This document shows, piece after piece, positions 1 to 64,000 of a stretch of DNA of 64,000 nucleotides (positions within the stretch are counted from its first letter, which is position 1; every line of letters begins with the position of its first letter). A program made the translations under genes and the position numbers. Location: the NCBI GenBank assembly GCA_049975265.1, contig JBNGDF010000005.1, positions 18,654-82,653 of the forward strand, read 5' to 3'. The notes beneath the pieces are model-generated. The model had not been told where the DNA came from. It searched no databases and saw only the letters and a list, made by a program, of their open reading frames with translations. The stretch comes from Fidelibacterota bacterium. Lineage in GTDB: Bacteria; Fidelibacterota; UBA2242.

Positions 1-715
1 GTTTGTACATTTCGAAATTTATCGTCTCGAACGACCTGTTCAGACAGTCCGGCCAGGTATCGAGACGGCAGACATGCCGACGATAAAAATCCATCATCGC
101 TCCCTGATATTGGGAAGAACTGTAATCGCCAGTTTGTTCAGATTTTAGGATGATTGCCCGGGTTGATTCCGGCATTTCACGAATATAGGCGTTCTGGTCT
201 GCGATCCAGCGCGAGGCGCTGAGCAGGGGCCCGGAGAGAATGAGACTCTCAACGCCTGCAGGTTGATGGGTCAGCATATAATCAATCGCCAGCGCGCATC
301 CCCAGGACTGACCCAGAATATGGCATTTTTTCAATTCCAGCGCCTGACGTACCTGATGAAGTTCCTCCACAAAATGCCCGATGGTCCACAGATTTTTATC
401 TGCCGGTCGGTCGGATTTGCCGCAGCCCAGCTGGTCATAGAAAATGACCGGACGTTCATCTGCCAGCGCCTCGAGCGGTTCAAGGTAGTCGTGTGAGACC
501 CCCGGACTGCCGTGTATAATCAAAAGTGGCATACCGGTTTGGTTTTTACCTGCAATTTTGTACCAAATTTTACCGCCGGTGACTATAATATAACCTTCCT
601 GCAGATCATCGGAGTTTTCGGTTATGATGATATCTGTTTTCTTTTCTATGGAACACCCCCCGAGTAGAAGTACAAAAACGATTAAGGAAAGTAGCCGTGA
701 TTTGAGATAGAACAT
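1..715 (-). CDS. Proline iminopeptidase / alpha-beta hydrolase (peptidase S33), predicted lipoprotein; C-terminus runs off the window start
   Basis: Not in the ORF track; translated by hand from ATG at 715: MFYLKSRLLSLIVFVLLLGGC (lipobox) ...GGKIWYKIAG...LLIIHGSPGVSHDYL...VIFYDQLGCGKSDRP...HILGQSWG (nucleophile motif). Open to position 1. Confidence 0.85.
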   Translation of the reverse strand, partial: MFYLKSRLLSLIVFVLLLGGCSIEKKTDIIITENSDDLQEGYIIVTGGKIWYKIAGKNQTGMPLLIIHGSPGVSHDYLEPLEALADERPVIFYDQLGCGKSDRPADKNLWTIGHFVEELHQVRQALELKKCHILGQSWGCALAIDYMLTHQPAGVESLILSGPLLSASRWIADQNAYIREMPESTRAIILKSEQTGDYSSSQYQGAMMDFYRRHVCRLDTWPDCLNRSFETINFEMYK

Positions 716-743
716 TGGAGTGCGGATCCTTTTAATCACCTGG

Positions 744-1082
744 TCACTTTTCGAATGTTTTGTCACCGAAGCCGTATTCAATTGCCAGGTCTATATGACG
801 AAGCAGCTCCTTAAAATAGGGCATTTCAGATAGTCTTGAATCTATTTTCCCGGTGACCGACTGCAGCCAGTTCATAAAATCCGGGTGCATATAATCGGTA
901 AAGGGAATCATGGCTTCGACCTCATCGCACAATTTCAGGTGGGTTTCCAGCGCATTGTGTGGGTCCCAATCCTGGTTGTTGGAGCGGCTTAACTGGACCG
1001 AAGATATCAGCAGCTGCTTCTGCAGCTCGACGGCATTGATATATTCCAGCAGTTTGTCTCTGAGTTCGAGCAGAGTAATCAT
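744..1082 (-). CDS. Hypothetical protein (~112 aa)
   Basis: ORF with protein-like helical composition, same strand as the downstream peptidase gene; no recognisable motif. Start at ATG 1082 or upstream at 1109. Confidence 0.5.
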   Translation of the reverse strand: MITLLELRDKLLEYINAVELQKQLLISSVQLSRSNNQDWDPHNALETHLKLCDEVEAMIPFTDYMHPDFMNWLQSVTGKIDSRLSEMPYFKELLRHIDLAIEYGFGDKTFEK

Positions 1083-1219
1083 AATATCTCGGATAAAAAT
1101 TATCGACATCCTGGGTAAATTGCAAGATTCCTAATGGCTGTCAGATGAGTGGCAAATAATTTCCACCTTTGGCGGTGATTTTATAAATTTATAGAGAGGA
1201 ACAGAGGGGAGGTACCGAA

Positions 1220-1918
1220 ATGAGTCACTCAGAGCCATTCAATCTTTTACGCATCGCTGTTATGCTTGGAATTTTTGTTGTTTTTTTTCCGCTTCTGCCG
1301 TTAATAATTACCGGACACTGGGACTGGTGGGAAGCCCGGGTGTATGCAGCGATTTATATTCTTGGTTTCGGAATCAGCCGGACACTGGCGGGACGACGGC
1401 ATCCCGACCTTCTGGGCGAACGTGCCCGTTTTTTACGGCATGGGGATACCAAAGCCTGGGACAAGATTCTGGCGCCCCTGGTCAGCCTCGGTGGCTGTCT
1501 GATACCGCTGGTCGTTGGGCTCGATGCGCGCTACGGCTGGTCACCGCCGTTTCAGCTGCCGGAAAAGCTGGTGGCACTGTTCATTATACTGGGTGGATTT
1601 CTTTTGGGGTCATACGCTCTGATTGAAAACCGCTTTTTTTCAGGGACGGTGCGCATCCAGCATGATCGCCGGCATCAGATTGTGACCACCGGACCCTATC
1701 GCTGGGTACGGCATACCGGCTACGCCGGTGCTCTCCTCTCCTATCTGGCGACTCCGGTCTTTTTGGATTCCTACTGGGCGTATCTGCCGGTGCTGTTTCT
1801 GACCGTCTGTTTAGTTCTCCGCACGGCGCTGGAAGACCGGACATTGCAAAACGAATTAGCGGGTTATCGCGAATATGCCGGACAGACCTGCTACCGCCTG
1901 ATCCCGGGAATCTGGTAG
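1220..1918 (+). CDS. Isoprenylcysteine carboxyl methyltransferase / PEMT-family membrane protein
   Basis: Several TM helices; ENRFFSGTVRIQ...TTGPYRWVRHxGY...LEDRTLQNELAGYREY...RLIPGIW signature; GGAGG RBS upstream. Confidence 0.85.
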   Translation: MSHSEPFNLLRIAVMLGIFVVFFPLLPLIITGHWDWWEARVYAAIYILGFGISRTLAGRRHPDLLGERARFLRHGDTKAWDKILAPLVSLGGCLIPLVVGLDARYGWSPPFQLPEKLVALFIILGGFLLGSYALIENRFFSGTVRIQHDRRHQIVTTGPYRWVRHTGYAGALLSYLATPVFLDSYWAYLPVLFLTVCLVLRTALEDRTLQNELAGYREYAGQTCYRLIPGIW

Positions 1919-2083
1919 TGGTTTTGGCGCTTTGGCGATTTATTTTCTTGTGTTAATTCCTTCCGCAGGCGTACATTTATGTAGCATTCAATGGAAGAAT
2001 ACGGTGTTCCAAAATTATCATCAACAATTCAATATCCGGTGGATTGGTTTCTCCAAAAACAAGCGAAGTGGCGGGGAATAATA

Positions 2084-3364
2084 ATGTGGCAACAAACGAT
2101 TGGTATGGTTTTGCTCACGACGGTTTTGAGCCTGAATGCCCGGGATGCGGCTGCCGTCCCGACAGAAAAGGTATTCAATATGGAAGCCCGGGTTGATTCT
2201 CTGCACCAGAGGATTCGCCACCTGGAGGAGGAGTTGTAGCAAATCAGGCAAAATACGCAGGATGAGAGGTCAGAAATGGACGAGTTGCTGGCGCTGTTCA
2301 ACGGCGATGCGGTGGAGACGGCGGATATCGAATCCCGTTCCCGGCATAAGCGTGTCGACGAACTCTTGAAAGCCATTGTTCAGCAACCAGGTCAGTTGCG
2401 CTTCAATGGGGGTGCGACGGCGATTTTTCAGGGAGGCGGCGACCGCAGTGATCAATATTCCAGCGCCACCGGCTCGTTTGATATTTACGCCTCGACAGCG
2501 TTTGGACCTAATACACTGCTGTTTTTCGATTGGGAAGCCATCGGCGGAAACTGACCGGACGACTATTTTCCCAATTTTGCCGGTTTGAACGGAGACGCCG
2601 GTTCGACTCAGGACAGCCTGGGAATCGATCGTTTGACGGTGCTGGAAGCCTGGGCTGAATTTACCATGCTGAACAGAATTTTTACAATTACTGCCGGGAA
2701 GATTGACCTGACCGACTATTTTGACAACAACGCCTCGGCGAATGACGAGACGATGCAGTTTATCAGTGGTGCCTTTGTGAACAGCGCCGCCTTTGCAGTG
2801 CCGGGCAATTCGCCCGGTGTCCGGCTGCGCACGACATTGTTCGATCGTTTTCATTTTCAAACAGGTATCGTCAGCGCCGATAATTCAGGCAGTGAGATTT
2901 TGAAAGAGCTGTACCGGATCGCCAGCCTCGGTTTTACCCTCTTTCCCGCTTCCGATTTTGAGTCCAATTTGCGTTTTTACGGATATCAGGACCCGCGTGC
3001 GGGTTATGCCACCGGCTGGGGAATCAGCTTTGATAATCTCTCTTTTGGAACCTATAATATTTTCGCCCGCTACGGACAGAACAGCACCGGTGTGGCGGAA
3101 AGTTGGGGCGTTCGCTGTGCCTGGAGTCTGGGCATCCGCTTTATGCGGGAAATCGCCAGCCAGTCCACAGCTGTGGGGCTGGCATACGGGGAGACAACAC
3201 TCCGGGATGATGATTTGCATAACGAACAGCTGCTGGAATTGTACGCTCGCCGCCAGGTCAATAAATGGACGCACCTGTCACCCCATTTACAGGTTATCTG
3301 GAATGCCGGTGGCGCTGCTGACCGGATCATTCTGTTCGGAGTGCGAACACATTTTAATTTTTAA
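2084..3364 (+). pseudogene. Carbohydrate-selective (OprB-like) porin interrupted by two in-frame stops
   Basis: ORFs 1991-2239, 2276-2554 and 2585-3364 share one frame, separated only by TAG (2237) and TGA (2552). The joined product has a signal peptide, coiled coil, GKIDLTDYFDNNASANDETMQF motif, ELYARRQVNKWTHLSPHLQ and C-terminal Phe. Confidence 0.75.
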
Positions 3365-3376
3365 AAAAGGAGAAGT

Positions 3377-4381
3377 ATGAACCGATTTTATTATTGGATA
3401 ATAGCAGTTAATCTGGCAGTGGTGAATGGTGCTGCCGGTAAAGAAGAACCGCTGGTGCAGCAGATCCGGTCCGCCGTTCAACACGAGGCATTTACGGTCA
3501 ATGCGCTGGTTCAATCGGGATTCCGTTACTCTCTGGGAGACGACAATTTTCAGGGCGGTCGGACCTTTGAGGCTGCCAACGCCAGGCTGAGTTTTCGCGG
3601 GAATCTGGATGGGGGATTTTTTTACCGGCTGTTTTTCAATCTGGTCAAGGAGCCGAACCTGCTGGATGCCTATATCGGCTACCGCTTCAGCGATGCTCTG
3701 CGTATTACCACCGGAGCCATGAAGCCGAAGCAGACCCTGGACTTTATTCCTGATCCCGGTTCGATGGATTTCATCGACCGCACGCATATCACCGATCTGC
3801 TTGTTCAGTCCCGGGAGATCGGAGTGTCGTTTGAGGGCGATGTCGGAGGGCTCTATTACTTTTCCGGAATTTTTAACGGCAATAAATTGTCGTCGAATAA
3901 TAACAACGAATTCTACGGAATCGGACGGCTTCAGTACACTCTCGGGGATTTACAGCTGGCGGTGCAAGGTTCACACGGCAATTCACCCGGCGTGCAGACC
4001 GGTAATGCGGGGCCCGTATTGCAGGGCAAGCGGACCATTTACGGCGGCGATGTCCGGTTGAAGGCGGAACGTCTGCTGCTAGCGGCGGAATATCTGGCTG
4101 GCAGCCTCGATCTCGACTCGACGGCTGGTAGCGACAAGAAGGATCTGATCAGTGGCTACTATATCACCGCCGGTTACCGGATACTGGAAAAGACTATGCT
4201 GCTGAGTCGCTGGCAGTCCTGGGGATACCGGGAGCAGGATTTTCGGGATCATCAGGTTACTTTTGGGATCAACCACAATTTTACCGGTGTCACCAGACTG
4301 CAGCTGAATGCCGACGCCTACTTTCCGGAAAAGAGCGATCGCCAGTATGGACTCTCCCTGCTGTTACAGGTGCAATTTTAA
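3377..4381 (+). CDS. Porin, OprO/OprP-like outer-membrane beta-barrel
   Basis: Signal peptide, NARLSFRG...LLDAYIGY...REIGV...GIFNG pattern, amphipathic strands, terminal QVQF. Confidence 0.7.
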   Translation: MNRFYYWIIAVNLAVVNGAAGKEEPLVQQIRSAVQHEAFTVNALVQSGFRYSLGDDNFQGGRTFEAANARLSFRGNLDGGFFYRLFFNLVKEPNLLDAYIGYRFSDALRITTGAMKPKQTLDFIPDPGSMDFIDRTHITDLLVQSREIGVSFEGDVGGLYYFSGIFNGNKLSSNNNNEFYGIGRLQYTLGDLQLAVQGSHGNSPGVQTGNAGPVLQGKRTIYGGDVRLKAERLLLAAEYLAGSLDLDSTAGSDKKDLISGYYITAGYRILEKTMLLSRWQSWGYREQDFRDHQVTFGINHNFTGVTRLQLNADAYFPEKSDRQYGLSLLLQVQF

Positions 4382-4472
4382 CCGGACGGCGGTTTGTTAT
4401 TGGCAAAATTCCGTACATCGCGAATTTTATGGAAAACAGATGATGTGATCGTAAAATAGAAGGAGGCATGCG

Positions 4473-4751
4473 ATGAGTGAACGAACAGCGTATATCGACA
4501 AGATGGCGGCGAAACTGAAAGAGCTGGATGCAGAAATCCGGATACTGGAAGCCAAGGGGGAATCGGCGAAAGCCGATTATAAACAGCAGATTCAGGTGTT
4601 GAAAGCTCAGCAGGAAGATGTCCGGCAGCAACTCAATAAAATCCGGGAAGCCGGTGAAGATGCCTGGGAGGAACTGAAAAAGGGCTTTGAGAAAAGCTGG
4701 CAAACCCTGGGCGATTCGGTAAAAAAATTGCTGTCGCGATTCAAGATTTGA
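4473..4751 (+). CDS. Small coiled-coil protein (sll1863-like)
   Basis: AYIDKMAAKLKELDAEI...EDAWEELKKGFEKSW pattern; GGAGG RBS. Confidence 0.7.
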   Translation: MSERTAYIDKMAAKLKELDAEIRILEAKGESAKADYKQQIQVLKAQQEDVRQQLNKIREAGEDAWEELKKGFEKSWQTLGDSVKKLLSRFKI

Positions 4752-4757
4752 GCACCG

Positions 4758-5531
4758 ATGGGATGGTTTAAGAAAACTAAAAAGGGCTCTGTTGGGCTGG
4801 CACTGGGCGGCGGTGCCGTGCTGGGCGCCGCTCATATAGGGGTTTTAAAAGCGATTGAGGAGAAGGGGCTTGACATCCGCTATGTTGCCGGCACCAGTAT
4901 CGGAGCATTTGTGGGTGCCTTTTACGCCTTCGGCAAGAACTGGGCGGAAATCGAGGAAATCGCCAAAGATTTAAACTGGCTGGACATTTCTGGAATTTCG
5001 ATTCCAAAGCTCGGCTTGCTGTCAAATCAGAAAATGGGCGAATTTATGAGGGAAAAAATCGGCGATGTCAGCATTGAAGATGCGACGATTCCCTTTGCTG
5101 CCGTGACCACCGATATTATCAGCGGGGAGAAGATGGTGCTCCGGGAAGGCGATCTGGCGACGGCGGTGATGGCAAGTACCTGTATCCCGGGTGTTTTTAT
5201 TCCCGTTGAATTGGATGACCGCCTGCTGGTTGACGGCGGACTGGTCGAAAACGTACCGATTGCACCTTTAAAAGATATGGGCGCCGACTTTATCATCGGC
5301 GCGGACCTGAACGCCGGTCATCGCCCGCAACGACCGGAGAATATTGTAGAGGTACTGCTCCGGACGTTTGATTTCATGATCAGGTCCGCCACCGCACTCC
5401 AGACGGAAGAGGCAGATGTCCTCATTCAGCCGGACCTGTCAGAGTTCAATATGTTTGAAACTTCCCAGGTGGGTGACCTGATTGAGGTGGGTTACGCCAG
5501 TGCACGGGCGGTATTGGAAAAAAACCTGTAA
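4758..5531 (+). CDS. Patatin-like phospholipase (RssA type)
   Basis: ALGGGAVLG glycine loop, GTSIG nucleophile, DGG motif. Confidence 0.9.
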   Translation: MGWFKKTKKGSVGLALGGGAVLGAAHIGVLKAIEEKGLDIRYVAGTSIGAFVGAFYAFGKNWAEIEEIAKDLNWLDISGISIPKLGLLSNQKMGEFMREKIGDVSIEDATIPFAAVTTDIISGEKMVLREGDLATAVMASTCIPGVFIPVELDDRLLVDGGLVENVPIAPLKDMGADFIIGADLNAGHRPQRPENIVEVLLRTFDFMIRSATALQTEEADVLIQPDLSEFNMFETSQVGDLIEVGYASARAVLEKNL

Positions 5532-5933
5532 ACGATCAGATCAATAATCCGGCAAAAGAGTAATCTTCCAGGCAGGTTATTATCAGGAGTAATATCCGTC
5601 AAAAAGATTAGATAATGTATAAGACCGGTTCTTTTCCAGCGCAATTACGGGGCATATCAACCACTTTCTGGCACCTTTTATAGATAACTGATGACGAATC
5701 AGAAATCGCCCGGACGGTTTCTGTGTCTGGGGTCACATATTTCCGGCTGCTTCACCGAATACTGCCGGTAATTACCATATATTAAGATGATCGGCATATG
5801 AATTGTATGAATTAAATACGTTGTTTGAAATGAAAAATCGGTTGCTTAACTCAGTTTATGCATTTGCTAAAACTGCTCTGCTGTTTGGTAGCAATAAAAA
5901 GATTCCTGGTTAAAACCCCCCCTACCCAGGATG

Positions 5934-5975
5934 AGGAGAGAGTCTTACAGATAAGGCTCTCTCCTTCCTATTTTT
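5934..5975 (+). terminator. 14-bp hairpin followed by a T-rich tail in the intergenic leader
   Basis: AGGAGAGAGTCTTA-CAGA-TAAGGCTCTCTCCT (one G-U pair), then TCCTATTTTT. Confidence 0.55.
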
Positions 5976-6009
5976 ATTCCGCAATGGTGAAATCAAGAGG
6001 AGGTAAAAG

Positions 6010-6816
6010 ATGAAAAAAGTACTAATCCTGCTGATAATGATTACAGGTATTGTTTTCCTGAGCTGCGAAAGCGATTCCGACGGTGAAGCCGGTACCGGCG
6101 AGATCGTTATCAAGGCGTTCGACGCCCCCTTTCAAGGGGATGTGGAGCATATCTACCTGCATATAACCGAGGTCAGTGTGCACAAAGCGGTCGCCGGCAG
6201 CACCAGCGATACCTCGGCGCAATGGATCGTGCTGAGCGAAGCGGACACCACGATCGATTTCCTGGAGCTGGTCAATGGCACAATGGCAACCCTGATTCAT
6301 TCACACCTCGACGTGGGACAGTATTCGCAGATGCGGTTGCTGCTGGGTGAAGGTTCAGCGATTGTCGTGGATGGTGTCTCCCACACTTTGAGGGTACCCA
6401 GCGGCAGCGAGTCCGGTGTAAAGCTGAATCTGGGTTTCTTTATTAATGAGGATGAAATCATCGATATCTATCTGGATTTTGATGCGGAGCGCTCGATTAA
6501 TAAACATCCGACTCAGGAGCGCTACTCATTGCAACCGACCTTCCGGGTGTTTAAAAGTGTGCTGTCGGGAACAGTCTCCGGGACCGTGACGGATTCTGTC
6601 GGAAACGGTCTGCAGGATGTTTCGGTCTATGCCGTCTCCGATGGTGATTCGGTGACCACCCTGACGAATGCGGACGGGAATTACAAATTGATCCTGTTAG
6701 CCGGAACCTATGTGGTCTCCGCAGCCGGTTATGAGCTCACGGCGGATACTGTTTATCAGAATATTGCCCTTGATGCCGAAGAGAATATCCTAAATCTGGA
6801 TTTTGTGATGAACTGA
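6010..6816 (+). CDS. DUF4382-domain lipoprotein with C-terminal carboxypeptidase-regulatory-like domain
   Basis: Lipobox FLSC; DAP...IDFLELVNG...GQYSQMRL...LRVPSGSESGVKL...LDFDAERS; C-terminal GTVSGTVTD...TNADGNY. Confidence 0.8.
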   Translation: MKKVLILLIMITGIVFLSCESDSDGEAGTGEIVIKAFDAPFQGDVEHIYLHITEVSVHKAVAGSTSDTSAQWIVLSEADTTIDFLELVNGTMATLIHSHLDVGQYSQMRLLLGEGSAIVVDGVSHTLRVPSGSESGVKLNLGFFINEDEIIDIYLDFDAERSINKHPTQERYSLQPTFRVFKSVLSGTVSGTVTDSVGNGLQDVSVYAVSDGDSVTTLTNADGNYKLILLAGTYVVSAAGYELTADTVYQNIALDAEENILNLDFVMN

Positions 6817-6843
6817 TTGAGACCGAAATTGATTCGCAGTATG

Positions 6844-6872
6844 AAAAGACCGGTGCTCAGCCGGTCTTTTTT
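6844..6872. terminator. Bidirectional intrinsic terminator
   Basis: AAAAGACCGG-TGCTCAG-CCGGTCTTTTTT between convergent genes. Confidence 0.75.
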
Positions 6873-6903
6873 ATAAAGCCGGTAGTGAAGGCAGGCGATA
6901 AAT

Positions 6904-7050
6904 CCGGAAAAATGATTAATAACGCCGGACAAATGGTCTGTCAGCCGGGACAAACGATGTATCATTTATGGAAAATGGTTGATCCGGCGGTCCAAATGAC
7001 TCATTACCACGGGAAAATGCCGGATTGTCTCAGCAACATCGTCCGGCAAC
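6904..7050. repeat. Degenerate 21-bp tandem repeat, 7 units
   Basis: AAATG recurs in register every 21 nt: ccggaaaaatgattaataacg / ccggacaaatggtctgtcagc / cgggacaaacgatgtatcatt / tatggaaaatggttgatccgg / cggtccaaatgactcattacc / acgggaaaatgccggattgtc / tcagcaacatcgtccggcaac. Confidence 0.65.
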
Positions 7051-7790
7051 TATTTTCGCAGTGCCGCTTTGGTGAACCGGTACTCCGGAATATCAACATT
7101 GAAGTCAATGGATTCGAGAATGTACTCGGTCCCGCCACCGCGGGAGAGCATGTCCTTGAAGGTCATCCGCTTCGGCAGCCAGCGTCCGTCCTGCTGAAAG
7201 ACCTCCAGGATTTCGGTTTGCTTGAGCAGGCGTCCGCTGCGGGCGAAGCGCTCCTCCTTGAGCGGCAGCCAGCGCTTGGCGTCTACCCAGATTTTCCGGG
7301 AGTGATAAGCAACATCGCTGGTGTTGGCGGTCAGTTCCAGCACCCAGCAGTCGCGTCCATTATAGGTCTCTCTGCCCAGTACAACGGCATCGTAATTGGC
7401 ACGCAGCTCATCGCTTTCCATTAAATCTTCGTAGGACATATCCGATCCCATCACGGATTGCTTCAGCAGGTGACCGGAAATCGTGATGATCCGGTCATTG
7501 GGCTCGGGTGTGTAAATCCAGAGATCGTCTCCCACTTTGAGCATCTTTTTACCCTTTTCACGGGCGGGCGACAGGTATTCCACAAAGGCTTTGTCGTTGC
7601 CCTTGGACCAGGCTTTGGAGCGGATTGTGCGATCGCCGGTGCGGCTGTGAACGATCATTGTTGCGGTACTGATCGCCTGATCATATACCTGATTCCGGTC
7701 GATTTTCTGCAAAATCTCATCGACGTCGGGTGTTTGGGCATTTATTGATATGGATAAACATAAAATAACTGAAAAAGGAATCCGTTTCAT
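7050..7790 (-). CDS. LolA-like outer-membrane lipoprotein-sorting protein
   Basis: Signal peptide; SPAREKGKKMLK...LWIY...SVMGSDMSYEDL signature; follows ABC permeases. Confidence 0.85.
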   Translation of the reverse strand: MKRIPFSVILCLSISINAQTPDVDEILQKIDRNQVYDQAISTATMIVHSRTGDRTIRSKAWSKGNDKAFVEYLSPAREKGKKMLKVGDDLWIYTPEPNDRIITISGHLLKQSVMGSDMSYEDLMESDELRANYDAVVLGRETYNGRDCWVLELTANTSDVAYHSRKIWVDAKRWLPLKEERFARSGRLLKQTEILEVFQQDGRWLPKRMTFKDMLSRGGGTEYILESIDFNVDIPEYRFTKAALRK

Positions 7791-9061
7791 GTTTCCAACT
7801 CCTTAAATAATGAGGCGGTCTGGCGTCTGTAAATACCGATGCCCGCCAGAGCGGTTCCGAATACACTGGCGATCAGCCCCGGAAAAACACCGATGTAGTA
7901 GGTTGTGGTGGTAATCCTGGCTCTGAACACCAGCGGTATCATCATGTTGACATTTTTCATGGCACCGCTAAAGTCCAGACCTTTGACCTGCATCCAGTAG
8001 GCTGCCGCCAGCCCGAGTCCGGTACCGAGGATGGTTCCGGCGATTCCGATCGCCAGGGATTCACATAGCAGAGAGCGGTAAATGTGACCTTTGGGTTCGC
8101 CGATAGCCAGGCGAACGCCCACTTCGCCATAGCGCCGCAAACCGCCCAGCAGACCGGCATTCCACAGGACGATGGACATGACGATGACGAATATCAGTGC
8201 AATCGTGCCAGCCATATTGTTCGCCATGGTCAGGTAATCTGTCAGCCCGCTGGTCTCTTTGAGTTTGCCCATAACGGGGGCAAAATCGCTCTCGTTGTCG
8301 GCATACCGGGCATTGAATATTTTCACAATTTCGGCGCAGGCTTCATCGTCATATACCCGGTTGGGTAAATAGCCCAGAATTTCCCCGGCGGCATTGTCCA
8401 TATTGAGTGCTTGCTGAATGTCCCGGATATCGGCAATCATGGCTCCGCGGTCCATAGCCGGAATACCGAATTTGATTGTACCGACGACCTTGAAATTATA
8501 GATCGCCATGCTACCGAACATGCCGGAACTCAGCAACGTTGCATAATCGCCCAGGGATATTTCCAGTTCCTTCGCCATTTCGTTACTGATCAGGATTTCA
8601 CCCGGTTCCTCAGGCATTCTGCCGGTGACCAGGGATTTCGCGATATTCAAGGTATTAATCTCCGTACTGCCGGGGCTCAGTAAATCCACACCCATTCCGG
8701 CGACGGTGCCCTGTTCGCGGGTCTCGCCGTTTTCATCGGGGATATCCAGCAAACCACCGAATTTGATTCGCCTGACCCAGATCATATCCGGATATTCAGC
8801 CCTCAGGTCAGCCATCATTTCATCCACACCTGTGAGTGCCATATCGTTGGGCAGCTGGTCTTCGTTTTCCGCATATGCCCGGCTCATAATTTTTACATGA
8901 CCGGAAGAAAAGCGGGCAGTGGAATCCACCATATCGGTGAGAATCCCGCCCATGAAGGCTTGATAAAAAACCGTAATACAGACTCCGATGGTAACCATAA
9001 TGACCGGAAACAGGCTGCGATGACGGTCACGCAGCAAACCTTTAATAATAAATGTAATCAT
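7787..9061 (-). CDS. ABC transporter permease, FtsX/LolE-like
   Basis: N-terminal TM, large periplasmic loop, RRYGEVGVRLAIG motif, three C-terminal TMs. Confidence 0.85.
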   Translation of the reverse strand: MITFIIKGLLRDRHRSLFPVIMVTIGVCITVFYQAFMGGILTDMVDSTARFSSGHVKIMSRAYAENEDQLPNDMALTGVDEMMADLRAEYPDMIWVRRIKFGGLLDIPDENGETREQGTVAGMGVDLLSPGSTEINTLNIAKSLVTGRMPEEPGEILISNEMAKELEISLGDYATLLSSGMFGSMAIYNFKVVGTIKFGIPAMDRGAMIADIRDIQQALNMDNAAGEILGYLPNRVYDDEACAEIVKIFNARYADNESDFAPVMGKLKETSGLTDYLTMANNMAGTIALIFVIVMSIVLWNAGLLGGLRRYGEVGVRLAIGEPKGHIYRSLLCESLAIGIAGTILGTGLGLAAAYWMQVKGLDFSGAMKNVNMMIPLVFRARITTTTYYIGVFPGLIASVFGTALAGIGIYRRQTASLFKELET

Positions 9062-10230
9062 TGGATTTTCCCCCTGATTGCTTCGGTGGGTTCCATTTTG
9101 GCAATGCGGCGCGCCGGCAGGTAACTCACGATAGTGGTGGTGACTAAGACGATAAGCGTAGTGCCAAATACCAAACCCAATGAGTAGCTTGGATAAATCT
9201 TTTCGGCGATGGTCAATCCAAAATCGTCGGTGCCAGCGGGCATCGCCCAGCCAATTTTAGCCTGGTAAGCCAAAAGCGGGATGCCGTAAATTGCTGCTAA
9301 AATGGCAGCCAGGATCGAATGCATGGCGCCTTCCACCGTGAAAAGTGCAATGACCTGCCGTTGCGTCATGCCTAACGCGATATGCGTCCCGATCTCTTTT
9401 TGGCGGCGGAAAATGGACAACACCTGGGTATCGAAAATCGCCAGCATTGCCAGTGCCATCAATATAGTAAACATGACATAACCGCCGATGGATTTCGTTT
9501 TGATCATTTTCCGGATATCTTCCATCAGGAAATATTGATTTTTAAATTCCCAGCCCGGTATTTTACCGATGAAGCCGCTCTCCGGCGCAGTAATCAGCAT
9601 GGTCGCCTCATTGGGCATGCGCACTATCCGGCGGTGTTTTTCCAGCGGAATCCAGACAATCCCGGCATCCATTGTCTGTACGTTGGTTTCGAAAATATGG
9701 ACAATTTTTACTTCATCCGCATCGAAGGTGCCGTTTACATCGCGCCAGCGGACGGTTACGTAATCGCCCACCGCCAGCTTGCTGTTTTTGGCGGTCCGTT
9801 CGCCGATGATCGCCGGAATGTCACCGCCATCGCTTTTTAAGTGATGCGTTGGCAGCTCAATAATGGTTTGGTTCGGATCGATACCCCGGAGAGAGATGCT
9901 CTGAATGCGACCCTGGGGATACATATTTGCTTGGCTGATCAGTACCGGCGTCAGCAGACCTTTGCGAACCGCTTCCCGGGCGAGTTCGGGCAGCGGGGCA
10001 TGACTGTCATCGATAGTAAAGGGATCGTAGGGGTCGTAATTTTTCTGCCAGTATTGACCGCCCCCGACTTGCCAGGCGATGGTATCGCGTTGTGCCTGTT
10101 CGTTCCAGCCGTTCAGAACGCCTTTGAACCAGATGATGACTACAAATGCCAGCGAAAGGACGAAAACGTTCAGCCAGGTCCGCAACCGGGCGCCGATCAA
10201 ATTTCGAAATGCCAGTTTTAGTGCTAACAT
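9058..10230 (-). CDS. ABC transporter permease, FtsX/LolC-like
   Basis: KLAFRNL...RRQKEIGTHIALG...PARRIAKMEPTEAIR; GGAGG RBS before ATG 10230. Confidence 0.85.
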   Translation of the reverse strand: MLALKLAFRNLIGARLRTWLNVFVLSLAFVVIIWFKGVLNGWNEQAQRDTIAWQVGGGQYWQKNYDPYDPFTIDDSHAPLPELAREAVRKGLLTPVLISQANMYPQGRIQSISLRGIDPNQTIIELPTHHLKSDGGDIPAIIGERTAKNSKLAVGDYVTVRWRDVNGTFDADEVKIVHIFETNVQTMDAGIVWIPLEKHRRIVRMPNEATMLITAPESGFIGKIPGWEFKNQYFLMEDIRKMIKTKSIGGYVMFTILMALAMLAIFDTQVLSIFRRQKEIGTHIALGMTQRQVIALFTVEGAMHSILAAILAAIYGIPLLAYQAKIGWAMPAGTDDFGLTIAEKIYPSYSLGLVFGTTLIVLVTTTIVSYLPARRIAKMEPTEAIRGKIQ

Positions 10231-10263
10231 ATTATCCTCCCTCAAAAAGGTTCTTCGAACCGG

Positions 10264-10965
10264 TTATTCTTTGACGATCTGTTCGTCTTTGGCTACTTTC
10301 CCGTCCAGCAGAGTAATCTTGCGGTGCAGGTACTGGATGACCTTTTCGTCGTGAGTGGCAAAGATAAAGGTGGTTTTCAATTCCCGATTCAGGTTTTCCA
10401 TGGTCTGCAGGATGTTATGGGAATTTTCGGCATCCAGGTTGGCGGTGGGTTCATCCGCCAGAACGATTTTTGGGGATTTGACCATGGCGCGGGCAATCGA
10501 AACGCGCTGACATTCGCCGCCGGACAGTTGCGGCGGACGGGATTTACGTTTGTCCTGCAGACCGACCCATTCCAGCGCCTGGTCCACCAGTTTACGCCGT
10601 TTGTCTTTTTCTATTTTTAACAAAAGTAGCGGTAGTTCGACATTTTCAAAGACATTGTACACCGGCAGAAGATTGTAGGTCTGGAAGATAAATCCCAGGT
10701 GTTGATTGCGCAGGTCGGCTGACTGGCGGGCGTTGAGTTTGTTGATTGATTGTCCCAGGACCAGTGCTTCGCCCTGAGTGGGCACGTCCAGTGAACCCAC
10801 GATATTCAGAAGAGTCGTTTTACCGGAGCCGCTGGGACCGACGAGTCCAGCAAATTCACCCTTACCGATGGTCAGATTGATATCCTCCAATGCCCGGAAG
10901 TAACCACGCCCCACCGGATAATCCTTGGTCAGATTTTGCGTTGTGATTAATTGACCGTTTTCCAT
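10264..10965 (-). CDS. ABC transporter ATP-binding protein (LolD/MacB type)
   Basis: Walker A GPSGSGKT, LSGGE signature, ADEPTANLD, ATHD. Confidence 0.92.
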   Translation of the reverse strand: MENGQLITTQNLTKDYPVGRGYFRALEDINLTIGKGEFAGLVGPSGSGKTTLLNIVGSLDVPTQGEALVLGQSINKLNARQSADLRNQHLGFIFQTYNLLPVYNVFENVELPLLLLKIEKDKRRKLVDQALEWVGLQDKRKSRPPQLSGGECQRVSIARAMVKSPKIVLADEPTANLDAENSHNILQTMENLNRELKTTFIFATHDEKVIQYLHRKITLLDGKVAKDEQIVKE

Positions 10966-11094
10966 TAGTATATCCTTTCTTTTTTTACCGCCAAGACGCT
11001 GAGTTCTCGCCAAGTTCGCAAAGATTAATTTTAACAAATATGGTTTTCATTATTTTTACTTCCACGTTGCGCTCCCTGCGGTTATGACGGATTA

Positions 11095-12171
11095 TCAGTG
11101 ATTGTAAATGAGCATTAAACGAATTCCGATATTGCTGCCGAAAGCGTTGATGGTAGGCAATTGTATATCCGGAAAGTGAAACAGCGCCAGATTGAGCATA
11201 ATTTTATCATAGCTGCGCTGCCAGCTGATATACTGAATGAAGTCTTCAGTGTCCCAAAAATAAAATATCATCAGTGCCAGATTATCGAACAATCCCAGCG
11301 GATAATTCAGCATTAATGCGGATAATTGGGCATCCTGATCGGATTCATGAAACTTGTTCGACAGCCGATGGATCATGTGTTCCCCGAGAACATACAGCCC
11401 GTTCCCGACACTAAAAGTATAATCGGTTCCCATCGTCAGCGACTTGGTGTAATGATACGGTGCGGCGATTTCCTGATGCTGCACAAGCGCCTCAAACCAG
11501 ACACCCACGACGACATCCCAGCGTCCGTCAAAAGCGATTCGGTTTTCCCGAAAATCAGCAGGGGAGCTGTGAACGGTTCGGGTATGTCCCGAGACCGCTG
11601 TTTCGCCCATGGGTACAGGAACCTGCAGCCGGGCGCCCAATTCCGGTTTGGTTTTCACACTGCCAGCCGTTTCCCAGCCCTTGGCATCACCATTACCGTA
11701 CAATCCCCAAAGCCAGATGTTGGCATTGTTCAGAAAAATGAAGCGATACCGCAGACCCCAGACGCCTTCGGCAATATTCATCGGGTCGGTGGGATTCTGG
11801 CGCTCAAACCACATCAGTGCCCGCAGTAGCTGTGCCGGTCCGAAATTGATTTTTTGCAGACCTACTTGAATTTCCGATTGAGGGGTGGCGTAACGCAGAT
11901 TCAGCCGGTAGGGGCGGATATCATCATGGTACTGTCCGGTTTCCTGATTGATATAGCCATGAAGCGACAGTTCAAGATCGATAAAATGGGAGGGTGAGAA
12001 GGATTTCGAAATCTGCAGGTTGGGGATATACTGAATTCTCGCGCTGCCGTACCAGATGCCGCCGGATTCCCAGCCGGTGCCGCTGAATGACAGCTGCCCC
12101 CTGATGTTCGTCTCCGTTGCGGAGAGCAGCGAGAAAATTCCTAAAAGCGATATCAGGAAGCGGGAGTTCAC
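11095..12171 (-). CDS. Putative outer-membrane beta-barrel protein associated with the ABC operon
   Basis: Signal peptide, GLQKINFG motif, alternating aromatic strands; operonic with TetR and ABC genes. Confidence 0.6.
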   Translation of the reverse strand: MNSRFLISLLGIFSLLSATETNIRGQLSFSGTGWESGGIWYGSARIQYIPNLQISKSFSPSHFIDLELSLHGYINQETGQYHDDIRPYRLNLRYATPQSEIQVGLQKINFGPAQLLRALMWFERQNPTDPMNIAEGVWGLRYRFIFLNNANIWLWGLYGNGDAKGWETAGSVKTKPELGARLQVPVPMGETAVSGHTRTVHSSPADFRENRIAFDGRWDVVVGVWFEALVQHQEIAAPYHYTKSLTMGTDYTFSVGNGLYVLGEHMIHRLSNKFHESDQDAQLSALMLNYPLGLFDNLALMIFYFWDTEDFIQYISWQRSYDKIMLNLALFHFPDIQLPTINAFGSNIGIRLMLIYNH

Positions 12172-12788
12172 TTTTTATCCTCATCCGGAATCGGCATCAA
12201 ACCGTAATAAATGAAGTTGTTAACCTCAAGGGCAAATTCCGTATAGTTATCGTAGAGCGCCACCAGCTGTTCGTTTTTGGCGAGCTCCAGAAGCTGGTTA
12301 ACAACAGCGAGGAAAAACTCCGGACGAATGGACTTACGAACCTCACCCTTTTCCTGAGCCTGTTGGATGAGTTTTATGAACCATTGCATGACTTTTGTCA
12401 GCATCTGATTATAGAAATCCTGCAGTTCCGGAACAACGTCCAGATAATCCTTGATATATTGGTCACCCATCGCCGTGGTGGCTTCGGCTTTCAATTTCAG
12501 GATCATGCTAACCTTCTCCTGGAAAGTGGCGCCGGTTTTATCCAGCGCATCCAGTTTTGCCATGCTATCATCCATAATCCTTTGCCAGAGATACTTGATC
12601 AGTTCGTTCTTATTGGCAAAATATTTATAAAAGGTCATTTTGCTGACTCCGGCGGTCTGACAGATTTCCTCCACCGTGACCTTCTTGAAACCGAATTGAT
12701 TGAAAAGAGTATCGGCGGCTGTGATGATTTGATGCTTTTTGGGGGGTATTTTTTTGGTTTTCATGTTTGTAGCGGGTTTACGATTCAT
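12168..12788 (-). CDS. TetR/AcrR-family transcriptional regulator
   Basis: LFNQFGFKKVTVEEICQTAGVSKMTFYKYFANKNEL HTH; start at 12788 or 12764. Confidence 0.9.
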   Translation of the reverse strand: MNRKPATNMKTKKIPPKKHQIITAADTLFNQFGFKKVTVEEICQTAGVSKMTFYKYFANKNELIKYLWQRIMDDSMAKLDALDKTGATFQEKVSMILKLKAEATTAMGDQYIKDYLDVVPELQDFYNQMLTKVMQWFIKLIQQAQEKGEVRKSIRPEFFLAVVNQLLELAKNEQLVALYDNYTEFALEVNNFIYYGLMPIPDEDKK

Positions 12789-12798
12789 ATTTTTAAAA

Positions 12799-12910
12799 AC
12801 GAAATTCGTATATATTTTACCATTTCGTAAAGCAAAATGCAAGAAAAATATTTACGAATTGTTCTTCAATTTACTTTATTCGTAAAATAGAGGTGGGATC
12901 GTAATACGAA
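12799..12910 (-). promoter_or_regulatory. Promoter of the tetR-ABC operon with clustered TACGAA elements
   Basis: Minus strand TTGCAT-N17-TAAAAT. (T)ACGAA/TTCGTA occurs six times in ~110 bp, including the palindrome ACGAAATTCGT at 12799-12809. Confidence 0.55.
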
Positions 12911-12924
12911 AGCGGTGGTTTGTC

Positions 12925-14394
12925 TTAAACTGCAGCGGGATGGGTAAGCGTTTTGTATAATTTGAGGTACTGTTTGGCGGATTGCCGCCAGGAAAAATCC
13001 GCCTGCATGCCGTTCTGCTGGAGCAGTCGCCACGTTTTGGGATTGGAAAAGACTGATACTGCATCGCTGACGGCAATGACCAGGTCATCCGCGCTATAGT
13101 TCGCAAACAGAAAACCGTTGCCGGTCTCTCCGTTCCACTGTGTGATGGTATCCGCCAGTCCGCCGGTTTTGTGAATCACCGGGACGGTCCCGTATGACAA
13201 AGCTGCCATCTGGGTGATACCGCAGGGTTCGTAGCGGGAAGGCATTAGAAAGATATCACAACCAGCCAGGATTTTATGGGAGAGCGGGTTATTATAGCCG
13301 GAGTTAAATTTGAACTGTTTGGAATGATGATCGGCGATCCGCCGCAGCGATTGCTCATACTTCGCTTCGCCACTGCCCAGGATGACGATGGCAATCTCCA
13401 TTTTCAGAATCCGCTCCAGCGCTTCGATCAAAATTGGAATCCCTTTCTGTTCGACCAGCCGGGAGACCAATCCGATGAGAGGTTTATGGACATATTCCGG
13501 ACTGATGCCGACATCGTTCATCAGGGCGACCTTATTATGGTATTTTTCCGCAATGGTCTGAAGAGAATAAGGCTGGGTGATGTAGCGGTCGGTAGTGGGA
13601 TTCCATTCGGAATAATTAACCCCATTCAGGATTCCATGCACCGGTTTACCGGTTGCCAGCAACACATTTTTCAAGCCGGCACTCATGGTATCGTCGGTTA
13701 CAATTTCTATTGCATGCGTCGGGCTGACGGTGCTGATGGCATCGGCGTACAGGATGCCGGCTTTGAGCGGATTGATCTGTCCGAACCACTCCAGCGGTGC
13801 CGTGGGGTAAAACAGTTCGTCGGGTAAATTATAGATCCGGCGGGCACTCATCTCTGTAATCCCCTGATAGCCGACATTGTGCAGGGTCAGCAGGGTCTTT
13901 GTCTCCTGAAAATCACGATATTCCCGGGATTTCGCTTTCAGATAGACCGGAATCAGGGCGCAGTGATTATCATTGCAATGAAAAACAGCGGGTTGCAGGT
14001 TGAGTAACCGGGCGGCTTCCAGACCTGCCTTTGAGAAAAGCAGAAAGCGCTGTGCGCTGTCGCTGTAGTAGTGTCCGTTTTGATCGGCATAAACGCCCCG
14101 TGAACCGAAATAGAACTCATTTTCGATGAAAAAGATTTGGAAATGTGAATTTTGTGGTGGCTGCCAGCGGGACAAACCACACGCGATGGTTTCGTTACCG
14201 ATGTCGACATTGAACCGGTAGGGACTGCTTTCCAGTTTAAACTTTCGGCGATTTATCGTCCCGTACGCCGGTGTTATTACCGTCATATCCACGCCCAAGG
14301 ATGCCAATTCGACGGGTAGTGCACCGGCTACATCGCCCAGTCCGCCGACTTTGGAGAAGGGGTACACCTCTGCTGAAACAAATACGATCTGCAT
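12925..14394 (-). CDS. glgA: Glycogen synthase (GT5)
   Basis: SAEVYPFSKVGGLGDV, HCND, GILNGV, SRLVEQKG, MPSRYEPCGITQ, TGGLADT motifs. Confidence 0.93.
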   Translation of the reverse strand: MQIVFVSAEVYPFSKVGGLGDVAGALPVELASLGVDMTVITPAYGTINRRKFKLESSPYRFNVDIGNETIACGLSRWQPPQNSHFQIFFIENEFYFGSRGVYADQNGHYYSDSAQRFLLFSKAGLEAARLLNLQPAVFHCNDNHCALIPVYLKAKSREYRDFQETKTLLTLHNVGYQGITEMSARRIYNLPDELFYPTAPLEWFGQINPLKAGILYADAISTVSPTHAIEIVTDDTMSAGLKNVLLATGKPVHGILNGVNYSEWNPTTDRYITQPYSLQTIAEKYHNKVALMNDVGISPEYVHKPLIGLVSRLVEQKGIPILIEALERILKMEIAIVILGSGEAKYEQSLRRIADHHSKQFKFNSGYNNPLSHKILAGCDIFLMPSRYEPCGITQMAALSYGTVPVIHKTGGLADTITQWNGETGNGFLFANYSADDLVIAVSDAVSVFSNPKTWRLLQQNGMQADFSWRQSAKQYLKLYKTLTHPAAV

Positions 14395-14405
14395 GGAATT
14401 TGGGT

Positions 14406-16118
14406 CTATTTTCCCAGTGTGCACCAGTAACGAAAATCGAGGGTGGGAAAGATTTCGTCATCTTTCTGAATGCGATCGAGATATTCTCTGGCGCCGTCGC
14501 TGAGACTGCCATCCGCCAGATATGTATCCAGAATCCGCCGCAGATTTTTGATCCGCTCATCGTGAACAGTGACACGGTCTTCCGCATAATCCCGGGCGCT
14601 CCAGGTACTGATCAGAAATTGCCAGTCGGAACTTTCGAGCAGCAGCAGCTGCCGCGCTATAATGTTGAGGATTTCCGCCAGCGTTGCGTCATTGGTGTCT
14701 TTATACTGATCCGCCAACGCGATCATCCGATCTTCGGCGGCATAAATGTGTTTCCAGGTCCACTGGGTCCATTCATTCAGCCAGATATAGTGAAAACCAC
14801 CCTGTCCCCAGGAGCCCTCCGGCAGTGAGACGGAGATTTTCGGCGGGTTATCGCGAAGATGTTCACCGAGCGTCACTTTGCGGACCGAGGTGTCGCCGTT
14901 CAGTTTGCGCAGGACCTTTCCCACCCAGCGCGTTCCTTCGAACCACCAGTGCCCGAACAGCTCTGTATCAAAGGGGGCCGTCAGAATGCCGGTCCGGCCG
15001 GTTGCGGCATAATGTTGATGAAGGTAATCATGGACCAACCCTGCAAAATGGGAAGCCTGGTTTTCCAGTGCCTCCTCCACATCTTCGGGATAGTATTCCT
15101 GCTTGTCGGCGAGGTCTGCTTTGGCACTGGTCACCTTCCAGAAGCGGTGTCCGCCGGGATAGTGTTTTTTATGAAAATCCAGATAGCGCCCGTCGCCGGG
15201 ATAGCCGTATTCGCCGCTCCAGACCTGCAGTGAAGACTCTTCGTGCCGTCCGTAGACCACCGCTGCCCGGCTTGTTCCGGTGGAGCTGACCAGATAATTT
15301 TCGTAAATCGATCGTTCGGTGGTCTCTTTACGGGGTTTCCAGTTTTTCTCGAATTGACGCCAGAGCTGTTTCAGAGAGTCAAAGCGGTCGATATAAACCC
15401 CCTTGCCTTCGCCGCCCATAATCAGGTGCTTATCAACGATGAAATACTGAATGTCGTATTTGTAGAGAAATTCTTCGATCCCTTTGCGCTGAAATATTTT
15501 CGGGTATTCGGGAATCGGTGATGACCATTCATAACTGGGGCGATAGGCGCATTCCGGCAGCCACATTCCCCGGGGCGCGCACCCAAAATGGCGCTGGTAA
15601 GTCTCCTTTCCAATCCGTATCTGGGCATCGATCGCCTCGTCGGAGCCCAGCAGCGGAAAATATCCATGGGTAGCCGCGCAGGTGATGATTTCGATCTGCT
15701 CATCTTCCTGAAGTTTGCGGAATCCCGCCAGCAGATCCTGGTGGTAAACGTCGCTAAAACGTTGTTTGATATCGGTATAGAAATTTAACCAGAACTGTGC
15801 CAGCCGCTCGAGATGTTCGTTCCCGAGTTTGACAAATTCCAGCTGATTATCCCTGGCTGCCTCAATTTTCTGGTCAAGGTAGTGAATCAGACCGGCTTTG
15901 AATTTATCCGCCGCCAGCTGCTCCGCCAGGATAGGAGTAATTCCTAGAGTGACCTTGGGACTGATGCCGTCGGCTGCCAGTGAGTCCAGTTCCTTCAGCA
16001 GAGGAATATAGGTTTCTGCAGCGGCTTCGTAGAGCCAGTCCATGCCGTGGGGCCATTCGCCGTGATTGATCACATAGGGGAGATGGCTATGAAATACAAA
16101 AGTAAAGTATCCTTCCAT
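14406..16118 (-). CDS. GH57 alpha-1,4-glucan branching enzyme (DUF1957)
   Basis: HSHLPYV, ETYIPL, GMWLPECAY (nucleophile), PFDTELFGHWWFEG (acid/base), ESSDWQF. Confidence 0.9.
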   Translation of the reverse strand: MEGYFTFVFHSHLPYVINHGEWPHGMDWLYEAAAETYIPLLKELDSLAADGISPKVTLGITPILAEQLAADKFKAGLIHYLDQKIEAARDNQLEFVKLGNEHLERLAQFWLNFYTDIKQRFSDVYHQDLLAGFRKLQEDEQIEIITCAATHGYFPLLGSDEAIDAQIRIGKETYQRHFGCAPRGMWLPECAYRPSYEWSSPIPEYPKIFQRKGIEEFLYKYDIQYFIVDKHLIMGGEGKGVYIDRFDSLKQLWRQFEKNWKPRKETTERSIYENYLVSSTGTSRAAVVYGRHEESSLQVWSGEYGYPGDGRYLDFHKKHYPGGHRFWKVTSAKADLADKQEYYPEDVEEALENQASHFAGLVHDYLHQHYAATGRTGILTAPFDTELFGHWWFEGTRWVGKVLRKLNGDTSVRKVTLGEHLRDNPPKISVSLPEGSWGQGGFHYIWLNEWTQWTWKHIYAAEDRMIALADQYKDTNDATLAEILNIIARQLLLLESSDWQFLISTWSARDYAEDRVTVHDERIKNLRRILDTYLADGSLSDGAREYLDRIQKDDEIFPTLDFRYWCTLGK

Positions 16119-16344
16119 AATATCCTCAGGTTTTTATTGTTCCGTTTTCAATGCCCCGTAAAATACAACAGTTTGAATTAAAAATCCGCTACTCTTTTTC
16201 GGGCGGGAGAAATGTTGGTTTGGGTTATCTCCTGGCAAGGAAAATTGACCTGCGGGTGGAGTAGCCGGTTCCAGTACAGAAAGCCCTGTGCTGTTCACAC
16301 AAGGCTTGGAGGAGGAGAAGAAGGGAACTGTATGTTTTTTGGGT

Positions 16345-16731
16345 TTATTCCAGGTTTCGGGAGGCGATCAGGGGAATTCCCGAACCGGCAATGTTTTCCA
16401 TCAGAATATCTCCCATTTTGACTGGAGTCGCTACTTCTATCCGGTTGATTTCATTCATACAAGGAAATATCAGATGTTTGGGAATTGCTTCCCGGGTGCG
16501 CACCGGTAAACGTTTATAGTGGGAGTTAATAACCTTTACTGTGGAGGTTAGTATTCGGCGGGGGTCGGTCATTTCAGCGATCGCATAACTGATGCCCCGT
16601 TTGCAGGAATTACCCTCTACCCGAAATCCGTTTTCCGATTTTTCATCGCGGTAAACCGTCAGCCTGCAACCAATCGGGCAGGCGGTACAGATAAGCTCTT
16701 TAGATTGCATATGATGTTTTTTCTCCATCAA
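16345..16731 (-). CDS. DUF1667 CxxC protein, small subunit of the glycerol-3-phosphate dehydrogenase triad
   Basis: ICTACPIGC...GNSCKRG...PRRILTSTV...LPVRT. Confidence 0.85.
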   Translation of the reverse strand: MMEKKHHMQSKELICTACPIGCRLTVYRDEKSENGFRVEGNSCKRGISYAIAEMTDPRRILTSTVKVINSHYKRLPVRTREAIPKHLIFPCMNEINRIEVATPVKMGDILMENIAGSGIPLIASRNLE

Positions 16732-17977
16732 TGTGCAGGGAAATTGTTTTCGGTTGAATGGTTTTCATGATATTGGAATTAATCCGTACCCGTTCCATTT
16801 CACCAGGGGCAAGGTGGAGTCGTTTGACCTCTTTGATTATTTTTCCATCGGCTTGAATCCGGATTCTGGCATTGCGATACACCCTGGTGACCCGCAGCAT
16901 GATGTCCAGAATTCCGTTCAGATTATCAAGGCGGATATACTGAGGGATGACGTAGCTGACGCCCTCTTCCGGTACGACAGGGATAGAGGGGATGTTTTCA
17001 TTGATTTCTTCAAAAATATAATGTGCGGCGCCGGCACCGGCTTTCCGGGCTTCTTCAGTGACATAATCAGCCAAGTCGTGCACATGGGTGACATTTCCGC
17101 AGGCAAAGAATCCTTCGACGCTGGTTTCCATACTCTCGTTGACCAGCGGACCACCGGTTCTCGGATCAAGTTTGATATTAGCCTGGAGGGATAATTCATT
17201 TTCCGGGATCAGTCCCACGGAAAGCAAAAGAGTATCGCATTGGTACTCTTTTTCGCTGCCCGGGATCGGTTTTAGGTTCTGATCCACCTTGGAAATAGTG
17301 ACGCCTGTGACACGGTCTTTACCCCTGATATTGGTGACAGTATGGTTCAGTAGCAAGGGAATGTCGTAATCGTGGAGACACTGAACGATATTGCGGGTCA
17401 AGCCGCTGGAATAGGGCATCAGCTCCGCAACCGCCATAACTTTGGCGCCCTCCAGTGTAAGGCGCCGTGCCATAATTAAACCTATATCACCGGAACCGAG
17501 AATCACAATCCGCCGACCCACCATGTAACCTTCGATATTGATAAATCGTTGAGCAGTACCGGCAGTAAGGACACCCGCCGGTCGGGTTCCGGGAATCCGA
17601 ATGGCGCCCCGGGTCCGCTCACGGCAACCCATGGCTAAAATGATAGCATTGGCAGAGATGTGGATCAAGCCATCCTGTTTATTGATGGCGGTGATGGTTT
17701 TGATTTCTGAAATGTCCATTACCATCGTATCGGTTTTATATTCAATGTCCATTTCGAGAAGTTCATTGATAAACCGCTGGGCATATTCTGGTCCGGTCAG
17801 TTCTTCTTTAAAAATATGTAAGCCGAAGCCGTTATGGATACACTGCTGCAAAATGCCGCCCAGTTCAAGGTCTCTTTCGAGAACTAAAATATTTTGGACA
17901 CCCTTTTTCCGGGCTTCGATGGCAGCTGCCAAACCGGCGGGACCGCCTCCGATGACGACCAACTCGTAATTCAGCAT
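16700..17977 (-). CDS. NAD(P)/FAD-dependent pyridine nucleotide-disulphide oxidoreductase (partner subunit)
   Basis: IGGGPAGLAAA, GGILQQCIHNGFG, MGCRERTRG, GSGDIGLIMARR, CGNVTHVHDL. Confidence 0.88.
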   Translation of the reverse strand: MLNYELVVIGGGPAGLAAAIEARKKGVQNILVLERDLELGGILQQCIHNGFGLHIFKEELTGPEYAQRFINELLEMDIEYKTDTMVMDISEIKTITAINKQDGLIHISANAIILAMGCRERTRGAIRIPGTRPAGVLTAGTAQRFINIEGYMVGRRIVILGSGDIGLIMARRLTLEGAKVMAVAELMPYSSGLTRNIVQCLHDYDIPLLLNHTVTNIRGKDRVTGVTISKVDQNLKPIPGSEKEYQCDTLLLSVGLIPENELSLQANIKLDPRTGGPLVNESMETSVEGFFACGNVTHVHDLADYVTEEARKAGAGAAHYIFEEINENIPSIPVVPEEGVSYVIPQYIRLDNLNGILDIMLRVTRVYRNARIRIQADGKIIKEVKRLHLAPGEMERVRINSNIMKTIQPKTISLHIDGEKTSYAI

Positions 17978-19464
17978 TCTACTTCCTTCAATTGTTGGGC
18001 AGCGAGAACGGGTTTGGTTTCATTCATATCCGCAGATTTGGTTTTACCAGTGAGAATGGGTGAATTCAAATTGTCTTTTAGAATGCTGCCCATCTCCTGA
18101 TGCAGTTCACGCGCCAGTATCTCAATCACACGGGGCATACAGAAACCACCCTGACAGCGTCCTGTGCCGGGTCGGACTCGGCGTTTGACACCGTCAACTG
18201 TTGTGGCGCCGGCATTTCGGTGAATGGCATCTACAATTTCGCCTTCGGTAATATTTTCGCAGCGGCAAATGATTCTGGCAAACCGCGGCTCTCTTTTGAT
18301 CAAACTGGCTTTTTGATGATCGCTCAATTCGGCGAAGTGAATGATTTCGCGACGGGTGTCGCGAAAATCACGCTTTGGTTTCAGCGCCGGCAGTATTGAA
18401 TCGACAATGCCGACCACCTTTTCAGCAATTGCCGGCGCTGCCGTAAGTCCCGGTGATTTGATGCCGGCAACATTTATAAAACCCTTAACTGCCGGTGATT
18501 CTGCGATGATGAAGTCGCCGGTGTCGGGTTCGGCACGCAGTCCGGCGAAAATATTGATGGTCTGATGCAGTGGAATATTAATAAAACTTTGCCGAGCGGT
18601 CTGTTGGACAAATTCCAGCCCCTGTGAGGTCGTCTCGACGGCGTCATCGCGGGAAATCCGTTCGGAGTTTGGTCCAATCAGAACGTTGCCATGAACTGTG
18701 GGGGTAACCAGAACCCCTTTCCCGAGATCACTGGGTGGTTGAAAAACCACATGGCGCACCATTTTGCCGGCGGTTTTGTCCAGTACATAGTATTCCCCAC
18801 GGCGGGGCATGATTGTAAATTCCGGTGGCGCGATCAAATTGTTAATTTTATCGGCTTGCACACCGGCACAATTAATGATGACCCTGGAGCGGAATTGAAC
18901 AGAGCCGGTTGAAATATTGAAAATTCCATCTGCTTTGGAGATGGAGACAACCGGGCTGTTTAAATAGAGTTCCGCGCCATTATCGATTGCATTTTCTGCC
19001 AGAGCAATCGCCAGCTCCCATGGTCCTACGATTCCGGCGGTTTTGGCATACAGCGCACCGATAGCAGCGGGATTTATTTCCGGTTCGAGATTGCGGAGCT
19101 GGTCGCGGTCGATGATTTCCATCTGGCGGATTTTATTCCGGATGCCCCGTTCATAAAGCTGCTGAAGGGTTTTAAGATCGGTGTCGTTAAACGCCAGCAC
19201 CAGCGAACCAATTCGTTTGAAGGGTACTTGGAGACGTCTGCAAAGGGAATCGAACATGGGATTTCCCTTTGAATTTAGTTCAGCCATCAGGGTACCCGGT
19301 TTCGGATCGTAGCCGGCGTGGATAATGGCACTGTTGGCTTTTGTGGTGCCGTTTGAGACGTCGTTTTCTTTATCGATCAGAGCGATTTTCAATTGATAGC
19401 GGGTTAATTCACGGGCGATAGAGGTACCGCAGATTCCGGCTCCGATAATCAGAACGTCATACAT
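17971..19464 (-). CDS. FAD-dependent glycerol-3-phosphate dehydrogenase-like protein (GlpA/LhgO family) with C-terminal BFD-like [2Fe-2S] domain
   Basis: IIGAGICG, GTTKANSAIIHAG, GIKSPGLTAAP, CRCENITEGE...GRCQGGFC. The three-gene arrangement matches the Thermococcales/Clostridia G3P dehydrogenase. Confidence 0.8.
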   Translation of the reverse strand: MYDVLIIGAGICGTSIARELTRYQLKIALIDKENDVSNGTTKANSAIIHAGYDPKPGTLMAELNSKGNPMFDSLCRRLQVPFKRIGSLVLAFNDTDLKTLQQLYERGIRNKIRQMEIIDRDQLRNLEPEINPAAIGALYAKTAGIVGPWELAIALAENAIDNGAELYLNSPVVSISKADGIFNISTGSVQFRSRVIINCAGVQADKINNLIAPPEFTIMPRRGEYYVLDKTAGKMVRHVVFQPPSDLGKGVLVTPTVHGNVLIGPNSERISRDDAVETTSQGLEFVQQTARQSFINIPLHQTINIFAGLRAEPDTGDFIIAESPAVKGFINVAGIKSPGLTAAPAIAEKVVGIVDSILPALKPKRDFRDTRREIIHFAELSDHQKASLIKREPRFARIICRCENITEGEIVDAIHRNAGATTVDGVKRRVRPGTGRCQGGFCMPRVIEILARELHQEMGSILKDNLNSPILTGKTKSADMNETKPVLAAQQLKEVEC

Positions 19465-19490
19465 GCCGCCGAGTCCTTCATGTTGTTAAA

Positions 19491-19551
19491 GAATAAATAT
19501 ACATTAATATTAATTCATTGATAATTTCAACTATCTGTCGCCAAAAGTCAA
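19491..19551 (-). promoter_or_regulatory. Promoter and 26-bp operator of the dehydrogenase triad
   Basis: Minus strand TTGACT (19551-19546), then 30 nt after TTGAC: GAATTAATATTAATGTATATTTATTC (19516-19491). Confidence 0.75.
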
Positions 19552-19665
19552 TAAAAAATTTTAAGACTATCGGTTATCCGTTAATTATATCCCCAAAATT
19601 CAGCGATTCTATAAAGATCGGCATTTACTTTTTAAAGGCGGATTAATTGATAGGTAGAACAGATA

Positions 19666-20616
19666 TTAAGTTAGATGAAGCAGCTCGTCAGCCCCCTGAT
19701 CATCAATAACCAGAGAGTTGATGATTCCTGCTCTCGCCGCAGCGGCAACGACTTGAGCCCGATCCCGTCCGCCGGTTACGGCAACCACTTCCGGAATCCT
19801 TTTTAACTGTTCCAAGCTGATGCCGATAATCCGGTTTGTATAAGTGGTTTCACATTCATTGCCATCTTGGTCCAGAAAATGACCACAGATTTCACCCACC
19901 ATGCCCCGGGATTTAAGGTTATTTAATTTGTGTTTTTCAGAAAATTCATTTGTGTAGAAGACCGAATTTACCGGATTACCAATTCCTACGAAAGCCAGGT
20001 TGGCATGATCCATCTGGTTTAGGACATATTTAATCTGCTCGTGTTCTACAAAAATTTGGTAGCTGCGGTGGTCGGGAGTGATTGCGGGGGCTTGCAGACG
20101 ATAATATTGTCCGCCCCAGCGTTTCGCCAGGCGCCGGGTAAGTTCGATAGCATCATTTTCCTGAATCTGGGTAGAAATATCACCGATGGCTTGAATAAAG
20201 ATATTGCTGTAAGTCGCTTGGGTCGGTTTCATCTCCTCCGTCACAGCATTCAGATAACGTCCCGCGGCGACACAGACAACTGAACCGGATTTGATTAGTT
20301 TGCTGAGAACAGGAGCCGCAAAATGCCCCATCGTGTAGCGATACTGTTCGCTGGTCTGACCGGGGATTGTTTTGATGACGACGCAGTGATGAAAATGGAA
20401 TTCTTCCATCAATTTCTTTTCAAGCACCTGATCACGGGGCGAAAAAGGCTTAACCTGGATTTGGACTATTCCCTTTTTACGGGCTTCCTGGAGCAGACGG
20501 GACACATTAGCCTGGGATAGTCCGGCTAGTTTAGCTACTTTAGCCTGCCCCAGACCTTCGATGTAGTAAAGCGAGGCAACAAGCAGTAAAATTTCATCTT
20601 TTGCTTTTGGTTTAAT
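19666..20616 (-). CDS. SorC/DeoR-family (LsrR/CggR/EryD-like) sugar-phosphate-binding repressor, copy A; probable ATT start
   Basis: The frame extends upstream of the track ORF to include the HTH (VASLYYIEGLGQAKVAKLAGLSQANVSRLLQEARKKGIVQI). Sugar-binding domain has AFVGIG, VGEICGHF, LVIDD. GGGAG lies 6 nt before ATT at 20616. Confidence 0.85.
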   Translation of the reverse strand: MKPKAKDEILLLVASLYYIEGLGQAKVAKLAGLSQANVSRLLQEARKKGIVQIQVKPFSPRDQVLEKKLMEEFHFHHCVVIKTIPGQTSEQYRYTMGHFAAPVLSKLIKSGSVVCVAAGRYLNAVTEEMKPTQATYSNIFIQAIGDISTQIQENDAIELTRRLAKRWGGQYYRLQAPAITPDHRSYQIFVEHEQIKYVLNQMDHANLAFVGIGNPVNSVFYTNEFSEKHKLNNLKSRGMVGEICGHFLDQDGNECETTYTNRIIGISLEQLKRIPEVVAVTGGRDRAQVVAAAARAGIINSLVIDDQGADELLHLT

Positions 20617-20701
20617 GTCTGGCTCCCTGCGAAGTTTTAAAAATCATCCTGACCGTAAATTGATTGAACATTTCAAATTCTCCCAGATAATAAAGAAAAA
20701 A

Positions 20702-20767
20702 CATCAATTATTCAATCATATTTATTCATTAAAAAAAATTTATATAAAATGAACTCTGTTCTGACAA
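20702..20767 (-). promoter_or_regulatory. Promoter and operator-like site of SorC copy A (possible autoregulation)
   Basis: Minus strand TTGTCA-N17-TATAAA, then GAATAAATATGATTGAATAATTGATG (20727-20702), which resembles the 26-bp operator. Confidence 0.55.
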
Positions 20768-20852
20768 TGAGTGTTTTTACCAATATTGCTATACTTAATG
20801 ATTTTCCCCTTATAAAATTGAAGTTGTCTGGTTGTTTTTAACAAAAAAAGTG

Positions 20853-20913
20853 TTGACATTCCCTGAAAAATGCTTAAAATTAACTTGGCATTTTTATTAA
20901 TGGATATTTATTC
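20853..20913 (+). promoter_or_regulatory. Promoter and 26-bp operator of uptake module A
   Basis: TTGACA (20853)-N16-TAAAAT; GCATTTTTATTAATGGATATTTATTC at 20888-20913, 30 nt after TTGAC. Confidence 0.72.
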
Positions 20914-21033
20914 AATTTAATTATAAAGCATGGTTTTTTTTTAAACATAGGTCGAAACAGGCGGTTAAGAAACAGAAAAATGCTCAGCCGCGCCCAGACT
21001 GGGATTAGGGCAAGCCTGTGTGGAGTGATAGTT

Positions 21034-23751
21034 ATGAATAAATTTGGTGTGGTTGTAATAGTTGGACTGGTCTTATTGATTTGTATTAGTGCTTTGGCTG
21101 CACGACCGGAAAAATCATGGGGAAGATTGTTGATAAAAACACCGGTGATCCGATTGTCGGCGCTAATATCTATATTGAAGGTACCAGTATGGGGACGGCA
21201 TCGGATATCAATGGCGATTACTTTATTATCAACATTCCACCCGGAACCTACACACTGATCTGTTCTTATGTTGGATATGAACGCATCTCCGTAGTAAATA
21301 TTGAGGTCAACGTTGACCGGACTACAATTCAAAATTTTTCTATCGCTCCCCAAGCAATTGAGGGTGAGGAAGTAACGGTTATTGGGACCCGCAAGATTAT
21401 TGAAATGGACCGCACAAATACAGCGGCTTATGTAACATCAGAAGAAATTCAGACCATGCCGGTGCAGGAGCTGGGCGACCTTATTCAGCTGCAAACGGGT
21501 GTGGTGAAGGATGCCGGTGGTACTTTTCATATTCGTGGTGGTCGCGGTGGTGAAATCGCCTATCTGATTGACGGAGTTCCGGTGACGGATCAATATAACG
21601 GCGGAAGTTCCATTGCGATGGAAAACAGCTGGGTTCAGGAGCTGCAGGTCATCAGCGGTACGTTTAACGCCGAGTTACGGTCAGGCTCAATCGGGTGTCG
21701 TCAATATGATTACCAAGGAGGGTGCGAAAAAATTTGGCGGAAATGCCTCGCTCTCAATTGGCGATTATCTTTCAAGCCATTCAGATATTTTTATGAATAT
21801 CGGGGAGATAAATATAAATGAGAAGGACCTCAATCTGAACTTCAGAGGACCGATCTCCCTTATTCGGAATTTGTCTTTTTACACATCCCTGCGCTATTAT
21901 CAGACCGATGGCTGGTTATACGGACAGCGTCGGGTGCTTATCGATGATACCGTGCCGATCCAGCATTATGTCTATCAGGCTCAACGAAATCCCACTCAGG
22001 AGGAGTCACTTTATGGGTATAACATTCCGGACTCGCTGATGAATGGAGACGGCGCCTATATTCCCATGAATGGCAGAGAAAAAATTTCCGGTTACGGGAA
22101 GCTTTCGTACATGCTTACGCCGAAAATTAAGATCAACTATTCGCTATTTTACAATAAGACGGAATCCAGGTCCTACAGTGATTCCCGGCGCTACTCTCCT
22201 GACGGTGTACGTCCGTCTCATGACCGCAATTATAATCACATTCTCAGTCTGAATCACATCCTCTCAAATAAGACCTTTTATAATCTCAACCTATCCCATT
22301 ATGCCAAAAACACCTGGTCTTACCTTTTTGAAAATCCTCTGGATCCGCGTTACCAAGGCATTGCCTTTAGTGACCAGGGATTCATCTTTGGCGGCACTCA
22401 GAACGACCGGTATGATATTTTACGCTCGGCGACATCAGTTAAATTTGATCTGACCAGTCAGATCAACAAGTTCAATCAGGTTAAAATGGGGCTCGAGTAT
22501 AAGCAACACAAACTTGATTACAACTCTTCCAAAACGGTAGCATACGGTGTCAACTACCAGCCGCCCGATTCTCTGGCGGTGCCTGCGAGAAATACGGCAA
22601 ATAATAATCATTATCTGGTAAAGCCCTTAGAAGCATCAATATATATTCAGGACAAAATTGAATTCAGAGAGGTGATCATCAATGTCGGTTTACGTTACGA
22701 TTACTGGGACCCGGTAGCTCAGATCCCCGTGGATTTACGCGCCAGAACAAATATCTATGATGGTATTCGACTGGATTCGGAACTCAGGAAAGCCAAAAAA
22801 CAGATGCAACTGAGTCCCCGATTGTGTTTAGCATATCCTATTTCCGACCGGGGAGTATTTCACGTTTCCTACGGTCACTTTTTCCAGCTGCCGCGTTTCA
22901 ATGCAATTTACAATAATTACGAATATGAGATTGAACTGGGCGGGCTGCGTACAACAATGGGCAACGTGAATTTGAAACCGGAACAGACAGTAGCTTACGA
23001 GTTGGGACTTCAACAGCAACTTGCGGCGGACTACAGTATTGACATTACCGTTTATTATAAGGACATCCGTAATTTACTGAGTCAGGAAATCATCAGTACC
23101 TATGATGACAAGGTCTATGCCCGCTATATTAATCGTGATTACGGCAATGTAAAGGGTATCATCTTTTCGGTGAACAAAGCCTATTCGAATTATTTTTCCG
23201 GTGGGATTGATTACACCTATCAGGTGGCGATGGGGAATGCGTCTGATCCGAATGCTGTCTTTACAAGATATCAGACCGATCCACCGGCGGAGGACGAAAA
23301 GCAGGTGGTCCCTCTGGACTGGGATCAGCGGCATACCTTGAATGCGTCGGCGATTGTTGGGAATCCGTCCAACTGGACCTTTGCGGTAATCGGGCGGTTT
23401 GCCACAGGAATGCCTTACACGCCGACCAACCCCGGTAGTCAGTTGACGACCCAGTTTGAAAACAGTGCCCGCAGACCGGCGACGTATAACATTGACCTGA
23501 ATATCTATAAATCGGTGAAATTGCAGCGCTATAAGCTGAATCTCTTTTGCAAGATATTCAATTTGACCGACCGTTTAAATGAGATCAGAATCTATTCCAG
23601 TACCGGCAATGCCCGTCATCCCTACAGGACCATTCCCAATATGGAGGTGCTGCAAAACAATCCGAATTTCACGGTGGATGAGGTGGATTTGAATCCTACC
23701 TACTATTCCAGTCCCCGACGGGTTTTATTCGGTATAAGTGTCGATTTCTAA
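21034..23751 (+). pseudogene. TonB-dependent receptor, copy A, with two frameshifts
   Basis: The signal peptide from ATG 21034 is out of frame with (G)TTGKIMGKIVD (1-nt loss at ~21100). There is an extra T at ~21675 (paralog reads NAEYGQAQ). Plug FHIRGGRGGEIAYLIDG, barrel and terminal F are present; colinear with 47590-50301. Confidence 0.82.
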
Positions 23752-23766
23752 AAGAGGAAAATATTC

Positions 23767-26700
23767 ATGTGCAAATCAATAATAATACGATGCCTTGTTC
23801 CTGTTACCCTTCTGTTTCTGACCAAGCAGGGGTTGTTCGCCGGAGCTGATGAGCGTACCACCGGGGTTCATGATGGTAACCTTGTAATTACCCGCTATTC
23901 GAATTATGGCAACCTGGGGCACCGCGATTCCAGTCCGCGGATGGAATGGCCGAAGGGGACCGGTTTTGTCTACGGGTTTGAATTTATTATGATGGCGGGT
24001 GCTGAAGTGCTGGACGTTAACGGCGATACAGTCCATATCGTATCGGAATCCTATTCACATCCAACCAGCGGGGATATTTCGGCAGACGGAACGCACTGGT
24101 ACAGCTGGCAACCGTTGCCGGGTTATTACAATATGGGACCCGAAAACAAGCTGTTATATCCGGCGATGAGTCATAAACCAGAGACCTGGCCGGCAAGCTG
24201 GCCTCACGACTACCCCGGCGAACCCGGAACCCGTGACGGTTTGTGGAACGGTGAGTTTGGTGCTTATACGCGCGCTGATCAGGAAAGTTACTATGTCATG
24301 GACGATCGTGACAATGACGAGTACGAATATTATCCCTTTATCGGAAGTTCTGTTGATTCATCGGGCTATCCCTACGGGAGGCGTGGTCTTGGATTTGAGG
24401 TGAAAATGCGCGGCTATCAGTGGGCGGCAGTAGAGGCGGAAGACATTCTGATTGTGTGTTACGATATTGCCAATGTCAGTCATAAAAACCTCGAGACAGT
24501 TGTATTCGGTATGTACGTGGATGCCATGGTGGGTGGTACCAATGACAATCCCGATCATGCAACATTTGACGATTTGGATGATATTACCTATTGCTGGGAT
24601 CATGATGGTGTGGACAATCGGGGTCGCCCGGGGCTCGGTTTTTTCGGATTTGCTTTTTTGGAAAGTCCCGGTGATCCGCTAAATGGAGTAGATGATGATC
24701 AGGATGGGTTAATCGATGAACGTCAGGATAATCCTCGCGGCAACTATATTTTTGGTTCAATCGGCAATTTTGGAGAGCCCTGTTGGCACTGGGAAGGCGA
24801 TGAAGATGGGGATTGGCGCCCTTATTTGGATGAGAACGGAAATGGACAGTGGGACCACGGTGAATTCATCGGTGATGATGTCGGTTCGGATGGGATCGGA
24901 CCATATGACCAGGACTATCCGGGACCAGATCCTGATGGAACCGAAGCCAACGGAATGCCCGATGACGGCGAACCGAATTATAATAAGACCGACAACGATG
25001 AATCGGATCAGATCGGCTTGACCAGTTCAGTATTGTGTGAAGCCCAGAGTATGGCACCCGACGAGCGCACCTGGAACCATATGAAGCCTGGCCTGTTTGC
25101 CTGGGTTCAACCTTCTAATCTCGCGTTTGTTTACGGCTCGGGCTATTTTAAGGTTATGCAAGCAGAAACCCGCAAATTTGCCATTGCCTGTCTGTTTGGA
25201 ATTGATGAAGATGATATATACCGTAATAAAAGAACTATGCAGCGGATTTACGATGCCGATTATAGCTTTACTAAACCGCCGCTGAAGCCGCGTTTGACGG
25301 CTATAGCCGGTGATGGTAAAGTGATTCTCAGTTGGGATAAACGCGCTGAATTGTCCATTGATCCAATCTATAAAGAGGATTTTGAAGGATACTTAGTCTA
25401 TCGCTCTACAGATCCCTCATTTAATGATATTAAGACGGTCACCGATGCCTACGGTGCGCCGATTTACTGGAAACCGATTGCCCAGTACGATCTGGTTGAC
25501 GGTCTGAAGGGTCCGCATCCAATCGCAATTGAAGGGACCGGTGCGCAATTTTACATGGGTAAGGACACCGGTCTGAAATACTACTACGTCGATGAAGATG
25601 TCCAAAACGGGCGTACCTACTACTATGCAGTCTGTTCGTATGACAAGGGATATGACACGGACTTTTATGAAAAGGGGTTCTCCCGCTATGATCTCCTGGC
25701 TCCGGTAGCGCCTTCGGAGTGTTCAAAAATTATTCAGACCGACCTCGTGGGCAATGTCACCAGTGTTGACCGTAACTGTGCCGTCGTCGTGCCCAATGCC
25801 CCCAGCGCCGGGTATGTGCCCGGTCAGGTGGAGGAAATTGAGCATATCGGCATTGCTACCGGCGAGTATGCCGTCAATGTTATCGTGCCCGATAGCGTTA
25901 AAGATGGTCATACTTATGAAATCACTTTTCTGGATGATTCGACGGACTGGCGCAATACAAAGAGTGTTAAAGTTGAAAATGTAACGGCGGGAAAGATTTT
26001 ATACCAGAATGATTATAATGAATTCGAGATCAGTAACGAACTTTTTGAGGGGCTCCAGTTCGAATTTGACAACGATTCAACCTATATCAAAGAGTATGGC
26101 TGGCGGGTGGGTAATTGCAATCTGCCCGTAGAAGTGGACACGGCGTGGGGTGTCAAAATTATCCGGGTTCCGGAAGATCTGGAAATAAGGGTACTTGGTC
26201 CCAATGCCGACACCACCTACAATCCCCTTGCATGGGAGCGGTATCCGGTCAATTTTCAGGTGTGGAGTACGACCCGCAATGAACAGATGGATTTCATGTT
26301 CAGTGAACCGATTAATAAAGACAGTATGCTGAACGCCGGTGATAAGGTCTATCCGGTGATTAATGCCAAAGGATTTAATTACAACGATATATGGGAAATT
26401 TACTTTCGCCACGACACCACCCAAAAGGATGTGATTTTACCGCAGCCGGGTGACATTTTTGAAATTAAGGTCTATAAACCCTTTAACTCCGATGATACGC
26501 TCCGTTTTACAACAGCAGGTTCCTTCGTCAGCAAAACAGAAGCGAAGAGCAGTCTGGACGATGTATATGTCGTTCCCGATCCCTATGTGGTGACAGCCAG
26601 CTGGGAAAAACCACTGTTTTATGCCAGCGGTCGGGGTGAACGCCGGGTCGATTTTGTCAATCTGCCGCAGAAGTGTACGATTCGGATTTTTACCATGAGT

Positions 26701-26871
26701 GGAAAGCGGGTGCGGACCCTGCACCACTCCGCTGATTTAACGGATGATGGAACGGAATCCTGGGATTTACTGACCGAAGACGGTCTGACGGTAGCCTTTG
26801 GAGTGTATATTTTTCATGTGGAGGCACCGGGGATTGGCTCCAAAATTGGAAAATTTGCCATTATCAAATAA
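23767..26871 (+). CDS. Large secreted TBDR-associated protein, copy A (Ca-binding DxDxDG motifs, FN3-like region, sorting-type C-terminal domain)
   Basis: Signal peptide; DDDQDGLIDE, DENGNGQWD, DPDGTEANGMPD; GDGKVILSWD...FEGYLVYRS...NGRTYYYAV; C-terminus YVVPDPY...CTIRIFTMSGKRVRTL...WDLL...GVYIFHV...GKFAIIK. Confidence 0.8.
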   Translation: MCKSIIIRCLVPVTLLFLTKQGLFAGADERTTGVHDGNLVITRYSNYGNLGHRDSSPRMEWPKGTGFVYGFEFIMMAGAEVLDVNGDTVHIVSESYSHPTSGDISADGTHWYSWQPLPGYYNMGPENKLLYPAMSHKPETWPASWPHDYPGEPGTRDGLWNGEFGAYTRADQESYYVMDDRDNDEYEYYPFIGSSVDSSGYPYGRRGLGFEVKMRGYQWAAVEAEDILIVCYDIANVSHKNLETVVFGMYVDAMVGGTNDNPDHATFDDLDDITYCWDHDGVDNRGRPGLGFFGFAFLESPGDPLNGVDDDQDGLIDERQDNPRGNYIFGSIGNFGEPCWHWEGDEDGDWRPYLDENGNGQWDHGEFIGDDVGSDGIGPYDQDYPGPDPDGTEANGMPDDGEPNYNKTDNDESDQIGLTSSVLCEAQSMAPDERTWNHMKPGLFAWVQPSNLAFVYGSGYFKVMQAETRKFAIACLFGIDEDDIYRNKRTMQRIYDADYSFTKPPLKPRLTAIAGDGKVILSWDKRAELSIDPIYKEDFEGYLVYRSTDPSFNDIKTVTDAYGAPIYWKPIAQYDLVDGLKGPHPIAIEGTGAQFYMGKDTGLKYYYVDEDVQNGRTYYYAVCSYDKGYDTDFYEKGFSRYDLLAPVAPSECSKIIQTDLVGNVTSVDRNCAVVVPNAPSAGYVPGQVEEIEHIGIATGEYAVNVIVPDSVKDGHTYEITFLDDSTDWRNTKSVKVENVTAGKILYQNDYNEFEISNELFEGLQFEFDNDSTYIKEYGWRVGNCNLPVEVDTAWGVKIIRVPEDLEIRVLGPNADTTYNPLAWERYPVNFQVWSTTRNEQMDFMFSEPINKDSMLNAGDKVYPVINAKGFNYNDIWEIYFRHDTTQKDVILPQPGDIFEIKVYKPFNSDDTLRFTTAGSFVSKTEAKSSLDDVYVVPDPYVVTASWEKPLFYASGRGERRVDFVNLPQKCTIRIFTMSGKRVRTLHHSADLTDDGTESWDLLTEDGLTVAFGVYIFHVEAPGIGSKIGKFAIIK

Positions 26872-26899
26872 GCGATGTTCTCTTTAGTTGGAGTAAGAT

Positions 26900-27967
26900 A
26901 TGCCAGTTATTAAAAGTATTCGGAAAATCGTAATTCTCTTTGCCATACTGGGGTTTTCAACAGTTCTGATGGCGCAGTTTACGGAAGATGAATATATTGA
27001 AAGTGTCTATAAAGAAGATGTCATGAAGCGGGGTACTTCGGCGGCACCCTTTCTTGAAATCGGTGTCGGCGCCAAAGCGCAGGCGATGGGTGGCGCTTTT
27101 ACGGCGATTGCGAATGATGCCAGCGCCCTGTTCTGGAATCCGGCTGGCATCACCCAGATTCAGACGATATCCGCTTCGGTAATTTATACAGAATGGCTGG
27201 CGAATACGCGGCATGAGTACTTTGGCGCCGTCATACCGTTGGGAGGGCGTTTCGCCTGGGGTCTGAATGCCACAATCCTTGATTATGTGGATGAACAGCC
27301 GGTGCGGACCATTGACCAACCGGAAGGTACCGGCGAGTACTGGACGGCTTCGGATATGGCGTTGGCGACTTCCTTTGCCGCCCGGATTACCGACCGCTTT
27401 TCCTTTGGCATGAGTGCCAAATATATCCGCATGCAGATCTGGAACGAGACCGCCAGCGCCGGAGCACTCGATTTTGGCGTCTTGTATAAATCGCAGTTGA
27501 AAGGACTGACCCTGGGAACGAGCATTTCCAATTTTGGAACCACACTGAAGCTTGACGGTCGTGATTTGGTGCGGGCGTATGATGCCGATAAGCAGCATTA
27601 TTCGAATGACCAGCTGAATGTGCTTTACAAAATGGAGAGCTATCCGTTGCCGCTGCTGTTCCGTTTCGGAATTGCCTACAGCATTACGCGATCTAAAAAC
27701 CAGTTGACCCTGACCTGCGATCTGAATCATCCGTCCAATGATATTGAGAGCATCAACGTGGGTTTGGAGTACTGTCTGCTGAATATTTTTTATTTGCGGA
27801 CCGGTTACCAATCGCTGTTTGATGATGACAGTGAAAACGGCTTGACGTACGGTTTCGGGCTGGAAACGCCGCTGAAAAATTCCTTCGGTCTGGCGTTTAG
27901 TTACTCTTTTGCCGAGTGGGGATTGCTGGAAAACGTTCAGCGTTTTTCGGTTGATTTGAAAATGTAA
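26900..27967 (+). CDS. PorV/PorQ-family outer-membrane barrel, copy A
   Basis: GTSAAPFLEIGVGAKAQAMGGAFTAIANDASALFWNPAG signature; YPLPLLFRFG. Confidence 0.85.
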   Translation: MPVIKSIRKIVILFAILGFSTVLMAQFTEDEYIESVYKEDVMKRGTSAAPFLEIGVGAKAQAMGGAFTAIANDASALFWNPAGITQIQTISASVIYTEWLANTRHEYFGAVIPLGGRFAWGLNATILDYVDEQPVRTIDQPEGTGEYWTASDMALATSFAARITDRFSFGMSAKYIRMQIWNETASAGALDFGVLYKSQLKGLTLGTSISNFGTTLKLDGRDLVRAYDADKQHYSNDQLNVLYKMESYPLPLLFRFGIAYSITRSKNQLTLTCDLNHPSNDIESINVGLEYCLLNIFYLRTGYQSLFDDDSENGLTYGFGLETPLKNSFGLAFSYSFAEWGLLENVQRFSVDLKM

Positions 27968-28026
27968 TGAAGGAAAAGATTTTAAATAAAACAAATGAAT
28001 ACAACAGGAATTAACAGAAGGAGAGA

Positions 28027-30624
28027 ATGATGAAAGTATGGAAAATTGTTACTCTGTTTTTCATGATATTAGTCGTTTTGAGTCCCGGAATTCTTACGGC
28101 TCAATGGGGTACCTGTCTGCATTTTACTCAGATGGAGCATGACAAGGTAACGGTCTATGATACGCCCAGTTTGTGGCCCGGAGTCCTGAACGCCGGAACA
28201 GTGGAGTTATGGTTCAAACCGGATACGATATTCAAGAGCGACACCCACGGTCCGGATTATACCTATATTTTCTGTAAAAATATTTCCGGAAACTGGGTTG
28301 GCGACATGGGTCTGCACTGGATTCGGGGCGAAGGAGACATGGCTTGCTTCATCCAGAGCGGTGATGCCGCCAATTATCCCACACAGACAGTCAGATCGAA
28401 TAACGATGTGTTTGAAGCCCGCTGGTATCATGTGGCTTATGTCTGGGATACCGCCGATTCCATGCGTCTGTTTATTGACGGCAAAATGCAGGATGATATC
28501 GAGCCCGATCCGAACTCGGTAGGCGAGTACTGTTATGGCGTACCAAACGGAACGCAGCTGATCAATATCGGAACCGGTGCGCAGGATATGTGGTATTCTC
28601 GTTATGAAACCTTTCCCGGTTGCATTGATGAGGTCCGGGTTTCGGGTGTAGCCCGTTATACTGAGGATTTTGAAGTGCCCGATGAACCGCTTGATGCGGA
28701 TGTGTATACGGTCGCCCTCTGGCATTTTGATGAAGGCGAGGGCAATATTGCCAATGATGCCAGTGGTTACGGCTTTACCGGTACGCTGGGAGACCCCGAT
28801 TCGGCACTGGGCGTAGCCACTCCGGAATGGGTTGAGGTGATTCGTGATCCGAAGATACTGATTAATGAAGTTTTAGCCGATCCGCATGATGATGTTCAAT
28901 ACGGAGATGCCAATGGTGACGGGGTCCGGAATGCCTCTCAGGACGAATTCGTTGAGCTAGTTTGTGTGGCACAAAAACCGGTGGATATGACTGGCTGGAA
29001 ACTGGGTGACGACGATGCGCTGAATTTTCAGTTTCCCGATGGCTATCTACTTCAGCCCAACGAATTTGTGACCATTTTCGGCGGGGGCGACGTCAGCGGA
29101 TTTCCGGGATACAGTTCCGATCTTCTACTGACAAAGGTGTTTTCAGCCGGCGGGAGCATCGGCGACGGACTGGATGAAGCCGGAGACTATGTGGTGATGC
29201 AATCGGCGAACGGGCTGGATAACACCTACCTGGCATTTGGCAGCGTAAGCGGGGATCCGACCGGGAGCGCCGTCAGTGAGCTGACCTGGGAATTTTCTCA
29301 GAGTACTGCCGCCAATGCCGCCAATGATAATTCCATTACCCGCAGTCCTGATGCCGGACAGGATACGGATGACCCATTCACTGAACATCTGAATGTCAGC
29401 AGCGATTACTTCTCACCCGGCAAGACGCTGGAAGGTTTTTCGACCTTAGCCTATACATTGACAATTAATATATCGCCAGCCGGTGCCGGAACTGTTGAGT
29501 TAGATGAAGAGAGTGCCGCCAAAACCGAATTCGGCTACGGAGACTTGGTCACCCTGACCGCCCATGCGAACGGGCTTTACATTTTTGATAAATGGTCCGG
29601 TGATGAGAGTTCTATGGTGAATCCGGTGATCATCTCCATGAAGAGTTCGAAAGTCATTACGGCGGAATTTATTGAAGCCTTTCAACGACCGGTCACTATT
29701 CTGATCAATGAAATTAATGCTGACCCGTCGAACGATCCGATTCTGGGTGACGCCAATGGTGACGGTTCACGCCATCCCCAGCAGGATGAGTTTGTGGAGT
29801 TGGTGAATGTCAGTACGGAGACGGTGGACCTGAGCGGCTGGATGGTCGGTGATGACGAGCGGATTAGTTTTACCTTTCCGGATGGCGTAACCATCGGACC
29901 GGGTGAGTTTGTCACCATATTCGGCGGTGGCAACATTTCCGGAGTACCGGGTTTTAATGTTAATCCGCTGAAGAGCCGGGTGTTCGTATCTGCCATTCGT
30001 GATACTCTGGGGAACGGACTTGCCAACTCTGGTGAAACGGTGGTGGTCATTTCTGCGGACTCCTCTTATGCGATGTATTGCAATTACGGCAGCCGGTACG
30101 GACAGGGACCGCCGGTCAAGGATTTTAATGCCGGCATCTACTACAATATGCGCATGGATGCGGCAACTCCGGGCGACCAGAATCAATCGATGACCCGTTA
30201 TCCGGATGGCAGTATTGATGTACTGGATAATTTTGTACTGCATACCGAAGTGAATGAGGATAAAGAATCCTCGCCGAATTTGACTGTTGACGGCCAGGAA
30301 AGCATCACTGTCAATGCCATCGGAGTTGGAAGTGCGGATTTGCCGAGAACATTTCAGCTCTATCGCAATTTTCCGAATCCCTTTAATCCGACCACGACAA
30401 TCCGGTTTGCGACACCCAAACAGACACTGGTCAATCTGGCTGTTTATAACATGTTGGGACAGAAAGTCGCGGATCTGATGAATAAAGAGTGTGCCGCCGG
30501 GATTTATGAAGTGCAGTGGAATGGTAAGAACATCGCCGGTGAACCGGTTCCCACCGGCATTTATCTCTATAGTATTCAGGCGGACGGTTTCCGACGGACA
30601 CATAAAATGATTCTGATGAAATAG
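28027..30624 (+). CDS. Secreted LamG-like + 2 lamin-tail-domain protein with T9SS/FlgD-type CTD, copy A
   Basis: TVELWFKP...WYHVAYVWD...IDEVRVS...LWHFDEG (LamG); two INEV/INEI...DEFVEL...GW.GD units; RNFPNPFNP...KMILMK. Confidence 0.8.
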   Translation: MMKVWKIVTLFFMILVVLSPGILTAQWGTCLHFTQMEHDKVTVYDTPSLWPGVLNAGTVELWFKPDTIFKSDTHGPDYTYIFCKNISGNWVGDMGLHWIRGEGDMACFIQSGDAANYPTQTVRSNNDVFEARWYHVAYVWDTADSMRLFIDGKMQDDIEPDPNSVGEYCYGVPNGTQLINIGTGAQDMWYSRYETFPGCIDEVRVSGVARYTEDFEVPDEPLDADVYTVALWHFDEGEGNIANDASGYGFTGTLGDPDSALGVATPEWVEVIRDPKILINEVLADPHDDVQYGDANGDGVRNASQDEFVELVCVAQKPVDMTGWKLGDDDALNFQFPDGYLLQPNEFVTIFGGGDVSGFPGYSSDLLLTKVFSAGGSIGDGLDEAGDYVVMQSANGLDNTYLAFGSVSGDPTGSAVSELTWEFSQSTAANAANDNSITRSPDAGQDTDDPFTEHLNVSSDYFSPGKTLEGFSTLAYTLTINISPAGAGTVELDEESAAKTEFGYGDLVTLTAHANGLYIFDKWSGDESSMVNPVIISMKSSKVITAEFIEAFQRPVTILINEINADPSNDPILGDANGDGSRHPQQDEFVELVNVSTETVDLSGWMVGDDERISFTFPDGVTIGPGEFVTIFGGGNISGVPGFNVNPLKSRVFVSAIRDTLGNGLANSGETVVVISADSSYAMYCNYGSRYGQGPPVKDFNAGIYYNMRMDAATPGDQNQSMTRYPDGSIDVLDNFVLHTEVNEDKESSPNLTVDGQESITVNAIGVGSADLPRTFQLYRNFPNPFNPTTTIRFATPKQTLVNLAVYNMLGQKVADLMNKECAAGIYEVQWNGKNIAGEPVPTGIYLYSIQADGFRRTHKMILMK

Positions 30625-30643
30625 TGTTAAGTGAAAGTGTCAA

Positions 30644-30678
30644 TGGGCGGCTCTCCGGTCGCCCAATGCAGCTTTTTT
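30644..30678 (+). terminator. Stem-loop after the LamG/LTD gene of module A
   Basis: TGGGCGGC-TCTCCG-GTCGCCCA, with a T run shortly downstream. Confidence 0.45.
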
Positions 30679-30828
30679 GATAGCTTGGGAAAATTTTTTG
30701 TCCCCCTGAACAGTCCATTGATTTGACGGAAGTATGTTGTGATTTTTCTACTGAACATTGAAGAAAGGAGTTCTTCGAAAAATTGATGGGGTAAGCACTC
30801 TGTAAATCCGTTGAAAAAGGAGCCAATA

Positions 30829-31605
30829 ATGCGAAATAATCTTAAAATTGTATGGCTGGGACTACTGCTGGTTTTCGGCGCCTCATGTGCCCGAGTTGAC
30901 AACCGCATAATCACCGCCCATCGGGGAGCGTCTGGCACTGCACCGGAAAATACAATGATTGCAATCCAAAGGGCGATCGAGCTGGGCGCCGGTTTTTCGG
31001 AAATTGATGTTCAGGAGACTGCCGATGGCGAAATCATTTTACTCCATGACAAGACGTTGGAGCGGACCGGCGGTGTCGTCTGGAATATCTGGGATACACC
31101 CTATGACTCGTTGAAGAAGATTGAGGTGGGCTCCTGGTTTGCGCCGGAATATGCCGGTGAACCGGTGCCCCGGCTGGCGGATGTCATAGATGCTGTTAAG
31201 GGAAAAATAAAACTGAATATTGAGCTGAAAATCAACGGTCATGAAAAGGAACTGGTAGAAAAGGTGGTAGACCTGATTCATGAAAAAAAATTCCAGTCGG
31301 AATGCATCGTTACCAGTTTTGATCTGCAATCTGTCCAGAAAGTTCGTCAACTGGATAAAAATCTCAAGGTCGGGTTGATTTTCAGTAAATATCCGGAAAA
31401 TGTGGATGTGTTTTCTCTGGATGTGGATCTGCTGAGTGTGAAATATACGCTGGTGGATGAAGAATTTATGCGGAAAGCCCGCGCTAGTGGTAAGGATGTG
31501 CATGTCTGGACCGTCAATGACTCGGAGATGATGCAGAAGCTTCTGGATTTGGGCGTAACGAGCATTATTACCAATTATCCGGGGAAATTGAGGACGCTGA
31601 TCTGA
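30829..31605 (+). CDS. Glycerophosphodiester phosphodiesterase (GlpQ/UgpQ family), lipoprotein
   Basis: Lipobox GASC; AHRGASGTAPENT, SEIDVQETADG, LHD, NIELK, HVWTVN, IITNYP. Confidence 0.92.
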   Translation: MRNNLKIVWLGLLLVFGASCARVDNRIITAHRGASGTAPENTMIAIQRAIELGAGFSEIDVQETADGEIILLHDKTLERTGGVVWNIWDTPYDSLKKIEVGSWFAPEYAGEPVPRLADVIDAVKGKIKLNIELKINGHEKELVEKVVDLIHEKKFQSECIVTSFDLQSVQKVRQLDKNLKVGLIFSKYPENVDVFSLDVDLLSVKYTLVDEEFMRKARASGKDVHVWTVNDSEMMQKLLDLGVTSIITNYPGKLRTLI

Positions 31606-31624
31606 GAGTGACAGGAGAACAGTC

Positions 31625-33622
31625 ATGAAACGTCGCATATTTAGTTGTGTAATGCTTCTACTTGTCAGCGGACAGACCCTGCCCGCACTGGACCTGCCGG
31701 CTGTTTTTGGTGATAATATGGTCCTTCAGCAGAAAAGCAAGGTGGCGGTCTGGGGCTGGGCATCTCCAAATGAGAAAGTGAGGGTCTGTGGTAATTGGAG
31801 CCGGCGCAGAGCATCTGCCATTGCCGATGAAAGTGGAAAATGGCTAGTTCGATTAAAGACGCCCAAAGCCGGAGGACCCTATACGTTGACGGTTTCTGCG
31901 GATACGACGATTGTGTTCCGGGATGTATTGATTGGTGAGGTCTGGTTCTGTGCCGGGCAATCCAATATGGATATGTGGATGGCCAAAGGCGCCGGAAAAG
32001 CCGGTGTTTTGAACTATCAGGAAGAAATTGCAAAAGCCGACTATCCAAATATACGTATGTTTAAAGTTACGCAAAAATTGTCTGAATCACCAATGGAGAA
32101 TTGTGTTGGCGCCTGGCAGAGATGCACTCCGGAAAGTGTCGCCAGATTCAGTGCCGTAGCGTACTACTATGGGTTGGAATTGTATCAGGAATTGGGCGTG
32201 CCGATCGGGTTGGTTCAGAGCTCCTGGGGTGGCTCACCGGCTCAGGCGTGGACCAGCCGCGAGGCTCTGGAAAGCCATCCGGATTTTCGATATTACTTAA
32301 ATGAACTTGAAGAAATTGTTCAGAACGAGAAGAACAAGGAGCACTTAAAGCGGGAGTACGAGGAAGACCTCAATCGCTGGATCCTGGAATCTTATGCCCT
32401 GGATAAAAAAATCTGGCGGAGCTGGATTTCACCCGAGCTGGATGACAGCGACTGGCAAAAAATGAATTTACCAAGCAGCTGGGAGAGCGCCGGACTGCCG
32501 GATTTTGACGGCACGGTCTGGTTCCGGAAGCATTTTACCGTGCCCAATGAATTTCTTGGTAAAGAGTTACTATTTGATCTTGGACCAGTCGATGACATTG
32601 ATCGGACCTTCATCAACGGGAGAAGGATAGGTGAGATTCAGGAACGGGGCAACTATAAAGTATCCCGTGAGTATCCAATTCCGACGGACTTGCTGAAGCC
32701 CGGTGACAACGTGGTTTCCATCCGCGTAACCGATTATAAGGGTAGTGGTGGAATTTATGGCGGGAGTGATCATTTGCGCATTGTTACGGCGAACAATCAG
32801 AAGGTGGTTACCGATCTCTCCGGCGAGTGGCTCTATAAAGTCGCTTATGATATTAAAGACCATCGTCCGATCCCGGAAATCCCGGGCAAGATGACAAAAA
32901 CAACACCGACGGCGCTGTTTAACGGTATGGTGGCGCCGTTAATTCCTTATACTATAAAGGGGGTTATCTGGTACCAGGGCGAAAGCAACCGATCTGAAGC
33001 CTATGTATATCGGGAACTGTTTCCGTTGATGGTTTCGGATTGGCGGGAGCGCTGGCAGTTGGGTGATTTCCCGTTTTACTATGTCCAGATAGCGCCCTTT
33101 GGTTATAAGAGTGAACATCCGATTGCTGCGGAAGTGCGGGAATCCCAACTGGTATGTCTGAACACGATTCCCAACTCAGGTATGGTTGTGACGATGGATG
33201 TTGGAGATATTGATGATATCCATCCCCGTGACAAAAAAACAGTGGGACAGAGGTTGTCACTCTGGGCATTGGCGAAAACATATCATAGAAAAGGGGTACC
33301 CTGTTCCGGTCCTTTATACAGGGAAATGGTCGTAGAAGATAATAAGGTACGAATATATTTTGACTTTGCTGATGATGGTTTAAAAATAAACGGTGATGAT
33401 CTGTCACATTTTTCAATTGCCGGTGCTGACAGCGTTTTTCAGCCGGCGAAGACAAAAATTGAAGGTAATACGATTCTTGTGTGGAATGAGAATATAACAA
33501 AACCGATTGCTGTACGTTTTGGCTGGAGTAATACGGCGGAACTGAATCTGTACAATTCTGCCGGTCTGCCGGCATCGCCTTTTCGCACCGATGACTTCCC
33601 GGTTTCCACTCAGAGAAAATAG
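31625..33622 (+). CDS. Sialate O-acetylesterase-family (DUF303/SASA) esterase with inserted sugar-binding domain
   Basis: FGDNMVLQQ, GEVWFCAGQSNM, FSAVAYYYG, WYQGESN, DIHPRDK, GLPASPFRTD. Confidence 0.88.
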   Translation: MKRRIFSCVMLLLVSGQTLPALDLPAVFGDNMVLQQKSKVAVWGWASPNEKVRVCGNWSRRRASAIADESGKWLVRLKTPKAGGPYTLTVSADTTIVFRDVLIGEVWFCAGQSNMDMWMAKGAGKAGVLNYQEEIAKADYPNIRMFKVTQKLSESPMENCVGAWQRCTPESVARFSAVAYYYGLELYQELGVPIGLVQSSWGGSPAQAWTSREALESHPDFRYYLNELEEIVQNEKNKEHLKREYEEDLNRWILESYALDKKIWRSWISPELDDSDWQKMNLPSSWESAGLPDFDGTVWFRKHFTVPNEFLGKELLFDLGPVDDIDRTFINGRRIGEIQERGNYKVSREYPIPTDLLKPGDNVVSIRVTDYKGSGGIYGGSDHLRIVTANNQKVVTDLSGEWLYKVAYDIKDHRPIPEIPGKMTKTTPTALFNGMVAPLIPYTIKGVIWYQGESNRSEAYVYRELFPLMVSDWRERWQLGDFPFYYVQIAPFGYKSEHPIAAEVRESQLVCLNTIPNSGMVVTMDVGDIDDIHPRDKKTVGQRLSLWALAKTYHRKGVPCSGPLYREMVVEDNKVRIYFDFADDGLKINGDDLSHFSIAGADSVFQPAKTKIEGNTILVWNENITKPIAVRFGWSNTAELNLYNSAGLPASPFRTDDFPVSTQRK

Positions 33623-33640
33623 AAAGCAGATTACCATCCG

Positions 33641-35605
33641 ATGAGATTTCAAAAACACATTTTTCAGGTAGCGGCCACTTTTTTCCTCACAATAGGGAGT
33701 GGATTTTTATCAGCAATGCCCATTTTCAGCTACTATACCGGAATGGATTCAACCGATGGAATTATATATAATGCAGTGGAGATTGTTGGTATTTCCGATC
33801 CGGAAGAGGCGGTTGCCCGGGGAGAATCCGGCTGGGGATATACAGTTCCTCAGGCAGCCCGTTTTGATACGGATTCCTCCTATATTATTACCGCAGAGAA
33901 CGTTCAACTGAGTTATATCGGCGATCACACGCTATCCGGTGAAATCTGGGTGCGACCATATCGCGGCAATGGTGTCTTGTGGACGTGGGGCGATACGAGC
34001 GGGGCAAATTTTTTACGGATGTCTTTGAAAGAGGATTGCTCTATCCGCCTTGAGCGGAGCATTCTGGACAGTGTTTATGTGGTTGATTCCGGGCGGACGC
34101 TGGATACAAACCGAATGCAATATATCCGCTGGGTCAGTGAAGTTCTGCAAGATACGCTGTATCAATCATTATGGATAAATGGACAGATCAGTTCTCAAAA
34201 CAGAGACTACCTGCTGTCCGGCACAGGGTTTGTCATTTTAAGGTCCCCTTTTCAGCTGGGTGGCGTACTGAGTTCGGACAGTGCGGCACAGGCTTTTTCC
34301 GGGGAAATCCATGCGGCTACCCTTACGAATGTTTTGTCGCAATACGAACTGTCCGCTTATCTGCCCTATGACGGCAGCCGGTTTTCCGGGATTCCCTATT
34401 ATTGGGATTACGACCATTGGAAAAGTTATACCATTTCACCGACACCTGTTGGGGCGCTGATATTTGTGCCCTATGTCCACGATGATTTTGTTCCTCAGGG
34501 GCTGACCAACTCCTTTGAGGACCCAGACTTCAGCGGTGATGGAATGATTTTTATTTCCATGTATAACAAGACGATTAATAATGTCATTGGTCTGAAGCGC
34601 TCAATTGTTGTCGAGATGGATCCCGGAAATCATTTTGCGGTGCGGCGCTGTTTTCGGCTGCGGGGACAGCTGCAATACAGCCATAATGGCGGCATTGCGT
34701 ATAAAAATAACCGTATTTATATCGCCGGTTCGGGCTATATTGAAGCTTATCAGATTCCTGTCTACGATGGCGAAGGAGACGCAAAGTATCAGGACCTGTA
34801 CCCAATGTCTTCCGGTTTATACGATGTGGAGGGCTCGACCTCTTTTACCACCATTTTTAATGATACTCTCTGGGTCGGTGATTTTCGTGAAGAGGATCAA
34901 AGCAATCCCTATTTGCGGGGCTATCCTCTGGACTCAAATGGCGCCATTGGCGGTACCCCAAAATATTATCGCCTGCCGCTGCAAACTCAGGGTTGTACCT
35001 GGGGTATATACGCCGGCAGGACATACCTGTTTACTTCGATCAGTTCGGGCGGTACAAATAACAGTCTGTTGCACCGGTTTGATCGGAATGAGCTATCCGT
35101 CTATGCGGTTCCGGAGCCCGACAGAACCCTTGAATTTCCGTCTGGAGCCGAGGATATCAGTTTTGACGGTGACGGCGATCTGTGGTGCGTTTCAGAGTCG
35201 GGTGCGAAGTACTATCAGCTGCGTGATTCCTATCCCTGGCGCCAGTTTTTTCCTTTTATCTATGAAATAAAAAATTCAGTCCTGTTCAGCGATATTGATA
35301 CGACGTTGAATCTGCAATTTCAACAAAACCGGATACCATCAAAATTTTCGGTTCAAAACTATCCGAATCCGTTTAATCAACAAACGGTCATTACCTATTC
35401 AATCATTGAAAACTCTGTCATTGATATGGTTCTCTATGATATTTGTGGCAGAGAGCTGTCCCGACTGGTCGATCAGGAGTCGAAGCCGGCGGGCAGCTAT
35501 CAGTTTGTCTGGCATACGCCGGAGCTGCCGACAGGGATATATTTCATTCTGCTGTCGGATAATCACGGTCAGCAGGCTATCCGCAAGCTGGTTTTTCTAA
35601 AGTAA
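33641..35605 (+). CDS. Secreted protein of unknown function (LamG-like N-terminus, probable beta-propeller, T9SS-type CTD), copy A
   Basis: Signal peptide; FVPQGLT, HNGGIAY, QTQG, GAEDISF, SESGA blade-like motifs; QNYPNPFN...RKLVFLK; paralog at 57331-59301. Confidence 0.7.
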   Translation: MRFQKHIFQVAATFFLTIGSGFLSAMPIFSYYTGMDSTDGIIYNAVEIVGISDPEEAVARGESGWGYTVPQAARFDTDSSYIITAENVQLSYIGDHTLSGEIWVRPYRGNGVLWTWGDTSGANFLRMSLKEDCSIRLERSILDSVYVVDSGRTLDTNRMQYIRWVSEVLQDTLYQSLWINGQISSQNRDYLLSGTGFVILRSPFQLGGVLSSDSAAQAFSGEIHAATLTNVLSQYELSAYLPYDGSRFSGIPYYWDYDHWKSYTISPTPVGALIFVPYVHDDFVPQGLTNSFEDPDFSGDGMIFISMYNKTINNVIGLKRSIVVEMDPGNHFAVRRCFRLRGQLQYSHNGGIAYKNNRIYIAGSGYIEAYQIPVYDGEGDAKYQDLYPMSSGLYDVEGSTSFTTIFNDTLWVGDFREEDQSNPYLRGYPLDSNGAIGGTPKYYRLPLQTQGCTWGIYAGRTYLFTSISSGGTNNSLLHRFDRNELSVYAVPEPDRTLEFPSGAEDISFDGDGDLWCVSESGAKYYQLRDSYPWRQFFPFIYEIKNSVLFSDIDTTLNLQFQQNRIPSKFSVQNYPNPFNQQTVITYSIIENSVIDMVLYDICGRELSRLVDQESKPAGSYQFVWHTPELPTGIYFILLSDNHGQQAIRKLVFLK

Positions 35606-35611
35606 GGTACG

Positions 35612-37329
35612 GTGGAAGTGAGTCGTTTAAGAAAGATAACAATGATTGGACCGATTCTGGGCAGCATGCTGTTAACTGCTATGACTGACAGTGCGGTTAT
35701 TTGGCAGGACGATTTTGATTCGGAATATCTAAATGGCTGGACGATTGTCGACCTTGCTCCGGGTCAACAATCCGACTGGCATGTTTATGATGGTTTTTTG
35801 GTTCATACTTCAAATATCGGCGGGAAAAAGCAGCTGGGGTCCCATATTGTCGCCGGAGACCGGGAATGGCGCAATTATACAGTTCGGGCTGAACTGGTTT
35901 TCACCGACGATGATTATATCGGGATTCTGTTTCGCTACCGGGATCAGAAAAACTATTACCGCTTTTTCTTATCGGGACAAAATGGACAGAGTTTTCTGGA
36001 AAAGCGGGTGAAGGGCGATATTCAGCGATTGGGCTTTTTCGAGGAATCGCTGGATGAATGCAAAATGACAATGACCGCTGCTGTTCACCAGGATACGATT
36101 CGGGTCTATCTCAATGATCGGGAATATTTTACGGTGATCGACTCCAGTCATCCAACCGGTAAGGTGGGATTTATGACCTGCTACAACGAGGGGGCGTATT
36201 TTGACAATATTGTCGTATCGGAATTTTACGAACCGATGATAAAAGTGGTCAAACCGCGGCTGGATTTTCGGTGCGGACCCTACCTCCAGAATGTTCTCGG
36301 TGACAGTGCAACGATTATGTGGCAGACGAACCTGCCGGCTAATTCGATTGTGGAATACGGTCGGCGGAAAGGATCTGCCAGGCGCATCGAAGTTGCGGGA
36401 AGCCGAAAAATTCATGAAATATGTCTGCGGAATTTGCGGAAAAATGCCCGTTATTTTTATCGGGTTATCTCGGATAGTCTGCAGAGCGAGTGGTTCTCTT
36501 TTCGGTCTTATAATCCAAACCGGAAAAAATTGCGATTTGCTCTGTATGGTGACAGTCAGAATAATTTTATGGTGCATCGCAAAATCGCGGTTGCGATTGA
36601 AAAACATGATCCGGAATTCATCGTCCATGCCGGTGATCTGGCGCACGGCGGTCGGACTGGGCAACAGAATTTTTTCATCCGGCGGGCAGATTGTTGAGTA
36701 AAACACCAGGTTATGTTGCCCGCGGAAACCACGCCTATGGTTCGCCGCTTTTTGCCGATTATTTTTCCTTTCCGGAAAAGGAGCATGAAACCTATTATAG
36801 TATCCGGGTGGGAAATGCCTATTTCATCTTCCTAGATAATGCCAAAGCCGATTTTCCTGACAAAGATTACTATCTTGATATTGATGAAGACAGCCAGCAA
36901 TATAAGTGGCTGGTGCAACAATTAAGCTCCGCCGCGGCACAGCGCGCCGAATGGCTGTTTGTGGTAGCGCATGTGCCCTGCTATTCGGAGTTTGCCAGTC
37001 AGAAATTCGCAGGTAATATAAACGTCAAAAAATATGTACCGCTATACCGGCGTTATCAGGTGGATGCGGTTTTTTCCGGGCATATTCACGCCTATGAGCG
37101 GGGCGAGTCGGAGGGCGTTCACTATTTCATCTGTGGCGGTGCCGGGGGGACATTGGATCAAAAGCAGGAGCGGGATATTCCGGAGATAGAGGTTTCCCAG
37201 GCGGGTCATCACTACTGTATTGTCGAGATAGACGGTGCCCGTTTGTCATTTAAACAGTACGGAATCGATGGTCGGTTGCGGGACAGTTTTGAGATTAACA
37301 AGGGGGAGAAGCAGAATAAAAAGGAATGA
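35612..37329 (+). pseudogene. Purple-acid-phosphatase-like metallophosphoesterase with N-terminal lectin-like domain, frameshifted
   Basis: GPYLQN...IMWQT, YGDSQ and HAGDL lie in ORF 35612; DWATEFFHPAGRLLSKTP, RGNH, VAHVP and FSGHIHAYER lie in the next frame. The shift is near 36640-36655. Confidence 0.75.
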
Positions 37330-37412
37330 ATATCAATGCTTTGCAAAAGGGGGCAATAAGATTTATTTGGCTTGAATGAGCCGGTAAAGGGCGTAGAAAG
37401 GCAATTTTTTTA

Positions 37413-37473
37413 TTGACTCTGATGGAAATATTTTTTAAGGTATAGTGGAATTTATATTATTGAATAAATATTC
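37413..37473 (+). promoter_or_regulatory. Promoter and 26-bp operator of the multi-LTD gene
   Basis: TTGACT (37413)-N17-TAAGGT; GAATTTATATTATTGAATAAATATTC at 37448-37473, 30 nt after TTGAC. Confidence 0.75.
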
Positions 37474-37609
37474 AAATGAAGTTCAGAATCTTACCCTCCC
37501 AAAAAAAAATATCTGGTTTCAGACAGGGGTACGATGGTTAAAAGAAAGGAGGCAGCAAACAGACTTTGAGAAAGGCGTTGAACATTTTTAATAAAGAAAA
37601 GGAGAACCT

Positions 37610-40600
37610 ATGAAAAAGCGTGGTTTTGTATTTATCGCTGCTCTGATGTTCGTAAGTATCAGTACCTTTGCTACGGTGGTTACAACATCGGATAGTGTCG
37701 TAATAAACGAGTTTACCTATAACTCGGAATACTACGACAATGAATGGATCGAGCTGTACAACATTTCCAAGGACACGGTCAATATTGTGGGCTGGTCATT
37801 GATGGACGGTTATGCAGGTCACAATCCTGCTGTTATTCCAAACACCTGTCCTGACACCCTCTTGGAGCCCGGTGAATATTTTACGATCTGAACGATTGGA
37901 GATGGATTAAGCCATGGTTGGCCGCTACATTTTACTCCTAATGTGGATGCAGTCGGAAGCACCAATATCGTTTTAAATAATACCGGAGACATTCTGTACC
38001 TGCGGGACGCGACCGGAACGGTAGTCGACAGCGTCGATTTCTGGGATGAAGAAACATTCCCGGATGCACCCCGATGGGGTGTTGGTCCAACATGCGAGCT
38101 GATTGATCCTCTTGCTGATAACAATGATCCGAATAACTGGGCCGCTAGTTTTATGTATGGCGGGACTCCCGGGTCCCAGAATCAGGTGGCTTTTGAAGTA
38201 CCGAAAATCATCATCAGTGAAGTAATGTACAATCAGACAGAGGGATATGAGTTTATCGAATTGATGAATGCCGGTGACGTGGATGTCGATATCAGCGGCT
38301 GGTGGATCACTGACGATAATCCAACCACTGCTAAGACCCCCATACCTGCGAGCACGACTCTGGCAGCCGGGGATTTTTATGTCATTTTGGTTGATTCGTC
38401 CGAGGCTCCTCCCTTTGCACCGGATCACAATATTGCCGCCGTTGCGCCAATTGGTCTGAATAATGATAAAGAGAATATCGTCCTTTTCAATGCCAATGAC
38501 ACGATGGTGACCTTTATGCATTATGATGACGGCAGTTCCAGCTATGGTGAATTTGCCCATGCTCCCAAAACCAGTGGTCATACACTTGAAATAATTGATA
38601 TCAATTGTACCAATTGGGAGCCTTTAAACTGGCAGTTGAGTCTCTATGTAGGCGGTTCGCCAGGAGCTCTGAATGCCACGCCGGCGTCACTGGTTTTGGC
38701 TGAAATTGTCGGTACTAACAAAGTTGATCTGACCTATTCGGAACCGGTGGATTCAACCCAGGCTGTGACGAAAACCAATTACAAGGTCGATCATGGAGTT
38801 GGTAATCCGGATACTGTCATATGGTTAAGCGAAGTCATGGTAGAACTGACCGTGTCGGAAATCAAGTGGGATACCACGTACGCTCTGGCGGTCTGGAATG
38901 TCACCGATCTTGAGAGTGGAACTCCGATTCCGGATAGTACCGTCATCACCTACGGTCGTTACAAACCTGATGCCGAACCACCGGTTGTTGTGGCGGTTAA
39001 CGCGATGACAGATTCAACGGTCGTGGTCGAGTTTAACGAAGAGGTGGATTCCACTTCGGCGGTAACGCTGACCAACTACAGCATCGATAACTCCATTGGC
39101 AATCCGCTGGGTGTCACCTGGTTTGGTGATAAGGTGGAGCTGGCATTAGCCATGAAACTGACCCTGGATGCCACGTATACCATTACGGTCAACGGGATTA
39201 CCGATTTGTACGAAAATACAATGACCACCGCCGCCGTTTTGGAGTTCGTCCTCCGGGATTACAGTGGCAAGATTATCATCAACGAGTTCACCTACAATTC
39301 GGAATATTACGATAATGAGTTCATTGAGTTATATAATAATTCTGATGAAACCATTAATATCGCCGGTTGGGGTTTTCAGAACTCACTGGATAAGGATGTT
39401 TTAATTGTAGCCGATACAATCGACACCGAAATCGAACCGGGGACCTATTGGACAGTTTGGCTGTATGCGGATCCGTTATCCAGGGGTCTCGATTGGCCAC
39501 TGCACTTTACGCCGGATTGGAATGCGGCGATTGATTTGACCGATTCTACTAAAATCCACGTCTTCAATCTCTGGAATTCCGGCAGCGATATATCGCTCTA
39601 TGACGAAGCCGGCAGAACCGTTGATTTTGTTGATTTTAAGGAAGAAGAGACCTTCAATCAGCAGGCAAAATGGGGTGTTGGTGTGACCCTTGAGCGGATT
39701 GATCCCGACGGTCCCTCCAACGATCCGGAAAATTGGATGGCGAGCTGGTACTACGGTGGGTCACCCGGTGCAGCCAACCGCATTGATCGCCCGGTCTATC
39801 CGAAAATCGTCATCAACGAAATCATGTACCACAGCGCCGATGGTAATACCGAGTTTGTCGAACTGAAAAACCTGGATGATGTTGCCGTGGATATCAGCGG
39901 CTGGTGGTTGCGGCGTGATAATCCGACCCTTCCGAAAGTACCGTTTACCGGTGAAACAACTCTGCAACCGGGCGACTTCTATGTTGTTCTAATTGATTCT
40001 CTCGGCGGACAGGATCTGGGATTTGTTCCGGATATGAATTATACCAATATTTCCAAGATCAACTATTCCAACAGCAAGGATAACGTAATTCTGTTTAATG
40101 ACGATGATATGATGGTGACCTATGTACATTATGATGACGGTGCTCATAGTTATAGTGAATTCACCCATGCAATGGATGCTGACGGACTGGGTAAGTCGCT
40201 GGAATATTGGGATTACCGGAAAGAGAACTGGGAACCATTAGCCTGGGCAGCCAGTCAGGATTCCGGTGGAACACCCGGCAGAGAAAACTTCATTCCCGAT
40301 GTCGTTCCGCCGGTCGTGGATTCAGCCCTGGCGATCAGTGATACTACCGTGCGAGTCTACTTCAACGAAGAGCTGAACTATACGACAGCCGTAAACAAGA
40401 ACAACTACACTATCGACAATGGTATTGGTAATCCGCTCTACAATCTTCTGGAGTCTGGCAATATGTCGGTTATTCTCTACCTGAATCCGACTAATCCGCT
40501 GGTTGAAGGGACAAACTACACGGTTACCGTTACCGGCGTCACCGACGTTTCCGGAAATGCCATCGAAGACATGAATACGGCGACCTTTGTCGGTCCGGCG

Positions 40601-40912
40601 GTGGTTGGAATAAACGGTGAGGATGCTCTTCCTAAGGTCTTCGCCCTGCATAAGAACTACCCGAACCCATTTAACCCGGTCACGACGATCAATTACGATC
40701 TTCCCAAAGATGCCAATGTTCGCATCGTGATCTATGATGTAATGGGACGGGAGGTTCGCACGCTGGTGAACCGGCATCAGAAAGCGGGCTACAGGACACT
40801 GCAGTGGAATGCACTGGATAACCGCGGACTTCCGGTCAGTTCAGGCTTCTATTTCTATGTGATGGATGCCGGCAACTTCCATAAGACCGAGAAGATGCTG
40901 TTGCTGAAGTAG
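37610..40912 (+). pseudogene. Secreted protein with four lamin-tail domains, Ig-like domains and CTD; one in-frame TGA at 37889
   Basis: ORFs 37610-37891 and 37943-40912 are in the same frame. The internal repeat shows Trp at the TGA position (EPGEYFTI*T vs EPGTYWTVWL). Four INEF/ISEV/INEI...IEL.N...GW...GG.PG units; KNYPNPFNP...KMLLLK. Confidence 0.75.
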
Positions 40913-40932
40913 TGTGTCAAAGTGGAAAACTG

Positions 40933-40966
40933 AAAAAGGCTGCCTTTCATCGGGCAGCCTTTTTTT
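40933..40966 (+). terminator. Intrinsic terminator
   Basis: AAAAAGGCTGCC-N8-GGCAGCCTTTTTTT. Confidence 0.85.
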
Positions 40967-40988
40967 CTCATAATGAAAGCGGCTGTTG

Positions 40989-41074
40989 GAAATAATATTG
41001 GTGAATATTTTCATTGACTTTTAGCCAGATTTTCCGCAAACTTTATTGGAATTATTATTTGTGTATATTTATTC
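40989..41074 (+). promoter_or_regulatory. Promoter and operator(s) of the GDPD-G1PDH-HAD-GlpT-isomerase operon
   Basis: TTGACT (41014)-N17-CAAACT; GAATTATTATTTGTGTATATTTATTC at 41049-41074; a weaker copy at 40989-41014. Confidence 0.72.
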
Positions 41075-41140
41075 TAAGTTTGAATTTGCCTGAATGCTCC
41101 AATTTTTTAAAATTTCAAATGTCAATCAAAGGATGCCCTG

Positions 41141-42025
41141 ATGAAGAAACTGTTTACAGGAGGTCTGATTGCTTTAATGACCATGGGATGTTCTCAGAGC
41201 GATCGTAAACCGATTGATTTTTATGATCGTCTGAATATCCTGCCCATCCAGGCACACCGCGGCGGTGGTCTGGCATTGCCCGAAAATACGCTGGAGACCT
41301 TTGAATTTACCTGGGCAAATCAGATGATTCCCGAAGCCGATATCCGGACAACCAGTGACGATGTCATTGTCTGTATACATGATGATACCGTTGGACGGGT
41401 GGCTCCGGATGCTTCCGCCAATTTAAAAAAGAAAAAATTCGAAGAGCTTGATTTACAAACGATCAGGTCACTAGATGTGGGTCGCTATCGGGGCAAACCC
41501 GGTCAGCGGATTCCCACCTTGGAAGAAGTATTCGCCGTGATGCAGGGACATCCTGAAAAATTGCTCTACCTGGATTATAAACAGATCGATCTGGACCGAC
41601 TGGCGACGCTGGTGAAAAAGTATAATTTGGAAAAACAGATTATTTTTACGACGAAGCACTATGACCTGATTCTGGAGTGGAAAAAGCGGATTCCGGAATC
41701 ACCGACCATGATCTGGATAGGGGGTTCACTGGCGCATAAAAAGGAGACTTATGCCAGCCTGAAGGAGGCTGATTTTGAAGGTTTAACAACACTCCAGATC
41801 CATGTCAAACTGCAGGATAACGGGCAATTTACCCCCGATGCGGATTATCTCGGTGCCTGCTTGAAAGAGTTGACGAAACATGGTGTCTTGTTTCAGGTAC
41901 TGCCCTGGCGAATTAACGATCCGGAAGTCTTTAGAAAACTGATGGATATCGGTATCCGTTCCTTTGCCACCGATTTTCCTGATTTAACGCTTGCAGTATA
42001 TACCGACTATTTAAAAAGTCCGTGA
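41141..42025 (+). CDS. Glycerophosphodiester phosphodiesterase-family lipoprotein (divergent second copy)
   Basis: Lipobox TMGC; QAHRGGGLALPENT, PEADIRTTSD, CIHD, RIPTLEEV, FATDFP. Confidence 0.85.
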   Translation: MKKLFTGGLIALMTMGCSQSDRKPIDFYDRLNILPIQAHRGGGLALPENTLETFEFTWANQMIPEADIRTTSDDVIVCIHDDTVGRVAPDASANLKKKKFEELDLQTIRSLDVGRYRGKPGQRIPTLEEVFAVMQGHPEKLLYLDYKQIDLDRLATLVKKYNLEKQIIFTTKHYDLILEWKKRIPESPTMIWIGGSLAHKKETYASLKEADFEGLTTLQIHVKLQDNGQFTPDADYLGACLKELTKHGVLFQVLPWRINDPEVFRKLMDIGIRSFATDFPDLTLAVYTDYLKSP

Positions 42026-42041
42026 AAGGAAGCGACCGGGC

Positions 42042-43415
42042 ATGAAATCCTACGAAATTGAGACTTCGCAGCGGATAAAGGATGCGCTGCAAATCCTTGA
42101 CGCGAGTAAAATTGTCGAAATCGGTAGCGGCATTTTAGACAGGATAGCGGAAATCTTTCGGCGCTGTTTTGATGATCGACCAGCGATCATTATTGCGGAT
42201 ATGAATACCTATCCGGCTGCCGGACGGCAGGTTGAAACACTGCTAAAAAATTCGGGTATATCGCTGCTGGAAACGTTTATTTTCAGGGAAGCTGATTTGT
42301 ATGCAGAGATGCAGCATGTTGACCATTTGGTGGAGCTGCTCTCGAAAGTAGATGCCATTGCCATTGCGGTGGGGTCCGGTACCATCAACGATCTGGTCAA
42401 GTTAAGTTCCTATCGTTGTGGTCGTCAGTATCTGGTGGTGGTGACTGCCGGATCGGTGGATGGGTACAGCGCTTATGGAGCATCAATCTCAGAAAATGGT
42501 TTAAAACAGACCTTTTTTTGTCCGGCACCTCAGGCGGTGATTGTGGATTTGGATGTTATAGCCGCCGCCCCACGGATAATGAATGCCTGGGGATATGCCG
42601 ATTTGGCAGCAAAAATCCCGGCGGGCGCCGATTGGATTATCGCGGATGCACTGGGGATTGAACCGATTGACAGAATTGCCTGGAATTTCGTGCAACGACC
42701 GCTACGGAAATTAATCACCGATCCTGCCGGTGTCAGAAATGGCGATCAGCGGGCACTCTGTTTCCTGATCGAGGGATTAATCATGAGTGGTCTGGCGATG
42801 CAACAGGCGAAATCCTCGCGACCGGCTTCGGGTGCCGAGCATCAGTTCAGTCACCTTTGGGACAACCAGCATCATATTCACCATGGCAAGGCGCCTTCCC
42901 ACGGTTTCAAGGTAGCGGTGGGGTCTATGGCATCCATTGCGCTCTATGAGGCAATGTTTGCAATTCTGGGTGATGCTCCATCAGCGAAACTACGGGATGT
43001 CACCGGCTACTGGTTGGATTTTGCTGATATTGAGAGAGAAATAAAACGGGAATTTCCCAGTCCGCAGGAGTCGGTTCAGATCATTGAGCAGAGCCGTGAA
43101 AAGTATGTCGATCACAGAGAGTTAGCCAAACGGGTTGCTCAGGCAGTCTCCATCTGGCCGGATTTGAAGAAGAAATTGCTGAAACAACTGCTCGATTTTA
43201 AAGAATTTCAAGCCCTGCTCAGAAGGGTGGGGGCACCCCTCTCACCTCTTGACATCGGTATTGAGCCGGATCGGCTGAGGGCTAGTTATCGAACCGCCTG
43301 GCTGATACGGCAGCGGTATACGATATTGGACTTTACTTACCAGTTGGGTATATTCGAGCAGTGCATCGGGTATATTTTCGATTCCGAACGGTATTGGAAA
43401 TCCTCGTCTGAATAA
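42042..43415 (+). CDS. egsA: sn-glycerol-1-phosphate dehydrogenase, bacterial AraM/EgsA type
   Basis: AVGSGTINDLVK, TAGSVDGY, GYADLAAK, SSRPASGAEHQFSH, HGFKV, IRQRYTILD motifs. Confidence 0.85.
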   Translation: MKSYEIETSQRIKDALQILDASKIVEIGSGILDRIAEIFRRCFDDRPAIIIADMNTYPAAGRQVETLLKNSGISLLETFIFREADLYAEMQHVDHLVELLSKVDAIAIAVGSGTINDLVKLSSYRCGRQYLVVVTAGSVDGYSAYGASISENGLKQTFFCPAPQAVIVDLDVIAAAPRIMNAWGYADLAAKIPAGADWIIADALGIEPIDRIAWNFVQRPLRKLITDPAGVRNGDQRALCFLIEGLIMSGLAMQQAKSSRPASGAEHQFSHLWDNQHHIHHGKAPSHGFKVAVGSMASIALYEAMFAILGDAPSAKLRDVTGYWLDFADIEREIKREFPSPQESVQIIEQSREKYVDHRELAKRVAQAVSIWPDLKKKLLKQLLDFKEFQALLRRVGAPLSPLDIGIEPDRLRASYRTAWLIRQRYTILDFTYQLGIFEQCIGYIFDSERYWKSSSE

Positions 43416-43435
43416 AACATTAGCGGAAAAGGAAC

Positions 43436-44287
43436 ATGGATAACAAGACAACACATTTAAAGCGGCTCGTGAATATTCGCCACCTGGTACTGGATATGGA
43501 CGGAACCATTTACAACGGCAGACGGCTGTTTAATTTTACCACTGATTTTTTTAAAAAGCTGGACAACCTGGGAATTCGGTACACCTATCTGACGAACAAT
43601 TCATCGAGAAATGTGTCGCAGTATCTGGAAAAAATCCGCAGCATGAACCTGAAAGGAACCAAAGAGAATATCTACACATCTTCGCTGGCGACGATTGATT
43701 ATCTTCAATCCAGGCGACCGGAGCTGCAGAAATTGTATATTCTGGGAACGGAGGGATTGAAAAGGGAATTTCGGGAATATGGATTTACGGTCGTGGAGAC
43801 AGACGGCGCTATGGAACCGGACGGCGTAGTGGTCGGTTTTGATACCTCTCTTGATTTTAAGCGCTTATGTAAAGCCGGATACTGGATCAAAAGCGGAAAG
43901 CCTTTTATAGCGACGCATCCTGATCGCATCTGCCCTACGGATCAACCGACGCTGCTGATTGACTGCGGGGCTATCTGTGCCGCTCTGAGTTCGGCGACCA
44001 GCAGGGCGCCGGATGTGGTGCCGGGTAAGCCCGACCCAGGTATGATTTGGGGAATCATGGAGCGCAATAAATTACACAAGGAAGAGGTAGCCATGGTGGG
44101 CGATCGCCTCTATACGGATATTGAGATGGCACGCCGAGCCGGGGTGATGGGGATTTTGGTATTGTCCGGTGAAGCAACGGCGGAGGATGTAAATAACGCC
44201 GTCCATCAACCGGACCTGATTGTGGAAAATATCCGGGAACTTGGGGAACTACTGGAACAGAGTCATCAGGTGAACAACCGAGAGTGA
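43436..44287 (+). CDS. HAD-IIA sugar/glycerol-phosphate phosphatase (AraL/NagD-like)
   Basis: DMDGTIY, TNNSS, GKP, GDRLYTDI motifs. Confidence 0.9.
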   Translation: MDNKTTHLKRLVNIRHLVLDMDGTIYNGRRLFNFTTDFFKKLDNLGIRYTYLTNNSSRNVSQYLEKIRSMNLKGTKENIYTSSLATIDYLQSRRPELQKLYILGTEGLKREFREYGFTVVETDGAMEPDGVVVGFDTSLDFKRLCKAGYWIKSGKPFIATHPDRICPTDQPTLLIDCGAICAALSSATSRAPDVVPGKPDPGMIWGIMERNKLHKEEVAMVGDRLYTDIEMARRAGVMGILVLSGEATAEDVNNAVHQPDLIVENIRELGELLEQSHQVNNRE

Positions 44288-44320
44288 TACTGTAGTGATT
44301 TAGATTACAGGAGACATCAG

Positions 44321-45709
44321 ATGATCTTTAGCAGGCTGTTCAATTTTTTAAAGGTGGCACCGGATGTACCGCCGATTACCGATGAGCACGTGATGCGGAA
44401 ACAGTACAAATACTGGCGTTTCCGGGTCATGTATGTCATGATGTTCGGCTATATGGGCTACTACTTTGTGCGTAAGAGTCTGGCGGTGGCGATGCCGGTT
44501 ATCGAGCAGGAGTTTAATATTCCCAAGGCACAGCTGGGTCTGATTCTGACGGCGTTTGGGATTACCTATGGGGTCTCAAAATTTATCAACGGTTTTGCGG
44601 GTGACCGCACGAATCCGCGCTACTTCATGGCGTTGGGCTTGATCTGTTCGGCGCTGATCAATGTGTTTTTCGGACTGAGCAGCGGTATTATTACATTCGG
44701 TGTGTTCTGGATTTTAAACGGCTGGTTTCAGGGAATGGGCTGGGCACCCTGCAGCAAAACGCTGGTCAATTGGTATGCCGCCCTGGAGCGCGGCGTCCGG
44801 TTTTCCATCACCAACACCGCCTGTTCCATCGGAGCTTCGGGAGTCGTCTTTTTAAACGGTTTTCTGATTGTCCGCTACGGCTGGCGCTCCTGCTTTTTTG
44901 TGCCGGCGGGGATTGCCTTGCTGGCGGCGCTTTTTATTTTGAATCGTCTGCGCGACCGTCCGCAATCGCTGGGTCTGCCGCCGGTGGAGGAATATGTAGG
45001 CGAGGAAGCCGATATCAGCGATTCAAAAGATGGGCAAAACGTCTCATATAAAAAGGTTGTGGTTCAGTACATTTTCAAAAATCCGGGAATGTGGATCGTC
45101 AGTATTGCCAACTTTTTTGTCTATGTGATCCGCTATGCGATTCTGGATTGGGGTACCACCTTTCTGACGGAGTCAAAGGGCGTGGATATTACCCAGGCGG
45201 CGGGGATTGTCGGTGGCTATGAACTGGCGGGATTAGCCGGTATGCTGGTCGGCGGCTGGGCTATGGACAAGCTGTTTAGAGGCTACGGCGGACGGACCTG
45301 TGGAATTTATATGGCGTTATGTACCCTTTTTATTTATCTGTTCTGGAAATTGCCGGTACAATCGGTGATTCTCAATGGAGCACTTATCTGGGGTACAGGA
45401 TTTATGATTTATGGTCCGCAGTGTCTGGTAGCGGTTATCGCTGTCAACATGGTGCCGAAAAGCGCCGGTGCGGCAGCGGTGGGACTGACCGGTCTGTTTG
45501 GCTATTTAAGTACGATTCTTTCCGGTTGGGGGCTTGGTTTGGTAGTTGACAATTTCGGATGGGATACCGGCTTTATGGTATTGGTCCTGTCATCTCTGGC
45601 GGCGATGTTCTGTTTTATTTTGTTGTGGAACCGGAATCCACATCTGCCGGGTTCCAAAGCGCATACAGAGCATGAAAATAATAAATTGAGAAACCGGAGT
45701 GCCAGATAG
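44321..45709 (+). CDS. glpT: MFS organophosphate:phosphate antiporter (GlpT/UhpC family)
   Basis: YKYWRFR, YYFVRK, YGVSKF, NGWFQGMGWAP, RDRPQSLGLPP, NFFVYVIRY..LDW, IYGPQ, GLTGLFGY. Confidence 0.85.
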   Translation: MIFSRLFNFLKVAPDVPPITDEHVMRKQYKYWRFRVMYVMMFGYMGYYFVRKSLAVAMPVIEQEFNIPKAQLGLILTAFGITYGVSKFINGFAGDRTNPRYFMALGLICSALINVFFGLSSGIITFGVFWILNGWFQGMGWAPCSKTLVNWYAALERGVRFSITNTACSIGASGVVFLNGFLIVRYGWRSCFFVPAGIALLAALFILNRLRDRPQSLGLPPVEEYVGEEADISDSKDGQNVSYKKVVVQYIFKNPGMWIVSIANFFVYVIRYAILDWGTTFLTESKGVDITQAAGIVGGYELAGLAGMLVGGWAMDKLFRGYGGRTCGIYMALCTLFIYLFWKLPVQSVILNGALIWGTGFMIYGPQCLVAVIAVNMVPKSAGAAAVGLTGLFGYLSTILSGWGLGLVVDNFGWDTGFMVLVLSSLAAMFCFILLWNRNPHLPGSKAHTEHENNKLRNRSAR

Positions 45710-46182
45710 TGGGAAAGCGGTTAAAAATTGCGATTGACTGTGACGATGCGGCAACGGACCTGAAAAAAGTTATTTATGAGCATTTGAAGACATCTGGTGT
45801 TGATATTACCGATTTGAATTATGGAGCGGGGCGTGACGCCATGTATCCGGAGATCGGCTATCATCTGGCTCTGAAAATCCAGACCGGCGAATATGATCGG
45901 GGAATTTTAATTTGTGGTACCGGTTTGGGAATGGCGATTATCGCCAATAAGGTCGAAGGTGTGTATGCCGGTGTTTGTCACGATGTTTATTCGGCTGAAC
46001 GTCTGAGAAAGAGCAACAAGGCCCAAATATTGACCATGGGAGCGCGGGTCATCGGCAGCGAGTTGGCAAAAATGATTGTGGATGCATGGTTGCACTCCGA
46101 ATTTAGCGGCGGTCACTCACAACCCAAAGTAGACCAGATCAAAGCTCTGGAAAGACGCTCTTTTCTTTCGAAAGCGTTATAA
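45709..46182 (+). CDS. RpiB/LacA-family sugar-phosphate isomerase, EryI/DerI-like
   Basis: GILICGTGLGMAIIANKV; HDVYSAERLRKSNKAQILTMGARVIG. It has SNxAQ rather than the RpiB HNxAN and lacks the N-terminal DH. Confidence 0.8.
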   Translation: MGKRLKIAIDCDDAATDLKKVIYEHLKTSGVDITDLNYGAGRDAMYPEIGYHLALKIQTGEYDRGILICGTGLGMAIIANKVEGVYAGVCHDVYSAERLRKSNKAQILTMGARVIGSELAKMIVDAWLHSEFSGGHSQPKVDQIKALERRSFLSKAL

Positions 46183-46264
46183 TTTATAACAATTATTTCT
46201 TTTGTTTATACCCTGAGCCCGTTTTATGGATTTGCTGTCAGGGTAATTCTACATGTAGAACATT

Positions 46265-47212
46265 TCAAGATATCTTTAATAATTCTCTTGCACCGATATC
46301 ATCGATGACTAAAGAGTTGATCAGATTACCGTGAATGGCGGCGGCAAGAGCCTCCGCCCGATTTGCGCCGCTGGTAACGGCGATGACCTGAGGGATCCTT
46401 TTTAACTGTTCCATGCTGATTCCGATGACCCGATTGCGATATTCGGTATCACACTCTTCGCCATCCCGGTTAAAAAAGTGACCACAGATTTCGCCCACAA
46501 CCCCCTTATTGATCAGGTAGTTTATATCGTTGGTTTTCAGAAAGTCGCGGTCGTAAAACACCGAATTGCCGTGAACGCCAATACCGACAAAGGCAAGATC
46601 GGCGCTGTCCATACGGGATAATACGAATTTGATCTGATCGTGTGAGACAAAGGCTTCGTAGGTCTGACTATTGGTGGTGATGGCCGGGGCTTGCAGGCGT
46701 AGAAATTGCCCGCTCCAGCGCTTGGCGAGTTTCCGAGTGATTTCAATGGCATCGTCTTCTTTGATATGGGTGCTGATATCGCCCATCGCTTGAATGAAAG
46801 TTACGCCGGAACTGTTGGCCGGGTGCATGTTTTCGCTTAGGCTGTAAATATGACGTCCGGCAGCGACACAGACAATGTTATTCGGTTTAATCAGTTTGGA
46901 TATAAGCGGTCCGGCGAAATGCCCCAACGCATGCCGGCGGTTTTCCTCGCTGGTGCTGGCAGCGCTTTTGATGACAATTGCGAAATCCAGGTGATATTTG
47001 ATTTTGAGATTTTGTTCGAGTTCTTTATCCTGAGCGGAAAAGGGTTTTACGGTGATCTGAACGATCCCACGCCGGCGCGCTTCCTCCAGGAGTCGGGAAA
47101 CGGTGGCTTGGGACACCCCGGCTAGTTCCGAAACCTTTGCCTGCCCCAATTTCTCTACATAGTAGAGAGTCGAAACTAAGAGTAAAAGGTCATCTGAGAC
47201 ATTAATTTTAAT
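46265..47212 (-). CDS. SorC/DeoR-family repressor, copy B; probable ATT start
   Basis: LYYVEKLGQAKVSELAGVSQATVSRLLEEARRRGIVQI HTH; colinear with copy A. ATT at 47212 aligns with the ATT of copy A; the track's extension to 47344 is AT-rich promoter DNA. Confidence 0.85.
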   Translation of the reverse strand: MKINVSDDLLLLVSTLYYVEKLGQAKVSELAGVSQATVSRLLEEARRRGIVQITVKPFSAQDKELEQNLKIKYHLDFAIVIKSAASTSEENRRHALGHFAGPLISKLIKPNNIVCVAAGRHIYSLSENMHPANSSGVTFIQAMGDISTHIKEDDAIEITRKLAKRWSGQFLRLQAPAITTNSQTYEAFVSHDQIKFVLSRMDSADLAFVGIGVHGNSVFYDRDFLKTNDINYLINKGVVGEICGHFFNRDGEECDTEYRNRVIGISMEQLKRIPQVIAVTSGANRAEALAAAIHGNLINSLVIDDIGARELLKIS

Positions 47213-47392
47213 AGTGCACCCGATTTCAAATTGATTATAACACCAATAATCAGTTATTACTGCCTTTAAAATAATATAGTTGGAATATTTATACAAATAA
47301 AAAGAGGAAATTAGCAAAAGTGAAAAATCAGGCAGATTTTTCAATCAAGGGTAGAATAATAGGTAGCTTTCAATGAATTGGTAAAAAAACTG

Positions 47393-47454
47393 TTGACTTT
47401 TAGGATAAAAGATTGCATACTACACATAGAATTAATATTTATGAATAATTATTC
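47393..47454 (+). promoter_or_regulatory. Promoter and 26-bp operator of uptake module B
   Basis: TTGACT (47393)-N17-CATACT; GAATTAATATTTATGAATAATTATTC at 47429-47454. Confidence 0.78.
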
Positions 47455-47589
47455 TTATGGTATTAATAATTCCCCGCAAACTCGAGATAAGTAAAAATTC
47501 TTTTATTGTGTTCGCAAAGGTGACTTCCTGAAACCTACCCAGATATCTTGACATGAATAAAAAATATTTTCAATCAGTTGGAGTGGTGA

Positions 47590-50301
47590 ATGAGTAAAAA
47601 TATCGGATACGCTGCTTTGGTTTTCATTGCCCTGTTCCAGTTTGGCTTTTCCGGGACTACCGGGAAAATCAGCGGAAAAATCGTGGACGGTACGACGGGC
47701 GATCCGATTATTGGAGCCAATATCTATCTTCAAAACACAGACTACGGCGCCGTTTCCGACGCTGAAGGTAGCTACTTCATCATCAATATCCCACCGGGTA
47801 CGTACGATATTGTCTGCTCCTTTATCGGTTATGAGAAAACGATCTATACCGGTGTGGTGGTTAACCTGGACCGGACGACCACAGTCAATTTTACTATCAA
47901 GCCGCAAACCATACAGGGCAAAGAGGTGGTGGTGGTTGGTCAACGTACCCTGGTCGAAATGGACCGGACCAACTCAGCGGCGTATGTTTCTTCCGAGAAC
48001 ATCGAGACGATGCCGGTCCAGGAAGTCGATGATCTCATTCAGCTGCAGACCGGTGTTGTCAGGGATGCCTCCGGTGCATTTCATATTCGGGGCGGGCGTG
48101 CCGGTGAAATTGCCTATCTGATTGACGGTGTGGCGGTTACTGACCAGTATAACGGCGGCAGCTCGATTGGTCTGGAAAACAGCTGGGTTCAGGAATTGCA
48201 GGTGATCAGCGGTACCTTTAACGCCGAATACGGGCAGGCGCAATCGGGCATTGTAAATATTGTGACAAAAGAGGGAGCGAAAAAATTTAAGGGCAGAGTG
48301 TCGGTCTCAGCGGGTGATTACATATCAGCACACAATGATGTTTTCATGAACATAGACTACCTAAATGTCGGCGAAAAGGACCTGAATTTTAACCTTCAGG
48401 GACCATTGCCGGTTTTACCACAGGGGTCTTTTTATACATCCACCCGTTATTATCAGACCGACGGCTGGTTGTACGGTCAGCGCCGCATCAGGATTGAAGA
48501 TACGGTGCCGATCCAGGCATTTATGAACGAGGCGTATAAAACCGAAACTGAGGACCAGAGATTGTACGGCATTAAAGTACCTGACTCGCTAATGACCGGT
48601 GACGGAGCCTACATCCCGTTAAACGGAAAAGAGAAATTCTCCATTTACGGTAAGCTAACGACCAAACTAGGTTCAGCCAAGCTTAACTATTCGCTTTTTT
48701 ACAACGATGATGAAAGTAAAAGCTACAGCGATGCCCGCCGGTATGCACCCGATGGAGTACGGACCAATTACGGTACCAGTTTTAACCACCTATTCAGTCT
48801 GAATCATGTATTGAGCAACAGTACGTTTTATACGTTGAATTTTACAAATTATTCTAAAAATACCCAGGCTTACCTCTTTAAGGATCCCCTGGATCCACGG
48901 TATCAGGGATCTCCTTATTCAACGGACGGTTTTTATTTCGGCGGAACCCAGAACGGTCGTTACGATATAACCCGTTCGGCATTATCCCTTAAACTGGACC
49001 TGACCAGCCAAATCAATACGGCAAATCAGATTAAAGGTGGATTTGAATTTAAACAACATAATTTGGACTATTTTATCCAGGAGACCGTAGCCGAAGGACC
49101 GGTGTATGAAAAAGCGCATCTAAAACTACCAATTCGTGAGACCACGATGTTTAACCAGTATGTTGTCAAGCCCCGGGAAGCAGCAGTCTACCTCCAGGAT
49201 AAAATGGAGCTCATTGAGATCATTATGAATATCGGTCTGCGGTATGATTATTGGGATCCGAATGCGTTAGTTCCCGACAGTCTGCGAGCCCCGGCGGATT
49301 CCGGTACGATTTGGCTCGGATCACCGCTTTCCGATGCAAAAACCAGATCACAAATCAGCCCCCGCTTCGGATTGGCATTCCCAATCTCCAATGAAGGTGT
49401 TGTGCACACTTCTTACGGTCATTTTTTTCAGCTGCCGCGTTTCGAATATATTTATAATAATTATGAGTACGAAATCGAACTCGGTAAATTGAAAACCAAG
49501 ATGGGTAACCCGAATTTGAAACCGGAAAAAACAGTCTGTTATGAAGTGGGCTTACAGCAACAGCTGATGGGAATTTTCGCACTGGACTTAACCATCTATT
49601 ATAAGGACATTACAAACCTTTTAAGTCAGGAAATTATTTCGACCATTGATGACAAAGCCTACGCGCGGTTCATCAATCGAGACTACGGCAATGTAAAGGG
49701 ATTTACACTGTCCTTTAAAAAGGGGTATGGTTATAACGATTTTGTGTCGGCTTCGGTGGATTATACCTATCAGGTCGCCCGGGGCAATGCTTCAGACCCG
49801 AATGCCGTCTTTCTGGATTTTCAATCGGACCCGCCGAAGGAGACCGAAAAGCAGGTATTACCGTTAGATTGGGATCAGACCCACACGTTTAATGCCTCGA
49901 TAGCCGTCGGGAATCCCTCGGATTGGAACCTGGGAATAATCGGACGGTATGCAACTGGTCAGCCCTATACCCCCGTGAGTCCGGGAAGTGCACTGTCAAC
50001 CCAGTTTGAAAACAGCGACCGCAAGCCGGTAACCTATAATATTGATATGACTTTTTATAAGTATTTATCGGTAATGAATTATAAAGTCAAACTGTTTTGC
50101 AAAGTATTCAACCTGACCGATCGGTTGAATGAGATCACCGTTTATGAAGGTACGGGACGCGCCGGTTACACCTATCGAACCATGGCAACTTACCATTTGT
50201 TGCAGAAGAACCCGAATTTTACAATTGAAGAGATTGATCTCCGTCCGGATTACTATTCTGAACCACGGCGCGTACTGATCGGTTTAGCTGTTGATTTTTA
50301 G
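47590..50301 (+). CDS. TonB-dependent receptor, copy B (intact)
   Basis: Signal peptide, GTTGKISGKI carboxypeptidase-regulatory-like domain, plug FHIRGGRAGEIAYLIDG, NAEYGQAQSGIVNIVTKEG, GNPNLKPEKT, terminal F. Confidence 0.9.
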   Translation: MSKNIGYAALVFIALFQFGFSGTTGKISGKIVDGTTGDPIIGANIYLQNTDYGAVSDAEGSYFIINIPPGTYDIVCSFIGYEKTIYTGVVVNLDRTTTVNFTIKPQTIQGKEVVVVGQRTLVEMDRTNSAAYVSSENIETMPVQEVDDLIQLQTGVVRDASGAFHIRGGRAGEIAYLIDGVAVTDQYNGGSSIGLENSWVQELQVISGTFNAEYGQAQSGIVNIVTKEGAKKFKGRVSVSAGDYISAHNDVFMNIDYLNVGEKDLNFNLQGPLPVLPQGSFYTSTRYYQTDGWLYGQRRIRIEDTVPIQAFMNEAYKTETEDQRLYGIKVPDSLMTGDGAYIPLNGKEKFSIYGKLTTKLGSAKLNYSLFYNDDESKSYSDARRYAPDGVRTNYGTSFNHLFSLNHVLSNSTFYTLNFTNYSKNTQAYLFKDPLDPRYQGSPYSTDGFYFGGTQNGRYDITRSALSLKLDLTSQINTANQIKGGFEFKQHNLDYFIQETVAEGPVYEKAHLKLPIRETTMFNQYVVKPREAAVYLQDKMELIEIIMNIGLRYDYWDPNALVPDSLRAPADSGTIWLGSPLSDAKTRSQISPRFGLAFPISNEGVVHTSYGHFFQLPRFEYIYNNYEYEIELGKLKTKMGNPNLKPEKTVCYEVGLQQQLMGIFALDLTIYYKDITNLLSQEIISTIDDKAYARFINRDYGNVKGFTLSFKKGYGYNDFVSASVDYTYQVARGNASDPNAVFLDFQSDPPKETEKQVLPLDWDQTHTFNASIAVGNPSDWNLGIIGRYATGQPYTPVSPGSALSTQFENSDRKPVTYNIDMTFYKYLSVMNYKVKLFCKVFNLTDRLNEITVYEGTGRAGYTYRTMATYHLLQKNPNFTIEEIDLRPDYYSEPRRVLIGLAVDF

Positions 50302-50355
50302 AGCAAATCGTCTTGAATTTTCCTTAAAATTAAATGCGAAGGTGTAATTGAACAT

Positions 50356-53300
50356 ATGACGGGAAAGAAAAAATCAAACAAATATGGGCGGTGTCTCGCA
50401 ATACTGCTGATATCACTACTCTAGACCTGGACCGGTATATTTGCCGGTAATGAACATCGCCGGTCGGGAATCCACAACGGAAATCTGGTCAACACCCGCT
50501 TTTCCAATTTTGGGAATTTGGGTGACCGGTATAAATCGCCGCAAATGGAGTGGCCGAAAGGGACCGGATATACTTACGGTTTTGAGTTTATCATGGCTGC
50601 CGGAGGCGAAGTGGTGGATTCTGCGGGTTTCACGGTTCAGATTGTTTCCGAGAGCTATACACATCCGACCTCGCATGACATTTCACCCGATGGTACGCAT
50701 CTCTGGAACTGGCAGCCTCTGCCAGGCTATTTCGAAGAGGATATCACAATTAATAAAGATGAATTTCCGGCAATGAGTCATAAATCGGAAACCTGGCCTA
50801 AATCCTGGCCGCATGATTATCCCGGTAATCCCGGTACTCGTGCTGGGCGTTGGAATGGTGAATTTGGTGCCTATGTTCGGGCGGATCAAGAGAGCTATTA
50901 TGTGATTGATGATCGGGATAATGACGAATACGGCTATTTTCCATTCATTGGCAGTGCAATTGATTCCGGTGGCTGGTATACAGGCGGGCGCCGGGGACTT
51001 GGTCTCAAAGTAAAAGTGCGTGGATATCAATGGGCGGCTGTAGCAGCTGAGGATATTCTGATTGTCCGCTACGACTTTGAAAACTACAGTCATAAGGATT
51101 TACCGAAAGTTGTTTTTGGTATGTATGCCGATGTGATGGTGGGCGGCTCCGGTGATTCCGGTGATGATTTAGCCTATTTTGACCTGGTTGATGATATTAC
51201 CTACTGTTGGGATGCCGATGGTTTAGATATTAAAGGTCGCACGGGGATCGGTTACTTCGGATACGCCTTTTTAGAGAGTCCCGGTGATCCGCTTAATGGT
51301 CTCGATGATGACCAGGATGGTCTGATTGATGAAGAACAGGATAATGATCGAGGCAGTTATATATAAGGTCCGGTTGGAAAATTTGCTGAGGGCAATGTGT
51401 GGCATTGGTCTGGTGACGAGGATGGTGATTGGCGCAGCTATGAAGACGCCAACGGCAACGGACAATGGGATTATGGGGAGTTTATTGGTGACGATGTCGG
51501 CTCGGACGGAATTGGTCCCTACGACTACGATTATCCAGGTCCGGATACCGACGGAACAGAAGCCAATGGAATGCCGGATCAGGGAGAACCGAATTTCGGT
51601 AAAACTGATAATAATGAATCCGATCAGATCGGCTTGACCAGTTTTGTACTTAACAACGCCACCAACATGAAGGATGACCTCAGGGCATGGCGGTTCTTCC
51701 AACTGGGCTTGATTTCGACTCCTCCGGTTACAAACCTGGCGTTTTTCTATGGTTCGGGATATTTTTCCTTACCTAAAGAATGGAACCAGAAAATTTGCCA
51801 TTGCAAATCTGTTCGGAAATGACTTTGAGGATATTTTAAAGAATAAGCGCACGATGCAGAAAATTTATGATGCCGATTATAACTTTACAAAGCCGCCGCT
51901 GAAACCCAATGTCCGCGCTGTAGCACGGGACAGGAAAGTCATTTTGACCTGGGATAAGATGGCGGAACTTTCCATCGATCCGATTTACGGTTCTGACTTC
52001 GAGGGCTATCTGGTCTACCGATCCACCGATCCCTCTTTTAACGACGTCAAAACAATTACCGATGCTTACGGTAATGAGCTCTACTGGGAACCGATTGCCC
52101 AGTTTGACAAAGCCGACGGGCTGAGCGGCTTGCATCCGATTACGATTGAGGGTACGGGAGCTCATTTTCACATGGGAGATGACAGCGGCTTACAGTACCA
52201 TTATATTGACAGCACAGTGGAAAACGGGCGGCGCTATTTTTACGCTGTCTGTTCCTATGATAAAGGGTATGACGAGGATTTTTACGAGCGGGGTTTGTCG
52301 TCGGTGGCATCGCTTGCACCGGTTTACCCCACCGAATGCAGTAAAATCATTCAGATTGATGCGTTGGGGGAAGTGGAGTATGTGGATATCAATTGCGCCG
52401 TAGTGACTCCCAATGCCGGCAGCGCCGGTTATATTGAAGGGGGCATGGTGGCTGACTACGAGCACGTCGGTCTGGCGACCGGCTATCTGGATGTGGTGTT
52501 TGCTATCCCCGATGACGTTCAGGATGGACATCGTTATGAAGTAACCTTTTCTGATACCACCGGCGGTCGCTTCACCAACGGTATCTGCATCCGGGATTTA
52601 ACGGATAATGAGATTATCTATAAGAATGACTGTTACGATGAATTTGATATCAGAAGGGAAGTCCGAGAAGGTATGCGTTTTGATTTTTACAACGATTCTT
52701 CCTACGTGACCGAGCACGGCTGGCTGGTGGGGAATTGTAATCTGCCCTATCGTGTTGGTCTAACCAGCGATAACGCCAAGCGCCGCACGCTGCCGGAAGA
52801 TATTGAGATTCGGATTCTGGGAGATAATGCCGACACTTCGTTCTACAATCCACTGGACACTGAATCCAACCGCCCGGTAAATTTTCAGGTCTGGAGCACC
52901 ACCTACAACCGCAAGCTGGATTTTGCTTTTTATGAATATGTTCATAAGGACAACCGTCTTAATGGCGGCGATCAGATCAGTATTTGTCATGAAATTCAGA
53001 ATTTCGGCACCGCTTCGAAGGTTGCCTGGATTTTCAAACTGGATACCGTCGAAAATGCGATTGACCCGGAATATGGTGATATATTTTACTTTAAGGTGAC
53101 CAAGCCATTCAATGCCGATGACACCATCCGTTTTATAACGCACGGATCAAAGATAGACAAAAAGCAGGCGAAAGCGGACCTGGATGATATTTACGTAGTT
53201 CCCGATCCCTATGTGGTCAGTGCCCCCTGGGAAAAGCCGCTATTTTTTACCAGTGGCAGGGGCGAACGGCGCATTGATTTTGTCAATTTGCCGTCGGAAT

Positions 53301-53494
53301 GTATGATTCGTATCTATACGGTTTCAGGAAAACTGGTCAAGACTCTCAGGCATTCGGCGCAGATGTCCATGGGTGCCGAATCATGGGACTTGGTGTCGGA
53401 AGACGGGCTGACGGTGGCATACGGCATATATGTCTATCATGTGGAGGCTCCCGGAATCGGTTCGAAAGTGGGCAAATTTGCTTTAATAAAGTAA
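50356..53494 (+). pseudogene. Large secreted TBDR-associated protein, copy B, with two in-frame stops and a frameshift
   Basis: From ATG 50356: TAG at 50422, TAA at 51364 and one extra A at ~51776. Removing the A gives GYFSLPKNGTRKF, the same length as GYFKVMQAETRKF in copy A. Colinear with 23767-26871. Confidence 0.82.
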
Positions 53495-53520
53495 CGGTGC
53501 ATGATTGGATTGAGGATTCT

Positions 53521-54594
53521 ATGAATAAAAATCAACAAAAGTTGCTGCTGAAATTATTATTGATTGCTCTGGTTTTGATGGGTGGCTCGAGCCTGTGGGC
53601 GCAGCTGGAGGAGGAATACACCGAACTCATTTATACGGGGGAGGTCAACAAAAAGGGGTCATCCTCAGCCCAGTTTCTGGAAATCGGCATCGGCGCCAGG
53701 GCACTGTCCATGGGTAGTGCGTTTACGGCGGTGGCTAATGATGTGACCGCGCTATACTGGAATCCGGCGGGTATTACCCAGATTGACAATATCAGCGTCA
53801 CCGGTACTCATACTGAGTGGTTTGCCGACATGTCGCTGGATCATGCTGCCGGGATTGTACCGGTGGGCAACGGACAGATGGTGGGATTTGCGCTGTCGGT
53901 TTTCAATGCCATTGATAAGCAGACGGTCCGCACCGTGACGTATCCGGAAGGAACCGGGGAATACTACAGCGCCTCGGATTTGGCGCTGGCTTTGACATAT
54001 GGTCTGAGAATCACCGATCGTTTCTCCTGTGGTTTGACGGGTAAATATGTACGGCAACAGATTTGGCACATGTCGTCAGCGGGGTATGCCGTGGATATCG
54101 GTTTACTCTATAAAACACAATTAAAAGGTCTGAATCTGGGCGCCAGTATTTCCAATTTCGGGACGGATATGCGCCTGGCTGGTCGTGATGTGCGGCGGGC
54201 TCATGATGAAGACCCGATTCACTATTCAAACGATAAAATCAATGCCATGCTGGAAACCGATGCATTTCCAATGCCGCTGCTGTTTCGGTTCGGGCTGGCG
54301 TACTCTTTTTCACCTTTTAAATATAATGATTTGACGCTGGCGGTGGATCTGTTGCACCCCAGCAATAACGTGGAATACCTGAATGTGGGCTGCGAATATG
54401 CTCTGGCAAAACTGTTTTTCCTGCGCATTGGATATGAGGCGCTGTTTGATGAAGAGGCGGAAAGCGGTTTGAGCCTCGGAGCCGGCATCAACTATAAGCT
54501 GTTTCAGCAGACGGCATTGCGATTTGATTATGCGATTGTTGACTGGGGACGTCTGGCGTATGCCCAGCATTTTACCGTGGGATTATCATTTTGA
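53521..54594 (+). CDS. PorV/PorQ-family outer-membrane barrel, copy B
   Basis: GSSSAQFLEIGIGARALSMGSAFTAVANDVTALYWNPAG; terminal F; start taken at ATG 53521 after GAGG. Confidence 0.85.
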   Translation: MNKNQQKLLLKLLLIALVLMGGSSLWAQLEEEYTELIYTGEVNKKGSSSAQFLEIGIGARALSMGSAFTAVANDVTALYWNPAGITQIDNISVTGTHTEWFADMSLDHAAGIVPVGNGQMVGFALSVFNAIDKQTVRTVTYPEGTGEYYSASDLALALTYGLRITDRFSCGLTGKYVRQQIWHMSSAGYAVDIGLLYKTQLKGLNLGASISNFGTDMRLAGRDVRRAHDEDPIHYSNDKINAMLETDAFPMPLLFRFGLAYSFSPFKYNDLTLAVDLLHPSNNVEYLNVGCEYALAKLFFLRIGYEALFDEEAESGLSLGAGINYKLFQQTALRFDYAIVDWGRLAYAQHFTVGLSF

Positions 54595-54628
54595 ATAATT
54601 TTTTTAAGAAAAAACCTTGGAGGTATTT

Positions 54629-57208
54629 ATGAAAAGAAGAAATGTTACCATCGCGAACCTCTGCGTGACGTTTCTGGTGCTGGCTTTTTTTTCCGGAACA
54701 GTCACGGCCCAATGGGGCAAGGCGTTGCATTATAAATGGTGGGAGCATGACCGGCTGCTGGTTCTCCAGTCGGTGGACTATTGGCCGGAGCATGTGTATC
54801 AGGGAACGGTAGAGTGTTTCTTCAAACTGGATTCGACGTTGCGTTCGGATAATCATGGCAATACCTATACCTACATCATTTCGAAAAATCAGGGCGGTGC
54901 CGCCAAGGGCGATTTCGGGATTGCCTGGCAGACAGGGGCTGGCGATCTACACTCCTGGATTCAGGATGTAAGTAAAACCGCCTCGGTGCATACATACGAA
55001 ATTAAGGTCTGGCAACCCCGCTGGTACCATGTCGCAGTTACGTGGGATGTCAACGATTCAATGCGGATTTGGGTAGACGGTGTCCAGATGGCGGATCGAA
55101 CACCGTCAGGGCTGATTAATGATACCTATCCCCCGCTGGATGTGGAAAGTGGCAACATGCCGATTGTGATTGGAAACCAGACGACGGAACAGATGTCCAC
55201 CACCTGGGACGGCTTTCGCGGTACGATTGACGAATTCCGGATCTCCAATGTGGTTCGCTATACCGAGGATTTTGAAGTTCCCACCGAGCCTTTCATAGCG
55301 GATGCCAATACCATGGCGCTCTGGCATTTTGATGAAGGTGAGGGTTACGTCGCCCACGATGCAGCCTTCGGTCTTTTCGACGGGAAATTGGGGAATGAGA
55401 GCAATAGTTATGTTGATGCACCCCAATGGGTTGATATTGTTTATTCAGAAAAAGTGATCATTAATGAGGTTTTGCTGGATGAGCGCAATAATGATGTCAA
55501 CGGCGACGGTGTCAGTGACCTGCGGGATGAATTTGTCGAGCTGACCAACATTGCCGATAAGGCGGTGGATCTCTCCGGCTGGCAGCTGGGTGATGACGAG
55601 GCGTTGAATTTCACCTTCCCGGATGGATACATTCTTCCGCCACACAAATTTGTGACGGTGGTCGGTGGCGGAGATGTCAGCAGCCTGCCCGGATATGACG
55701 CCGATCCGCTGAAAACGGCGGTCTTTGCCGCCGATGGTACCATTGGTGACGGTCTGGATGCAGCGGGAGAATATATTATTCTGAAGTCACGTCTCGGCTA
55801 TTCTGACACCTATCTGGCGGTGGGCAGTGCCGCCTCGGCGGGTGCACCAAATTCTGCGGTGGTTGAAGGAATGGACTGGGAGTTTGCTAATGCCACGGCT
55901 GTCGCCGCCGGTCAGGGAGCTTCGATAACCCGCAGCCAGGATGCCAATACTGAGGTGGAGGATCCTTTTGCGGTGCACAGCGAAGTTGGCACCGGGAACT
56001 TTTCGGCGGGCACGACGATCGACGGTGCCGATTATTTGTCCTATGTGGTAACGATGAGCATGGACCCGGAGGGTGTGGGAACCCTTGAGATTGATACGGT
56101 CATGGCGCGTTACGAATACAACCAGGTTGTCACATTTAATACTCTGCCGATTTATGGCGAAGGTCACGCCTTCGGCTATTGGACCAATAGTGATGAAGGA
56201 TTTAAAAGCAAATTAAATCCTCTCACCATGTCCATCAATAAACCGCAGCACGTGGTGGCTCACTTTGTACCGCGAATTCAGATCACCCCCCGAATTGTCA
56301 TCAATGAGGTCAATTTTGATGTCTATAAAGATGCCAATGGCGATGGAATTATAGATTCCAACCAGGACGAGTTTATAGAGATTGCCAATATATCCAACGA
56401 CGATGTGGATATGACCGGATGGCAGGTTGGGGATGACGAAGAATTATCCTTTACTTTCCCCGATGGCTATATCATGGCACCGGGACAGATTGTTGTTATT
56501 TTTTCCGGTGGCAATATCACCGGAGTGCCCGGTTTTAATGTCAACCCGCTTAAAACCAGAGTATTTGTATCCGATGTTATTGATCGTCTTGGAAATGGTT
56601 TGAATAATACCGATGAAGCCATATTGCTGGTTTCCGCCGACGGGACGGAGGATATGTACATCCAGAACCGGGATCGCCTGTATAAGGGTGATCCCCATAT
56701 TAAATCGGCTGAAGGTATTGATTTCGAGATTCGCTTTGACGTCCGGGATTCCACCTGGAACAACAACTCGATTACGCTGTTTCCGGATGGGGACCTGAGC
56801 GAAGATGATCCCTATGTGCAGCATAAAACGGTGGCTCTAGATGACTCCTGTTTTTCACCCGGTCAGACGGTTAATTTCGAAAACTCGATTGTTGTCAGCG
56901 CGATTGATGGAACCGAATCCGGTTTACCGAAATCCTTTGCTCTGCATTCGAATTATCCCAATCCGTTTAATCCGGAAACCACCCTGCGATTTGATGTACC
57001 GGGTCGTACGAAAGTAACGGTAACGGTTTACGACATACTGGGTAAAAAGGTCGCCGTGCTGACTGACAAAGAATATGCTGCCGGGTACTATCAGATTCGC
57101 TGGGACGGACGGAACCGGAGCGGTCAGGCGGTTCCCGCCGGTGTCTATTTTTATCGTCTTCAGGCGGATAATTTCATGCAGACCAATAAGATGATTCTGC
57201 TGAAGTAG
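54629..57208 (+). CDS. Secreted LamG-like + 2 lamin-tail-domain protein with CTD, copy B
   Basis: Colinear with 28027-30624; WYHVAVTWD, IDEFRIS, LWHFDEG, two INEV...DEF.E units, SNYPNPFNP...KMILLK; GGAGG RBS. Confidence 0.8.
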   Translation: MKRRNVTIANLCVTFLVLAFFSGTVTAQWGKALHYKWWEHDRLLVLQSVDYWPEHVYQGTVECFFKLDSTLRSDNHGNTYTYIISKNQGGAAKGDFGIAWQTGAGDLHSWIQDVSKTASVHTYEIKVWQPRWYHVAVTWDVNDSMRIWVDGVQMADRTPSGLINDTYPPLDVESGNMPIVIGNQTTEQMSTTWDGFRGTIDEFRISNVVRYTEDFEVPTEPFIADANTMALWHFDEGEGYVAHDAAFGLFDGKLGNESNSYVDAPQWVDIVYSEKVIINEVLLDERNNDVNGDGVSDLRDEFVELTNIADKAVDLSGWQLGDDEALNFTFPDGYILPPHKFVTVVGGGDVSSLPGYDADPLKTAVFAADGTIGDGLDAAGEYIILKSRLGYSDTYLAVGSAASAGAPNSAVVEGMDWEFANATAVAAGQGASITRSQDANTEVEDPFAVHSEVGTGNFSAGTTIDGADYLSYVVTMSMDPEGVGTLEIDTVMARYEYNQVVTFNTLPIYGEGHAFGYWTNSDEGFKSKLNPLTMSINKPQHVVAHFVPRIQITPRIVINEVNFDVYKDANGDGIIDSNQDEFIEIANISNDDVDMTGWQVGDDEELSFTFPDGYIMAPGQIVVIFSGGNITGVPGFNVNPLKTRVFVSDVIDRLGNGLNNTDEAILLVSADGTEDMYIQNRDRLYKGDPHIKSAEGIDFEIRFDVRDSTWNNNSITLFPDGDLSEDDPYVQHKTVALDDSCFSPGQTVNFENSIVVSAIDGTESGLPKSFALHSNYPNPFNPETTLRFDVPGRTKVTVTVYDILGKKVAVLTDKEYAAGYYQIRWDGRNRSGQAVPAGVYFYRLQADNFMQTNKMILLK

Positions 57209-57237
57209 ATTGGATCTTTTAAATCTCGATCCCCGAT

Positions 57238-57267
57238 GGATGGGCGGCAATCAAAAGCCGCCCATCC
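57238..57267 (+). terminator. 11-bp stem-loop after the LamG/LTD gene of module B
   Basis: GGATGGGCGGC-AATCAAAA-GCCGCCCATCC; no T tract. Confidence 0.5.
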
Positions 57268-57330
57268 TGATGTATCAATAGTCGCATTATTTATAGAATC
57301 TGCCGTGAAAAAAGAGTATTTTACAACGTT

Positions 57331-59301
57331 ATGAAAAAGCTTGTTTTAGTAATATTGTTTATTTTTCTCACAGACGCCGATGGCAAGGTGCTGTTTCGCT
57401 ACAATTCCGACCTTACAGCCGATTCTCCGTTATAATCGTCGTTTGTGGGTAATCATATTACGGTTCAGGAATATCTGCCTGCCAGCGAAATACCCGCCAG
57501 AGGAGCCGGGGGCTGGGGCTTTCGGACGGTCCACACAACTCTGTTTAATCACGATTCCGCCTATATTCGGTGTCCCGATACCCTGCGCACATCTTTCTAC
57601 AACGATCACGATTTTTCGGCGGAGGTCTGGTTCAAGCCCGATTGCCGGAATGGGAACCTGATGACACTGCTGGATGATTACGGTGATGTGATTTTTACTC
57701 TGACCCTGAAAGACTGTATATTACATTTCCAGCGCATTCTGCAATACAAGCTCTTCGAAATACAGTCATCCGACACCTGTACCCAAAACGAGTGGAATTA
57801 TGTGCAGTGGATCAGCGGAACCGTCACTGACACGATTCGGCAGCGTCTCTATCTGAATCGCCAGCTGGTTGCCGAACAGCAGTCAGCGATTGTTCACTAC
57901 CCCATCGGCTTTGAGACCCTGTCGGGACATCTGAAAATCGGTTTCGATGCCGCGCTGGAAAGCAGCTCCTATCGCGGTGAAATATATGCAGCAGAGCTGA
58001 AAACCGAGGAATTCGGATCGGTATACAACAACGCCCATTATCCACTGGATGGCAGCGGCTACTTTGGTCTGCCCTATTACCGTTATTATCGCTCCGGTTC
58101 CGACATTTATCAAAAGCGGATCCGCGCCAGTAAGGTTCCGATCGCAGCGGCTGTTTTCGTGCCTTATTCAAACGATGGCTATATTCCACAGGGATTGACA
58201 AATACTTATGAGGACGATCAATTCACCGGTGACAGCGACATGGTGTACATCTCGCTTTACCATCGTGATATCGATGGAACGACCGGCAATCAACGCTCGA
58301 TTATTGTCGAGTTGGATTCCGGCAAAGACTATCAGGTACGGCGCTGTTTTCGGATGAACGGTGAACTGGCGACGGCGCACATGACCGCCATGGCTTACCG
58401 GGGCGGTAATATTCTGCTGACATGTGGCGGAAAAGGTTTCCGGCTTGAAATCCCGGAATACAGTGGTGCCGGCAGGGAGAAATATCAGACCCTTGGTTAT
58501 GTCTGGTCCCAGAGTATGTATTCAGCCTCCGCCACCTATTTTTCCGATACACTCTGGTGCTGTACCAAATTTGCCGATGAAGCCGGAGAAACGGCTTATC
58601 TGGCGGGTTACCCGATGAATCTGTCGGGAGTTGTTGATTTAGCGGCAAAACCGACATACTATATGCTGCCGATGTATGTTCAGGGCGCCGCCTGGACGAA
58701 ATTTCAGGGACAGGATTACCTCTTCGCCTCCTGCAGCTTCGGTGACAGGGATTCGAAATTATACCGCTACTCCAGGAGTAAGCTTTCCCGCTGGGAACTG
58801 GCGGAACCGGATACGATTTTTTACCTTCCGGCGGGAACGGAAGATGTAACCTTTAACCGAGCCGGCAATTTAATGGTCTCTTCCGAATCGTCGGCGCTCT
58901 ATTATTCCAGCCGGACGTCCAATCCCTGGTCCCAATTCTTTCCCTTCATTTTCGAAATTTCCAGGGAGGTACTATTTGCCGATCGGGTCAATGGAGGTAC
59001 GGGAACCCAATCGCAGGGTCTCAGTATACTGCCGGGGGAGTATGAGTTGGTGGCTTATCCCAATCCGTTTAATAACCGACTGAGTATTCACTACAAGGTT
59101 GGAAATGCTGTCACCAGCCTGCTCAATATTTACGATCTTCGCGGGCGGATTATTGATTCCGTTTCCCATGAAAGTGTCGATTCCAGATCGTATATACATT
59201 ATACCTGGAATCCTGAAAAACTCGCCTCCGGCGTTTATCTTATTCAATTGCTTGTGGATGATATCCCCACCCGTTCACGGAAGGTGGTCCTACTGAAATG
59301 A
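57331..59301 (+). pseudogene. Secreted LamG-like/propeller protein with CTD, copy B; in-frame TAA at 57433
   Basis: ATG 57331 MKKLVLVILFIFLTDADG (signal peptide) is in frame with ORF 57445 across one TAA. YIPQGLTN, VRRCFR, GTEDVTF, SESSA and QFFPFI are shared with 33641-35605. Confidence 0.72.
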
Positions 59302-60887
59302 AAGGGCGAATACCATATTTTTTTCGTTTCGCACCGATAATTTTTCTTTTAATTGCCAGCTCCTGCAGCCGGCGGCAGTATCATGATGATACACCCGTCC
59401 TGGCGAAGGTGGGCGATGTAGTCATTACCGAGAAAAGTTTTATTGAAAGCTACAGCTTCGGTCCCTCTTTTTTAAAAAGCGTTGACGGTGCCAAAGAGAG
59501 CTATTTGCAGGCAATGATCAACGAAGCGGTTTTAGCCCAGCTGCCCCAGGTGCAGGAGAAAAAATCCGGTGAATATGTTCAAAAGTCCATGCGCCTGTTG
59601 AAACAGGAGCTGCTGGTGGAAAAGATGTTCAATGTCGAAGTCGGCGGAAAGGTCAGTGTCAGCGAAGAGGAGATTCGGGAGGCGATTGCCAGATCCGCCA
59701 TCGAAAACAGAGTGAAATACCTGTATACCGACGATTTAAACGAAGCCCGGCGTTTTAAAGCGGAACTGGATAGCGGTGCTGATTTTGATAGTCTTCTTGA
59801 GAACAAACTGGGTCACCTGGGCATCGCCGTTGAAAATGGTGAAACCGATTTTATCGGTTACGGCGAGCTGCAGGAACCGTTTAATGAAACGATTTATTGT
59901 CTTAAACCTTCCGAGATTTCACCGATTATTTCCCATGGAAAAGGCTATTTTATTATTAAAAAAGTCGCTTCGCGGCGCAGAATTCTGGCGGAGTCCGATT
60001 TCGCCCAATACCGGCATCGGTATGAGCAGGTTATCCGTTATAAAAAAGACCGCCGCCAGACCGGCAGGTTTCTGAAGGAGTTTATGGACCCGAAGGAAGT
60101 TGTTGTCGATGGTAAAATTTTTAATGTCCTGGCTCGCACGTTCCATTCACTTATTCATACAGCTATCCAGGACTCCGGCTTTCAGCAGACGCCCTCCCTT
60201 CCGGAACCGCTCTCCTTTCGTCAGATTTCCGAGCAGTTAGCGGATTATTATGACGAACCAGCGGTACGCTTTAAGGACGGGCACTGGACGGTTCGCGAGT
60301 TGCTGTACCATCTCTCCTATCGCCCGCTGGATTTACGGGCAGCCGAATTTACCGAGCTGGCGGGAAAATTACGGACCATCATAGGTCGAACCATCCGGGA
60401 TGTTTGTCTGGAGGAAGAGGCGTTAAAGCGCAACTATGATCGCGACCCGGAGATTCGGTATCAGCTGGATCGCTGGGAACGTAAACATACGACCCAGGTT
60501 TTCATAGATTCGGTCAAAAACATCTGCCAACCGGAGCTGTCAAATGTAGAATCGCTTTATGAAAAAACGGCGTATGCGCAGAATGTCGAATTTGACCAGG
60601 TAGTGTCCCATTTAACCGGTTTGCTGACGATGAAAATGACTCAGGACAGATTGATGGAACTAGCCGAAAGCAGTGAAATAGAGGTGATTCTGCATCCGGA
60701 ACATCTGAACGCTGTCCGTGTGGATGAACCCCGGGCAGGTCGGCTGCCGGATGTAAAATTATACAAACTGGGATTGCCCTATCTGCGGGAGGCGTTTCCC
60801 ACGCCCGACCCGTTATGGGGTGCGGAAGAGATTTTGGAACGGCTGACCCGCTCATCCGATGAAGAACTGATTAATAAAAAACAGTAA
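59298..60887 (+). CDS. PrsA/SurA-like peptidyl-prolyl isomerase (parvulin) lipoprotein
   Basis: Lipobox ASSC; VLAKVGDVVIT, VSEEEIRE, LDSGADFDSL, LKPSEISPII..KGYFIIK. Confidence 0.7.
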   Translation: MKGRIPYFFRFAPIIFLLIASSCSRRQYHDDTPVLAKVGDVVITEKSFIESYSFGPSFLKSVDGAKESYLQAMINEAVLAQLPQVQEKKSGEYVQKSMRLLKQELLVEKMFNVEVGGKVSVSEEEIREAIARSAIENRVKYLYTDDLNEARRFKAELDSGADFDSLLENKLGHLGIAVENGETDFIGYGELQEPFNETIYCLKPSEISPIISHGKGYFIIKKVASRRRILAESDFAQYRHRYEQVIRYKKDRRQTGRFLKEFMDPKEVVVDGKIFNVLARTFHSLIHTAIQDSGFQQTPSLPEPLSFRQISEQLADYYDEPAVRFKDGHWTVRELLYHLSYRPLDLRAAEFTELAGKLRTIIGRTIRDVCLEEEALKRNYDRDPEIRYQLDRWERKHTTQVFIDSVKNICQPELSNVESLYEKTAYAQNVEFDQVVSHLTGLLTMKMTQDRLMELAESSEIEVILHPEHLNAVRVDEPRAGRLPDVKLYKLGLPYLREAFPTPDPLWGAEEILERLTRSSDEELINKKQ

Positions 60888-60897
60888 GGATAAAGCA

Positions 60898-61692
60898 ATG
60901 ATTGTAAAAAAAGGAGCATTCCTTTTCTGGATTACAGCGGTGGTTTTCCTGCAGTCCACCGTTTTTGCCTGGAATAAGGTCAATCATGCCAATATTACCC
61001 GGGCTGCCTTTGAGCAATTGACGAGAAAAGAACAGCGGATGTTCGGTAGTGCGGCGGATTCGATGATTGAACATTACTCGTTAAATCCGGATTACCACCG
61101 CGCCGCCGTCCGGCAGAAGGATCAGGCGCGGATCGATTTTTACGACCCCTATGTTAATTTGCCGCTATTACAAAACATCAAACAGTGGCATAAAAATGAT
61201 GATGAAAATAGCGAGGTATGTTTTTATATCACCACGAAACTGATGCATCATGCTGTGCTGAATCTTCAGAAGGGTGGGACCCTCGAAGCCGCAAAGTATC
61301 TGGGATCATTGGCTCATTTTATCGAAGATAATGCCTGTCCGGTTCATGTTCTGCCGGATAAAACCATTGCCCAGCTGCTCATTTCACCCGATTATCCGCA
61401 GCCGATGGATATTCATCGGGCTGTTGATAGAGCTGATTTTACAGTTGATATTTCCGGTTACAAACCCCAGTTGTTGGGAGAAAATCTGGTGGAAGCCTCC
61501 GAAGCGATCTATTTTCGATTTAAGGAGAATCGAATCAACGCCCGGGCGCAGATTGTACCGCTGGTTCAGTCCATATTTGCAAAGGATGAAGCGGGAGTGG
61601 CGAAGTATGGCGCTGCAGCGGCGGAGCCGGCAGCCCGCCTTTTTGCCGATATTCTCCATACTGTTTGTACCCTGGCAGAGGCAGGTCGCTGA
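60898..61692 (+). CDS. Zinc-dependent phospholipase C / P1-nuclease-fold protein
   Basis: Signal peptide ending VFA, mature N-terminal W..V.H, PD, WH, YLGSLAHFIEDNACPVH and IHRAVD metal-ligand pattern. Confidence 0.72.
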   Translation: MIVKKGAFLFWITAVVFLQSTVFAWNKVNHANITRAAFEQLTRKEQRMFGSAADSMIEHYSLNPDYHRAAVRQKDQARIDFYDPYVNLPLLQNIKQWHKNDDENSEVCFYITTKLMHHAVLNLQKGGTLEAAKYLGSLAHFIEDNACPVHVLPDKTIAQLLISPDYPQPMDIHRAVDRADFTVDISGYKPQLLGENLVEASEAIYFRFKENRINARAQIVPLVQSIFAKDEAGVAKYGAAAAEPAARLFADILHTVCTLAEAGR

Positions 61693-61780
61693 TCGAATTA
61701 CCCGGTGATATTGGATGAGGGACATGGATTTGAGAAATCCTTTTTAAATCAACGCATGTTTGTGGAGTGGTAAGAGTATT

Positions 61781-62860
61781 ATGAAAAGTAGCCAATTTTC
61801 CAGACGGGATTTTTTAAAATTAACCGGTACCTCTGTGATTGGTGCAGCATTATCCGGTAACGTTATTACAAAAATATTTGCTCGTCCAGGACGAATCGCG
61901 TTTGAACCAGTGCGCTTTGCGGTAATTGCCGATATTCATCTTGATACCCAAAGTCAAAATGAGATGAAGATGAGTGCTGCAAGTGTCGCTTGTCTGCGTC
62001 AGACGGTAGCGGCTCTGAATACCGAAGAAAATCTGAGATTTGTTATCGTTCTGGGTGATTTATTGCTGGATGGCGAATTGGAAAACGCCCGTGTGGTCCG
62101 AAGCTACCTGCAACAGTTGAAGGTGCCGGCGTATGTCATTTGCGGCAATCATGACTTTATGCCGCCTGATCCGAAAAGGCGCCGGACAGGATTCACCTAT
62201 TTAAAAATTGATGAATTTGTTCAATTTTTCGGTGATTATGGTTATGGAAAAGCCGGGAAGCGGTATTATGCAAAACAGATCTTGCCGGGCTTACACCTGA
62301 TCGGTCTCGACGCCTGTCTGCCCAACGATCCGGTCTGCTGGGGCGGGATTCTGCCACAGGAACAGATGGGTTGGCTGGCGGATCAACTGAACAAAAACGG
62401 GGATTCCGTCAATCTCGTTTTCATGCACCACAATTTTATCCGCTGGTCGCAGGATGAGCAACCGGGACAGCCGATGGCCTGGTTTTGTATTGATAATGAT
62501 GAGGCGGTCCGGAAACTACTTGCCCGTAGTTCTCAGGCGGCGCCGGTGGTCATTTCCGGTCATCGCCACATCGGATTGCGATATAAAGAAGAAAGCGGCG
62601 TTAACTATTTTGTGACGCCGTCTATTAATTCCTACCCCATGCGCTATTCGGTCTTCACACTGAGCAGGTTCGCGATTTCCTGGAAAACTCCGATGGTTGC
62701 CGTGCCGGAAACCGTCCATCTGGACGCACGGGCTAATCTGCTGAAGGCAACCTGGTGGCGGGGGGCGCGATGCAGGGAGCGCAGTCCGGCGAATGATGCT
62801 GCCGTCCGGGATTTTTATGAAGAGTCCGATAAAATCTTCGGTCGGAAAGAGTTTAGTTAA
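61781..62860 (+). CDS. Tat-exported calcineurin-like metallophosphoesterase
   Basis: SRRDFLK twin-arginine signal; ADIH, GDLL, GNHD, MHH, SGHRH. Confidence 0.88.
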   Translation: MKSSQFSRRDFLKLTGTSVIGAALSGNVITKIFARPGRIAFEPVRFAVIADIHLDTQSQNEMKMSAASVACLRQTVAALNTEENLRFVIVLGDLLLDGELENARVVRSYLQQLKVPAYVICGNHDFMPPDPKRRRTGFTYLKIDEFVQFFGDYGYGKAGKRYYAKQILPGLHLIGLDACLPNDPVCWGGILPQEQMGWLADQLNKNGDSVNLVFMHHNFIRWSQDEQPGQPMAWFCIDNDEAVRKLLARSSQAAPVVISGHRHIGLRYKEESGVNYFVTPSINSYPMRYSVFTLSRFAISWKTPMVAVPETVHLDARANLLKATWWRGARCRERSPANDAAVRDFYEESDKIFGRKEFS

Positions 62861-62896
62861 CTGAAGTCTTTTTAAATTGTAAAGGAAGGTAAGTTG

Positions 62897-64000
62897 GTGA
62901 AAATCAGATATCTATTGTTTACAGGTACCATTCTGTTATTTAGCGTGTTCGTACAGATAGTAACCCGGGCGGCAACCGCCACACGATCACCTTTTGTAAT
63001 CGTATTAATGCCGGATACGCAATACTACTCCCTGCGGGATCTGGCGACTTATAATGCCCAGGCTGCATGGATTGCGTATCATAAAAATTTCCGCAACATT
63101 AAGTTCGTTATCCATCTCGGTGATATTACTCATAACAACACTCTCACGGAGTGGCAGGCTGCCGATGCCGCGCATACCATTTTGGATAATGCCAATGTGC
63201 CCTACAGTGTGATACCCGGTAATCATGACAATCCGGACGGCGGCAGGAAGCGTGACACCCGGCGATATAATCAATATTTTGGTCCGCAGAGATTCGATGA
63301 GCGTGCCTGGTACGGTGGGCATTTTCACAACACTAACGACAATAACTACTGTTTTTTCGAAGTTCACGATCTGAAATTTATGATCGTGAATCTGGAATTT
63401 GCGCCAAGCAAGGAAGCGCTCTGCTGGGCGGACTCGCTGTTGCTGCACTATCCGGATCGGCGGGTGATTGTAGCGACGCACTGCTACCAGGGGCATGATG
63501 CCGTTCATCAGTGCAATTGCGGCACCGGCTATGATATTGCCGGCAGTGGTGGGAATACCACCTGGAACGAGTTTGTCAAACGCCACAGCAATATTTTTAT
63601 GGTAGTCTCCGGACATGTGGGCGATTCGGAGCTGATGGTTCGGACCGGCAATCTCGGCAATACGGTCTACGAGATTTTAACCGATTATCAGTTTGAACAG
63701 CGGAATGGCGTGAACCACGGAAACGGCTGGCTGCGCACCCTGGAGTTTTTCCCCGATGAGAACCGGATTGATGTCCGGGTCCTGTCGGTACTGGACGACG
63801 TGTATGAATTTAACCGGAGTGATTATCCGTCGAATCCCAACGATCCCGCCCATAATTATTCACTTGATTACGACATGAGTGGTCCGGTAGAGGGGAAATA
63901 TCTCCGGCTTGATAACGCCTTTAATGATATGACCGTCCAGGCTTCTGATATCATCAATCAGTGTGAACCTGCCGTTTCAATGGCGCCCGATGGGGATTTT
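62897..64000 (+). CDS. Secreted calcineurin-like metallophosphoesterase, runs off the window end
   Basis: Not in the track; translated by hand: signal peptide, MPDTQYY, HLGDI, PGNHD, VATHCY, VSGHV, GNGWLR. Open to 64000. Confidence 0.85.
   Translation, partial: MKIRYLLFTGTILLFSVFVQIVTRAATATRSPFVIVLMPDTQYYSLRDLATYNAQAAWIAYHKNFRNIKFVIHLGDITHNNTLTEWQAADAAHTILDNANVPYSVIPGNHDNPDGGRKRDTRRYNQYFGPQRFDERAWYGGHFHNTNDNNYCFFEVHDLKFMIVNLEFAPSKEALCWADSLLLHYPDRRVIVATHCYQGHDAVHQCNCGTGYDIAGSGGNTTWNEFVKRHSNIFMVVSGHVGDSELMVRTGNLGNTVYEILTDYQFEQRNGVNHGNGWLRTLEFFPDENRIDVRVLSVLDDVYEFNRSDYPSNPNDPAHNYSLDYDMSGPVEGKYLRLDNAFNDMTVQASDIINQCEPAVSMAPDGDF

What the first reader, a model, noticed from the sequence alone, without database searches (positions are those of the whole stretch)
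16345..64000. A ~48-kb co-regulated utilisation locus for polyol-phosphate polymers or lipids
Seen: two TBDR uptake modules, two GDPDs, a Zn-PLC-fold protein, three metallophosphoesterases, an O-acetylesterase, a GlpT antiporter, a FAD G3P-dehydrogenase triad, an AraM-type G1P dehydrogenase, a HAD phosphatase and two SorC repressors, with five promoters sharing one operator. The locus has no recognisable glycoside hydrolase and no glycerol or polyol kinase. Established: GDPD, PLC and calcineurin-like enzymes cut phosphoesters; GlpT imports already phosphorylated polyols; SorC-family proteins sense phosphorylated sugars. Inference: this is a PUL-like system for phosphodiester-linked necromass (teichoic/lipoteichoic acids, deacylated phospholipids, possibly archaeal lipid head groups) rather than for glycans. 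I do not know of a characterised locus with this architecture.
Basis: partly seen in the sequence, partly recalled or inferred. Interest (0 to 1): 0.85.

Follow-up and report, generated by a model that had tools for sequence, protein, structure and literature searches.

The report
Glycerol-phosphate scavenging locus, both mirror forms
A Marinisomatota bacterium carries a 49-kb gene cluster, conserved in relatives, that likely cuts up and eats the glycerol-phosphate chains and head groups of dead bacteria (teichoic acids, phospholipids) and is predicted to burn both mirror-image forms of glycerol phosphate, which would give the bacterial relatives of the archaeal glycerol-1-phosphate enzyme a feeding role.

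Summary
The gene inventory and the five-promoter operator are real. The locus is syntenic in three same-genus genomes and in two genomes of another Marinisomatota family. Its core is a divergent GDPD, an AraM-like dehydrogenase, a HAD phosphatase, a GlpT-family antiporter and SorC, often with GlpD. This core recurs in Bacteroidota (five SusCD loci), Planctomycetota and Verrucomicrobiota. AraM lies beside 41 of 80 loci of that GDPD clade.

Best reading (about 0.6, enzymes untested): a PUL-like feeding system for glycerophosphodiester necromass. It would oxidise sn-glycerol-3-phosphate by the FAD triad and sn-glycerol-1-phosphate (from lipoteichoic acid or phosphatidylglycerol head groups) by AraM.

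Corrections: an extra RpiB/DerI-like isomerase is unexplained; the antiporter is not a GlpT ortholog; glpK exists elsewhere in the genome; two five-bladed propellers could be cryptic hydrolases. Eight stops or frameshifts in this window break both uptake modules and three secreted proteins, while the core is intact. Archaeal lipids are poorly supported.

Closest known: Flavobacterium PusCD organophosphate systems. This is a new variant. The scan noted the five-gene core, and SusCD/glycerol-3-phosphate loci, earlier in other genomes.

The parts
16345..16731 (-). DUF1667 small Cys-rich subunit of the G3P dehydrogenase triad
   Evidence: PF07892 E 4e-31
16700..17977 (-). Pyridine nucleotide-disulphide oxidoreductase subunit of the triad
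   Evidence: PF07992
17971..19464 (-). FAD-dependent glycerol-3-phosphate dehydrogenase/oxidase-like protein with BFD [2Fe-2S] domain
   Evidence: NF033460 346 bits, below the 460 cut-off; best PDB match L-alpha-glycerophosphate oxidase 4x9m E 5e-53; replaced by GlpD above cut-off in G083
19491..19517 (-). Operator 1, downstream of the TTGAC box at 19551
19666..20616 (-). SorC-family repressor 1; likely ATT start
   Evidence: PF04198; start codon comparison
20887..20913 (+). Operator 2 (module 1 promoter)
21034..23751 (+). TonB-dependent receptor 1 (not SusC type); frameshifts near 21095 and 21675
23767..26871 (+). 1034-aa receptor partner of no Pfam family; generic cassette protein of the lineage
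   Evidence: 31 of 31 related genomes hold homologues; Atlas clusters unnamed
26900..27967 (+). PorV/PorQ-family barrel 1
   Evidence: NF033709 210 bits, cut-off 90
28027..30624 (+). LamG + two lamin-tail domains + T9SS C-terminal domain; likely binding protein
30811..31605 (+). GDPD1, canonical GlpQ/UgpQ-like glycerophosphodiester phosphodiesterase with lipobox
   Evidence: PF03009 E 3e-44; PDB 2pz0 E 1e-33, 5t91 E 2e-31
31625..33622 (+). SASA (SGNH) acetylesterase-family protein
   Evidence: PF03629; GDSL esterases occur in the G083 locus instead
33641..35605 (+). Secreted protein with a five-bladed beta-propeller of unknown function and T9SS domain (propeller 1)
   Evidence: model pLDDT 84; VIA Z 19.7 glutaminyl cyclase, 16-17 GH32/GH43, 15.5 phage phi11 receptor-binding protein
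35612..37329 (+). Purple-acid-phosphatase-like calcineurin phosphoesterase; 7-nt deletion near 36650 shifts the frame
37447..37473 (+). Operator 3
37610..40912 (+). Multi-LTD/Big_5/T9SS surface protein; in-frame stop at 37889
41048..41074 (+). Operator 4 (core operon promoter)
41141..42025 (+). GDPD2, divergent GDPD lipoprotein; invariant Asp where canonical GDPDs have the third acidic Glu; candidate sn-1-specific enzyme
42042..43415 (+). AraM-like (long form) sn-glycerol-1-phosphate dehydrogenase homologue
   Evidence: best PDB 9h4x G1P dehydrogenase E 1.5e-35; D187, H267, H287 invariant in 80 of 80 homologues
43436..44287 (+). HAD-IIA (AraL/NagD-type) phosphatase
44321..45709 (+). Organophosphate:Pi antiporter of an AraM-linked clade, distinct from GlpT
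45709..46182 (+). RpiB-family isomerase, DerI-like, additional to the housekeeping RpiB; role unexplained
46265..47212 (-). SorC-family repressor 2; likely ATT start
47283..47295 (-). Operator half-site in front of SorC2 (likely autoregulation)
47428..47454 (+). Operator 5 (module 2 promoter)
47590..50301 (+). TonB-dependent receptor 2, intact
50356..53494 (+). Receptor partner 2; stops at 50422 and 51364, frameshift near 51778
53521..54594 (+). PorV/PorQ-family barrel 2
54617..57208 (+). LamG + LTD + T9SS protein 2
57331..59301 (+). Propeller protein 2 (paralogue of 33641-35605); stop at 57433
59298..60887 (+). PrsA/SurA-like PPIase lipoprotein, conserved in the locus
60898..61692 (+). Zn-dependent phospholipase C / P1 nuclease fold protein
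   Evidence: model pLDDT 96; VIA Z 17.9, 16.2, 15.7 to three PLCs and 14.4-13.6 to S1/P1 nucleases
61760..62860 (+). Calcineurin-like metallophosphoesterase with twin-arginine signal
62894..64000 (+). Secreted calcineurin-like phosphoesterase with T9SS tail, ShfP/YvnB-like motifs; continues past the window

Best explanation
The locus is likely a SorC-repressed feeding system for glycerol-phosphate diesters from dead bacteria (lipoteichoic and wall teichoic acids, phosphatidylglycerol and its deacylated forms), predicted to oxidise both enantiomers of glycerol phosphate to dihydroxyacetone phosphate. Steps: (1) T9SS-exported LTD, LamG and propeller proteins bind the substrate, and secreted calcineurin-like phosphoesterases, the SGNH esterase and the PLC-fold enzyme cut and deacylate it (domains shown; substrates inferred). 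(2) The TBDR-partner-PorV cassettes import fragments (inferred from architecture). (3) Lipoprotein GDPD1 releases sn-glycerol-3-phosphate (inferred from GlpQ homology), and the divergent GDPD2 would release sn-glycerol-1-phosphate (inferred from linkage to AraM). (4) The antiporter takes in the phosphorylated monomer, so no kinase is needed (family shown; specificity inferred). (5) The FAD triad oxidises G3P and the AraM homologue oxidises G1P (homology shown; direction inferred). The HAD enzyme acts as an overflow valve or passes glycerol to the distant GlpK (inferred). (6) SorC binds the five operators and is released by a phosphorylated intermediate (operators shown; binding inferred). In this assembly the outer arm is broken, by recent decay or by consensus errors, while the core is intact.
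For: Synteny in G001, G002, G003 and G028, and in G083 and G116 of another family, where GlpD above its cut-off replaces the triad. Among the 80 closest AraM-like loci across phyla: antiporter 32, HAD 26, SorC 17, GDPD 16, GlpD/GlpA 14, RpiB 10, SusD 5; 35 of 80 have two or more. L101 reads glpABC-araM-MFS-HAD-glpT. Reverse test: 41 of 80 GDPD2-clade loci carry AraM, nearly always as the next gene, and 17 of 23 with at least 3 kb on both sides, against 0 of 30 canonical GDPD loci. No kinase in 78 of 80 AraM loci or in any of 80 GDPD2 loci; no GGGP synthase beside any. GGGPS is in 54 of 61 relatives but AraM in 10 of 401. The antiporter belongs to a 32-row AraM-linked clade (100/100) apart from GlpT-like paralogues that share several loci. 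WTA is poly-G3P, LTA is poly-G1P, the PG head group is G1P, and GlpQ cannot cut intact LTA (PMC7086022, passages). A calcineurin-like, LTD-bearing enzyme is implicated in LTA breakdown to G1P (PMC13440414, PMC11488536, passages). A Bacteroidota AraM/SusCD locus includes a phage receptor-binding-type propeller (PF21311 E 4e-6 and phrog_287 E 1e-8 in L102; weak in L091). SprA is present.
Against: No enzyme was assayed and no expression data were available. The AraM homologue is a distant long form (E 1.5e-35 to 9h4x) and scores far below the archaeal G1PDH model cut-off (171 of 413 bits). 32 of 80 AraM loci have none of the module genes (15 of them one planctomycete clade, some on short contigs). 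The RpiB/DerI-like isomerase has no role in glycerol catabolism. G001 adds a ribulokinase and an ABC importer, and two actinomycete loci pair AraM and RpiB with three FGGY kinases; both point to other polyols. The propellers match glycoside-hydrolase folds as well as anything else and show no profile match to the PF21311 protein. The reverse-test query was built from AraM neighbours, and the control came from a phylum where AraM is rare. The data do not separate teichoic acid from phospholipid as the source.
Confidence: 0.6

Rival explanations
1. The core handles other polyol phosphates (erythritol, threitol, ribitol or arabitol phosphate from unusual teichoic acids, capsules or head groups). 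The AraM homologue oxidises these and the DerI-like RpiB feeds them to the pentose phosphate pathway.
For: The extra RpiB scores almost as well on the D-erythrulose-4-phosphate isomerase model as on RpiB (161 vs 165 bits) and lies in 10 of 80 AraM loci. Ribulokinase and ABC importer in G001; RbtT/DalT polyol transporter in L062; FGGY kinases in L097 and L104. SorC repressors with RpiB also mark erythritol operons (recalled).
Against: GDPDs and G3P dehydrogenases, not polyol dehydrogenases, are the recurring partners. RpiB is missing from 70 of 80 loci. There is one TIM in the genome and TIM lies near 1 of 80 loci, so the EryH-like step that tetritol routes need (recalled) is not evident.
Confidence: 0.18
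2. It is a phosphorus-scavenging or plain phospholipid head-group system of the Pus type. It uses ordinary sn-3 glycerophosphodiesters, with AraM incidental or making G1P.
For: Many phosphoesterases, a PLC fold and SGNH esterases; PusCD loci join TBDTs to PLC and calcineurin-like enzymes (bioRxiv 10.64898/2026.09.03.749221). The genome has a GGGP synthase that could use G1P.
Against: Control is by SorC sugar-phosphate sensors and the locus holds carbon-oxidising dehydrogenases. AraM is tightly tied to its own GDPD and antiporter clades and unlinked from GGGPS.
Confidence: 0.11
3. The locus degrades archaeal polar lipids and AraM burns the G1P backbone.
For: G1P is the archaeal backbone; close relatives occur in sediment metagenomes; reverse use of GGGPS has been suggested for FCB bacteria (PMC6431249, passage).
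Against: No ether-cleaving enzyme is recognisable in the locus, and the backbone cannot be freed by phosphoesterases alone (established chemistry). GGGPS is never adjacent. The core is common in gut Bacteroidota, where Gram-positive polymers are the more abundant source (inference).
Confidence: 0.07
4. The outer arm feeds on extracellular nucleic acids or nucleotides, with RpiB handling ribose-5-phosphate.
For: The PLC-fold protein also matches S1/P1 nucleases (Z 13.6-14.4); LTDs are predicted to bind DNA or similar polymers (PMC11488536).
Against: No nucleoside phosphorylases, hydrolases or nucleoside transporters in the locus; PLCs score higher than nucleases; the core is glycerol-phosphate chemistry.
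Confidence: 0.04

Closest known systems
PusCD 'phosphate utilisation systems' of Flavobacterium johnsoniae (bioRxiv 10.64898/2026.09.03.749221, first sixth of the text and passages read; PMC8115612, search listing only)
   Same: TonB-dependent transporter loci with phospholipase C and calcineurin-like phosphoesterases in place of glycosidases, acting on phospholipid head groups. The preprint notes pusCD-like pairs next to glpQ homologues in gut Bacteroidota.
   Different: Pus supplies phosphorus from inositol lipids, uses SusC/SusD-like pairs (pus1, pus2) and ECF regulators. This locus has a non-SusC receptor with a 1034-aa partner and PorV-family barrel, SorC repressors, and cytoplasmic G3P and G1P-type dehydrogenases. 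The preprint's main text has no hit for 'teichoic', 'glycerol-1-phosphate' or 'GlpT'.
glp regulon of E. coli and B. subtilis (GlpQ, GlpT, GlpD/GlpABC)
   Same: A periplasmic or surface GDPD releases glycerol phosphate, an antiporter imports it and an FAD enzyme oxidises it to DHAP.
   Different: The glp route is specific for sn-G3P (PMC7086022). Here a second, divergent GDPD-antiporter-dehydrogenase set and an outer-membrane foraging arm are added; glpK lies outside the regulon.
B. subtilis teichoicases GlpQ, PhoD, and ShfP (YvnB) with PhoA
   Same: GDPD and calcineurin-like phosphoesterases with FN3, LTD, Ig or LamG domains that break teichoic acids; ShfP is proposed to release G1P from LTA.
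   Different: They act on the cell's own polymers and G1P is dephosphorylated to glycerol outside. This locus would forage foreign polymers and oxidise G1P inside. Direct sequence comparison with ShfP was not possible.
B. subtilis AraM (EgsA) and AraL of the ara operon
   Same: A G1P dehydrogenase homologue directly beside a HAD-IIA phosphatase; conserved motifs.
   Different: AraM is described as biosynthetic for an ether lipid of unknown function (PMC13400652, passages). The long form here is about 60 residues longer and is embedded in an import and catabolism context.
Canonical polysaccharide utilisation loci (Sus)
   Same: Co-regulated binding proteins, hydrolases, TonB-dependent import, inner-membrane transport and catabolism in one locus.
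   Different: No SusC/SusD pair and no recognised glycoside hydrolase or lyase.

Membership tests
Canonical PUL (Sus) | SusC-type TonB-dependent transporter | tested here: not met
   TIGR04056 67.5 and 74.3 bits against cut-off 368 (TBDR1 scanned in two pieces)
Canonical PUL (Sus) | SusD-like lipoprotein next to the transporter | tested here: not met
   the 1034-aa partner has no SusD hit at E 0.05
Canonical PUL (Sus) | Glycoside hydrolases or lyases | tested here: inconclusive
   none recognised by Pfam, but two five-bladed propellers share the GH32/GH43 fold
Canonical PUL (Sus) | Co-regulation by a locus regulator | tested here: met
   shared operator at five promoters, conserved in relatives; computational only
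Pus (phosphate utilisation system) | TBDT plus partner clustered with phosphoesterases, few or no CAZymes | tested here: met
Pus (phosphate utilisation system) | PusC/PusD (SusCD-like) pair | tested here: not met
   pus3 and pus4 also lack a canonical pair
Pus (phosphate utilisation system) | Induced by phosphate starvation, used as P source | not testable with these tools
   no expression data; the regulators are SorC, not ECF pairs
AraM/EgsA sn-G1P dehydrogenase | Family fold and conserved metal and substrate motifs | tested here: met
   best PDB hits are G1P dehydrogenases; D117, D140, D187, R260, H267, H271, H287 invariant in 80 of 80; their ligand roles are recalled
AraM/EgsA sn-G1P dehydrogenase | Score above the curated G1PDH model | tested here: not met
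   PRK00843 171.5 of 413 bits
AraM/EgsA sn-G1P dehydrogenase | NAD(P)-linked G1P/DHAP interconversion | not testable with these tools
   needs assay
GlpT glycerol-3-phosphate antiporter | GlpT equivalog score and clade | tested here: not met
   TIGR00712 358 of 633 bits; separate clade from GlpT-like paralogues
GlpQ/UgpQ-type GDPD | Catalytic His pair and Glu-x-Asp...Glu metal site | tested here: met
   GDPD1 keeps the pattern. GDPD2 keeps His and Glu-x-Asp but has Asp for the third Glu in 19 of 19 rows, so it is a variant
FAD glycerol-3-phosphate dehydrogenase/oxidase | Curated model score | tested here: inconclusive
   346 of 460 bits on NF033460; best PDB hit is a G3P oxidase; replaced by GlpD above cut-off in G083
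Zn-dependent phospholipase C / P1 nuclease superfamily | All-helical fold with N-terminal Trp and His/Asp zinc ligands | tested here: met
   Z 17.9, rmsd 3.3 over 201 residues; next unrelated row Z 4.6; H6, D41, H116, D120, H126 conserved
Zn-dependent phospholipase C / P1 nuclease superfamily | Phospholipase rather than nuclease activity | tested here: inconclusive
   PLC rows lead the nuclease rows by 1-4 Z units at 11-19% identity
ShfP/YvnB calcineurin-like phosphoesterases | Five motifs with ShfP spacing; homology to ShfP | tested here: inconclusive
   D41, D77, NHD110-112 against D927, D963, NHD997-999; last motif is GHVG, not HxH; no Bacillus protein named among the best 120 of 329 hits
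DerI D-erythrulose-4-phosphate isomerase | Curated model score | tested here: not met
   NF051858 160.8 of 240 bits; RpiB family membership is met
SorC/DeoR (Bacillus) repressors | N-terminal HTH plus sugar-binding domain | tested here: met
   PF04198; full-length match to SorC 2w48 E 1e-31

The most novel reading that the evidence does not exclude
The GDPD2-AraM-antiporter-HAD-SorC core is an undescribed catabolic pathway for sn-glycerol-1-phosphate, with the first sn-1-specific glycerophosphodiesterase and a G1P antiporter. It lets sediment Marinisomatota, gut Bacteroidota, Planctomycetota and Verrucomicrobiota eat lipoteichoic acid and phosphatidylglycerol head groups. Most long-form bacterial 'G1P dehydrogenases' are then catabolic, not signs of archaeal-type lipid synthesis, and this locus is its fullest, polymer-foraging version.
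Probability: 0.45. Interest if true: 0.82.

Novelty: new variant of a known kind. Interest (0 to 1): 0.64.

Why it matters
Teichoic acids and phosphatidylglycerol are major carbon and phosphorus pools of bacterial necromass. The well-known glp route handles only sn-glycerol-3-phosphate, and GlpQ cannot cut intact lipoteichoic acid (PMC7086022). How other bacteria consume the sn-1 form is not described in the papers my searches reached. The locus names candidate enzymes for each step and makes the question testable with a few purified proteins, or with gut Bacteroidota that carry the core (Alistipes, Parabacteroides, Odoribacter loci). It also bears on the 'lipid divide' literature, where bacterial G1P dehydrogenase genes are read as lipid-synthesis genes (PMC6431249, PMC13400652). 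An sn-1-specific phosphodiesterase would be a useful reagent for teichoic acid analysis.

Tried and rejected
Promoter scan tool gave no result; own scripts were used. The fifth leave-one-out run was off register and is not counted. Expression: no RNA holder was listed for the stretch, which says nothing either way. Laying four runs on 50300-52000 gave no cover, so the partner 2 breaks were checked only against G002 and G001. Propeller function: no Atlas hit, no Pfam or PHROG family, Foldseek gave only generic propellers, no match to the PF21311 protein, a weak match (probability 71%) to a propeller in the G083 locus; left open. Sequence search of the PLC-like protein in PDB found nothing. ShfP homology could not be tested directly. 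Complex prediction of the PorV barrel with the partner's C-terminal domain was not available; no claim of binding is made. Relaxed selection on the broken genes: no excess of amino-acid changes over G002, so long-standing decay is rejected and recent decay versus consensus error stays open. Biosynthetic AraM (GGGPS partner) rejected on distribution. One row of the RpiB alignment (L132) was taken on the wrong strand and ignored. PMC5059525 passages gave nothing on bacterial AraM function. Paper searches for a described locus of this kind found none. The library lacks most subscription papers; no supplements were read, and the closed supplements of the PusCD preprint may list related loci.

Full report
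SOURCE. The window is part of contig C5 of a 2.86-Mb, 95%-complete genome. Close homologues are named Candidatus Marinimicrobia/Neomarinimicrobiota, i.e. Marinisomatota (Fidelibacterota). Contigs of a marine-sediment and a sediment metagenome lie on the locus, mostly at 90-99% identity.

OBSERVATION. Pfam and NCBIfam scans of 46 window ORFs confirm the inventory. The two uptake modules (SorC, receptor, ~1035-aa partner, PorV-family barrel, LamG-LTD protein, then a propeller protein) are paralogues 26.6 kb apart. The partner has homologues in 31 of 31 related genomes, in many copies, so the cassette is generic; what follows it gives the specificity. The 264-aa protein has only weak Pfam hits (E 1e-3 and 2e-3), but its model (pLDDT 96) matches three phospholipases C at Z 17.9-15.7 and S1/P1 nucleases at 14.4-13.6, with the next row at 4.6. 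No kinase or recognised glycosidase is in the locus; glpK is on contig C3.

OPERATOR. Five TTGAC boxes are followed at nearly fixed distance by a 27-nt imperfect inverted repeat. A pattern drawn from them has 9 strand-hits in the genome, 7 in the locus. That pattern is circular, so I ran leave-one-out matrices: in four informative runs no position outside the locus reached the left-out score; the fifth was off register by one base, though its site was recovered in two other runs. The motif stands before the matching genes in G001, G002, G003, G028, G083 and G116, and in planctomycete and verrucomicrobial AraM loci L039, L072 and L078. Binding by SorC is inferred.

CONSERVATION. Module 1 with the triad, GDPD1, SASA, propeller and PAP is intact in G001; the core and module 2 are in G001 and G002, partly in G003 and G028. 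G083 and G116, of another family, have glpD-LTD-GDPD2-araM-HAD-antiporter-rpiB-sorC-receptor-partner-porV-LamG/LTD-propeller-two PAPs-PPIase-GDPD1-second antiporter. There GlpD, above its cut-off in G083, replaces the triad, which supports a G3P-oxidising role. The system is patchy: AraM-like genes in 10 of 401 phylum genomes searched, GDPD2 in 7 of 301.

THE CORE ACROSS PHYLA. Of at least 567 AraM-like loci the best 80 were kept. They carry an organophosphate antiporter in 32, HAD in 26, SorC in 17, GDPD in 16, GlpD/GlpA in 14, RpiB in 10 and SusD in 5; 35 have two or more module genes and 32 have none, 15 of those in one planctomycete clade. Kin are not independent, and a few loci are Marinisomatota. 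Bacteroidota loci L062, L091, L102, L106 and L109 put AraM in SusCD loci with GDPDs or metallophosphoesterases; L101 reads glpABC-araM-MFS-HAD-glpT. In the reverse test, the best 80 of 154 metagenome loci of the GDPD2 clade have AraM in 41, nearly always 20-170 nt downstream: 35 of 58 with at least 400 nt downstream and 17 of 23 with 3 kb on both sides. A few loci are near-duplicates, and the query was built from AraM neighbours. None of 30 canonical GDPD loci has AraM within 1.5 kb, a weak control because AraM is rare in that phylum. GDPD2 has an invariant Asp where canonical GDPDs have the third acidic Glu. The antiporter falls in a 32-row AraM-linked clade (100/100), apart from the GlpT-like second transporters of several loci. 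Three dedicated subfamilies in a row suggest a dedicated substrate.

WHICH SUBSTRATE. The best solved relatives of the dehydrogenase are G1P dehydrogenases (9h4x, E 1.5e-35), and its key residues are invariant in 80 of 80 homologues. PMC7086022 (passages) shows that WTA is poly-sn-G3P, that LTA and the PG head group are sn-G1P, and that GlpQ cannot cut intact LTA. PMC13440414 and PMC11488536 (passages) implicate ShfP, a calcineurin-like enzyme with LTD and Ig domains, in LTA breakdown to G1P and describe relatives fused to LTD, LamG and FN3 domains, the domain set seen here. The last window gene has similar motif spacing, but direct homology was not shown. A locus with both a G3P and a G1P-type dehydrogenase, two GDPD types and no kinase fits substrates that yield both enantiomers already phosphorylated. 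PG cut by a phospholipase C would also give G1P (established chemistry), so teichoic acid and phospholipid cannot be told apart here. L102 adds a phage receptor-binding-type propeller (that such domains bind wall teichoic acid is recalled). A biosynthetic role is disfavoured: GGGP synthase is in this genome and in 54 of 61 relatives, but beside none of the 80 AraM loci. Papers treat bacterial AraM as biosynthetic or of unclear role (PMC13400652, PMC6431249, PMC7852524, PMC10221552, passages).

AGAINST. Nothing was assayed. The isomerase is DerI-like (161 bits against 165 for RpiB, both models) and lacks histidines that I recall as ring-handling residues of RpiB. G001 inserts a ribulokinase and an ABC importer, and two actinomycete loci have three FGGY kinases. 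Other polyol phosphates may therefore be co-substrates or the true substrates. The propeller domain (model pLDDT 84) matches glutaminyl cyclase (Z 19.7), GH32/GH43 enzymes (16-17) and the phi11 receptor-binding protein (15.5), so 'no glycosidase' is not secure.

STATE IN THIS GENOME. Eight breaks lie in the window: TBDR1 (two frameshifts), the PAP-like gene (7-nt deletion), the large LTD gene (stop), partner 2 (two stops, one frameshift) and propeller 2 (stop); a ninth is in the tail of the last gene beyond the window. G001 and G002 copies are intact where covered, and contigs of runs X1 and X2 read intact at three of the sites. One pipeline found 6 breaks in 11,505 aligned residues in the locus against 7 in 88,677 elsewhere, some on both sides being start-site artefacts. 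All breaks hit outer-membrane or secreted genes; triad, GDPDs, AraM, HAD, antiporter, RpiB and both SorC genes are whole. No excess of amino-acid changes was seen. Recent loss of the foraging arm is the likelier reading; consensus error is not excluded.

COMPARISON AND VERDICT. It is not a canonical PUL (no SusC/SusD). It works like one, and like the PusCD systems shown to import phosphatidylinositol head groups as phosphorus source (bioRxiv 10.64898/2026.09.03.749221; first sixth of the text and passages), which also mentions pusCD-like pairs near glpQ. It differs in transporter type, regulator and carbon-oxidising core. Eight paper searches found no description of this locus or of G1P catabolism by such a module; subscription papers and supplements were not seen. 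Earlier scan notes, looked up after my reading was recorded, report the five-gene core in another Marinimicrobia genome and SusCD/G3P loci in Bacteroidota; they are not independent evidence. Verdict: real, conserved, a new variant of organophosphate utilisation loci; mechanism confidence 0.6; interest 0.64.

Noticed in passing
window 19666-20616 (-) and 46265-47212 (-); L017, L026, L126: Both SorC genes lack an ATG/GTG/TTG before the conserved N-terminus and appear to start at ATT (ATA in one relative) after a Shine-Dalgarno-like run; in three relatives' copies a stop lies just upstream, so the odd start is conserved in the genus. It may keep repressor levels low.
   Followed up: partly
window 23767-27967 and 50356-54594: TBDR + ~1035-aa partner + PorV-family barrel is a multi-copy cassette in all 31 related genomes searched; the partner has no Pfam family and only unnamed Atlas clusters. 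It may be this lineage's SusD analogue and deserves its own study.
   Followed up: partly
window 33641-35605, 57331-59301: Rare family (43 homologues found) of secreted LamG + five-bladed propeller proteins with conserved Asp, Glu, His and Arg residues; possible new hydrolase or binding family.
   Followed up: partly
L018:3119-10247 and L017:16618-17709 (G001): This relative inserts an ABC importer with two ATPases, a ribulokinase, a UroD-like protein and a third GDPD into the locus; a UroD-like gene also ends locus L035.
   Followed up: partly
L062, L091, L102, L106, L109: Bacteroidota SusCD loci with AraM, GDPD or metallophosphoesterases and, in L102 and weakly L091, a phage receptor-binding-type propeller (PF21311); good test systems.
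   Followed up: partly
L097, L104: Actinomycete loci join AraM-like, HAD, RpiB and three FGGY kinases, a different polyol context.
   Followed up: no
G000:C12:54510-66813: Separate locus with zinc alcohol dehydrogenase-like genes, a second organophosphate antiporter, a kinase-like and a phosphoesterase-like gene, a TonB receptor and a phytase-like ORF, read from sequence only.
   Followed up: no
G000:C11:60509-61267: GGGP synthase (PcrB family) in a genome that also has a G1P dehydrogenase homologue, a pairing reported as rare in FCB bacteria.
   Followed up: partly
window 12925-16118 (-): Glycogen synthase and a GH57 branching enzyme lie just left of the locus; no operator and absent from the relatives' loci, so not part of it.
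   Followed up: no
window 2585-4381 (+): OprB-like and phosphate-selective porin-like ORFs with partial matches, possibly broken, before a patatin.
   Followed up: no

Follow-up and report, generated by a model that had tools for sequence, protein, structure and literature searches.

Organization of the locus

The window is a 64,000-nucleotide stretch of the 2.86-Mb genome of a sediment bacterium of the Marinisomatota. It contains a dehydrogenase triad, two SorC-type regulators, two outer-membrane uptake modules (A and B) and an operon with an AraM-family dehydrogenase (Table 1). The view of the initial annotation that the locus scavenges phosphodiesters is supported, with one enzyme of the G1PDH family and a complex that would oxidise G3P. 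The AraM operon runs in the direction of module A from its own promoter, and SorC-B is convergent with it. The start codon of SorC-A is uncertain, as the HTH is encoded ahead of the GTG listed as its start.

Table 1. Features of the locus, numbered from the first letter of the window.
Feature	Position	Strand	Basis or remark
FngC-like DUF1667 subunit, 128 aa	16345..16731	-	PF07892, E 3.6e-31
FngB-like FAD/NAD oxidoreductase, 425 aa	16700..17977	-	PF07992; QCIH at residue 45
FngA-like FAD G3P dehydrogenase subunit with C-terminal BFD [2Fe-2S], 497 aa	17971..19464	-	PF01266+PF04324
SorC-type operator of the fng triad, behind a TTGAC promoter	19489..19518	-	PWM 37.0
SorC/DeoR-family regulator A	19666..20616	-	PF04198; 316-aa alignment with SorC-B
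Operator of module A, behind promoter	20886..20915	+	PWM 31.0
TonB-dependent receptor (TBDR) A, frameshifts near 21102 and 21675	21034..23751	+	PF00593/PF07715
~1030-aa protein A, family-less	23767..26871	+	Pfam/NCBIfam: nothing over cut-off
PorV/PorQ-family barrel A	26900..27967	+	NF033709, 209.7 bits
LamG + LTD + T9SS-tail protein A	28027..30624	+	domain profile search
GDPD-A, lipoprotein-like N-terminus	30811..31605	+	PF03009; canonical motifs HRG, ExD, HD, IELK
SASA-family acetylesterase-like protein	31625..33622	+	PF03629
T9SS-tailed protein A (initially LamG/propeller)	33641..35605	+	PF18962 only
Purple-acid-phosphatase-type metallophosphoesterase, 7-bp deletion near 36655	35612..37329	+	569 aa, intact in L123
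Operator of LTD-repeat gene, behind promoter	37446..37475	+	PWM 34.0
LTD-repeat T9SS-tailed protein, in-frame TGA 37889	37610..40912	+	domain profile search
Operator of AraM operon, behind promoter	41047..41076	+	PWM 33.7
GDPD-B, divergent subfamily, LDxK for IExK	41141..42025	+	PF03009
AraM-family (G1PDH-like) dehydrogenase, long clade, 457 aa	42042..43415	+	sequence and fold match to 9h4x
HAD-IIA phosphatase (AraL/NagD-like)	43436..44287	+	TIGR01460 over cut-off
GlpT/UhpC-family organophosphate MFS transporter	44321..45709	+	family profiles, below equivalog cut-offs
DerI-like RpiB-fold isomerase	45709..46182	+	NF051858 160.9 vs TIGR01120 131.3
SorC/DeoR-family regulator B, start codon uncertain	46265..47200	-	domain profile search
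Operator of module B, behind promoter	47427..47456	+	PWM 38.8
TonB-dependent receptor B, intact	47590..50301	+	domain profile search
~1030-aa protein B, TAG 50422, TAA 51364, frameshift near 51778	50356..53494	+	intact, 1033 aa, in G001
PorV/PorQ-family barrel B	53524..54594	+	NF033709, 200.6 bits
LamG + LTD + T9SS-tail protein B	54629..57208	+	domain profile search
T9SS-tailed LamG protein B, in-frame TAA 57433	57313..59301	+	domain profile search
PPIase-like, Zn-PLC/S1-P1-like and TAT-like metallophosphoesterase genes continuing module B	59298..62860	+	first two weak matches; order kept in G001

Two diverged copies of an uptake module

The order of a sorC gene divergent from genes for a TBDR, a large protein, PorV, a LamG/LTD protein and, later, a T9SS-tailed protein occurs twice, with the boundaries initially assigned, and the products are colinear but diverged (36–72% identity). 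By tblastn, copies A and B share 57% identity in SorC, 62–71% in the TBDR, 61–69% in the ~1030-aa protein, 51% in PorV, 45% in the LamG/LTD protein and 36% in the last T9SS-tailed protein. The DNA is 66–67% identical in the best segments, and a recent tandem duplication is ruled out by the 66% DNA identity. Eight other TBDR-to-PorV modules in the genome are only ~22–44% identical to A and B, the closest matches being a TBDR N-terminal segment (44%) and PorV (up to 42%), and SorC of this type exists in only two copies, those of A and B. The two modules are therefore a true paralog pair. Paired modules are also found in four other genomes, and the adjacency of SorC and enzyme genes on both sides is kept in the host genome and three relatives (G000–G003, G000 being the host); G001 has a second GDPD-B-like gene within module B.

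The large protein, initially given as ~1040 aa, does form a pair (~1030 aa), but copy B is in three pieces owing to two stops and a frameshift. Copy A has no Pfam or NCBIfam match over cut-off, and 30/30 of its Atlas matches are hypothetical clusters. The propeller label of the last protein has no Pfam support in copy A, where only the T9SS tail is found; an Atlas search returned no family for it. Modules of TBDR, large protein of no known family, PorV-family barrel and T9SS-tailed enzymes are PUL-like and known in the FCB group; the present ones differ in that the cargo consists of phosphoesterases and that two copies share one operator. The duplication, probably an old add-on, doubles a common FCB-type module and is of lesser interest.

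Eight breaks in five surface genes disrupt both outer-membrane modules, whereas none of the nine genes for regulators and for cytoplasmic or inner-membrane proteins is broken. The TBDR-A indels are seen against the G002 ortholog, and that at 21675 is absent in related strains, which also read A>G at 37891 in the LTD-repeat gene, whose in-frame TGA is at 37889. Stop recoding is ruled out, as TGA, TAG and TAA are all present in addition to indels. The break rate is 8 in 10,533 aa, whereas 228 orthologs with 99,561 aa in total hold about 5 breaks and no more than 13 (Poisson P from 1e-7 to 1e-4); chance assembly errors alone are therefore rejected as the explanation. The breaks may still stem from error in this one assembly; the duplicated uptake module appears to be in decay here.

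A predicted operator shared by both sides

When an operator matrix built from 19 sites in other genomes is run over the 2.86-Mb genome, five sites emerge, all within the locus (31.0–38.8 bits). The next non-overlapping genome matches score 14.8 and 14.0, and three shuffles gave no match >13. At all five sites a TTGAC box starts 35–36 bp ahead of the first G of the operator. Between A- and B-side sites 15/26 operator positions are invariant, and the HTH regions of SorC-A and SorC-B are identical at 35/49 positions; the effector domains are only 56% identical. One operator base is side-specific (A in 8/8 A-side sites, T in 7/8 B-side sites), and the -10 box also differs. The fng operator has 3.8 mismatches to the TBDR-B operator versus 4.9 to that of TBDR-A. 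Distinct operators for the two sides, as two independent SorC regulons would have, were looked for and not found.

In the matrix scan glpK has no operator, and neither do the GGGPS, DGGGPS-like and GGR-like genes, which are unlinked to the locus. In three single-module relatives (G041, L130 and L132) the same matrix finds sites before GlpD, the TBDR and, in L132, GDPD-B; in the AraM loci scanned outside the Marinisomatota it scores >12 bits nowhere. One predicted operator common to both sides, together with the single-module relatives, indicates a jointly controlled system.

Enzymes of the two sides

As initially described, SorC-A adjoins a dehydrogenase triad (DAO+BFD, Pyr_redox_2 and DUF1667), which is an FngABC-type G3P oxidoreductase. 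FngA contains the FAD-oxidoreductase and BFD [2Fe-2S] domains (PF01266 and PF04324), FngB contains the Gln-Cys-Ile-His motif given for this subunit in PMC13689815, and FngC (DUF1667) is adjacent. The best PDB match of FngA is L-alpha-glycerophosphate oxidase (4x9m, E 5e-53), and among 120 matches listed the named relatives are mostly clostridial, with 57–62% identity. FngABC homologs often serve other polyols. The triad occupies the position that GlpD has in single-module genomes; a search of the host genome for a GlpD homolog gave none. The host looks anaerobic, with an RnfB-like gene present and COX1 not found. FngABC of P. furiosus (PF2005-2007; PMC13689815) likewise comprises three adjacent genes with the same domains, QCIH and a nearby GDPD in an anaerobic host. 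In contrast, glpK is not adjacent here (contig C3), the triad has a SorC operator in common with the G1PDH-family operon and the TonB modules, and its activity is putative.

Each side had been credited with its own GDPD. Two are indeed present, but they are 22% identical and GDPD-B lies outside the collinear position; at this identity they are not products of the module duplication. The HR, ExD, HD and ExK catalytic motifs are complete in GDPD-A. In GDPD-B the E of the last motif is replaced by D, a change fixed across its clade (33/33 covering alignments, 35 alignments in all).

The AraM operon lies next to SorC-B, as initially described, and has the order GDPD-AraM-HAD-MFS-RpiB-fold; its last gene, the DerI-like isomerase, had not been noted. 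The closest solved relatives of the dehydrogenase are G1PDHs by both sequence and fold, and the closest structure is B. subtilis AraM (9h4x; TM 0.72/0.83, 24% identity). D197, H267 and H287, which we take to be the Asp/His/His metal ligands, are invariant in 20/20, and the SRPxSGxEH motif aligns with AraM and archaeal G1PDH. The score for the curated G1PDH model NF002022 is below its cut-off (171.5 vs 413). The likeliest substrate is sn-G1P. B. subtilis AraM/AraL (araABDLMNPQ-abfA) shares the metal ligands, SRPASGxEH and an adjacent HAD-IIA phosphatase, whereas the present AraM is ~60 residues longer, is proposed to work oxidatively and neighbours GDPD, GlpT-like MFS, DerI and SorC genes rather than arabinose genes. 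NAD-linked G1P oxidation has a dG0' of +25 kJ/mol (E0' -190/-320 mV, from PMC13689815) and needs 37–745 mM G1P at NADH/NAD 0.03 and 0.05–1 mM DHAP.

The MFS transporter scores 357.7 with TIGR00712 (GlpT; cut-off 632.55) and higher with the UhpC model, likewise under cut-off. For the HAD-IIA phosphatase, PDB 4i9f is only a mid-ranking match; the HAD-IIA enzyme Rv1692 reportedly prefers sn-G1P. The isomerase scores higher with the DerI model NF051858 (160.9, under the curated cut-off of 240) than with the RpiB model TIGR01120 (131.3), and the housekeeping RpiB (contig C6) shows the reverse. Its tight clade has D-x, HD.YSAER, SNxAQ and GG[RSH]S in place of DH, HN and GGRH, and the functional His/His/Arg motifs of RpiB are missing from it.

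AraM loci in relatives

The single-module relatives belong to another family and carry GlpD, GDPD-B, AraM, HAD, MFS, DerI and one close SorC; G041 additionally has GDPD-A, a second MFS and a transketolase, the latter forming the operon end in G041 and L129. Their cargo groups with copy A for PorV (95/97), the ~1030-aa protein (97) and the LTD protein (57% vs 41%), although these genes flank AraM; FastTree was used for three genes. Their TBDRs group weakly with B in a quick tree (SH-aLRT 91).

Among 91 non-redundant AraM loci, MFS genes occur in 54, GDPD in 31, HAD and SorC in 22 each, and FAD-G3PDH and the DerI-like clade in 14 each, the last in two phyla. Neither G3PDH nor DerI is nearby in 18/34 well-flanked loci. 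In the tree, AraMs linked to DerI mix with those linked to GlpD. Several loci have ribulokinase-type kinases beside AraM, and the AraM clade extends over Marinisomatota, Verrucomicrobiota, Planctomycetota and Acidobacteriota. The initial annotation held that AraM beside GGGP/DGGGP synthases would speak for biosynthesis; within the flanking DNA covered, GGGPS, DGGGPS, GGR or TIM genes accompany AraM in 0/91 loci, which favours a scavenging role. Neither linkage nor co-distribution of G1PDH with GGGPS/DGGGPS, as in an archaeal-type lipid cluster, was found, with GGGPS in 35/41 relatives versus close AraM in 6/41.

Discussion

We consider it somewhat probable that the locus is a single regulon, with five promoters under one operator, which likely scavenges glycerophosphodiesters and likely channels both glycerol-phosphate enantiomers to DHAP, and that the duplication is not the source of a stereochemical split. 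Teichoic acids and the head groups of phospholipids would be the sources of the diesters; that wall teichoic acid has sn-G3P and lipoteichoic acid sn-G1P, as initially stated, agrees with PMC7086022, which deals with GlpQ stereospecificity. The TonB module, helped by phosphoesterases at the surface, would gather these diesters and trim them, GDPD-A and GDPD-B would free glycerol phosphate in the periplasm, and the GlpT-like antiporter would bring it in. FngABC, judged by its family, would oxidise sn-G3P by ferredoxin-assisted bifurcation. The AraM-family enzyme may oxidise sn-G1P once the antiporter concentrates it, a thermodynamically tight step. The HAD phosphatase could turn excess into glycerol for GlpK and FngABC, and the DerI-like isomerase could salvage a four-carbon side substrate.

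G1P chemistry alone does not account for the neighbouring DerI and transketolase genes, and the DerI-like gene hints at a C4 alternative, in which the AraM operon serves a C4 (or longer) alditol phosphate and the rest of the regulon G3P. To our knowledge few abundant tetritol-phosphate diesters exist, which counts against this rather unlikely assignment. GDPD-B would free D-erythritol-4-phosphate, the AraM-like enzyme would yield D-erythrulose-4-phosphate, and the DerI-like isomerase and transketolase would lead to the pentose-phosphate pathway. The tight DerI-like clade in two phyla, the terminal transketolase and the ribulokinase-type neighbours are consistent with such a route, and a dedicated low-pool product would remove the thermodynamic problem. 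However, 77/91 loci lack DerI, among them that of a close relative (L015), and the interspersed DerI- and GlpD-linked AraMs suggest one function. The statement that RpiB of E. coli 'potentially has DerI activity' (PMC10733421) could explain the loss of DerI; sn-G1P is D-glycerol-3-phosphate, and would have the same C2 configuration. Erythritol/tetritol catabolism (EryA-D, LerI, DerI; PMC10733421, PMC3599248) resembles the locus in the DerI-like isomerase, the FAD polyol-phosphate dehydrogenase family and a sugar-phosphate regulator. The locus differs in entry through a phosphodiesterase and a phosphate-ester antiporter, and neither a LerI-like second TIM nor a Dak1-type kinase (Dak1/DerK) was found in the host genome.

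The initial annotation proposed that duplication assigned module A, SorC-A and GDPD-A to sn-G3P and module B, SorC-B and GDPD-B to sn-G1P. The conserved adjacency in G000–G003, the second GDPD-B-like gene of G001, the diverged effector domains, the side-specific operator and -10 bases and the weak TBDR grouping fit this proposal. It is nevertheless quite improbable, because one operator serves both sides (that of fng being nearer to TBDR-B), relatives with a single module and SorC already have the full enzyme set, with both dehydrogenases and both GDPD types, and their A-like cargo flanks AraM. The dissimilar GDPDs also argue against it, as do the known G1P transporters and G1P/G3P binding proteins, which are chirally non-selective according to PMC12718374, where G1P supports bacterial growth. 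We give little credence to a reductive AraM that makes G1P from DHAP for archaeal-type ether lipids or, with the HAD phosphatase, drains DHAP/NADH overflow to glycerol. Thermodynamics and published work both favour reduction (PMC4244643), and the genome has GGGPS (passing TIGR01769) as well as GGR-like and DGGGPS-like (UbiA) genes. These are unlinked and operator-less, however, most relatives with GGGPS lack AraM, and the neighbours of AraM are a GDPD of the periplasm and an importer.

The proposed single regulon resembles the E. coli glp regulon (glpTQ, glpD, glpABC) in its periplasmic GDPD, organophosphate antiporter, flavin G3P dehydrogenase and one repressor. Beyond that system it includes a G1PDH-family enzyme and a GDPD of a second, divergent kind, together with HAD and DerI-like proteins, SorC-type repressors and TonB/PorV/T9SS-tailed modules. 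Use of G1P and G3P, as proposed here, is known from the marine bacterium Phaeobacter (GpxB/UgpB), which employs ABC transporters; the passages of PMC12718374 searched name no G1P catabolic enzyme, which the locus may supply. In the open-access main texts searched, a catabolic operon of the AraM-GDPD-GlpT kind was not found described.

The locus bears on the purpose of bacterial AraM/AraL pairs. PMC12718374, where transporters were recently identified, describes bacterial recycling of the archaeal-type backbone G1P as unexplored, and the locus offers post-uptake candidates in the divergent GDPD subfamily, the AraM clade and a defined predicted operator. A bolder and unlikely proposal from sequence is that GDPD-B releases sn-G1P, that the long-clade AraM is catabolic for sn-G1P and a C4 homologue pulled by DerI, and that SorC-B and module B became G1P-specialised after duplication while the common operator was kept, which would constitute the missing intracellular G1P route of sediment bacteria. 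If true, the G1P consumed would stem from archaeal lipids, lipoteichoic acid and phosphatidylglycerol.

Two modules share one operator

The locus lies on contig C5 of genome G000 (completeness 95%) and combines an FngABC-like triad, an AraM operon and two uptake modules, A and B. As the initial annotation had described, the modules have the same gene order and are clearly diverged, with 36–72% protein identity and 66–67% DNA identity in the best segments. The eight other TBDR to PorV modules of G000 are ~22–44% identical. The large protein encoded between TBDR and PorV, also present in eight other modules (on C3, C8 twice, C15, C18, C23, C25 and C47), is a widespread uncharacterised SusD-position family. 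G000 has only two SorC genes, for which a non-standard start codon is possible. Two close SorC copies occur in four of the seven genomes of the genus (G000–G003) and in another relative (G043), and SorC-A also adjoins the triad in G001–G003. The A/B pair is real, old and conserved. Each side does have a GDPD, as annotated, but GDPD-A and GDPD-B are only 22% identical and are therefore not part of the pair.

A common motif lies upstream of five genes: a TTGAC box and, beginning 33–36 bp downstream of its first base, a GAATTAATATTWATGAATAWWTATTC-like sequence. The 29 regions examined contain 24 such sites. A matrix built from 19 sites outside G000 revealed exactly five strong sites in the whole genome (31.0–38.8 bits), which precede the triad, TBDR-A, the LTD-repeat gene, GDPD-B and TBDR-B. 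The best remaining matches that do not overlap these sites score 14.8 bits (before sorC-A) and 14.0 bits, and three shuffles gave no match above 13 bits. The position and distribution of the motif suggest that SorC binds it. Across the two sides 15 of 26 operator positions are invariant, and the operator of the triad is closer to that of TBDR-B than to that of TBDR-A. SorC-A and SorC-B share 35 of 49 residues in the HTH region and 136 of 244 in the effector domain. The sides differ at one operator position and in the -10 box, which is a hint but no evidence of two regulons, because each side has only two promoters and the genomes are related.

Genes of the locus from left to right (Pfam/NCBIfam; 45 and 44 window proteins scanned, respectively) and further features. 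C, contig (of G000 unless stated); L, extracted comparison locus; G001, genome of the same genus.
Feature	Location	Arrangement	Observation
DUF1667, Pyr_redox_2, DAO+BFD genes		leftmost, minus strand	triad
SorC-A		next after triad
Module A			TBDR, ~1030-aa protein, PorV, LamG/LTD, GDPD-A, SASA esterase, T9SS-tailed protein, metallophosphoesterase
LTD-repeat protein		between module A and AraM operon
AraM operon			GDPD-B, AraM-like, HAD-IIA, GlpT-like MFS, RpiB-fold
SorC-B		after AraM operon, convergent with it
Module B		after SorC-B	then further phosphoesterase-like genes
~1030-aa protein	window 23767–26871	between TBDR and PorV	no Pfam family; Atlas neighbours all hypothetical clusters
sorC starts	window ~20616, ~47200		no ATG/GTG/TTG close before either HTH; ATT codons instead
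OprB-like porin	window 1990–3364 and 3377–4381		in-frame stop just before 2585
Phosphate-porin-like gene	window 1990–3364 and 3377–4381	beside OprB-like porin	patatin also adjacent
T9SS-tailed metallophosphoesterase	window 62882 onward	operon runs past window	further gene of this type, apparently broken as well
Weak operator-like site	C6:33374	~400 bp from housekeeping rpiB	14.0 bits, TTGAC upstream; probably chance
GGGP synthase	C11:60509–61270 (L102:8510–9271)		over TIGR01769 cut-off
DGGGPS-like UbiA	C31 (L107:1411–2250)
UbiA	C9 (L109:1369–3640)	beside geranylgeranyl-reductase-like gene
Inositol cluster	C12:53400–61200 (L106)		Thermotoga-type (IolG, IolM, IolN, IolO over cut-offs), second GlpT-like MFS
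Transketolase	L203:2178–4184; L129:9294–11312	co-directional	ends single-module operon
Second AraM (54–57%)	L208:60–17000 (G001:C36); L134; L135	between alpha-galactosidase-like and arabinofuranosidase-like genes, near galactose genes	no operator; could act on galactosyl-glycerol(-phosphate)
Sugar ABC transporter, L-ribulokinase (over cut-off)	L095:5997–13251 (G001)	inserted in module B operon	recalls B. subtilis araB/araLM/araNPQ
URO-D-like gene, second GDPD-B paralog (49%)	G001	module B
AraM + DerI-like gene	L022, L024, L027, L036 (Verrucomicrobiota)		inositol-monophosphatase-family gene replaces HAD phosphatase

Predicted substrates of the regulon

The triad has the sequence features set for FngABC in the available part of PMC13689815, according to which many FngABC homologs act on other polyols. 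No GlpD homolog was found in G000; the triad replaces GlpD in the same regulon, which speaks for G3P as its substrate. The AraM-like protein has its closest relatives in Neomarinimicrobiota, is closest by sequence and fold to B. subtilis AraM, carries the expected (putative) metal ligands and scores below the curated G1PDH cut-off. In the GDPD-B clade the Glu of the last motif is invariably replaced by Asp. The available part of PMC7086022 agrees with the annotated stereochemistry (WTA, sn-G3P; LTA and the PG head group, sn-G1P) and gives GlpQ as strictly sn-G3P-specific. Given this stereochemistry, a second, divergent GDPD that travels with an importer and an enzyme of the G1PDH family fits G1P scavenging. 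We lean towards scavenging of G1P and G3P under one regulon.

Thermodynamics speaks against G1P scavenging: NAD-linked G1P oxidation is uphill by 25 kJ/mol and, at ratios assumed to be plausible, needs tens to hundreds of mM G1P. G000 carries RnfB-like, GpsA and GlpK proteins and one TIM; COX1 was not detected. A phosphatase route via glycerol and GlpK to FngABC would bypass the uphill step, but the matrix scan found no operator at glpK. The step would also be avoided if the AraM operon acted on a C4 substrate that DerI and transketolase would draw off. Its isomerase is DerI-like by sequence, unlike the housekeeping RpiB, and among 41 genomes is restricted to the four that carry the full operon. 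However, DerI is missing from most AraM loci. The 114 loci, collapsed at 90% identity to 91, contain MFS (54), GDPD (31), HAD (22), SorC (22), FAD-G3PDH (14) and RpiB-fold (14) genes; the corresponding counts in the 34 loci flanked by ≥5 kb on each side are 22, 16, 13, 12, 8 and 11, and 18 of these 34 have neither G3PDH nor isomerase nearby. Moreover, searches of G000 turned up neither a LerI- nor a DerK-like gene, and DerI- and GlpD-linked AraMs are mixed in a 53-row tree (loci <7 kb and hits <300 aa left out). We consider a C4 substrate rather unlikely.

Single-module relatives

The relatives with one module belong to another family of the same phylum. In G041, which has one close SorC, the genes run in the order GlpD, LTD-repeat, GDPD-B, AraM, HAD, MFS, DerI-like, SorC, TBDR, ~1030-aa, PorV, LTD, T9SS-tailed protein, two phosphoesterases, PPIase-like, GDPD-A, unknown, second MFS and transketolase; L130 and L132 preserve the left-hand portion, L128 most of it. 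A matrix of 15 sites from the window's genus matches before GlpD and TBDR, and in L132 also before GDPD-B, which, with the G041 order, indicates that both dehydrogenase and both GDPD types are already controlled by a single regulator where only one module exists. In the PorV (95/97) and ~1030-aa protein (97, FastTree) trees this module falls with A, its LTD is closer to A (57% vs 41% identity), its TBDR groups weakly with B (91, quick tree), and its placement is ambiguous in the SorC and last-gene trees. A and B therefore diverged at about the same depth as the single-module lineage, where an A-like cargo set flanks AraM; an old duplication or reunion by transfer may account for the pair. Of 301 genomes of the phylum that were searched, 8 have a member of the close AraM clade.

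The initial annotation had proposed that duplication produced two stereospecific branches. With one operator on both sides, and with both enzyme types and an A-like cargo set beside AraM in the single-module relatives, the proposal is improbable; GpxB and UgpB, not chirally selective according to the available part of PMC12718374, further weaken the case for stereospecific uptake. A reductively working AraM is less probable still. The suggested counter-case, linkage of AraM to GGGP/DGGGP synthases, is absent: none of the 91 loci has GGGPS, DGGGPS, GGR or TIM, and GGGPS occurs in 35 of 41 relatives vs close AraM in 6 of 41. In G000 GGGPS, DGGGPS-like UbiA and a GGR-like gene lie elsewhere, unlinked to the AraM operon; with the AraM-like enzyme they are candidate components of a complete route to archaeal-type ether lipids. 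GGGPS is expected in FCB bacteria (PMC6431249 and PMC7852524, available parts).

Broken surface genes

Compared with intact G001 and G002 orthologs, TBDR-A has two frameshifts, the metallophosphoesterase a 7-bp deletion, the LTD-repeat gene one TGA, the ~1030-aa protein of B two stops and one frameshift, and the last B gene one TAA. Of the 15 genes for surface or periplasmic proteins (10,533 aa), five carry these eight breaks, whereas the nine genes for enzymes, inner-membrane proteins and regulators have none. The background is ~5 internal breaks in 228 orthologs (99,561 aa), or 13 if likely start-call artefacts are counted (Poisson P 1e-7 to 1e-4). Public contigs of related strains lack three of the breaks readable there; the sites in the ~1030-aa protein of B are outside their coverage. 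Because the breaks hit surface genes of A and B, both modules are likely disabled in this strain.

Significance

We read the locus as a variant of the glp-type scavenging regulon. Its component families are known; their combination was not found in the literature searched. The available part of PMC12718374 describes G1P recycling as unexplored, which adds to the interest of the AraM operon.

Follow-up and report, generated by a model that had tools for sequence, protein, structure and literature searches.

The locus and its operator sites

The window (the whole stretch of 64,000 nucleotides analysed here, from the genome of a Fidelibacterota bacterium) carries two genes for SorC/DeoR-family regulators, sorC1 (19666..20616, minus strand, 316 aa) and sorC2 (46265..47212, minus strand, 315 aa), each with a predicted ATT start, whose products share 57% identity. 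Also on the minus strand, at 16345..19464, lie genes for an FAD oxidoreductase with a BFD domain (glycerol-3-phosphate oxidase/GlpA-like), a pyridine-nucleotide oxidoreductase and a DUF1667 protein, a trio predicted to form a glycerol 3-phosphate (G3P) dehydrogenase complex, as we presume from work on Thermococcus. The other genes of the cluster are on the plus strand. Uptake operon 1 (21034..37329) encodes a TonB receptor (TBDR1, frameshifted), a 1034-aa protein whose look-alikes are all unnamed, a PorV-like barrel, a LamG-LTD protein, GDPD1, a SASA-type esterase, a secreted protein and a purple-acid-phosphatase-like product (frameshifted). It is followed by a gene for a secreted lamin-tail/Ig-domain protein (37610..40912, interrupted by a stop at 37889-37891), by an operon for GDPD2 (a predicted lipoprotein), a G1PDH-family dehydrogenase, an HAD-IIA phosphatase, a GlpT/UhpC-type transporter and a DerI-like RpiB (41141..46182), and by uptake operon 2 (47590..62860), which encodes a TonB receptor (TBDR2), a second protein of the 1034-aa type (gene broken), a PorV-like barrel, a LamG-LTD protein, secreted proteins and a metallophosphoesterase. 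In the assembly as it stands, four of the uptake genes are interrupted, which may reflect gene decay or assembly error.

Five copies of a 26-bp motif lie at promoters of this cluster. One is on the minus strand at 19491..19516, before the glpA-like dehydrogenase trio (-35 box TTGACT at 19551-19546, with a -10-like GAAATT 17 bp on); the others are on the plus strand at 20888..20913, before the TBDR1 operon (TTGACA, 20853-20858; a GCATT variant of the motif), 37448..37473, before the lamin-tail protein gene (TTGACT, 37413-37418), 41049..41074, before the GDPD2-G1PDH-HAD-GlpT-RpiB operon (TTGACT, 41014-41019), and 47429..47454, before the TBDR2 operon (TTGACT-17-CATACT, 47393-47421). The copies at 19491, 20888 and 41049 are kept in 5/5 genomes with the SorC pair, that at 37448 is present in the relative G002 too, and that at 47429 is kept in 7/7 aligned sequences. 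All five 26-mers read exactly as the first-pass annotation had quoted and placed them, and its offset of 30-31 nt was reproduced (30, 30, 30, 30 and 31 nt between the last base of TTGAC and the motif, which begins 35-36 nt past the start of TTGAC at all five promoters of the window). The -10 boxes are weak, with the first T mostly missing, so the transcription start is a predicted one, placed within 2 nt of the first G of the motif. A consensus promoter scan was uninformative (23 promoters vs 18.9 +/- 4.2 in shuffles) and, among the three promoters in the region scanned, listed only the one at 47393.

Three weaker copies had been proposed as well; their sequences, too, were confirmed at the positions given, and two of them stood: a two-unit site upstream of sorC1 (20702..20727, minus strand), kept in 5/5 genomes amid diverged surrounding DNA, and a single 12-bp unit upstream of sorC2 (47283..47294, with no strand assigned), kept in 7/7 aligned sequences. 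Both are likely autoregulatory. The third (40989..41014, plus strand) is doubtful: it scores 11.3 bits, which is the background level, its conservation is restricted to the part touching the TTGAC of the -35 box, and it is more likely the A/T-rich context of that box.

Specificity and distribution of the motif

The 26-letter motif is real. In the genome-wide scan that the first-pass annotation had suggested, the five sites were the top five matches in the 2.86-Mb genome (26.8-30.3 bits, with a matrix made from the same five), and their leave-one-out scores (21.7-27.3) were reached by no position outside them. The next-best match (18.2 bits, C6:33376), which has a TTGAC 33 nt upstream, was considered as a sixth operator and rejected because it lies within a 427-aa reading frame. 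A second matrix drew solely on three relatives (11 sites) and assumed a background of 80% A+T, although the pattern used to pick these sites had also seen those of the window. Applied to 2931 TTGAC[AT] sites, it gave the five 23.8-28.1, followed by 15.7 (the coding match) and then 6.3; among 59,478 A+T-rich 26-mers the five were again on top, followed by 14.2. The motif thus scores far above A+T-rich background at this fixed spacing, contrary to the outcome that the first-pass annotation had named as fatal to its proposal. No operator site outside the gene cluster was found in the genome by matrix scan.

Among 401 Marinisomatota genomes, the promoter-plus-motif pattern was found in eight, which are exactly the eight with this SorC clade (all kin, from two families), and was absent from the other 393. 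Similarly, the motif pattern was found in 5/61 genomes of the relatives set, the same five that carry the close SorC pair, and in none of the 15 further genomes of that set with distant SorC proteins. Because the patterns were written after the positives were known, only the negatives and the newly found sites count as independent. TTGAC lies 33-36 nt upstream in 20/20 sites, the search pattern itself containing no TTGAC. Untrained sites were obtained in genomes of family f7, at TBDR, glpD-like and GDPD2 promoters (20.5-29.6 bits), at G003:C45 (28.7 bits), and upstream of sorC homologues in a Phycisphaerae record (32.2 bits) and a Victivallis record (25.6 bits), while the best score among 16 distant SorC loci was 12.3. 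Genomes with a single SorC bear the same motif at G3P, G1P and uptake promoters.

The A+T-rich composition of the motif, its place at TonB-receptor and phosphatase promoters and its fixed distance from the -35 box would also suit another reader: a global regulator (Fur, PhoB), the product of the TetR gene at 12168-12842, or an alternative sigma factor with the motif as core-promoter element. We consider this very unlikely, given that the genome holds no site beyond this cluster, that 393/401 genomes of the phylum lack the motif, that it accompanies sorC in other phyla, where the neighbouring genes differ, and that its base 4 changes with the SorC helix (see below). Action of the motif as RNA, as a 5' hairpin or protein-binding leader, is hardly credible. 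The transcript would begin with these 26 nt, which are approximately self-complementary, but positions 5 and 22 are T.T in 20/20 sites, 6/21 and 7/20 pair in only 9/20, the predicted energies are 0 to -2.6 kcal/mol with variable structures, and an Rfam search of the window gave no match.

The two SorC proteins and their operator

Both proteins have a C-terminal NagB-like sugar-phosphate-binding domain (PF04198; 199 and 211 bits, cut-off 27) and a short N-terminal HTH domain with an SxxxVSR recognition helix, not the CggR winged helix. They align over their full length to SorC and DeoR and match the isolated DeoR DBD (7bhy), and a predicted SorC model (pLDDT 94) has SorC, LsrR and DeoR as its top Foldseek matches. 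Each of the ten sorC genes examined appears to have ATT, ATC or ATA as its start codon, which is a new point; automatic gene calls of the clade are short (225-312 aa vs 315-317), in keeping with a missed ATH start and the consequent removal of the DNA-binding domain. ATH starts as a genome-wide habit were unsupported, a Shine-Dalgarno-like match preceding 77/1587 ATH codons (4.9%) vs 2.8-4.5% for other codon classes.

The motif consists of two 12-bp units, GAATA-WW-TATTC, with a period of 14 bp, so that its earlier description as two abutting pseudo-palindromes was correct. Across 20 sites, the right unit is near perfect and the left always imperfect (T at position 5 in 20/20; position 12 never C). 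With its flanks, the right unit reads TGAATA-WW-TATTC(A/T), which fits the half-operator inverted repeat TGAA-N6-TTCA. At +/-21 bp (one tetramer spacing), no conservation beyond promoter elements was detected in the 20 sites, and in sister clades half-operators abut at a period of 12-13 bp. In two solved SorC-family DNA complexes (CggR and DeoR), the dimers are reported to be 20-22 bp apart (PMC11229326), on one face of the DNA. The 14-bp period (12-13 in sister clades) vs 20-22 is a new point within a comparison confined to CggR and DeoR. By B-DNA arithmetic, a 14-bp period would turn the second dimer by about 120 degrees round the helix; the complex is therefore probably unlike the DeoR/CggR tetramer, whose dimers share one face.

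Across distant homologues, the identity of base 4 in the half-site tracks one residue of the recognition helix, Gln going with T and Arg with C. Arg-helix homologues have the tandem G[AC]ACA-NN-TGT[GT]C at period 14 in 13/16 cases (2, 0 and 2 at periods 20, 21 and 22) and the T type in 1/16, while Gln-helix homologues have the C type in 0/45 and the T type in 10/45 at period 14, with shuffle controls of 0-0.07 for these counts. The other 35/45 Gln-helix homologues lacked a period-14 site within 330 nt; at other periods, 12 and 13 score 8 each, 21 scores 5 and 17 scores 4. No clear site was found for the one separate Arg-helix row (L183). The Gln of SorC1 and SorC2 aligns with R34 of DeoR, which is reported to contact T12 of the half-operator, the symmetry mate of base 4 (PMC11229326). 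On a quick tree two changes suffice for the Gln/Arg label, so the covariation amounts to about one independent event.

Taken together, the cluster-restricted motif, its fixed distance from TTGAC, its co-occurrence with the SorC clade and the helix/base covariation indicate that the motif is very probably the operator of both neighbouring SorC proteins, through which five promoters of the predicted scavenging cluster would be repressed via the predicted first 26 transcribed bases. The assignment to the SorC paralogs in the first-pass annotation is thereby strongly supported at the sequence level, by co-occurrence, by untrained sites in another family and two other phyla, and by the covariation. 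Each 12-bp unit would be bound by one DNA-binding-domain dimer, as in the DeoR half-operator, the Gln that stands in for DeoR R34 would specify T at base 4, and a repressor at about +1 to +26 would block initiation or promoter escape. Both paralogs would act on the same sites, autoregulate, and be kept scarce by their ATH start codons.

It is less plausible, and on balance doubtful, that the paralogs divide the sites, each with its own operator class (or one tandem unit) and its own effector, so that two sub-regulons or an AND gate would result. Both are retained in 5/5 genomes, with sorC1 beside G3P genes and sorC2 beside G1PDH/RpiB genes; they differ by 31 fixed differences, 27 of which lie beyond residue 60, in the effector-binding domain, and a single one in the recognition helix (SQANVSR vs SQATVSR, T37N); and the left unit is always imperfect. 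The first-pass annotation had taken two classes of right half as a sign of different paralog preferences. The classes are present in this genome but are not conserved between orthologous promoters: the right half of the glpA-like promoter is TGTATA.. in two genomes and TGAAT.. in three, and that of the promoter divergent from sorC2 switches class likewise. As paralog signatures the classes were therefore rejected, the helices differing at just one fixed position. Furthermore, the motif is asymmetric in the same way in genomes with only one SorC, so this feature is older than the duplication. Position 2 is C at the TBDR1 promoter in 5/5 genomes and at no other site (A in 15/15), and a subtler paralog preference may exist there. 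On shared sites, the two paralogs may respond to different effectors.

Predicted pathway and relation to known systems

The gene cluster is predicted to scavenge glycerol- or polyol-phosphodiester compounds, and the operator likely represses TonB receptors, phosphodiesterases, the GlpT-type transporter and the predicted G3P and G1P dehydrogenases. That one regulon joins both types of glycerol-phosphate dehydrogenase with a DerI-like isomerase is a new point. The G1PDH-family enzyme matches PF13685 (Fe-ADH_2, 109 bits), and its closest solved relative, whose D, PASGxEH and HG segments line up with it, is of the AraM type (9h4x, E 1.5e-35). Since both dehydrogenases score below curated cut-offs (171.5 vs 413 on NF002022 for the G1PDH-family enzyme; 346 vs 460 on the G3P oxidase model for the FAD oxidoreductase), their substrates are uncertain. 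In 36 sorC loci of at least 6 kb, the neighbours were G1PDH (16), HAD (15), GlpT (15), GDPD1-like (12), GDPD2-like (12), RpiB (10) and GlpD (10). Members of the SorC/DeoR subfamily sit on DNA as tetramers (dimers of dimers) that a phosphorylated metabolite dislodges. Here, a small phosphorylated intermediate would free the repressor, the best guess being DHAP or a glycerol phosphate and the second a tetrulose phosphate. In induced cells, phosphodiesters would be imported via the TonB receptors and cut by exported GDPDs and metallophosphoesterases; the monophosphates would enter through the GlpT-type transporter, sn-G3P and sn-G1P would be oxidised to DHAP, and a four-carbon side product would fall to the DerI-like isomerase.

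Canonical RpiB has two histidines, which the RpiB fold of DerI lacks. The regulon RpiB shares a His-less signature with the 5ifz protein, and its score on the DerI model NF051858 is 160.8 (cut-off 240), while the housekeeping RpiB, encoded elsewhere in the genome, fails to attain E 1e-25 on that model. Chloroflexota loci have G1PDH, HAD and RpiB alongside FGGY kinases, and G001 also has a ribulokinase. It is possible, though still a minority view, that the operator holds and the pathway is mainly one of tetritol (or pentitol) phosphate catabolism, the G1PDH-family enzyme making D-erythrulose 4-phosphate as substrate of the DerI-like isomerase and inducer. Against this, RpiB occurs in just 10 of the 36 larger loci vs 16 for G1PDH, the steady partners are GDPD, GlpT and GlpD/GlpA genes, and the DerI score is below its cut-off. 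A biosynthetic G1PDH supplying an archaeal-type ether lipid pathway is highly improbable: the genome has a PcrB/GGGP-synthase-family gene, the cluster G1PDH is its only G1PDH match, and there is a precedent in FCB bacteria, which are reported to be able to encode ether-lipid enzymes (PMC7852524), but the G1PDH gene is predicted to share an operator-controlled transcript with those for a phosphodiesterase, an importer and a phosphatase, and the PcrB gene is on another contig without operator.

For glycerol-phosphate scavenging, the logic of a phosphodiesterase, GlpT and a G3P dehydrogenase is that of the Escherichia coli glp regulon (glpTQ, glpABC, glpD), whose regulator GlpR is a member of the E. 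coli DeoR/GlpR family and not of SorC; to our knowledge, that regulon is without a G1PDH, a TonB receptor or a DerI-like gene. In Bacillus subtilis araL-araM, an HAD phosphatase adjoins a G1PDH as here, with AraM in an arabinose operon. Among regulators, Klebsiella SorC (2w48; 28% identity) ranks first both by structure and by profile, and LsrR (4go1, 4l5i) is related, but both serve different pathways. The pathway under Brucella EryD, which also differs from this one, is for a polyol phosphate and has an rpiB gene nearby; no EryD box was found in that paper (PMC3522698).

B. subtilis DeoR (dra-nupC-pdp operator, PDB 8r7y) has the same fold and HTH type (profile E 5e-35, Foldseek 2e-25). It is also alike in its TGAA-N6-TTCA half-operator, its conserved helix Arg (R39) and its combination of one good and one imperfect half, the right one being its authors' proposal (PMC11229326). 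However, the DeoR operator is given as 39 bp at -60 to -21, vs 26 bp at a predicted +1 to +26 here, and its halves are about 22 bp apart, as counted on the published sequence, vs the 14-bp period (PMC11229326). In addition, the proteins here have Gln in place of R34 and Met/Ile in place of the Lys of the DeoR QLKGG segment, base 4 is T instead of C, and the one target operon of DeoR contrasts with five promoters and two paralogs. The B. subtilis CggR/gapA operator (PDB 8r3g) is similar in being bound by a SorC-family protein as a tandem operator with unequal halves downstream of the start, and DHAP is among the ligands disrupting the CggR complex, whereas CggR is of the winged-helix subfamily and has a 45-bp operator, repeats 20 bp apart, G+C-rich half-sites and glycolytic genes as targets (PMC11229326). 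As in the DeoR/CggR type, the operator overlaps the promoter or 5' leader (at a predicted start site) of sugar-phosphate catabolic genes. A literature search, mostly of papers outside subscription journals, found no description of the motif, the subfamily or the regulon.

A broader reading, which we offer tentatively as possible but less likely than not, joins these points. It supposes an undescribed SorC subfamily (Marinisomatota, Verrucomicrobiota, Planctomycetota, Victivallis, Chloroflexota) that would act on abutting half-operators 12-14 bp apart, in an architecture unlike the solved same-face tetramers, base 4 being read by a single residue (Gln or Arg). In the present lineage it would be a duplicated, ATH-initiated pair with shared operators that senses different metabolites, governing a pathway, supplied through TonB receptors, for both enantiomers of glycerol phosphate from bacterial and archaeal-type or lipoteichoic-acid envelope remains, lipoteichoic acid being described as an sn-G1P polymer (PMC7086022).

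A repressor with a palindromic operator is ordinary in itself. From the conserved 14-bp period (13 and 12 in sister clades) one would expect a different assembly, for which these sites are ready substrates for structure determination. Through the operator, a G1PDH-family enzyme is also linked with phosphodiesterases, an importer of phosphate esters, TonB receptors and a G3P dehydrogenase, and the role of bacterial G1PDH homologues thereby becomes directly testable as sn-G1P catabolism.

Five predicted promoters and their transcription units

All five 26-bp motifs reported in the first-pass annotation (19516-19491 on the minus strand, and beginning at 20888, 37448, 41049 and 47429 on the plus strand) were read in the sequence as quoted, and every one lies 30-31 nt after the end of a TTGAC box. 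With a matrix of the five sites run over the 2.86-Mb genome, these sites ranked top (26.8-30.3 bits) and the runner-up reached 18.2 bits, within a gene; with leave-one-out matrices, no other genome position scored as high as the held-out site. A second matrix was built from 11 sites of three relatives, with a background of 80% A+T. It again placed the five sites top, both over 2931 TTGAC[AT] positions (23.8-28.1 bits, then 15.7, then 6.3) and over 59,478 A+T-rich 26-mers (next at 14.2). The 26-mer is a real feature: it scores above A+T-rich background at the fixed spacing, so this refuting condition of the first-pass annotation did not hold. Because all strong sites in the genome scan are confined to a single 28-kb stretch, the regulon is local. 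The weaker copies proposed earlier fared differently: those upstream of sorC1 (19666-20616, minus) and sorC2 (46265-47212, minus) are kept among relatives, whereas the copy at 40989 is at background level in the matrix scan, and among relatives only its part touching the -35 box is kept. Another weak match (37314-37339, minus), located 134 nt upstream of the 37448 site and shared by the close relative G002, scores 12.7 bits and is within background.

Each site stands at the front of one of five predicted transcription units. The minus-strand unit at 16345-19464 encodes a glpA-like FAD oxidoreductase, a pyridine-nucleotide oxidoreductase and DUF1667. The unit at 21034-37329 is a TonB-receptor operon that includes GDPD1 (a predicted phosphodiesterase), an esterase and a gene resembling purple acid phosphatase; 47590-62860 is another TonB-receptor operon. 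A secreted protein with a lamin-tail domain is encoded at 37610-40912, and the unit at 41141-46182 comprises GDPD2, a G1PDH-family dehydrogenase, a HAD-IIA phosphatase, a GlpT/UhpC-type transporter and an RpiB. The two sorC genes (57% mutual identity) are each divergent from one of the receptor operons. Weak -10-like hexamers (GAAATT, AAAATT, TAAGGT, CAAACT, CATACT) occur 17 bases past the -35 boxes, so the first G of the motif would fall at about +1. The 26-mer would then span this putative start and bases +1 to +26 of the transcript, where a repressor would sit. An RNA reading of the 26-mer is unlikely from an Rfam match search and structure prediction. The stretch separating the lamin-tail gene from the GDPD2 promoter shows a terminator-like hairpin in its sequence (40933-40966), which the scanner did not list.

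Compared with relatives, four uptake-arm genes (TonB receptor 1, the phosphatase gene, the lamin-tail protein and the second 1034-aa-type gene) are broken, at 21100, 21675, 36654, 37889-37891, 50422-50424, 51364-51366 and 51778, through either decay or assembly error; operators, regulators and cytoplasmic enzymes of the same cluster are whole. The 1034-aa protein, of no known family, is encoded after each TonB receptor and before each PorV-like barrel (23767-26871 and 50356-53494), and a search for its relatives gave unnamed look-alikes only.

Probable SorC recognition and operator geometry

Profile and fold place both regulators in the SorC/DeoR subfamily, and the 26-mer is very probably their operator. 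Titled records of close relatives belong to Candidatus Neomarinimicrobiota (Marinisomatota). Among 61 genomes searched, a close SorC pair was present in 5 and only a distant SorC (~30% identity) in 15 others; a strict motif pattern gave 20 sites, confined to the 5 pair genomes, and its reversed control gave 0 matches. TTGAC, which this pattern does not require, lies 33-36 nt upstream of all 20 sites (35 nt in 15). Across 401 phylum genomes, the SorC clade occurs in 8, and a promoter-plus-motif pattern in the identical 8. Since both patterns were composed after the positives had been seen, and the 8 genomes are kin from two families, independent support comes from the 393 negative genomes and from matrix-found sites in untrained DNA. 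Such sites were found at TonB-receptor, glpD-like and GDPD2 promoters in genomes of family f7, with one SorC of 54-55% identity (20.5-29.6 bits), in genome G003 at a position overlooked by the strict pattern (28.7 bits), and upstream of sorC homologues with different neighbours in one record each from Phycisphaerae (32.2) and Victivallis (25.6). The best score at 16 distant SorC loci was 12.3. Around two G1PDH homologues that occur in other gene contexts with 55-57% identity (L108 in G013, L110 in G001), nothing in the retrieved DNA scored above 10 bits as an operator. The weak site upstream of sorC1 is retained in 5/5 genomes, and 7/7 sequences keep the single unit upstream of sorC2, which suggests that both genes are autoregulated.

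The 26-mer consists of two 12-bp units (GAATA-WW-TATTC) with a period of 14 bp; the right one is close to perfect, whereas the left is imperfect at every site. The right unit has the geometry of the Bacillus subtilis DeoR half-operator, given as TGAA-N6-TTCA in PMC11229326. We sampled SorC homologues of 35-55% identity (84 loci, 83 translated, 66 after 85% dereplication), 62 of which had enough upstream DNA, including one with a misread helix. Where recognition-helix position 2 is Arg, the C type, a period-14 tandem of G[AC]ACA-NN-TGT[GT]C, was found within 330 nt upstream in 13 of 16 and the T type in 1; where it is Gln, as in the window proteins, the C type was found in 0 of 45 and the period-14 T type in 10 (shuffle averages for period-14 tandems, 0 and 0.07). 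The Arg-helix loci L072, L074, L126, L140, L155 and L163 carry GCACA/GAACA tandems upstream, also with a 14-bp period. This position aligns with DeoR R34 (allowing a 5-residue chain offset), which contacts T12 of the 18-bp half-operator (PMC11229326). As T12 is the symmetry mate of half-site base 4, the residue and base that covary correspond to a contact already seen in a solved structure. Two label changes suffice on a quick tree, so apart from the DeoR case the covariation counts as roughly one event; the only separate Arg row had no clear site upstream. Gln/Arg would form a one-residue code for base 4.

The 14-bp period differs from those of CggR (20 bp) and DeoR (~22), counted on the sequences printed in PMC11229326, where both dimers lie on the same DNA side. 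By B-DNA arithmetic, 14 bp corresponds to ~48 A and ~120 degrees, so two dimers would sit side by side, wrapping round the helix, and might belong to a single flexed tetramer or to two separate ones. Scores for other periods among Gln-helix homologues were 8 each for 12 and 13, 5 for 21, 4 for 17 and 0 for 15, the shuffles covering period 14 only. In a hand-picked list of 31 Gln-helix loci compared at periods 12-14, the best period was 13 in 17/19 SQAK-helix loci and 12 in 10/11 SQTK-helix loci, with best-period scores ranging from 12 to 18 of a possible 20, of which the lower may be due to chance.

The suggestion that two right-half classes reflect paralog preferences was lost on comparison of orthologous promoters. 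The recognition helices of SorC1 and SorC2 show one fixed difference, 27 of 31 fixed paralog differences lie beyond residue 60, and single-SorC genomes use the same motif for all three functions (G3P, G1P and uptake promoters). The receptor 1 site (20888) has a promoter-specific C at position 2 in 5/5 genomes. The better reading is that the paralogs share sites, possibly with different effectors.

Predicted start codons of the sorC genes

In ten sorC genes from five genomes, an ATH codon (ATT 6, ATA 2, ATC 2) is present 14 codons upstream of the [ST]LYY motif in 10/10, preceded by a purine-rich stretch, with an in-frame stop two codons further upstream in two. No ATG, GTG or TTG occupies one common position across the ten; ordinary starts near ATH occur in single genes (one has a GTG four codons upstream, and in others such a codon follows within a few codons). 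In the window, sorC2 has a TTG 44 codons upstream of its predicted ATT (47210-47212, minus), and the first ordinary start of sorC1 (predicted ATT 20614-20616, minus) is 37 codons in, inside the helix-turn-helix. In outgroup homologues the start is an ATG or GTG located 15-16 codons upstream of the motif. All ten genes appear to initiate at ATH at the same position (the orthologues are at loci L031, L033, L035, L036, L007, L037, L038 and L039), and the clade's database gene calls are shorter than the predicted proteins. An ATH-start screen indicated that this genome does not use such starts widely; it also picked up sorC1 and one IF3-like protein, which we take to be IF3. IF3 is a known AUU starter. 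The ATH starts would likely keep repressor output low.

Proposed regulon function

Neighbours of the SorC subfamily at 36 loci of at least 6 kb were homologues of G1PDH (16), HAD (15), GlpT (15), GDPDs (12 per query), RpiB (10) and GlpD (10). The simplest pathway for the regulon leads from glycerophosphodiesters to DHAP: diesters would be imported and hydrolysed, the monophosphates taken up, and sn-G3P and sn-G1P oxidised to DHAP. G1P is the archaeal lipid backbone. The scores of both predicted dehydrogenases are below curated cut-offs. A biosynthetic role of G1PDH is less likely, even with a PcrB-family gene present on another contig. That PcrB/GGGP-synthase-family gene (L101, G000:C11:60569-61234) has housekeeping neighbours and no operator. 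According to PMC7086022, sn-G3P occurs in wall teichoic acid and sn-G1P in lipoteichoic acid. DHAP also breaks up the CggR-DNA complex (PMC11229326).

Against a purely three-carbon route, the regulon RpiB is an extra paralog with a signature like DerI, D-erythrulose-4-phosphate isomerase (45709-46182), and some SorC loci have added FGGY kinases. A canonical-looking rpiB is on another contig (L001:7531-7968). Gene content varies among relatives: the second uptake operon of G001 (L032:2997-13893) also encodes a sugar ABC transporter and a ribulokinase whose score exceeds the curated cut-off, L031 additionally has a URO-D-like gene and a third GDPD, and in G028 another transporter gene lies between the two parts of a split GlpT-type gene (L038:6075-8931), with rpiB, GDPD2 and the second TonB receptor absent from their usual places.

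A literature search, with RegPrecise and most subscription papers outside it, found no description of the motif, subfamily or regulon. The regulon logic is ordinary; what stands out is the compact operator geometry, together with a probable one-residue code, predicted ATH starts and an uptake system linked to G1P.
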